IMG/VR virus record: IMGVR_UViG_3300033416_000030
Span: 1-25,647 of that record
Reading direction: 5' to 3' (one strand)
Length of the DNA stretch: 25,647 nt
From: a virus
Lineage: Duplodnaviria; Caudoviricetes
In this document: one piece after another, positions 1 to 25,647 of the stretch
Layout: each line of letters opens with the position of its first letter
How positions within the stretch are numbered: the stretch's first letter is position 1
Position numbers and translations under genes: made by a program
Notes under the pieces: model-generated
What the model was told of the DNA's origin: nothing
The model's input: only the letters and a program-made list of their open reading frames with translations
Databases searched by the model: none

Positions 1-201
1 TACCAGCGATAGGAGTTCCCGAACGTCCCCTACCAGTTCGCCGACCTTGCTGATGAGCGCCGTCTTCTCGTCCACTTCTTTGAGGTACAGCCACTTCGGA
101 ACCGTGGTCGTATACATCCACAGTACGATTGCGAATAGGCCAGTAGCGACGCCCCAAGGCAGGCCGTACCGCGTCGCGATTGTCAACGGGTCGGGCGTCA
201 T
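1..201 (-). CDS. Small membrane protein, holin-like (3' end runs off window)
   Basis: Not in ORF track. ATG at 201 follows AAGAGGAG and the upstream TAG. Reads MTPDPLTIATRYGLPWGVATGLFAIVLWMYTTTVPKWLYLKEVDEKTALISKVGELVGDVRELLSLV..., i.e. one hydrophobic segment then an amphipathic helix. Position after the tail genes is typical of lysis genes. Confidence 0.55.
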   Translation of the reverse strand, partial: MTPDPLTIATRYGLPWGVATGLFAIVLWMYTTTVPKWLYLKEVDEKTALISKVGELVGDVRELLSLV

Positions 202-1824
202 CTAACCGCTCCTCTTCGCGAGCCGCGCGAGCATGACATCGAGCCGGTACGACGTGGAATCGAGTTCCAGCGTGAGCACCGAATCGCCCTTACACGTCGC
301 CCTGAGCACGATGCAATCCATCTGCCCGTCCGGTAGTCCGTACAGTCTCACCATCTTGCCCGGGCGCACGTCCGGCGCGTAGACCTCCGCCCCGTTCACG
401 TCCAAGATGCGCCGCGTCGTGACCCTGCCCTTACCGCGCGCTCTGCCCTTCTCCGCGAGGAACACGAGCCCCACCGCCGACGCCGTCGCGCTCGATGACG
501 TGTCCAGCGACACATCGCCGTACCGCGTGATTCCCGCCGCGACGAGCGGGTGCGACGTGTCCGTGTCGAGCATGTCCTTGTTCAAGTCCGTGCCCGACTC
601 CGAGCGGTATCTCACCCTCACCGCCGAATAGAGTTCGTCGATGCCCGCCTCGTCCATATCGAACGACTCCGCCTCGTCCAGCCGCACGATGTAGTCGGGC
701 GTCGTGGACAGGGGCGACCAATGAGGGACGCACGCGGGGCCGACGCCCGCGACGCGCTCCATGTAGAACCCCCAACAGTTCGCGACGTGCTCCGTGAGCG
801 TGTCCAGTTTGCTTTTCGCATCGCTCGACTCGAACAGGAGCGGCTCGATGACGGTAGCCTCCGCGCCCACCCACGCTCTGTACGCGCTCCCGCTCGGCAG
901 GTAGTCGGTATCGACCTCATGGTCGAGGATGTCCTCGAACACGTTGTGCGTCGTAGGGCTCGTCACGCCCGATGCCCCGTACACCTTCGGGTTCGTTACG
1001 CTGATGCCGTAGTTCGCCGCCGGGACAGCATCGCCCGTGGGCGAGAACTGGAACATGAGGTAGCGCACGCTCGTTGCGCTTGCGTCCATCGCCTGCGTCG
1101 TGCCCGCGCTCCCCGTCACGTTGTCCAATGACCCGCCCCACGTCACCGGCTCGTCCGCCGCCGACGCCGTCGGGTTATGCACCCCCGCGTACACGTCCAT
1201 CTGTCCGTACGACGCCCACGCGTTGACCTCATATGTGCCCGTCACGCGCGCCCAGTTCGCGCTCGCGCCGAAGTCGTACACCCATCCCTGATAGTTCGCC
1301 GTCGTCCACTTGGCTGTCCCCGCGCCGCTGTCGTAGACCGCGTCCGCGCTCGCGGTGGTCGTCGTGATATAGAGCCTGTTGAAGTCCGACGTGAGCGACC
1401 ACGCCGATGTCCTGCTCTGCCGCCCTGTCTCCATCCACGCCGATGTCCGCGTGTCGCAGTACACGACGGCGCGCCGCCCGAGCGTCGTACACCATCCCCA
1501 CCCCGACGCCAACAACGGTTCGCCCCTGCCCGGACGCCGGATGACGATGCCCTGCCACACGATGCCCGTATCCCCATGCACCCTGAGCCTGCCACCGCGC
1601 ACCCACGCGCGCTCCTCGTCCGATAACTCGCACTCCACCGTCGCCTGCTCGTAGCCGAAGTTCAGCGTGCTTGAGAACTCCGGCGCGCTCAGCACCGTGA
1701 GCCGGTATTCCTCGCGCCCCGGAGGTTTGACCGTGACGACGAGACCATCGACCGACCTCCCCGCGAAGGTCGCGACGCCGCCCGCCGGGAGCGAGTCGAG
1801 GAGCCCTACGTCCCAAAGCGTCAT
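202..1824 (-). CDS. Tail tip / baseplate hub (Tal-like) protein
   Basis: 540 aa, second gene after the tape measure. Has VWQG and DVRPGKMVRL...RAT segments typical of hub proteins, plus a central Ser/Thr/aromatic-rich insert. Confidence 0.6.
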   Translation of the reverse strand: MTLWDVGLLDSLPAGGVATFAGRSVDGLVVTVKPPGREEYRLTVLSAPEFSSTLNFGYEQATVECELSDEERAWVRGGRLRVHGDTGIVWQGIVIRRPGRGEPLLASGWGWCTTLGRRAVVYCDTRTSAWMETGRQSRTSAWSLTSDFNRLYITTTTASADAVYDSGAGTAKWTTANYQGWVYDFGASANWARVTGTYEVNAWASYGQMDVYAGVHNPTASAADEPVTWGGSLDNVTGSAGTTQAMDASATSVRYLMFQFSPTGDAVPAANYGISVTNPKVYGASGVTSPTTHNVFEDILDHEVDTDYLPSGSAYRAWVGAEATVIEPLLFESSDAKSKLDTLTEHVANCWGFYMERVAGVGPACVPHWSPLSTTPDYIVRLDEAESFDMDEAGIDELYSAVRVRYRSESGTDLNKDMLDTDTSHPLVAAGITRYGDVSLDTSSSATASAVGLVFLAEKGRARGKGRVTTRRILDVNGAEVYAPDVRPGKMVRLYGLPDGQMDCIVLRATCKGDSVLTLELDSTSYRLDVMLARLAKRSG

Positions 1825-1827
1825 GAC

Positions 1828-3537
1828 CTATCCCGTCGCCGTGAGATAGCGCGGACGGTACGCCCATTCGATGCCGCCGCTCATGAACCCGTTAGCCGAA
1901 GCGTCCGCCTGTATCACCCCGAACACGATTCGGTTGTTGACTCCCGGCTTGAGCCGGAGCGGTCTGCGAATCTCGCACAGGTCGAACACCGCATTGCCGA
2001 TGCCGCCGGACGCGTTCGACAGATACGGCGTATCCGTGTCGCCGTCGTACCATATCGCCAAGTCGCCCGACGCCGAGCGACGATATACGACCGCCGCATA
2101 ATCGACCGGGACGCGCTGCACGTAATCGAGCCCGATGGTCGTAGCCGAGCCCTGAGCCGCATACACGGGGTTCGTGGTGTTGAACCCGACCGGGGTGGAA
2201 GCGAGGAGTTTGAAGTACAGGTCGTTGTTCGCTTCCGCCGCCCATACCCCGCCGACGCACGTAGACATCTTGCCGCCCGCCCACGAACCCACTGTGGAGT
2301 AGTACGGGTCGAACGCCCTGTTCGTGTCCCATACCACGATGCACGCAGGGTCGCCGGACGAGAGCATGTACGGGATGTGGAAGGTGACGGTGAACTCACC
2401 GCTCGCCGTGATATACGCCGTGCCGGAAGCCAGTCCGCTCCCCACCGGCACGTCCCCGCTCGCCTGATACAACGTCCCTGCGACACCGGCAGGGGTAGAG
2501 GCCGACGCCTTGAACGTGAACCCCGTCACGCGCATGTCCCCGCTCGCGGTGAACGATTGCCCCACATGGGTTATGGACGACGCGCTCAGGTCGCGCATCG
2601 CCGATGCCGTCGTGTTCTCGTAGAACGCCGAGGATGAGCCCCACCCGAGGTTCCCGATGCTCACGTCCGGCACCTGAGCGCACGGGATGGTCACGTCCCC
2701 TAACTCCACGCCCGTGAGCGCCGAGGCCGACAGCGAGCCCGAGCCCTCGTACACCGTCACCGACGAGGAGACGCCGTTTCCCGTGATTGTCGTCGCGCCC
2801 TGATACGTCGCCGCGTTCGTGCAGGCGCTCGCGTCCACGCGCGCGAGGAGCAGGCTCCGTCCCCTGTTCGCGTTCGTGTCCACGTTAGGCGGCGAACCCA
2901 CGACCGCCCCGCCCGCCGATGCCGTGAGGGTCGCCTTCGCCGAGTTGAGCGCGTTCGCGTCCGCCGTCCCCGAGTAGTCGTCGAGGTACGAGTACAGTGT
3001 GTCGGGGTCTGCCTTCACCCCTATCGCCAACAACGTCCCCGATGCCGACGGGCACGCGCGAATCGAAAGCAGCGCGTCCACCTCGCCCGTGATACCCGAC
3101 GCGTCGATATGTCCGGGGATGTACGTCAGTTCCCCGCTCGCGTTCGTTTCCGCGCTCCACGCGCCCAACCAGTACGGGTCTGTCGTAGCCGTCACCGAGA
3201 GGAGCACGCCGATTCCCTCGCGCGCCGACGGGTTGTACGTCGCTTCCTGCACCTTACACTCGCGCATCCTGCACGACAGCACGTCGCCCGACGCGCCGTG
3301 CCTGAAGTACAGGTAGTTGTCCCTCACGCCTTCACGCCTCAACAGCGCGACGTTGTCGTTCATATCCGCCGTGTCCGTACCCGTCACCCACACGTCGAAC
3401 GAACGCACCGCTGGCACATGCCCACCGTAACCGTCAGGTGCAGGTTCAGGGAACGAGGGCTTGCCCGTGAGGAAGTAATCGGTGGGCTCCTCGCCACTCT
3501 CGATGACGCACGAACCGACAGCCAGATAGAGCGTCAT
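1828..3537 (-). CDS. Distal tail (Dit-like) protein with inserted beta-rich, possibly carbohydrate-binding domain
   Basis: 569 aa, ATGA-coupled to the tape measure. DPYWLG near the N-terminus and LKPGVNNRI...YRPRYL at the C-terminus are Dit-like. Central HVGQSFT...DLYFK module. Confidence 0.6.
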   Translation of the reverse strand: MTLYLAVGSCVIESGEEPTDYFLTGKPSFPEPAPDGYGGHVPAVRSFDVWVTGTDTADMNDNVALLRREGVRDNYLYFRHGASGDVLSCRMRECKVQEATYNPSAREGIGVLLSVTATTDPYWLGAWSAETNASGELTYIPGHIDASGITGEVDALLSIRACPSASGTLLAIGVKADPDTLYSYLDDYSGTADANALNSAKATLTASAGGAVVGSPPNVDTNANRGRSLLLARVDASACTNAATYQGATTITGNGVSSSVTVYEGSGSLSASALTGVELGDVTIPCAQVPDVSIGNLGWGSSSAFYENTTASAMRDLSASSITHVGQSFTASGDMRVTGFTFKASASTPAGVAGTLYQASGDVPVGSGLASGTAYITASGEFTVTFHIPYMLSSGDPACIVVWDTNRAFDPYYSTVGSWAGGKMSTCVGGVWAAEANNDLYFKLLASTPVGFNTTNPVYAAQGSATTIGLDYVQRVPVDYAAVVYRRSASGDLAIWYDGDTDTPYLSNASGGIGNAVFDLCEIRRPLRLKPGVNNRIVFGVIQADASANGFMSGGIEWAYRPRYLTATG

Positions 3538-6500
3538 GATGCCCTCCCGAGCGCGAGCGCGGAACGAACCTCAGTTCGCAGCACGTCCTCCACCGCCTTA
3601 CGGATGACCGGCACGCTCGTCGCGTCCTGTGCCGTGACGTTGACCGTGTAGTTGTTCGTGGTCGTGGCGACCGGAGCGGGCGACTCCCCGGCGATACGGT
3701 CGAGCACGCCCGTGTCCAGCGTGAGCCGAGCCGCCACGTCGAGGGGCGGTATCTCCGGCATGAGCACGCTCGCGACGACCTGAAGCGGGATGGTCTCGGG
3801 TATCTCCGCCCCGAGCAGCGCCGACAAATCGAGCGGCCTGATGCGCTCCCGCTCCAATCCGAGCATGAACCCCGCGACCGCGTCCGCGCCCACGTCCGCC
3901 ATTTCCTGCGACGGGGACTTCGCTCTCAGTTCCTCGCGCATCCACCTCGGGACGTTGCGCGCCATACCCGTGACCGCGCTCTTGACCGTCGGAGTGCTCC
4001 CCCTGATGCCCTCTGCGAGCCCCGCGCCCACCGACGAGCCCACGCTCCGAATAGAGGACACATCCGCCCTCAACCACGTCGGCAGGTCGCGCCCGAGCCG
4101 CTGGACAGGTGCCTTTGCCGCGCCCGCGCCGCTCTTGACGCCCTCGCCGAGCGCCGCTCCGATGCCCTCACCGGTCTCGAACGCAAGCGCCTCATACTCC
4201 TTGCGCGCCTTGTCGAGTTCGCCTTTGAGCCGCGTCGCGCTCGCGCCGAGTTCCTCTATCCAAGACGGAGCCTCTTTCGTCCTCTTCGCCGTGGCGTGTT
4301 TCGATACGGCCTCTCCGTACTCCTTCTCCACCTCTGCGAGTTTCGCGGCAGCGAGCCTCCGCCGCTCCGCATATCGGTCGTCCTCTGTGACGCCCCTGTG
4401 CCGCACCGCCTCGAACTCGCTCTGTGCCTTGTCCAAGTCCTTCGCCACGCGCTCGCGTCGCGCTACCGCGTTCTCGTAGAACTTCCGCATCTTATCGACG
4501 GGGTTGTCCTTGTCCTTCTCGTGTGCGCGAACGTCGGAATCGGCCTCTGCGTACGCCTTGCGCGCTTTCTTTACCTTGTCTGCCGCGACCTTGAGCCGCG
4601 CCGCGTGCTCCTCGTCCGCCGTGATTGCCTTACGCCTCTTTGCCGCGACCGCCTCTGCCTTGCCCACATCCTCTGAGGTCGTGTACCGGAGGGAACTCCC
4701 GCGCGGCATATCCTTGTCTTTCGCGTACTTATCCCTGACCTTCGCGACGTTCCGCAACGCCGCCTCATACGACCGTTGCTGGCGCGTCACGTCCCGCGCG
4801 TCGAACAAATCCGACACGCCCTCCGCCACGAGTGCCACGTCCGAGCCGAACCCGCCCCACGTTTCGAGGACGGCCGTCGATATGCGAACCTTCGACCCGT
4901 CCTTCATGAGCCCGTCCGCGAACCCCGCTACCGTGTCCTCGCCGATGCCCTCCATGACCTTTGACGGGGACGAAATCTCCAACAGCACCCGCACCCACGC
5001 GGGGACAGCGTTCCCCAACGATGTTGCCGCCGCTTGCAGTTTCGCCCGTTCGTCGGGGCTCAACAGTCCACTCGTGAGCCCCTGCACGATGCCCGCACCT
5101 ACGCCGTACATCGTGCCGGGGATAGGCGCGAACGGTGAGGTCACGCTCGCGGCGAGGCCCTGTGCGGCAGTAGCAGCGTCGGGAGTACCTTGCTTGATAC
5201 CACGCGTGAGCCCAGCGGGGACGGCATCGCCCATGCGCCGGTAGTCCTCCGGCTTGAACGTGCGGGCGAGGGTCTCCGACACCTCCGCCGCCATGCTGAC
5301 GGTAGACTCCGTGACCGCCGAGGCGTTCGCTTCCATCGCCTCTGTCATGCGTGCAGCCGAACGGATGGTGCCGTTACGTGCGTCGATTACGTCGAGTTCC
5401 GCCTCGCGTATCTCGCGCGCGGTCGCCTTCGGGTTCTTGCGTACCTCCTTGAGCGCCTTCTCCGCGTCGATGAGCCGGAACTTCGCGCGCTCGTCCGCTA
5501 TCTGTGCATCGACTACGTCCAGCCCGGAGTCCCGCAGGATGTCGTTGGCGTCCGCCTGCGACAGAATCGCGTCCGTCGTGTCATCCGTCGCCCCGCCCAA
5601 TGCCGCCTGAGCCTTCGCGAACTCAAGCGCCGCGTCCTTTGCGGTCTTGCCGCCCTTTGATGCGTCTTGGAGCCCCTTGTACCACGCGCGTATCTGCGGA
5701 ATCGCCAGCGCTATCTGTCCGCTCATGAGCGTCAAACCGATACGCCACAACTGGGCGTTCGCGATGAACTTGCCCGCGCCTTCGCCCAACTTTGTGAACG
5801 TGTCGTTGAGTTGTGCCAGCCCGTACGCCGCCCGCTCCGACGCGGAACCCACCTGCACGAGCCCGTCGCTCAGCCCCTTCGTGAATCCCTTGGTGAAGGC
5901 CGTCACGAGGATGGAACCCTCTTTGACGATGGGCAGGAGTTCGGTGCCGATAGCGGTCTTGAGCGCCCTAATGGAGTTCTGCATCTTCTCCGTCGCGCCC
6001 TGCGTCGTGTCTCCATACGCCTTCGCCGCGCCCCGCGCGCGGTCTTGAATCATGCGTATGTATTCGAGCCGGTTCCCGCCCTCTTTCGCCTCGATGCCGA
6101 ACTGTTTGAGGACGCGCGTGTTGCCCGCGAGGACGAGCCCCAACTTCTGCGCCGACTGTGCCGCCGTCCAGTTCTTAGCCCGCGCAACGTCCGTGGCGAC
6201 GCCCATGAGGCGCATCGCCTGTTCCGAGTCCCCCGTCATCTGCACGAGCGTTGTGAACGCGTCGCGCAAATCCCCCTTGCCGAGCGCGGACAAATCCGAG
6301 AGTTCCCCTACGAGTTCCTTGACGCGGGGTTGCACCGTTGCGAACGAATCGCCTGCCGCCGTGACCGCCGCGCCCATACGCGCCCACGAGACCTCGGCCT
6401 TCATAGCGGCTGCGACCGATTCCTTCGCGAACTTCACGACAGCCGCGACCGAGAACGCCGCCGCCATCGGCCCCGCGAGCCCGAGCACCTGAGACTTCAG

Positions 6501-6599
6501 CGACTTCGTCGAGCCGCCGACCTCCTGAAACGCCTTCTTTGCGCCCGTGGAGTCGCCCCGGAACCGGAGGAGAAGGTCTTGCATCGACGTGGCTCCCAC
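3534..6599 (-). CDS. Tape measure protein
   Basis: 1021 aa, Ala/Gly/Lys-rich and helical. GNTRVLKQFGI motif, SPS motifs, C-terminal NNYTVNV. Follows tail tube and chaperones. Confidence 0.9.
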   Translation of the reverse strand: MGATSMQDLLLRFRGDSTGAKKAFQEVGGSTKSLKSQVLGLAGPMAAAFSVAAVVKFAKESVAAAMKAEVSWARMGAAVTAAGDSFATVQPRVKELVGELSDLSALGKGDLRDAFTTLVQMTGDSEQAMRLMGVATDVARAKNWTAAQSAQKLGLVLAGNTRVLKQFGIEAKEGGNRLEYIRMIQDRARGAAKAYGDTTQGATEKMQNSIRALKTAIGTELLPIVKEGSILVTAFTKGFTKGLSDGLVQVGSASERAAYGLAQLNDTFTKLGEGAGKFIANAQLWRIGLTLMSGQIALAIPQIRAWYKGLQDASKGGKTAKDAALEFAKAQAALGGATDDTTDAILSQADANDILRDSGLDVVDAQIADERAKFRLIDAEKALKEVRKNPKATAREIREAELDVIDARNGTIRSAARMTEAMEANASAVTESTVSMAAEVSETLARTFKPEDYRRMGDAVPAGLTRGIKQGTPDAATAAQGLAASVTSPFAPIPGTMYGVGAGIVQGLTSGLLSPDERAKLQAAATSLGNAVPAWVRVLLEISSPSKVMEGIGEDTVAGFADGLMKDGSKVRISTAVLETWGGFGSDVALVAEGVSDLFDARDVTRQQRSYEAALRNVAKVRDKYAKDKDMPRGSSLRYTTSEDVGKAEAVAAKRRKAITADEEHAARLKVAADKVKKARKAYAEADSDVRAHEKDKDNPVDKMRKFYENAVARRERVAKDLDKAQSEFEAVRHRGVTEDDRYAERRRLAAAKLAEVEKEYGEAVSKHATAKRTKEAPSWIEELGASATRLKGELDKARKEYEALAFETGEGIGAALGEGVKSGAGAAKAPVQRLGRDLPTWLRADVSSIRSVGSSVGAGLAEGIRGSTPTVKSAVTGMARNVPRWMREELRAKSPSQEMADVGADAVAGFMLGLERERIRPLDLSALLGAEIPETIPLQVVASVLMPEIPPLDVAARLTLDTGVLDRIAGESPAPVATTTNNYTVNVTAQDATSVPVIRKAVEDVLRTEVRSALALGRAS

Positions 6600-6736
6600 T
6601 AGAGCACCATCCCCATGAGTTCGTCCGGGTTATCGCGCGCTGGGCGGCTGGCGTCCTCCAACACCTCGGCCAAATCCCACGACAGGTCGTACGCCCGTCG
6701 CGGCGTCAGGCCGTGGTATACCTCCGTCCACCTCAT
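6599..6736 (-). CDS. Second tail assembly chaperone segment (lambda T-like), separately started or frameshift-fused
   Basis: MRWTEVYHGLTPRRAYDLSWDLAEVLEDASRPARDNPDELMGMVL fills the gap before the tape measure. AGGAG lies 8 nt before ATG 6736. The frame is also open upstream in the -1 frame of the chaperone. Confidence 0.55.
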   Translation of the reverse strand: MRWTEVYHGLTPRRAYDLSWDLAEVLEDASRPARDNPDELMGMVL

Positions 6737-6747
6737 GCCGATGACTC

Positions 6748-7104
6748 CTAAGGTGCGGGCTGCTCTGACGGCTTCTCGCTGCCACGTCGTTTCGTAGGGC
6801 GCTCGGTGTCCGCCTTCGTCTGCGGTAGCGCCTCTTCGACCAGCGCGGAAATCACGTCCCACATGTTGTCGCGCCCGTCCATGGGGATGAGTTTGGACAC
6901 CTCCACGGGGTGCCACACGCGCGCGGGTTCGCCCCTCGAATCGAGCGGTTCCGCGTCCGTGAGCAACGCCGCGAGCGATGCAGGCAACGCGGCGAGTTCC
7001 GTCGTCGCTCCCTGCCCGTACTCGTCCATGAGTTGCATCCCGTAGTAGGTGGGCGGTCTGAGCACATGCTCCCCGTCCAGCAACCGAATCGTCAGTTCCG
7101 TCAT
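6748..7104 (-). CDS. Tail assembly chaperone
   Basis: 118 aa acidic protein between tail tube and tape measure; AGGGAG RBS. Confidence 0.65.
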   Translation of the reverse strand: MTELTIRLLDGEHVLRPPTYYGMQLMDEYGQGATTELAALPASLAALLTDAEPLDSRGEPARVWHPVEVSKLIPMDGRDNMWDVISALVEEALPQTKADTERPTKRRGSEKPSEQPAP

Positions 7105-7122
7105 GACCCACTCCCTACCGAG

Positions 7123-7157
7123 TTCCGGGGGGACGTGGTAGGCCGTCCCCGCCGGAA
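7123..7157 (-). promoter_or_regulatory. GC-rich stem-loop after tail tube gene (attenuator or mRNA stabiliser)
   Basis: Minus strand TTCCGG-C-GGGGACG / GCCTACCA / CGTCCCC-CCGGAA: 13-bp stem with a 1-nt bulge, no U-tract. Confidence 0.5.
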
Positions 7158-7179
7158 ACCAACAACTAGCCCCTACCTG

Positions 7180-7710
7180 CTAGGTGCCTGCCTGCAAGTA
7201 CCGAATGAACTTCTTTCCCGCCGATGCGTCCACATCGACCATGACCTTGAACTTGACTTCGAGGATTTCCTGCTCCTTGCCGACCTTGCGCGTGGAGCCG
7301 GGGACGATGTTGCACTTGGTCGCAATCATCGTCGAAGCCGAGCCGTCGATGTACCACGGGTGCGTGACGATTGCATAGTTCGTGGGCGTCGTCGCCGATG
7401 CGTCGTTCGTGAGCACCGCCGCGCTGCCGGTCGTCCCGAACAGGAGCATCATCGCGCTCGATGTGACCTCTTCGAGTTGCAGCGTGATAGTCCCGTTGTA
7501 GCCGCTAACCGCCGTCCCGACCGTAGCGTCGTTGTACGCCGTGGAAGTCGCCTCAAGAATCTCCGCCGTGACCTCGAACGAGACCTCGCGGATAGAACCG
7601 AGCGACGAGACCGGTGCCACCATAGCCGACGCGCTCGTGGCGAGGGCGTAGCCGCTGCCCGTCGTGATGTAGCCCGCATAACTGGGACGGGTGAGGACAT
7701 AGTTACTCAT
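7180..7710 (-). CDS. Major tail tube protein
   Basis: 176 aa beta-rich protein with a strong AGGAGG RBS; position before chaperone and tape measure; followed by a hairpin. Confidence 0.7.
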   Translation of the reverse strand: MSNYVLTRPSYAGYITTGSGYALATSASAMVAPVSSLGSIREVSFEVTAEILEATSTAYNDATVGTAVSGYNGTITLQLEEVTSSAMMLLFGTTGSAAVLTNDASATTPTNYAIVTHPWYIDGSASTMIATKCNIVPGSTRKVGKEQEILEVKFKVMVDVDASAGKKFIRYLQAGT

Positions 7711-7733
7711 GCTTTACCTCCCTTCGGGAGTAC

Positions 7734-8180
7734 TCAGATGGACTCCATGAGATTGACGGTCAGCCGCGCTCCGACCGCTTGAACCCAGTCCCCTTCTGTC
7801 CTGTCCGTCGGAGGGGAAACGGTCATGCCTGCGAGCGTCACCGCGTACCCGTCGCCCTGAATGAAGTCGAAGAGCCGCCCCAGCGCGGTGGCGTACCCCT
7901 GCATCTGTGCATCCAGTTCGTCGAGGTCGGCGTTGTTCCCAAAGACGTTCACCCATAACTCAGACACCGTCGTGATACTGTCGCCGGTGAGTGCCTCTAC
8001 CTCGATGAACGGCGGCGTTATCTCGATGAACGGATACTGCATGGACTCACGCCGGGAACGGAGTATCTCTACTATGTCGGGGAGCGTCACGCCCTGCTCC
8101 ACCATGACCGCGTTGAGGTCGAGCGATGCGAGCGCGGTCTCCGCGATGTCCCTTACCCGCTTGTACGCGTCGAAAGCCAC
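7734..8180 (-). CDS. Putative tail terminator / tail completion protein
   Basis: 148 aa acidic protein with YPFIEI motif, located between the gpG-like gene and tail tube. Confidence 0.55.
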   Translation of the reverse strand: MAFDAYKRVRDIAETALASLDLNAVMVEQGVTLPDIVEILRSRRESMQYPFIEITPPFIEVEALTGDSITTVSELWVNVFGNNADLDELDAQMQGYATALGRLFDFIQGDGYAVTLAGMTVSPPTDRTEGDWVQAVGARLTVNLMESI

Positions 8181-8657
8181 CTATCTGCCCCAAGCCTTCC
8201 TGAACTCCTCTGATGCCGCCCTGCCCGCCAAAGCGAACTCGCCGCGATACTTCCTCGGTATCTGCAACGGCGGGCGCGCGGGCATCTTCCGCGTCCCGTA
8301 CTGATGATAGTTGGCGTACGGCACGGAGGTGCCTATCGCCATCCATTGCGCGTGCGGCTCGAACACCGAATAGTCGCCGTCCGTCGTGAGCGAATCCCTC
8401 AACACGCCCGTGAGCGTCAGGATGGGGCCGGGATAGTTCTTCGCCTTCCACGCCGCATACGCTTCCGAGAGCGGAGCCCACTTGCTCTCGCCGCCCTCCG
8501 CCGCGAACATCCTGCTTTCGACCGCGTGGAACGCCGTCTTGTAGTAAGGCCACAACCAGCGGAGGTCGTTCGCCGCCCGCTCCATGCGCGACAGCGAGAG
8601 TTGCAGCGCAGGCAACCCGTCGATGTGGACATCGACCTTGAGTTGGCTCCCGACCAT
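8181..8657 (-). CDS. Virion morphogenesis protein, Mu gpG / P2 gpS-like
   Basis: WAPLSEAY..WK, ILTLTGVLRDS and GTSVPYANYHQYGTRKMPARP motifs. Confidence 0.85.
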   Translation of the reverse strand: MVGSQLKVDVHIDGLPALQLSLSRMERAANDLRWLWPYYKTAFHAVESRMFAAEGGESKWAPLSEAYAAWKAKNYPGPILTLTGVLRDSLTTDGDYSVFEPHAQWMAIGTSVPYANYHQYGTRKMPARPPLQIPRKYRGEFALAGRAASEEFRKAWGR

Positions 8658-9122
8658 CTACTGCTGCCCGTAGTCGTACGCGAAGTCGTCCGAGACATAC
8701 CTCGGGAACGCGGTCACCGCGCCCGCGCCGCTCACTCCCGGCACGCCGATGTCCGGCGCTTCCGTGAGGTTCGCGTTCTCCAGCAACTTCGTCATGATGC
8801 TCTGCGCTTCATCCAACAGCATATCGACCGCCGCATTGGGCGGGATGCCCTGCCCGAGCGCGAGCACCTGATACACGTTCGCCGCTGCCCTTCGTTCCGA
8901 GACCGCCGTGAGCAGGTACACGGTCATCGTATCCGTCACGGGCAGCGCCCACCCGTCCCCCGTGAGTTCCGCGTCGATGAGCGCCGACTCCTCCTTGAGC
9001 CGAATGTCCACCGCCGACGCGGAGGGCTCCGAAGAGGAGTTGAGCGTGAACGCGTTGACGTACCGCTGCACCCCCGCCGTCGTCCCGTACGTCACGCCCG
9101 ACGAATCCAGAGGCCATCCCAT
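8658..9122 (-). CDS. Head-tail adaptor (Mu gp36-like)
   Basis: Start reassigned to ATG 9122 (TAATG overlap with upstream stop). YGTTAGV...IDAEL...WALPV pattern; sits directly before the gpG-like gene. Confidence 0.65.
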   Translation of the reverse strand: MGWPLDSSGVTYGTTAGVQRYVNAFTLNSSSEPSASAVDIRLKEESALIDAELTGDGWALPVTDTMTVYLLTAVSERRAAANVYQVLALGQGIPPNAAVDMLLDEAQSIMTKLLENANLTEAPDIGVPGVSGAGAVTAFPRYVSDDFAYDYGQQ

Positions 9123-9697
9123 TACGCAATCACCGTCCTCGAAGTGAACGTCGTCACCCCAGGCCACGACGGTTTGACCGTGTACGTGAGCCCGTCAACG
9201 AGCGTGAGCGTGAAGTTCCCCGATGCCGTAGCCGTCGCGACCGCGACCGGCTGTGTCCCCACATACGCGAACACGAACGCCCCCGGAGGGACGACGCCGA
9301 GCGCCTGACTCGATGTGTCCGTCGTGTCCTTCGTCACCGTGATAGTGCCGGACGCGTGCGTAGCCGTGAGCCCGCCTGTGCCCACGTCGTTGTATACGAC
9401 CATGCTCCCCCACGTCGCTGTCGGGACGGTGTAGACGCCGCTCGCGCTATGCACCTCCCATTCGTACTCGTACGTGCCCGCGACCGCGAGGTCTGTGCTC
9501 GTGAACGTATACGCGACCTGTCCGGACGCGCCGACCACGATGGTCGCCGACCCGCTGATGCGGTACTCGCTCTCACCCGCGACGCGCGCCATGAAATACA
9601 CCGTCGAGCCCGACACGTTGCACGCCGTACCCGTCGAATCGAGCAGCGTGTCCGTGATGGTCGGCAGCGTGTCGTTCTGCTTGAAGTACTTAGCCAT
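9122..9697 (-). CDS. BppU N-terminal-like domain protein with C-terminal beta-sandwich
   Basis: KQNDTLP...GQVAYTF...DLAVAGTYEYEWEV...YTVP matches the BppU_N pattern; tail ATATASGNFTLTL..G.TYTV. Confidence 0.65.
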   Translation of the reverse strand: MAKYFKQNDTLPTITDTLLDSTGTACNVSGSTVYFMARVAGESEYRISGSATIVVGASGQVAYTFTSTDLAVAGTYEYEWEVHSASGVYTVPTATWGSMVVYNDVGTGGLTATHASGTITVTKDTTDTSSQALGVVPPGAFVFAYVGTQPVAVATATASGNFTLTLVDGLTYTVKPSWPGVTTFTSRTVIA

Positions 9698-9708
9698 CGC
9701 CTGCTCCT

Positions 9709-9984
9709 CTATGTCAGGAGGGTGTAGCCCTCCTGCTCGTTGCCCGACTTGAGCGAATACCCAATCTGGTCGCTCCCGCCCGACAACGAATACCCGAGCG
9801 TGCTGCTCGCCCTGAGCGTGTATCCCAAGTTGTCAGAAGGCAGGAGGCTGTATCCGGTCGTGTCCACCGCCACCGCCGTGCCCACAATGTCATAGTAAGT
9901 CCACGATTCCGTCCTGAGCCCCACGTCCCATGTTTGCACCGCCGCAGGAGGAGCCTCGACGAGTCCTACGTCCCATAGGGTCAT
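9709..9984 (-). CDS. Small hypothetical virion protein with WDVGL x2 and GY[ST]L x5 repeats
   Basis: 91 aa, ATGA-coupled to the upstream gene, with internal peptide repeats. Confidence 0.65.
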   Translation of the reverse strand: MTLWDVGLVEAPPAAVQTWDVGLRTESWTYYDIVGTAVAVDTTGYSLLPSDNLGYTLRASSTLGYSLSGGSDQIGYSLKSGNEQEGYTLLT

Positions 9985-11381
9985 GAGGGAATCCCCACCC
10001 TCGCCGTCAACGTCGTGTCCCCTGTCTCAGCGATACATGACAGGTAGATAGCGGTGACCCCCGCGCCCACCGCGAGTGAGGATGCCCATGTGGTGCCGTC
10101 CGTAGACAGAGCGAACCGCCCCGAGTGGACGCCGTCGAAGATGACGCTTCCCGCTACCGGAGTCACCACATACGCCACCGCTGTGACCCGCGTTCCGATG
10201 GGAGGTCTGACGGTGATTGTCGAACCGTACTGTCGCCAGTACGCGTTCTGCACGACGGTGAGCCCCGCGCTCGTGCTGTAGCCCGACGCCGTGAACGCCG
10301 CCGTCGAAGCGAACACCGCCGCCCTGATGTCCCCGAGCAGCGCACCGCTGATTGTGAAGTAGTAGAGTTCGCAATCCTCGTTGTACGCGTCCGGGTGCCG
10401 CTCCACGAATACGCAGATTGCCGAACTGTCAGCCGACTCGCTCACGTACGGATACCCGTAGAAAGAGTAGTCCGCGTCGGGCGTCGGACGCACGAACGAA
10501 TGAGCGAGCGTCCACGCCGTATTCGGGCTCGCCATGACGCCCGTGAACGAACCGGTGAACACCTTGAGCAAATCCCCCAGCGAACTAGCGGACGGGATGG
10601 TGCCGTATCGTCGTTCTCCCCCGAACAGGTACAGCGTCGATGTCTCGTAGTCCGCCATAATCCACGGCGCGCTCATCCAATACGAGGACAGATTCGTAAG
10701 TACTGTTCTCGCACCCCAAGTGGAACCGCCGTCCGTGGAGCGGTAGCACCAATACCCCGGAGAGCCATACACCTCATGTCTGCACACCGCGACCATCGAA
10801 CTCGCGTTCAGATGCACGATTGCAGGTTCGCTAATGTTCCCGTCCGTACTGACGACCTTGCGGTACGCCGAACTGTTGGGCCATGTCACGCCGTCGTCCG
10901 AGAACCAGAGTTCCACCCTGCTCAGGTTGTATGCCGCCGTGTAGTATTTCCCATTCGGGTGCATCCTGAGCGGACCGAACCACACGACCATCGAACCCAT
11001 ATCGAGCAGGCTCCCCGCCGCCCACGTCGCCCCGTCATCGTCCGAATACGTCATCCATGACGACACATGCAGCGACGTGGTCGCGTTGTAGAGCCGGTAG
11101 AAGATGACGATTCGCCCCGATTGCAACCGCCCGCCCGCGATGTTCCGCGTGTCGTATGTTGCATCGTCCGCAACGACCGTGTATGACGCGTTCCATGTGA
11201 CCCCGTCGTCCTCAGACCACGTACATACGACCTTGCCCGCATTGCCCGTGTGCCCGCCCGATGCTCCCGCGTCCAAGCGATACACATACAGCACACGCCC
11301 CGCCCCGAGGCGGATAGGCAGACACTCGCTCTCATGGTCTGCCGTTATGAGCCCGCTCGCGTTAGCGGAGAACGTCGCCAT
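9981..11381 (-). CDS. Asp-box (BNR) beta-propeller, sialidase-like virion protein
   Basis: Asp boxes SEDDGVTW, SDDDGATW, SDDGVTW and STDGGSTW; also DTRN, SEP and YGYP motifs. Confidence 0.75.
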   Translation of the reverse strand: MATFSANASGLITADHESECLPIRLGAGRVLYVYRLDAGASGGHTGNAGKVVCTWSEDDGVTWNASYTVVADDATYDTRNIAGGRLQSGRIVIFYRLYNATTSLHVSSWMTYSDDDGATWAAGSLLDMGSMVVWFGPLRMHPNGKYYTAAYNLSRVELWFSDDGVTWPNSSAYRKVVSTDGNISEPAIVHLNASSMVAVCRHEVYGSPGYWCYRSTDGGSTWGARTVLTNLSSYWMSAPWIMADYETSTLYLFGGERRYGTIPSASSLGDLLKVFTGSFTGVMASPNTAWTLAHSFVRPTPDADYSFYGYPYVSESADSSAICVFVERHPDAYNEDCELYYFTISGALLGDIRAAVFASTAAFTASGYSTSAGLTVVQNAYWRQYGSTITVRPPIGTRVTAVAYVVTPVAGSVIFDGVHSGRFALSTDGTTWASSLAVGAGVTAIYLSCIAETGDTTLTARVGIPS

Positions 11382-11384
11382 GCT

Positions 11385-12707
11385 CTATCCCCAACCGGAC
11401 GAGAGCGCCTCGTACTGCACGTCGTCGAGGCAGAAGTTCATAGCCCACGAAGTCGTCGCGTCCCCGAAGGCGAGTTTCCAGTCCCCCGTACCTCCTCTTG
11501 TGGTGCTCAGTGTCACCCAGTCCATCGTCCACCACAGGTTCCCCGAAGGCCCCACCATGAGCCTCCATCTGTCATTCGCAGGGTCTATCTCCACCTCGAA
11601 CCGGCAGGTGTCTCCGAGGTGGATGGTTCCGGTATGGGGACTGGAACCCGCTGTTGTCCATGCCGATGCTGATGCACCGCTACCGTTGTAATAACGCACG
11701 TCTGAACTATTCCAGTAATAACAGACGACCTGCGCTGACCCGTCCGTCGCGGACGCCGTTATGTTCACGCCGATACACATGTTCGTCCAGTTCACATCCA
11801 ACGCCGATGCGCCTGCTGATGCGTTGGTGAGGTTGAAGTGGGCGACAGCCACTCCCGAGCAGTTCTGCAACGTGATTTCGGTTATGACCTGCCCCGAACT
11901 GTCCGTCTTGATTGGCAGTTTGCCGTGGACGAGCGCTATGTTCGCGCTCGCGGACGTGGTGAGGATAGCCAACGAGCCGCCGCTCGCCGTGACCGTACCG
12001 CCCGCAGACGAGCCCGACGCGCTCGTGATTACCCGCCACTTGTCCGTATCGAGCGTGTCGCATGTGTCCGACCAGAAGTCCGATGCGCTCGCACTCGTCG
12101 TCGCGCTTGCTGTCGCGTAGTTCGCGGAGTCCGTGTACGCGCCCGACCCGTCCGCCTTGATTCGATAGCAGTACGCCGTCCCGCTCGATTGCCCCGTCAT
12201 CGTGTACGACGATGCGGTAGTGGTGAACGTGTTTCCGTACGACGCCGACGCTGAGGTAGACCACTCCACGATGTAGTACGACGCGTTCGCCACATACGCC
12301 CACGATATGACGTTGCCCGACGCCGAGCCCGCCGACGCCGTGAAACTCCCCACGTCACCCACCGCCGCCGTAGCCGACAGCGAGCCCGATGTCGTGAACG
12401 TGCCCGCGCTCGCCTCCGCCACCGTGACCTGTTTGAAGTACACCGGTTTGTTGACGTAGGAGAACAGAGGTGCCGTCGCCGACGCCGACCACGCCGACTC
12501 GTCCCATGACACCTGTACGCCCGACGAGCACACGAATGTGACCGCGCCCGATGCGCCGTACTCCGCCGACGACGAACACCGCATGAACGCCGAGGCGGTC
12601 GTTGACAGCGCCGAAAAGATGATGGGCTGTGTCAGCGCGCCGCTGTTCGAGACCGCCGTCCCGTCCACACCTGCGGTCGTGCCGCCCTCAACGATGCTGA
12701 GTGCCAT
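11385..12707 (-). CDS. Ser/Ala/Thr-rich virion protein with fibronectin type III domain and C-terminal lectin-like beta-sandwich
   Basis: ISWAYVANASYYIVEWS...SYTMTGQSSGTAYCYRIKA is FN3-like; DFWSDTCDTLDTDKW...LDDVQY frames a jelly-roll-like domain. GGAGG RBS. Confidence 0.65.
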   Translation of the reverse strand: MALSIVEGGTTAGVDGTAVSNSGALTQPIIFSALSTTASAFMRCSSSAEYGASGAVTFVCSSGVQVSWDESAWSASATAPLFSYVNKPVYFKQVTVAEASAGTFTTSGSLSATAAVGDVGSFTASAGSASGNVISWAYVANASYYIVEWSTSASASYGNTFTTTASSYTMTGQSSGTAYCYRIKADGSGAYTDSANYATASATTSASASDFWSDTCDTLDTDKWRVITSASGSSAGGTVTASGGSLAILTTSASANIALVHGKLPIKTDSSGQVITEITLQNCSGVAVAHFNLTNASAGASALDVNWTNMCIGVNITASATDGSAQVVCYYWNSSDVRYYNGSGASASAWTTAGSSPHTGTIHLGDTCRFEVEIDPANDRWRLMVGPSGNLWWTMDWVTLSTTRGGTGDWKLAFGDATTSWAMNFCLDDVQYEALSSGWG

Positions 12708-12716
12708 GACTTCCTC

Positions 12717-13061
12717 CTACGCGGGGTCGCCGATTGTGAGCGTCCCCGAATCGACCGTGTAGATGCCGCCACCTGAGCCGTAAACGGTCGGTGTCACATC
12801 ATCCGTGAGGTACTGCATACCGCCTGAGATTGCCGAATAGCCCGCGACCTTCGCGACCGTGAACGACTTGACCGTGAACGACAGCGTCCCCGAGAACGAC
12901 ACCGCTCCCCCCGCCGCCGTTCCCCACACTATCGCCTGCCGCGCATATCCCGAACTCGAACACTCCACGCCCGACGCGTTCAACAGCGCGCAATGGGTCG
13001 TCACGCCCGCCGTAGCCGACGCCTGTACCGTCTTCGCCGCCGTCGTGACCGTGGTTGCCAT
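12717..13061 (-). CDS. Small virion structural (fibre/decoration-associated) protein
   Basis: 114 aa; E..SSGYARQAIVW motif of a kind seen in small phage structural proteins. Confidence 0.6.
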   Translation of the reverse strand: MATTVTTAAKTVQASATAGVTTHCALLNASGVECSSSGYARQAIVWGTAAGGAVSFSGTLSFTVKSFTVAKVAGYSAISGGMQYLTDDVTPTVYGSGGGIYTVDSGTLTIGDPA

Positions 13062-13076
13062 GCCATCGCCCTTCCG

Positions 13077-14840
13077 CTACCAGCGAACGTGCCGCTCTTT
13101 CCCTATCCTGAGCCTTCTGACGAGCACAACGAGGCTTTGTCCGACATTCCTCGGCATGTACGTCCTCTTGGGAATCTGCTTGCCTTCGATTAATCGTCCC
13201 CCGTCATGACGCGTCGGGACGAACTGCTGTTCCAAACGAGGGCGCGTGAGCGACGGCATTTCCAAGGGCTCGGACACCATGAAATCGACCTCGCCGGAGC
13301 GCATCGCCAATGCCGCGTCGTCCACCGACAACACATGCCATTGACCGAGCGCGACCTCGCCGCTCACGATGCCGATGAAAGCATCGTCGATGTCCAATAC
13401 CGCCGCGCCCGGAAGCGACTGGTCGAGCGCGACCTCCTCGCTCGTCACCGGGAGCACCGACGCATCCACCGCGAGCACATGCCGCTGAATGAGCGTGACC
13501 GTTTCCGATTCGAGCCCCAACGCCGAATCGTCCACCGCGACCGCGCCGTGCTGTACGAGCGCGACCTCTTGAGAGGTCATCGGCAATCTGCTCGCCGCGA
13601 TGCCGAGTTCGCCCGTCACCGTGACCTCTAACGTGACCTGCCCCGACGTGAACGGTAGCCGTGACGCATCGAGCGCGAGGACGTGCCTCTGCCCGAGTGC
13701 GACCTCTTCGCTCGTGACCTCTGACGAGGCGTCCCCCACCGAGAGCACATGATGATGCGTGAGCGCGACGTTCTCCGACGCCATGCCCAACGCGCAATCG
13801 TCCACGACGAGCACATGCCGCTGGGAAAGCACGACCTCCTGTGATGTCCACGTGATGTCCGCACCATCCACGCCGATGACGTGGCGCTGAGCGAGAGCGA
13901 CCTCGCCCGACGTAGGTTGCAGGTCTGCCGCACCTATCGCGAGCGTGTGCCGCTGGGCTAGGACGACCTCACCGGACTTCGGGGAGAGGACTGACGCCGC
14001 CACCGCCAGCGTGTGCCTTTGCGCCAGCGCGACCGTGTCGCTCCGCATATGCGCCGACGAATCCGCTACCGCCACGAGGTGTCGTTGTGCGAGAGCGACG
14101 GTGTCGCTTCTCATGTGCGCCGATGAGTCGGCGACTTCCAACGTCAGTTCAACAGACGGCTCGTGCTGGACTAGCGCGACCTCGTCGCTCCTCATGTGTG
14201 CCGAGGAGTCGCCCGCTGCTATGATGTGTCGCTGTGCGAGCGCGACCTCATCCGACCGCGCGTGCGCCGACGAGTCCGCGATTGTGAGCGTGTACCTTTG
14301 TGCGAGCGCGACCTCGCCGCTCGTCATGTGCGCCGAGGAGTTGCCCACGACCAGCGTCTGGTAGAACAGGACTTCCAGATACGCCTGCGTGATTACGATG
14401 GTCGGGTTCGCGTCGTTCGCCTTGAACCCGAAGTTAGCGAGCGCGTTGACCGAGGCAGGCGTCCACGGTATCGACCCGGACGGGTTGCTCGTCCAATCCC
14501 GCTGGAAACTCGCTATGTTCGCCGAACCGTTCGCCAGCACCGCCGAGGCGGAGAGGTATCCCGAGTTGTTTATCCAGAACTGAAGGCTGTTGGTGCTCGT
14601 GCCGTTCTTATACCCGCGCGCGTACATCGAGACTCTGATAGCCGACGCATCGGCAGGTACATCGAACGCCGTGAAGCCGAACGATATTCCCCCCGCCGTC
14701 GTGCCGTGCGTGACGTAATCGCCATGCCCCGACAATGGCGGGGCGTCGTCGAGCACCCCCCAGACCGTCGTCCCCGTGCTGGGAGTCCACGTCTGCGAAC
14801 TCGCCGCGCTACTTGTCGGCGAGCGAGTCTGAGTGCTCAT
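13077..14840 (-). CDS. Fibre-like protein: N-terminal globular domain plus 16 tandem ~22-aa repeats
   Basis: 587 aa; repeats such as TLEVADSSAHMRSDTVALAQRH; basic C-terminal tail. Confidence 0.7.
   Translation of the reverse strand: MSTQTRSPTSSAASSQTWTPSTGTTVWGVLDDAPPLSGHGDYVTHGTTAGGISFGFTAFDVPADASAIRVSMYARGYKNGTSTNSLQFWINNSGYLSASAVLANGSANIASFQRDWTSNPSGSIPWTPASVNALANFGFKANDANPTIVITQAYLEVLFYQTLVVGNSSAHMTSGEVALAQRYTLTIADSSAHARSDEVALAQRHIIAAGDSSAHMRSDEVALVQHEPSVELTLEVADSSAHMRSDTVALAQRHLVAVADSSAHMRSDTVALAQRHTLAVAASVLSPKSGEVVLAQRHTLAIGAADLQPTSGEVALAQRHVIGVDGADITWTSQEVVLSQRHVLVVDDCALGMASENVALTHHHVLSVGDASSEVTSEEVALGQRHVLALDASRLPFTSGQVTLEVTVTGELGIAASRLPMTSQEVALVQHGAVAVDDSALGLESETVTLIQRHVLAVDASVLPVTSEEVALDQSLPGAAVLDIDDAFIGIVSGEVALGQWHVLSVDDAALAMRSGEVDFMVSEPLEMPSLTRPRLEQQFVPTRHDGGRLIEGKQIPKRTYMPRNVGQSLVVLVRRLRIGKERHVRW
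13281..14357 (-). repeat. Coding tandem repeat, ~66-nt unit, 16 degenerate copies
   Basis: Recurring gagcgcgacctc-like core on + strand; 22-aa period in the translation. Confidence 0.9.
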
Positions 14841-14847
14841 ACCCTAT

Positions 14848-15222
14848 TTAGGGAGCGGTCGGCTGCGCGATGCTGATGACCCACGCCGGGAAATCGACCG
14901 TGTTCCCCGCGCCGAGCGGCTGCGACGTTCCCGTCGTCACGAACAACAGCGCACCGTCCGCGCCCGTCGTGAGCGCGACATGATTGAACGTGCCGCTCGT
15001 GTCTACCGTCACGCCCGACGCAGTAGCCGTCGTGACCTTGCGACCCGAACCGTCCGCCGCAATCGTGTAGTCCGCCGACGCTGTCGTGTGCGCCGCGAGT
15101 TTGTTCGCGCTCGCATCTGCAATCGTGTACGCCGATGAGTTCAGCGCCCACATCGCGAGGGCACCGGTCTTGATTGCGCTCAGCCCTCCGTCCAATACCG
15201 TGTCCGCCGCGAATCTCGCCAT
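14848..15222 (-). CDS. Small virion structural protein
   Basis: 124 aa, Ala/Thr/Gly-rich; VLDGGL...SGRKVT...NTVDFPAW; AGGAGA RBS. Confidence 0.6.
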   Translation of the reverse strand: MARFAADTVLDGGLSAIKTGALAMWALNSSAYTIADASANKLAAHTTASADYTIAADGSGRKVTTATASGVTVDTSGTFNHVALTTGADGALLFVTTGTSQPLGAGNTVDFPAWVISIAQPTAP

Positions 15223-15231
15223 GACTCTCTC

Positions 15232-16491
15232 CTAACTTCGAGGTGCGATGACGGCATCGTCGATGCCCAGAACGATGTGCTCCTTCTGCTCCCACACGGG
15301 ATGCTTGAGGTTGCCGTACTCGTCGAACAGATGCTCGGGGCGTCCCTCTGCCACGAGCCCGTCGAACCGGTGCCTGTCCATGCCGAGGTAGTCGAGCAGT
15401 TCGTCGATGTTCTGCGGGTACTCCAAGTCGTACCAGCGCACGAGTTGTACCGCCAAATCGCGGTCGATGACGCCCGCCCTGATGTCCTGCGACGCCGCGA
15501 ACGACGCCCGCCCCAGCCCGGTCTTGTTCACGGCTGTCCAGTAATGCGCGGTGTCGATACCATCGTCGATGCTCGAACCCGTCGTGTAACTCCCGCTCGT
15601 CCGCGTCGGTGACGGGTTGAAGCCCCTCATGCCCGCGTACAGTTCGTTCCCGCGCACGCTCCACGGGACGTAATAGCCGAGGTAATGCACCTGCACCTCC
15701 CCGATGTCCCGCACCGGCATGTACAGGTTCAGGTCAGCCATCGAGAACCCGTATGACTCCCTGAGTTCCTTGAGCGATGCCCCGCCGAACTTCAGCGCCT
15801 CAAGGTTCTCGTACGTGAACACGGCCTTGTTCCGGAGCGATGTCTGCGTGTCCGCGATAGGCCCCGCGCCGTGGTCTGCGAAGTGCTCGCCGTAGAACAC
15901 GAGGTTCACGCCGTGGTCGTTCGCCGCCCTCGGGCCGATGTTCTGCTGCATGATGACCCACGGCTGGAACGGGTGCAGCAACCGCTCGAACGCGAGCCGC
16001 GTGAGCACCTGATGCACCTCGCCGCTCGGCTTGTACGCGACGTTCGGGTACGACTCGCACCACGCTTTGAAGTTCCTGAGCCCCGCCTCCGTGGGGATGG
16101 TGGGCGGTGCCGTCACCGTGAGCGGGTGCATCCCGAACTCGTCTTTGAGGACGTGCGCCTGAAACACGGAGTCCTTGCCGCCCGAGCCGGGGACGATGCA
16201 ATCGAATCGCCCGTCGTCCCGACGATGCGTATCGCACAACTGTTCGAGTTCCTTGTACCGCGCGTCCCAGTCGATGAGCCGCTTCGCGTCGTCTATCCTG
16301 CACGCGTCGCAGAGCCCGTCCTCCCCGATGACGAGCGTATCGACCGTGTTGTGCTCCGGGTCCACCTCGTGTTCCCGCCGTGACTGGGCGCGCTGGTTCG
16401 ACGTGACGCACCGCTTGCAGTACACGACCTCCGTGGGTAGTCCATACCGTCCCGTGCTTCCCGTGCTCTGATGCTTCTGCACTTCTACCAC
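15232..16491 (-). CDS. N-acetyl sugar amidotransferase (WbuX/WbpG/PseA-like, PP-loop ATPase)
   Basis: N-terminal CKRC...CDAC, FDCIVPGSGGKDS PP-loop, GMHPLTVT, FYGE, HYLGYYVPW, SIDD, GLGRA...SQDIRAG.I.R. Confidence 0.9.
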   Translation of the reverse strand: MVEVQKHQSTGSTGRYGLPTEVVYCKRCVTSNQRAQSRREHEVDPEHNTVDTLVIGEDGLCDACRIDDAKRLIDWDARYKELEQLCDTHRRDDGRFDCIVPGSGGKDSVFQAHVLKDEFGMHPLTVTAPPTIPTEAGLRNFKAWCESYPNVAYKPSGEVHQVLTRLAFERLLHPFQPWVIMQQNIGPRAANDHGVNLVFYGEHFADHGAGPIADTQTSLRNKAVFTYENLEALKFGGASLKELRESYGFSMADLNLYMPVRDIGEVQVHYLGYYVPWSVRGNELYAGMRGFNPSPTRTSGSYTTGSSIDDGIDTAHYWTAVNKTGLGRASFAASQDIRAGVIDRDLAVQLVRWYDLEYPQNIDELLDYLGMDRHRFDGLVAEGRPEHLFDEYGNLKHPVWEQKEHIVLGIDDAVIAPRS

Positions 16492-16498
16492 TCCCTAC

Positions 16499-17398
16499 CT
16501 AGTGTACGGCGCACAGGCGAGCCGCCTGCCGCTCCTTGTGTAGCGCCTCGCAATATTCGAGGTCGCTCCTGAGCCCCTCCGCGTCCTTCATCGCGTCCAC
16601 GCGGAGGTAGTACATCGCTGCCTCTATCTGAGCCTCGTTCGGCTCGTCCCGCCACTCCTTGAACAGTTCCGTCATCTGTGTCATCCGTCGCTGCTCCTCC
16701 GGATGCTTGTCGTCCCAATCGCGGAACACGCTCTTGAACTCCGGGTTGTTGATACGCATCATGGGCGGCTCGTGGAGCAGGCTGAACGAGCATCCCGACA
16801 ACACGGAGTAGTACGTGTAACTCCCAATCTCGTTCGACACGACATGCCGCGCGCCCGTCATCGCCAACACCTGACGTTCCAAGAACGCCTGCTGGTTGAC
16901 GTGCCCGAAGCACACCGTCTTGAACGGGAAGTAGTCTGCCGCTCCCCTGTCAACGTCGTTCCAGTACAGCGCGACCGTGACAGGCCGGGGCAAGTCCCTG
17001 CACAAATCCGCGAACGCGCCCCAGTCGTAGTCCATATCGTAGAGATTCGTCGAGTGCTGCGGCATGACGAGCGTACCCCGCCGCTCGCGCGTGTGCGGGT
17101 ACGTCCGCAACGCGTACACGTACGGTGCCGCGCACGGCACGACCTCCTTGTACTGCGACCAGACCGTGTCCCGATGCGCAGGCCAGTTGAGCACCGCCGA
17201 GCAGCCCGGAGCCTGAGCCTCGCCGGGGAAGACGTGGTCGTCCTCGTAGAACACCCCATGCGGGATGACCGCGTGTATCGGCTTGTCCAGCGGATACCCC
17301 GAGAACAGTTTGAGCGTCCTCGCGTTACCGTAATTCGCATTAGGCCAGTAACGCTCGACCTTGTCGTTAGGTATAGGGTTGACGTGCGTGAGCCCCAT
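16499..17398 (-). CDS. Hypothetical protein, putative glycosyltransferase-like (resembles ORFs of polysaccharide loci)
   Basis: 299 aa; NYG, IPHG, APYVY, GTLVMPQHST, VALYWND, FGH...FL and SNEIGSYTYYS motifs suggest a two-Rossmann (GT-B-like) layout. Directly upstream of the amidotransferase. The CDS is secure; the function is inferred. Confidence 0.5.
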   Translation of the reverse strand: MGLTHVNPIPNDKVERYWPNANYGNARTLKLFSGYPLDKPIHAVIPHGVFYEDDHVFPGEAQAPGCSAVLNWPAHRDTVWSQYKEVVPCAAPYVYALRTYPHTRERRGTLVMPQHSTNLYDMDYDWGAFADLCRDLPRPVTVALYWNDVDRGAADYFPFKTVCFGHVNQQAFLERQVLAMTGARHVVSNEIGSYTYYSVLSGCSFSLLHEPPMMRINNPEFKSVFRDWDDKHPEEQRRMTQMTELFKEWRDEPNEAQIEAAMYYLRVDAMKDAEGLRSDLEYCEALHKERQAARLCAVH

Positions 17399-17401
17399 GC
17401 T

Positions 17402-17575
17402 TCACTCCTTGGGCCGGAGGCTCGTCCTCTTCACGACGAGCATCTGGTCGTTCTCTATCGCCTCTGCCTGCTCCTGCGTGACCTCGTACGTCTTCGGCTT
17501 CGGGCCGAACACGAGCCCCGCGCGGTGGAACTCATCCGTGGGGCACGCCTTTATCGTCGATACCGTAATCCTCAT
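17402..17575 (-). CDS. HI1506-like / Mu gp35 N-terminal-like small protein
   Basis: Not in ORF track (57 aa). MRITVSTIKACPTDEFHRAGLVFGPKPKTYEVTQEQAEAIENDQMLVVKRTSLRPKE has the F.RAG..F...Q...I..D.ML.V pattern. GGAGG RBS; follows the capsid gene as in Mu-like phages. Confidence 0.75.
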   Translation of the reverse strand: MRITVSTIKACPTDEFHRAGLVFGPKPKTYEVTQEQAEAIENDQMLVVKRTSLRPKE

Positions 17576-17598
17576 TCCGTCCTACCTCCGTCATGCAA

Positions 17599-17634
17599 AG
17601 CGGGGATGCCTCGCCTCAACGAAGCACCCCCGCT
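17599..17634 (-). terminator. Stem-loop after major capsid gene (weak terminator)
   Basis: AGCGGGGGTGCTTCG / TTGAGG / CGAGGCATCCCCGCT: 15-bp stem with two G-U pairs and only a short T run. Confidence 0.65.
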
Positions 17635-17655
17635 GAGTGCTGGACTTTGTCAGTC

Positions 17656-18549
17656 CTACGCGAACGCGCCGTAGATGAGTTGCGGGAATCCGGGCTGGAA
17701 CGTGTAATCCGCCTCGGTGCCGAACAGGTACTCGCCTGTCTTGAACACGTACGAGTCGTCCAGCGACGTGACCGACACGAACTCCGGAGCCTTGCGCTCC
17801 TGCAACAGCACGGGGCCGATGCCCTTGCCCGCGTCCACGAGGAACCATGCGGACGCATTGGTGAGTTGCGGCATTACGACGAGTTCGAGGTTGAACCTGC
17901 CGATGACGTTGGGTGTCGCGTTCGTTGCGCCGACCTTCACGTCCGAGTAGATGAGTTCCCACGCGGTGTCCGCGAGTTCGAGCGGCACGATGAGGTGCGT
18001 CGGCTTGACGCCGATGATGCGCCCTGCGTCGTCCGTGTACCCGCGCATCGTCTGGTAGCCCAACTGCAACGAACCGGCAGCGAGGGCTGACGCCGTGTTG
18101 TTCGAGTACGTCGTCGCGCCGACCGGATGGTCGGTGTCCACGAGGTACTGACCGTCGAAGCACACCGTGGTCGATGCGTTCGTGAGCAGCGTCGCGAAGG
18201 TGCGGGTGTAGTGGTTCTTCGCCTCTGCCGCCATCGCCTGAATGAGCGGGCGATAGATGCCGAGGTTGTCCGACTCGAAGTCGCGGCGCTTGACGCCGAG
18301 TGTGTTCTCGTACTCGACCGACGTGACCGAGAACGATGACGCCGTCACGTTCTTTATGAACTTCTCGCCTACCCACTGGCGCGTCGCAGGAAGCGACTCA
18401 AGCCAGTTGTAAGTGACCGTGGGCGTATTCGCCGGAACGTACATGCACAACGGCTTCGGGTCAACGTCCTCATACTTCGTGAACGACGCCTCGAAGAGTC
18501 CCTTGAACTCCTCGAATGCCCCGTCCAGAGCAGCCTTGTTCAGAATCAT
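17656..18549 (-). CDS. Major capsid protein, Mu gpT-like
   Basis: YNWL...RQWVGE, YENTLGVKRRDFESDNLGIY, CFDGQYLVDTDHPV, PTHLIVP, AWFLVD and LQERKAPEF motifs; AAGGAGG RBS. Confidence 0.93.
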   Translation of the reverse strand: MILNKAALDGAFEEFKGLFEASFTKYEDVDPKPLCMYVPANTPTVTYNWLESLPATRQWVGEKFIKNVTASSFSVTSVEYENTLGVKRRDFESDNLGIYRPLIQAMAAEAKNHYTRTFATLLTNASTTVCFDGQYLVDTDHPVGATTYSNNTASALAAGSLQLGYQTMRGYTDDAGRIIGVKPTHLIVPLELADTAWELIYSDVKVGATNATPNVIGRFNLELVVMPQLTNASAWFLVDAGKGIGPVLLQERKAPEFVSVTSLDDSYVFKTGEYLFGTEADYTFQPGFPQLIYGAFA

Positions 18550-18567
18550 TGGTGAGTCACCTCCTTA

Positions 18568-19017
18568 TCAGGTCACGACGTTGGTGTAGTAGGTCATATC
18601 GACGCGGCAGGTCGTCGCTGAAGGCACCTCAACGATGAGCCCTGCCCCGATGTCGCCGGATGCCGAAGCCTTCGGGCCGAGCGTGGCGTTGTCCACGATT
18701 GCCGGGGACGTGCCGATGTCCGCGAGCGTGAGCGTGCCCGAGTAGTTCACGAGGAACGTGCCCGTTCGCTTCACCTTGACGCGGTTCGCTTCTGCGTTGA
18801 CCGTCCCGACCACGGCGGTGTCCGCACCCCCGGTCGAGTAGTTGCAAGCGACGCCGACAAAGATGTTCGCGCTGTTGTCCGTCGCCGCTTCCGCGAGCCC
18901 GGACGCGTTGAGCATAACCATCGTGCCAGCGTAGATGGTCTCACCGGACGCGGTGTTGAACCATCCGTAATCGCCGTCCGCGAACTGTGGGTCGCGGTCT
19001 GCTGTGACAGCAGTCAT
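18568..19017 (-). CDS. Capsid cement / decoration protein
   Basis: 149 aa; TIYAGTMV..NASG.A, FVGVA, ADIG...VDNAT; lies between protease and capsid; AAGGAGG RBS. Confidence 0.7.
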   Translation of the reverse strand: MTAVTADRDPQFADGDYGWFNTASGETIYAGTMVMLNASGLAEAATDNSANIFVGVACNYSTGGADTAVVGTVNAEANRVKVKRTGTFLVNYSGTLTLADIGTSPAIVDNATLGPKASASGDIGAGLIVEVPSATTCRVDMTYYTNVVT

Positions 19018-19038
19018 GTGTAACCTCCTTCCGGGGGT

Positions 19039-19446
19039 CTAGTTGATACGGAGTTGTTTCCTGATTGCCTCGCGCTCGGGGCTCACGTCGGGCTCCGTCG
19101 ATGCGGGCTGTGAGGCGACCGGTGCCACGGGCACCAGTTCCAGTTTCGCAACGAAGTCCCTCATGGCTCCGAGGATGTCGGTCGTCCCGCTGTCCTCGGA
19201 CAACCGCACCTCGCCGTCTTTCGCGGTGAGTATCGCCTTCAACGCCTCTCGTGCCGGTTCCGTCATGCCCTTCTCGGACGCGGCATCCAGCACCGAGGCG
19301 ATGTCGGCAGTACGCTTCTCCGCCTGAATCTCAGCGAGTTTGGCCTCTGCTGCCTCTGCCCGCTGTGCTGTCTCGCGGAGCGTGACGACTTCAGGGAGTT
19401 CGGCCAACGCGACCTCGTTCCCTTCGTTATCGTAGAGTTTCGCCAT
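19039..19446 (-). CDS. Internal in-frame scaffolding protein (Mu gpZ-like)
   Basis: GAGGAGG lies 8 nt before an in-frame ATG (MAKLYDNEG...), giving a 135-aa helical product. Confidence 0.6.
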   Translation of the reverse strand: MAKLYDNEGNEVALAELPEVVTLRETAQRAEAAEAKLAEIQAEKRTADIASVLDAASEKGMTEPAREALKAILTAKDGEVRLSEDSGTTDILGAMRDFVAKLELVPVAPVASQPASTEPDVSPEREAIRKQLRIN

Positions 19447-20262
19447 TCCATTGACCTCCTCTCGTTGGAGGATAGAGTCCAGCCTTGCCAATACTTCGGT
19501 ACGCAGGACTCGCACCGAACGTATCCCCTTGTCGCCCTTCGCCAGCGGCTCGACCGCCTGAAACGCTGCGGCGAGCGCAATCAACGGGTCTGCCTTCTCC
19601 GGAGTCTCCTCCACGGGTTCGGCGTCCATCGTCGATACGACGGGCTGGTTCAGTTCCGAGAACGTGAGTTCAGCCACGTCCGGCATCGTCCAGTCCGACC
19701 AGTTGTAGACGGGGCTCGTGTTCACGCCGTCCGCGCTCGCCGTGTACGTCGTCACGACCGCGCTCGCGCCCGCGAGCGTCACCTCCGGCATCATCTTCAT
19801 GACCGGCTTGTTCGTGAGCGTCGCCGAGCGCAGGACGTTGTACTCCTTGCCGTTCTCCTCGTCCTTGTACTTCGCAATCACCGCCGAGAGGTAGCGGTAC
19901 TGCATGTCCGCGAGAAGTTGCTGTCCCAAACTCGTCCACTCCACATCTGCCAACAGACCGGGCATCGGCTGACCAGTCGCCGCGTGGGGGAAGGTGCCGA
20001 CCCACAAGCGCGTGAACCAGCCGCTCGCCTTGTCCTCATTGTGCCCTCCGTCGTCCACGAACGGCTTGGTCTTCATGACGCCCTTGCGGAAGTTCGCCGC
20101 CAGTTCCGTGGCGAGTTTCCTGCTGATGGTGAGTTTGTCGGGTAGATGCGAGACCCCGGACGTGTCGAACGTCCCGATTGGAACGACAACGACGGTCGAA
20201 CTCTTGCGCTCGACCGCCTCGCTCGCATCGAAGGCGAGTGCTTCGTACCATTCCATCGTCAT
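19039..20262 (-). CDS. Prohead protease / scaffold, Mu gpI-like
   Basis: Start reassigned to ATG 20262 (ATGA overlap, GGAGG RBS). H...ASGW, VEWT..G, YRYLS and SATLTNKP motifs; coiled-coil C-terminus. Confidence 0.85.
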   Translation of the reverse strand: MTMEWYEALAFDASEAVERKSSTVVVVPIGTFDTSGVSHLPDKLTISRKLATELAANFRKGVMKTKPFVDDGGHNEDKASGWFTRLWVGTFPHAATGQPMPGLLADVEWTSLGQQLLADMQYRYLSAVIAKYKDEENGKEYNVLRSATLTNKPVMKMMPEVTLAGASAVVTTYTASADGVNTSPVYNWSDWTMPDVAELTFSELNQPVVSTMDAEPVEETPEKADPLIALAAAFQAVEPLAKGDKGIRSVRVLRTEVLARLDSILQREEVNGMAKLYDNEGNEVALAELPEVVTLRETAQRAEAAEAKLAEIQAEKRTADIASVLDAASEKGMTEPAREALKAILTAKDGEVRLSEDSGTTDILGAMRDFVAKLELVPVAPVASQPASTEPDVSPEREAIRKQLRIN

Positions 20263-20513
20263 GCCTCTCTGTCCTCCCGCCGCGCGACGCTCGTGCGGTG
20301 GGTTCCCGGCACGGCATGAGCATACCAGCGATGAGCCCCTAACCCTGCCCTTGAGGTACATTGCGCGGAACACTCCGGGCACACCCTGCCCATGCGCGTC
20401 GCGTAAGAGAGTGTCATGACCTCGAGCCGCCGACGCGCCCCCGCGTATCCCGGCTCCCCGAGAGAGGACTCAAGCCTCACCTCCACCATCCCGAAGTAGT
20501 CGTCCGGCTCCAA
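20259..20513 (-). CDS. Small C2H2 zinc-finger-like protein
   Basis: CPEC-x12-H-x4-H (CPECSAQCTSRAGLGAHRWYAH). AAGGAG 6 nt before TTG; stop overlaps the protease ATG. Confidence 0.6.
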   Translation of the reverse strand: MEPDDYFGMVEVRLESSLGEPGYAGARRRLEVMTLSYATRMGRVCPECSAQCTSRAGLGAHRWYAHAVPGTHRTSVARREDREA

Positions 20514-20516
20514 CCG

Positions 20517-20777
20517 TCACTCCTTCGATGGGTGCTTCGGCACCTGCCACTCCCCCCCGTTGCGTTCGATGACCTCGCGCGCCTTCTGCTCGCTCACCTG
20601 ACGCGACTCGGGCGAGCCTACGAAGATACCCGTGAGGCTGTTGTCCCTCACCCATGCGTCCGTCCGGTAATCGAACCGCAGTAGCGCGCCCTTCGCCGAA
20701 ATCCACGCGACCAGATTCGTGTTCCGGTACACGTCACCGACGAGCAGGTAGCGCGGTTCTATCTGAGCAGCCGTCAT
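20517..20777 (-). CDS. Probable immunity protein for the MuF-fused toxin
   Basis: 86 aa directly downstream of the toxin domain; GAGGTG RBS; RF....W.......F.G.....VSEQKAREVI pattern. Confidence 0.6.
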   Translation of the reverse strand: MTAAQIEPRYLLVGDVYRNTNLVAWISAKGALLRFDYRTDAWVRDNSLTGIFVGSPESRQVSEQKAREVIERNGGEWQVPKHPSKE

Positions 20778-20842
20778 CGCCGCTCACCTCTCCCCTCTGT
20801 GTCCAATACCTCATGTGGCGTGTGATACCCATAGACCACACT

Positions 20843-20860
20843 CCTCCTACTTTCATTATA
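20843..20860 (-). promoter_or_regulatory. Candidate internal promoter (-10 TATAAT) followed by AGGAGG
   Basis: Perfect TATAAT at 20855-20860 in an AT-rich patch within high-GC DNA; no convincing -35 seen. Confidence 0.45.
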
Positions 20861-20881
20861 CCCTGAATCTTCCATGCCCGC

Positions 20882-22582
20882 TCAGTCCTTGAACGAACGG
20901 ATGTCGCCCACGTCCGGCGGACGCTCGACCTTGTCCGACAGCGCAATCATTTCCAGCCTCAGTTCGTCGCGCCGCTCCTCCGTCGTCGTCAGCGCCCGCG
21001 ACTCTTCGAGCAGGTAGTGGTTGTAGTTCTGTTTCGTGTCCCAACTCTCGGGAGTGTGGAACTGCAACTCGAACCTGTACCCGTCAGGTGACTTGAACTG
21101 CATGTTGACGCCCACGTACGTCGGGTGTTCGCCCCACGGCTGCGTCCCGTCAAAGAAGTTCTTGCTCTGCACCCACTCGTAGCCCTTCGCTTCCAAGTCC
21201 GCGATTGTCGCGAGCCCCTTCTCCGTGAACTCCTCTGTTTCCGCGACCGCCGTGTATCTGAGCGCGTCGCTGATGCCCGCCTGCGCTTCCGCCTTCGTCG
21301 CGTACTCGCCGCGCCTCACGTCCTCGTCTATCTTGTTGCCCGCCGACTCCTCCGTCTTGAATCTGAAGTCGGCCTTGTTCTCCGGGTCTCCGAGGACGAA
21401 GCCCTCCATGCCCATACCGTTCGCGGACGTGACCTCTACGATGTCCGCGCTGATGGGCGGTTCCGCGATGTGCGCTCTGTCCACCGTGACCTCTGCCCGC
21501 TCGCGCGCCTCTACCGATATCGGCGGTGCGACAGGTTCCCACTCCCTCGGTGTCTCCCCCTCGTTCCGGTATATGACAATCTCGATGCACCTGCACTCGT
21601 TCCCCCAGATGCCGCCCTCGCACTCGTCGTTCGGAGCCTTGCCGAAGTCCGCCGGACCGTACTCGTTCCCGTCCATCTCCGCGCACACGTCGCACACGTT
21701 CCCGTCCATGACCGCCGAATACACGACGTAGTCCGCGTCCTCCTTGACCTCTTCCCACCCGACGAGCCGCCCCATGCCCACCGACTCGCGCGCTTCCATC
21801 GTCGATGACGCGATGAGCGAACGCTCCCCCGCCCTCATCGCCTGCCGGTAGAAATCGCCCTCCGGGTTCGTCAAATCACGGACGAGGTCAGCCACGGGCG
21901 TCCTTGCCATCTGTGCCATGAGCCCCCCCTGCACCGCTCCCTCCACCGCCCGCGCGACGTTCCCCGCATCCACCTCCGCCCGACCGCCGAGGTAGTCGTC
22001 AACCTTCTTGGGGTCTTTCCGTGGGGCTTTGCGCTCCGCGAGGCTCGTGCCCTGCCGCACCTGTGCCTTGTGCGCGTCGAGCATCTGGCGCTTGCCGATT
22101 CGCACGCCCGCCTTCATGCCCGCCTTGAACGCCGCGCTGAGTTCGCCCGTGAACGACGCCCTGAGTTTGCCCGCCGCCGTCGGGTCGCCCGACTTCGCCG
22201 CCCCTACCGCTTCCTCAAGCAGTTGCTTGACCATCTTCTTAAGCACCGGGGCAGCGCGCTTCGCGATGACCTCCTCTGTCTCCCCGAACTCACGTTCGAC
22301 CCTCGGGATGTCCCCGTACATCTGTTCGAGGTACGTCATCGGACGCCAGTACGTCCCCGCCTGCAAGACCACGTCCGCGTCCGACAAACACTTCCCGCAC
22401 TCGCATACGATAGTCTCTGCCTCTGTCTCCTCCGCCTTCGTGCTCTTGCTCCATTGCGACGCGCACACCGCGTACCGCTGTTTCTCGTCGTCGAAGTCCG
22501 CCACCATGACGGGGTTACCCATGCACCGCGCGAGGAAGTCCTTGCGCTGCTCCGCCCTCCGAGGCGTGGGCATCGGCATCAT
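20882..22582 (-). CDS. MuF-type head morphogenesis protein with C-terminal RelA/SpoT-like alarmone synthetase toxin domain
   Basis: Start at ATG 22582 (ATGA overlap). MuF motif YSAVMDGNVCDVCAEMDG...CRC. C-terminal RFKTEES...K, DALRYT, KN, YVGVN and FELQFHTPES..K...H motifs. Confidence 0.85.
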   Translation of the reverse strand: MMPMPTPRRAEQRKDFLARCMGNPVMVADFDDEKQRYAVCASQWSKSTKAEETEAETIVCECGKCLSDADVVLQAGTYWRPMTYLEQMYGDIPRVEREFGETEEVIAKRAAPVLKKMVKQLLEEAVGAAKSGDPTAAGKLRASFTGELSAAFKAGMKAGVRIGKRQMLDAHKAQVRQGTSLAERKAPRKDPKKVDDYLGGRAEVDAGNVARAVEGAVQGGLMAQMARTPVADLVRDLTNPEGDFYRQAMRAGERSLIASSTMEARESVGMGRLVGWEEVKEDADYVVYSAVMDGNVCDVCAEMDGNEYGPADFGKAPNDECEGGIWGNECRCIEIVIYRNEGETPREWEPVAPPISVEARERAEVTVDRAHIAEPPISADIVEVTSANGMGMEGFVLGDPENKADFRFKTEESAGNKIDEDVRRGEYATKAEAQAGISDALRYTAVAETEEFTEKGLATIADLEAKGYEWVQSKNFFDGTQPWGEHPTYVGVNMQFKSPDGYRFELQFHTPESWDTKQNYNHYLLEESRALTTTEERRDELRLEMIALSDKVERPPDVGDIRSFKD

Positions 22583-23172
22583 GCAGCCCAATCGAGCGTG
22601 TCCACGAACTCCGCCAATCCGTCCCTGTACGCTTCCGGCGTCGAGTCATGCCGCTGTCCCTGCATCCAATACACCGTCATGTGCGGGATGAGTTCGTCCA
22701 GTCTCAACGTCTGCTGCGGCGTCACGAGCATATCGTCCAATCCATGCCACACCGATATCGGCGCGGTGATTCGCTCGAAATGGATGTGCGCCAACTTCTG
22801 CCTGTTATAGTCCCTCGGCATGAGCAGCCCCGACGATACGGGATTGAGGAACGCCGCGCCACGATACGCGTCCGGCCTGCGTGCGAGCATCGCGTATCCC
22901 GTGAGCCCGCCGATACATTGCGCCGTGAGCATCGGACGGTCGAGCCCCAGTCTGTCGATGACCGCTTCCGCCTGCCCCGCGCCGTCGTACGGGTCACGCA
23001 GACACGGCACGATGATGGTGAAGTCGTGGGCCAGAAGCCAGTCCGTCACGGGCTTGTTGTACCCGTCCACGTACCACGGCTTCGACGCCACATGCCCGCC
23101 CGCCGGGATGCTCCCGTGACAGTCCACAACGACCCGCTTCCCATGCCCGATACGCAGGTGGTCGTGCGCCAT
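22579..23172 (-). CDS. Alpha/beta hydrolase with Cys at the nucleophile elbow
   Basis: Start reassigned to ATG 23172 (TAATG overlap with portal stop), 197 aa. VVVDCHG, TAQCIGG, VWHGLDDMLV and GQRH motifs. Confidence 0.75.
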   Translation of the reverse strand: MAHDHLRIGHGKRVVVDCHGSIPAGGHVASKPWYVDGYNKPVTDWLLAHDFTIIVPCLRDPYDGAGQAEAVIDRLGLDRPMLTAQCIGGLTGYAMLARRPDAYRGAAFLNPVSSGLLMPRDYNRQKLAHIHFERITAPISVWHGLDDMLVTPQQTLRLDELIPHMTVYWMQGQRHDSTPEAYRDGLAEFVDTLDWAA

Positions 23173-24602
23173 TACTCGCCCCGCATCGCGAGCAGCAGCC
23201 GCGCCCTCCGTTGCAGCAACCTCAAATCGTCGAGCGATGCCCTTACAGCCATCTGCTCGGGCTCCTCCTCTTCGGGCTCCTCTTCCTCCTCGGGCACCTC
23301 GCCCTCCGGCTCCTCCGGGTTCTCCGGCTCCTCGTCCGGCTGCGCGCTCTCCTCCGCGACCGGCAATCCCAACGCCTCTGCCATCGCGTCCGCGTCGAGG
23401 GACGCCTGCCCGCCCTGCACGAGCAGTTTGAACAAATCGCCCATGTACGCCCGCGTCGAGTCCGACAGCCCCGGTGTCTCGATGCGCGGTATCGCCGCCT
23501 CCGGCCCGAACGTGTACCGCACCATCGAGGACACAATCTGGTCGTTGAGCGAGTCGATGATGTCCAACAACAGCCCGTCCTCGCCGAGCAGGTACATGTC
23601 CGCGTGTGTCTCCGCCAACGAGTACGAACCGACCGTGTCGTCCTGAGCGAATACCTTGTCCGGTATCATGAGCGCCCGCAGAATCCATGCGTTGTGCGCG
23701 TTGAGGATGTCCAGATATCCCTGCGAACGTTGCGAGTCCTCCAACAGCGACACGTCCCACCCGGGCGTACCGTCCGGAACGGAGGGGAGCCACACGGCGG
23801 CATCGTCTGTGGTGAGTCCGGACGCTATCTCCTGAGCGATTTGGTCGTTCGGCGTCCCGTCACCTGCACTCCCGGGAGGGAACATGACCTTCGTGGTCGG
23901 CGTGCCCCTCCGTTCCATATAGCGCATCGCGAAATCCCATAGGAGTTGCTGCCGATACCACGGCTCATACGCTCCCACGAGTCGCGAGGTGCCCCAATAG
24001 TTCCCGAACTCCAATTCGTTCGCGAAGTGGAAACACTTAGCCCCCTCCAAGATGACCCCCGCAGGCTGCCCCACCTCGTACCCCGCGAAGTTCTCGAACC
24101 CGTCGAGCAGGATGCTCTTGAGCGTGGCAGGCTCGATGTCCTTTACCATGCTCGGCACCCACCCCGATACCGTCTGCTCTCCGCCCAGTTCGCTCGTCAC
24201 CTGTGTGTCCCTGCGCTCCCACACGACCTCGTGAGGCGCGCACCCCCTTGATACCCCGGTACGTGCCGCCGAGCGCACGAGCGCACGCCAGATGGGGCGT
24301 ATCGCCGACGTGACGTACTCGTTCACGATGGGGTCGGGCCCGTCCACCGTCCACCGTGCCGTCAGCAGGGGGAGGTAGATGAGCGACAGTCCGACCCGCA
24401 CTTGGAAGTGACGTTCCATCTTCTTGAACGTCGCCTGTCCGATGCTCTCCGGGTTGTACGTCCCGATGCGCGCGTTGACGTTCCCGAATATGCCCGCGAC
24501 CGTCGCCGTGCCGTGCGTCGCGCCCTGTCCGGTCTTGGGTGCCTGAGTCTCCGCGAGAGCGACGTACCCGAACCGCTTGAGCACGTCATCGGCGATGCTC
24601 AT
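23172..24602 (-). CDS. Portal protein, DUF935 / Mu gp29-like
   Basis: G.APHEVVW, NYWGTSRLVGAYEPW, ERRGTP, GSYSLAETH and LNDQIV motifs; follows the terminase; acidic Glu/Pro tail. Confidence 0.88.
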   Translation of the reverse strand: MSIADDVLKRFGYVALAETQAPKTGQGATHGTATVAGIFGNVNARIGTYNPESIGQATFKKMERHFQVRVGLSLIYLPLLTARWTVDGPDPIVNEYVTSAIRPIWRALVRSAARTGVSRGCAPHEVVWERRDTQVTSELGGEQTVSGWVPSMVKDIEPATLKSILLDGFENFAGYEVGQPAGVILEGAKCFHFANELEFGNYWGTSRLVGAYEPWYRQQLLWDFAMRYMERRGTPTTKVMFPPGSAGDGTPNDQIAQEIASGLTTDDAAVWLPSVPDGTPGWDVSLLEDSQRSQGYLDILNAHNAWILRALMIPDKVFAQDDTVGSYSLAETHADMYLLGEDGLLLDIIDSLNDQIVSSMVRYTFGPEAAIPRIETPGLSDSTRAYMGDLFKLLVQGGQASLDADAMAEALGLPVAEESAQPDEEPENPEEPEGEVPEEEEEPEEEEPEQMAVRASLDDLRLLQRRARLLLAMRGE

Positions 24603-25647
24603 GAGACCTCCTCGAACCGAATGGGCGGGGCTCCGCCGTCACCGCGCGCTTCATCCCGCCCGTCCCTGCATGACTCAACGCGGGGTCTTCGGACGCGGCG
24701 TAAGCCGCGACATCCACTTGGTCGTCATGCTCCGCGTGCGGGAACGCCAACAGTTCACCCTCATAGTCCGCGAGCCATGAGGCTCCACGCCGATGATACC
24801 AGCGCCCCTGTTCGTACTGTACGCCGAGCGTGATTGCACGGGACACCTTGTCCGTGTCCGGCCTCACCGGTCTTACCGGCAATCCCTTCGCCGACAACGT
24901 CTGCACGAGGCTGAGTTGATACCCGACCGACTCCACGCCGATGTACGCCGGACGCCACTTCTCATAGAGCGACTGGATGAGTCCGGGCTGCTCCGGGCCT
25001 TCCACGCGCACCCTTACCACATCGAGCACGAGCCGCTGTCCTCCCGGCAGGTAGCAGAACGTGCCCACCACGAAGTAGTCCGCATACGTCTTCGTCGATG
25101 CCGCCAAATCCACGAACTGCACGACGACGCCGCCCGCCGACCGCTCGATACCATCAGGCGTGGACAACAGCCACCCGTGCTCGTCCTCGTCGAAGTACCT
25201 GAAGTGCTGTGCCTTTATGATGCCGCCCTCAAGGGGAGCCGGACGCTGCTGGTACAGCGCCGCCCACCAGTACGACCCTACCGTCTGCCTGATGCTCGCG
25301 AGCGTGTCCACGCCGAACCGCCCGGGCCACAACGCTGTCCCCTCTTCACGGCCTAGCGCGTCCTGAGAGCCCTCAGACAAGGCGGGCAGGTCGATGAGCA
25401 CCCACCGCTCCCCGTCCCCTGTCTCCTCCGACAGGAGCCGCCCCGCCAAATCGTCCTCGTGCCAGCGCGTCATGATGAGGATTACCGCGCCGTCCGGCTC
25501 CAACCGCGTGTACGCCGTTGACCTGTACCACTCCCACGCGCGCTCGCGGTAGGTGAGGCTGTTCGCTTCGAGCGCGTTCTTGACGGGGTCGTCGATGATG
25601 AGCACGTCCGCGCCGCGTCCCGTTATCGACCCCCCGACGCCCGCCGT
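24586..25647 (-). CDS. terL: Terminase large subunit (5' end outside window)
   Basis: TAGVGGSITGRGADVLIIDDPVKN (Walker B), IMTRWHEDDLAG, ALYQQRP, VDLA, DKVSRA, FP...HDDQVD. Confidence 0.95.
   Translation of the reverse strand, partial: TAGVGGSITGRGADVLIIDDPVKNALEANSLTYRERAWEWYRSTAYTRLEPDGAVILIMTRWHEDDLAGRLLSEETGDGERWVLIDLPALSEGSQDALGREEGTALWPGRFGVDTLASIRQTVGSYWWAALYQQRPAPLEGGIIKAQHFRYFDEDEHGWLLSTPDGIERSAGGVVVQFVDLAASTKTYADYFVVGTFCYLPGGQRLVLDVVRVRVEGPEQPGLIQSLYEKWRPAYIGVESVGYQLSLVQTLSAKGLPVRPVRPDTDKVSRAITLGVQYEQGRWYHRRGASWLADYEGELLAFPHAEHDDQVDVAAYAASEDPALSHAGTGGMKRAVTAEPRPFGSRRSHEHRR

What the first reader, a model, noticed from the sequence alone, without database searches (positions are those of the whole stretch)
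202..19017. Recurrent Ala-Ser-Ala/Gly tripeptide marks predicted surface virion proteins: candidate modification sequon
Seen (hand counts of A-S-[AG]): about 16 in the 569-aa Dit-like protein, 16 or more in the 440-aa FN3 protein, 7 in the hub, 4 in the BppU-like protein, 3-4 in the cement, 3 each in tail tube, propeller, protease and 14848-15222, and 2 in the capsid. Against that: none in the terminase fragment, MuF-toxin, hydrolase, amidotransferase or 16499-17398, 1 in the portal and 2 in the 1021-aa Ala-rich tape measure. In the Dit-like protein ASG occurs 10 times but the reversed GSA once, and A-T-[AG] once, so composition alone does not explain it. Ser is encoded by both TCN and AGC (GCG TCG GCG, GCG AGC GCG, GCA TCA GCA), so it is not a DNA repeat. 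Inference: it is a protein-level acceptor motif for O-linked modification of the exposed particle.
Basis: partly seen in the sequence, partly recalled or inferred. Interest (0 to 1): 0.9.

Follow-up and report, generated by a model that had tools for sequence, protein, structure and literature searches.

The report
Ala-Ser-Ala/Gly tag on phage surface proteins
The predicted outer particle proteins of this uncultured tailed phage carry the tripeptide Ala-Ser-(Ala/Gly) about six times too often while its other proteins do not, and the phage keeps a predicted sialic-acid-type sugar transferase and a sugar amidotransferase right behind its capsid gene, so the serines are likely attachment points for a phage-made sugar coat, although no attached sugar has been measured.

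Summary
A-S-[AG] occurs 70 times in 26 proteins against 16.6 expected; ASA and ASG rank 1st and 3rd of 8,000 tripeptides. The 15 predicted outer proteins hold 64 (11.2 expected), the other 11 hold 6 (5.5). The excess is order-, serine- and frame-specific and prefers T/S/G/D/N two residues before the Ser (56 of 64). Of 29 Dit and hub homologs, 26 average 1.8-fold; three reach 6-7-fold, mostly at different sites. The 299-aa gene behind the capsid folds as a GT-B of the TagF/CMP-releasing type. Its bacterial homologs co-occur with nonulosonate synthases (14 of 16 genomes against 52 of 385). Its neighbour is a WbuX acetamidino-forming amidotransferase. Relatives with a full virion module but no cassette lack the excess. 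Three relatives with other transferase cassettes also lack it, but their capsids end in Ser, as in glycosylated Che8. Best reading (0.5): an internal O-glycosylation sequon for a nonulosonate-type coat. Weak points: no chemistry, only one short second contig joins transferase and virion gene, and bacterial homologs sit in polysaccharide loci. New variant of known virion glycosylation.

The parts
202..1824 (-). Tail-tip hub/Tal-like protein, 540 aa; 7 A-S-[AG] sites (0.9 expected)
   Evidence: Counts; 13 homologs; role inferred from position after Dit, no family hit
1828..3537 (-). Evolved distal tail protein (Dit), 569 aa; 16 sites (1.6 expected), motif Ser at 83, 134, 147, 166, 207, 237, 272, 312, 332, 345, 360, 371, 379, 490, 510, 547
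   Evidence: Counts; AlphaFold model pLDDT 84 matches Bxb1 tail tip and SPP1 Dit; 16 homologs
3534..6599 (-). Tape measure protein, 1021 aa; internal control, 2 sites (2.7 expected)
   Evidence: PHROG tail length tape measure hits; counts
7180..7710 (-). Probable tail tube protein, 176 aa; 3 sites (0.5 expected); C-terminus QAGT, no terminal Ser
   Evidence: Counts; role inferred from gene order, no family hit
9122..9697 (-).
   Evidence: weak phrog_1627 and CarboxypepD_reg hits below cut-off
9981..11381 (-). BNR beta-propeller (sialidase-like) protein, 466 aa; 3 sites (1.2 expected, not significant)
   Evidence: PF13088 above cut-off
11385..12707 (-). FN3-containing accessory protein, 440 aa; 17 sites (2.4 expected), the densest
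   Evidence: Atlas nearest clusters are FN3 proteins, scores under 0.9; homolog in G003 has 5
12717..13061 (-). Small head-associated protein, 114 aa; 2 sites (0.5 expected)
   Evidence: phrog_240 head protein
13077..14840 (-). Repeat protein, 587 aa; 2 sites (1.6 expected), both in the N-terminal domain; not enriched
14848..15222 (-). Small accessory protein, 124 aa; 3 sites (0.6 expected)
   Evidence: homologs in 28 viral loci
15232..16491 (-). WbuX-type N-acetyl sugar amidotransferase, 419 aa; predicted to turn an N-acetyl into an acetamidino group; 0 sites
   Evidence: TIGR03573 241.6 bits vs cut-off 203.2; PDB 8wex E 7e-98; 48% to copies in legionaminate-type loci
16499..17398 (-). Uncharacterised GT-B protein, 299 aa; predicted CMP-nonulosonate transferase; candidate writer; 0 sites
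   Evidence: Model pLDDT 97; top folds Bcs3, TarL, TagF; family fused to GT2/GT4/GT41; co-occurs with NeuB
17402..17575 (-). 57-aa protein between capsid and transferase genes
   Evidence: Weak FluMu_N hit below cut-off; a 57-aa ORF lies at the same place in L002
17656..18549 (-). Mu gpT-type major capsid protein, 297 aa; 2 sites (Ser154, Ser233; 0.3 expected); C-terminus GAFA, no terminal Ser
   Evidence: PF10124; PDB 9jod, 8rkc
18568..19017 (-). Virion structural (cement/decoration-like) protein, 149 aa; 4 sites (0.3 expected)
   Evidence: phrog_1731; 30% to the matching gene of phage Cline, which has ATG where this has ASG

Best explanation
The outer particle proteins of this phage carry [T/S/G/D/N]-Ala-Ser-[Ala/Gly] about six times too often, and the serine is likely the acceptor for O-glycosylation by the transferase cassette that the phage encodes behind its capsid gene. 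Steps: (1, shown) the motif is serine-, order- and frame-specific and absent in excess from internal and non-virion proteins; (2, shown) most sites are lineage-specific gains at variable, non-hydrophobic positions; (3, shown as fold and neighbourhood, inferred as activity) the 299-aa protein is a GT-B of the CMP-releasing TagF type whose bacterial homologs travel with pseudaminate/legionaminate synthesis; (4, shown as family, inferred as activity) the 419-aa protein converts an N-acetyl group to acetamidino; (5, inferred) late in infection, in the cytoplasm, the transferase would take the host's CMP-nonulosonate and put it on serines in short turns, directly (about 0.3) or as a cap on a first sugar laid by another enzyme (about 0.2), the amidotransferase altering the sugar; (6, inferred) selection for a denser coat would fix new A-S-[AG] sites in any exposed loop, and the coat would change surface charge and shield the particle from proteases, grazers or non-productive binding, or mimic the host surface.
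For: Enrichment 64 vs 11.2 in 15 outer proteins, 6 vs 5.5 in 11 others. Thr does not substitute: in 13 outer proteins ATA 8 vs 6.5, ATG 1 vs 5.0; the cement has NASG where the Cline homolog has NATG. Site turnover: 7 of 16 Dit sites have the motif in none of 16 homologs at the aligned columns, and a D-A-D-G kept by most homologs reads N-A-S-G-G here. Recurrence: P0170 (Dit, 10 vs 1.5) and P0183 (hub, 9 vs 1.4) share source, contig count and longest-contig length (19,704), so probably one second phage; P0187 6 vs 1.0; they share 1-2 hub sites pairwise and 4 Dit sites with the window, and again prefer T/S/G/D/N at -2 (22 of 25). Transferase; strong NeuB in 14 of 16 genomes with the family vs 52 of 385 without, within 10 kb in 9 of 16; neighbours PseB, PseG, PseI, WbuZ. 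Cassette lies in the virion operon with gaps of 3, 7 and 9 bases; a second phage (L002) has a 58% homolog at the same place behind an unrelated HK97-type capsid with 3 sites vs 0.83. G002 and G003 span terminase to lysis, have no match to the family and no excess (9 vs 9.3; 15 vs 10.3). 0 of 28 further phage loci reach p 0.001 and none has either enzyme. Relatives G001, G178, G054 carry other transferase-like genes behind capsids that end in Ser, like Che8; G002, G003, G005 without a cassette end in A, A, G.
Against: No chemistry. Only one motif-rich genome is known to carry the cassette; the contigs of P0170/P0183/P0187 could not be read, and L002 is 1.7 kb with 3 sites (p about 0.05). Bacterial homologs lie in surface-polysaccharide loci, so the family's usual acceptor is probably a sugar, not a serine, and no priming transferase is in the window (which lacks the non-virion part of the genome). 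The 299-aa protein has no TPR domain, which FlmG needs to bind its substrate (PMC7591256). Fold matches are modest (TM 0.3-0.42; Z 9-10). The motif is also a textbook type I beta-turn sequence (own knowledge) and runs at 1.8-fold in 26 homologs; ratios among 29 homologs form a continuum from 0 to 6.8 and their heterogeneity is only p 0.023. Loop preference is not significant. Two probably exposed proteins are not enriched. G003 accessory proteins have 9 vs 3.0 without the cassette (p 0.004 raw, 0.09 against the 1.8 background). No HisH/HisF partners or nonulosonate synthesis genes in the window. The C-terminal Ser pattern rests on three homologous capsids, not three independent events.
Confidence: 0.5

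Rival explanations
1. The motif is a real enzyme-recognition site, but the writer is a host enzyme or a phage gene outside the window; the cassette acts on something else (host surface polysaccharide for receptor masking, or DNA).
For: Bacterial homologs of the transferase lie in polysaccharide loci. The window stops in the terminase gene and G000 holds nothing more. Ser flanked by Ala is also the preferred site of PglL-type enzymes (PMC8423747 passages). An earlier scan note reports a serine motif that did not track the transferase first blamed (e1-6353787, untested).
Against: The cassette sits in the late virion operon right behind the capsid gene in two phages with unrelated capsids. PglL works in the periplasm, which virion proteins do not reach before lysis (own knowledge). 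Relatives probably infecting the same host class lack the excess.
Confidence: 0.22
2. No reader: the motif is a structural habit of beta-sandwich tail proteins (type I turns, small residues) amplified by lineage-specific drift toward Ser and Ala.
For: [DNST]-A-S-G fits type I turn preferences (own knowledge); most Dit sites lie 1-4 residues after a strand end; 26 homologs show 1.8-fold, Che8 1.4-fold, Cline 1.5-fold; ratios among homologs are continuous.
Against: Homologs with the same fold use other turn sequences at the same columns. Ten unrelated proteins of one genome share the excess, while permutations, A-T-[AG] and other X-S-[AG] classes are far lower. It survives local shuffles and the 1.8-fold background (p 6e-15). 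ASA (36 sites) is not a favoured turn end.
Confidence: 0.17
3. The serine carries a different modification (for example a polyol-phosphate from a CDP donor, or phosphorylation) or the motif is a docking tag for a decoration or assembly protein.
For: The best fold matches are CDP-polyol phosphotransferases Bcs3, TarL and TagF; a relative has a Glyphos_transf-like gene behind its capsid.
Against: Family neighbourhoods point to nonulosonates; the paired WbuX needs an N-acetyl sugar (PMC10607449 abstract); 70 scattered sites are too many for stoichiometric docking.
Confidence: 0.09
4. A DNA-level signal, codon bias or assembly artefact.
For: GCG and TCG are the commonest Ala and Ser codons, so several sites share a 9-mer (7 copies at most).
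Against: 31 different 9-mers, both Ser codon boxes, excess only in the coding frame of outer genes; identical pieces in other runs.
Confidence: 0.02

Closest known systems
Mycobacteriophage virion glycosylation (Che8, Corndog, Myrna; Freeman et al. 2023, seen only as cited in PMC11256854, PMC10877033, PMC12363180)
   Same: Phage-encoded glycosyltransferases; capsid and tail tube as targets; probable actinobacterial host; siphovirus layout.
   Different: Che8 capsid and tube end in Ser and its virion proteins show no A-S-[AG] excess (15 vs 10.7); this phage's capsid and tube do not end in Ser and the candidate sites are internal and many. The 299-aa protein has no match among 50,697 phage records, Che8 included. 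C-terminal attachment in Che8 is recalled, not read.
Flagellin O-glycosylation with pseudaminic/legionaminic acid (FlmG, Maf; acetamidino variants by PseA/PtmG/WbuX-type enzymes)
   Same: Cytoplasmic transfer of a nonulosonate to many Ser/Thr on a filamentous surface assembly; FlmG has a GT-B domain (PMC7591256 passages).
   Different: No sequon is known for these enzymes; FlmG needs a TPR domain and modifies Thr; here no TPR, Ser only, a linear motif, and many unrelated target proteins. Homology to FlmG or Maf was not tested directly.
PglL-type O-oligosaccharyltransferases (Burkholderia, Neisseria)
   Same: Serine-only preference with Ala at -1 and often flanking Ala (PMC8423747 passages).
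   Different: Periplasmic membrane enzymes using lipid-linked glycans on disordered regions; nothing like that is encoded in the window, and the sites here are in folded beta-sandwich domains.
TagF/TarL/Bcs3 CDP-polyol phosphotransferases
   Same: Closest solved folds (Z 9.4-10.2, rmsd 4.1-4.7, 235-249 aligned).
   Different: 6-12% identity; no Pfam Glyphos_transf hit; gene neighbours are nonulosonate genes.

Membership tests
Che8-type virion glycosylation | Phage-encoded glycosyltransferase(s) | tested here: met
   GT-B fold and family context of 16499-17398; activity itself is predicted
Che8-type virion glycosylation | Transferases homologous to Che8 gp110 / Corndog gp38 / Myrna enzyme | tested here: not met
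   tblastn of the 299-aa protein against 50,697 phage records, which include Che8, gave no match at E 0.01 (Che8 record)
Che8-type virion glycosylation | C-terminal Ser on capsid and tail tube (feature recalled; Che8 termini seen as TGS and DGS) | tested here: not met
   Window capsid ends GAFA, probable tube ends QAGT
Che8-type virion glycosylation | Glycan covalently attached to virion proteins | not testable with these tools
   Needs mass spectrometry of particles
WbuX / NASAT N-acetyl sugar amidotransferases (TIGR03573) | Score above curated cut-off | tested here: met
   241.6 vs 203.2 bits
WbuX / NASAT N-acetyl sugar amidotransferases (TIGR03573) | Four-cysteine zinc motif and PP-loop | tested here: met
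   CxxC pairs and SGGKDS align with PDB 8wex (motif described in PMC10607449 abstract)
WbuX / NASAT N-acetyl sugar amidotransferases (TIGR03573) | Adjacent HisH/HisF-like (WbuY/WbuZ) ammonia suppliers | tested here: not met
   None in the window; present beside bacterial copies; the rest of the phage genome is unknown
FlmG-type flagellin nonulosonate transferases | GT-B catalytic domain | tested here: met
FlmG-type flagellin nonulosonate transferases | N-terminal TPR substrate-binding domain | tested here: not met
   The GT-B model spans residues 13-292 of 299; TPRs occur only in some fused bacterial family members
FlmG-type flagellin nonulosonate transferases | Direct transfer from CMP-nonulosonate to protein | not testable with these tools
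   Donor class inferred from NeuB co-occurrence only
CMP-nonulosonate / CMP-releasing GT-B transferases | Fold closest to CMP-releasing enzymes and linkage to nonulosonate synthesis | tested here: inconclusive
   Top three folds release CMP but use CDP-polyols, and epimerases follow within 1 Z unit; linkage 14 of 16 vs 52 of 385, inflated by kinship of genomes
PglL-type O-OTase system | Membrane O-OTase acting on exported proteins | tested here: not met
   No such gene among the 26 proteins scanned; a host copy was not searched
N-glycosylation sequon N-X-S/T (HMW1C/NGT type) | Excess of N-X-S/T in general | tested here: not met
   N-[not P, A]-[ST] 28 vs 22.9, NAT 3 vs 1.8 in the 15 outer proteins

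The most novel reading that the evidence does not exclude
A small tailed phage coats its whole exterior with an amidinated sialic-acid-like sugar, using a stand-alone 299-aa GT-B of an uncharacterised family that reads a four-residue internal sequon, [TSGDN]-A-S-[AG], in any folded protein. Its kin switch between two acceptor strategies, one C-terminal serine or many internal sequons, depending on the enzyme cassette plugged in behind the capsid gene. This would be the first nonulosonylated virion and the first nonulosonate transferase with a portable linear sequon.
Probability: 0.28. Interest if true: 0.88.

Novelty: new variant of a known kind. Interest (0 to 1): 0.62.

Why it matters
Virion glycosylation is described for a few mycobacteriophages. 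An internal sequon spread over head, tail and tail tip would mean dense coats: 2 sites on each capsid subunit alone would give about 830 per particle if the head has 415 subunits like JBD30 (PMC11445458 passage; head size here is assumed). It would also mean that modification can be read from phage protein sequence. No sequon is known for nonulosonate protein transferases, so a small soluble one with a four-residue tag would be a tool for putting sialic-acid-like sugars on chosen proteins or display particles. The claim is cheap to test with three synthetic genes. It also gives a first functional lead for a transferase family of over 2,000 clusters with no Pfam model.

Tried and rejected
Second long contig with the transferase: viral scans with the protein, alignment A1, capsid, amidotransferase and the L002 capsid found nothing; a degenerate DNA pattern gave 8 loci, none encoding the family; GTDB scan gave bacterial loci only; all 16 positive genomes of 401 in the class of G006 looked bacterial in the 15 loci printed and; no match among 50,697 phage records for the transferase, a distant family member, the amidotransferase or Dit. 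Profile search of the family against PDB sequences: 0. Cement against PDB sequences: 0, so I do not equate it with the JBD30 minor capsid protein. Promoter/terminator scan of 14700-19100: nothing above shuffles. Alternative X-S-Y motifs in 8 relatives: none strong (best ESG 7 vs 1.3 and ASV 8 vs 2.5 in L011; not significant after 400 tests). N-X-S/T: not enriched. Loop preference in the Dit model: not significant. Trees: Dit leaves P0163 and P0170 in an unresolved fork; the hub tree is the quick version and places P0183 away from the window's protein, so independence of gains is suggested, not tested. No RNA holder listed. Earlier scan notes by place and by sequence: none. Freeman et al. 2023 is not held, so its text and supplements, which may list site sequences, were not seen. 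No complex prediction was run.

Full report
Setting. The window is the virion module of a tailed phage, read on the minus strand from terminase to tail tip: Mu-type portal, MuF, protease and gpT capsid, then accessory genes, neck, tube, tape measure, Dit and hub. G000 holds only these 25,647 bases. Dit is confirmed by structure (model pLDDT 84; matches Bxb1 tail tip and SPP1 Dit). Dit homologs occur in 4 of 401 genomes of the class of G006, an Actinomycetota MAG, so a host in that class is inferred.

The observation. All hand counts are correct. Over all 26 proteins, without selection, ASA is the most over-represented of 8,000 tripeptides (40 vs 9.7) and ASG the third (30 vs 7.0); the second comes from the repeat protein. 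Fifteen proteins that I classed as outer hold 64 sites against 11.2; the other eleven hold 6 against 5.5. I drew that set after seeing the counts. The excess exceeds what AS and S[AG] pairs predict on their own (odds ratio 3.3, p 6e-9, all proteins), survives 10- and 20-residue local shuffles in the six proteins tested, and is absent from permutations and from A-T-[AG]. The residue two before the Ser is T, S, G, D or N in 56 of 64 sites against a 38% background, so the fuller motif is [TSGDN]-A-S-[AG]. It is a protein signal: 31 different 9-mers, both Ser codon boxes, excess only in the coding frame. Pieces identical to the Dit gene stand in runs X2 and X3 from two studies. Against a simple 'all exposed proteins' rule: the propeller (3 vs 1.2) and the repeat protein (2 vs 1.6) are not enriched, and the internal protease has 3 vs 0.7.

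Relatives. Of 16 Dit homologs (26-45% identity in the alignment) one is enriched (P0170, 10 vs 1.5); the other 15 have 0-4. Of 13 hub homologs two are (P0183 9 vs 1.4, P0187 6 vs 1.0); the other 11 have 0-2. P0170 and P0183 have the same source, contig count and longest-contig length, so probably come from one phage. The 26 remaining homologs run at 43 vs 24.1, a 1.8-fold background; against it the window keeps p 6e-15 and the three rich homologs p 4e-4, 1e-3 and 1e-2. The ratios among the 29 form a continuum and their heterogeneity is modest (p 0.023), so the three are less clear-cut than the window's own Dit (9.7-fold). Sites turn over: 7 of 16 Dit sites have the motif in no homolog at the aligned columns; the window shares 4 Dit sites with P0170 and 2 hub sites each with P0183 and P0187. 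Motif columns are more variable than average (majority share 0.43 vs 0.57) and poor in bulky hydrophobics (0.13 vs 0.31; other serines 0.10), which fits surface positions but does not set motif serines apart from other serines. In the model 11 of 16 motif serines are in loops against 22 of 41 others (p 0.38).

The cassette. Behind the capsid gene lie a 57-aa ORF, a 299-aa ORF and a 419-aa ORF, closely spaced and followed by accessory virion genes. The 419-aa protein passes the TIGR03573 WbuX cut-off and aligns to the solved N-acetyl sugar amidotransferase 8wex; that family forms the acetamidino group on surface sugars (PMC10607449, abstract and outline seen). Its nearest bacterial copies (48%) lie beside LegB, NeuB, NeuC, WbuZ, HisH and a cytidylyltransferase. 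The 299-aa protein has no Pfam, PHROG or NCBIfam hit. It belongs to a family of 2,088 clusters; of 25 members scanned, 22 of them chosen for length, 6 are fused to GT2, GT4 or GT41 domains and 7 to methyl- or sulfotransferases. Its model (pLDDT 97) is a GT-B; the best matches are Bcs3, TarL and TagF, which release CMP, closely followed by UDP-GlcNAc 2-epimerases. In 401 genomes, 14 of 16 with the family have a strong NeuB match (E below 1e-40, my cut, counted by hand) against 52 of 385 without; in 9 of 16 the genes are within 10 kb. Kinship among genomes inflates that contrast. Neighbours named by NCBIfam include PseB, PseG, PseI and WbuZ. A CMP-nonulosonate donor is therefore inferred, and it fits the amidotransferase next door. 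The acceptor in bacteria is probably a polysaccharide, which is the main difficulty for direct transfer to serine.

Does the motif follow the cassette? In the negative direction yes. G002 and G003 span terminase to lysis, have no match to the family and show 9 vs 9.3 and 15 vs 10.3 in the loci counted. G001, G004, G005 and four prophage regions, all partial, also lack both. None of 28 loci found through the 124-aa protein (one is G003 again) reaches p 0.001 or has either enzyme; Che8 shows 15 vs 10.7 and Cline 14 vs 9.2. In the positive direction there is only L002, 1.7 kb: an HK97-type capsid with 3 sites vs 0.83, a 57-aa ORF and a 58% homolog of the transferase, the same order behind an unrelated capsid. 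G001, G178 and G054 carry other transferase-like genes behind the capsid (GT2 hits in G001, a Glyphos_transf hit in G054, no Pfam hit for the G178 pair) and no serine motif. Their capsids end in Ser, as do the capsid and tube of Che8, while G002, G003 and G005 end in A, A and G. These three capsids are homologous, so this is one observation, but it suggests that the slot behind the capsid gene holds virion-modifying cassettes in this group and that this phage uses internal sites instead of a terminal one.

Mechanism. Most likely (0.5) the motif is an O-glycosylation acceptor served by the cassette: host CMP-nonulosonate, phage GT-B, phage amidotransferase, cytoplasm, late infection. Direct transfer to serine I put at about 0.3 and capping of a first sugar at about 0.2. 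Rivals: another writer with the cassette acting elsewhere (0.22), a turn-forming habit with no reader (0.17), another modification or docking tag (0.09), DNA-level artefact (0.02).

Comparison. It would work like mycobacteriophage virion glycosylation, which I saw only through passages of citing papers (PMC12582341, PMC11256854, PMC10877033, PMC12363180), but it fails membership on enzyme homology and terminal serine. In chemistry it would resemble flagellin glycosylation by FlmG (PMC7591256 passages), without the TPR and with a linear motif. In site preference it resembles PglL (PMC8423747 and PMC12645811 passages), which acts in another compartment. Six literature searches (listings only, open-licence library) showed no paper on an internal sequon or a nonulosonate on phage particles; subscription papers and the Freeman supplements were not visible. 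Earlier notes of this scan describe other serine motifs on outer virion proteins, mostly of T4-like phages. They are unchecked and are no support, but they mean that the pattern class is not unique to this window. What this case adds is a different motif, a Mu-headed phage with a Dit-type tail tip, an uncharacterised nonulosonate-linked transferase with an amidotransferase, and kin with the terminal-serine alternative.

Verdict. Observation confirmed; interpretation partly supported; new variant of a known kind; interest 0.62.

Noticed in passing
window 20882-22591 (-) and 20517-20777 (-): MuF protein with a C-terminal domain that matches XopAD-family profiles below cut-off and bears a Y-x-G-x-N ... 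ELQFHT stretch that I recall as RelA/SpoT-like (Apk2-type alarmone synthetase of MuF toxins; recalled, no Pfam hit). The 86-aa ORF behind it may be the immunity protein.
   Followed up: partly
L016 4667-5791, L025 2929-4044, L027 4077-5222: Three related phages/prophages with transferase-like genes behind the capsid have capsids ending in Ser, as Che8 does; three without a cassette do not. Candidate Che8-type glycosylation outside mycobacteriophages.
   Followed up: partly
window 16499-17398; family: A GT-B family of over 2,000 clusters without a Pfam model (motifs N-x-x-Y-G, P-H-G, P-x-H-S-T, G-H-x-x-D) tracks nonulosonate synthesis in bacteria; a candidate new class of pseudaminate/legionaminate transferases.
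   Followed up: partly
window 13077-14840 (-): 587-aa protein with about 26-residue repeats containing VALAQRH; a relative in G003 has H-T-H repeats, and several unrelated phages carry similar His-containing repeat proteins beside the 124-aa gene.
   Followed up: no
window 9981-11381 (-): BNR/sialidase-like propeller in the same operon as a predicted nonulosonate transferase; it could bind or cut nonulosonate on the host surface. Catalytic residues not checked.
   Followed up: no
window 22579-23091 (-): An alpha/beta hydrolase of about 170 aa sits between portal and MuF genes, an unusual place; role unknown.
   Followed up: no
window 17656-18549 (-): The capsid aligns to Mu gpT (9jod) with its last two blocks in swapped order, while it is collinear with the Pseudomonas phage capsids.
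   Followed up: no
L084 5678-11197: An unrelated phage carries a large glycosyltransferase-like gene and several metabolic enzyme genes right behind its capsid gene; no A-S-[AG] excess.
   Followed up: no
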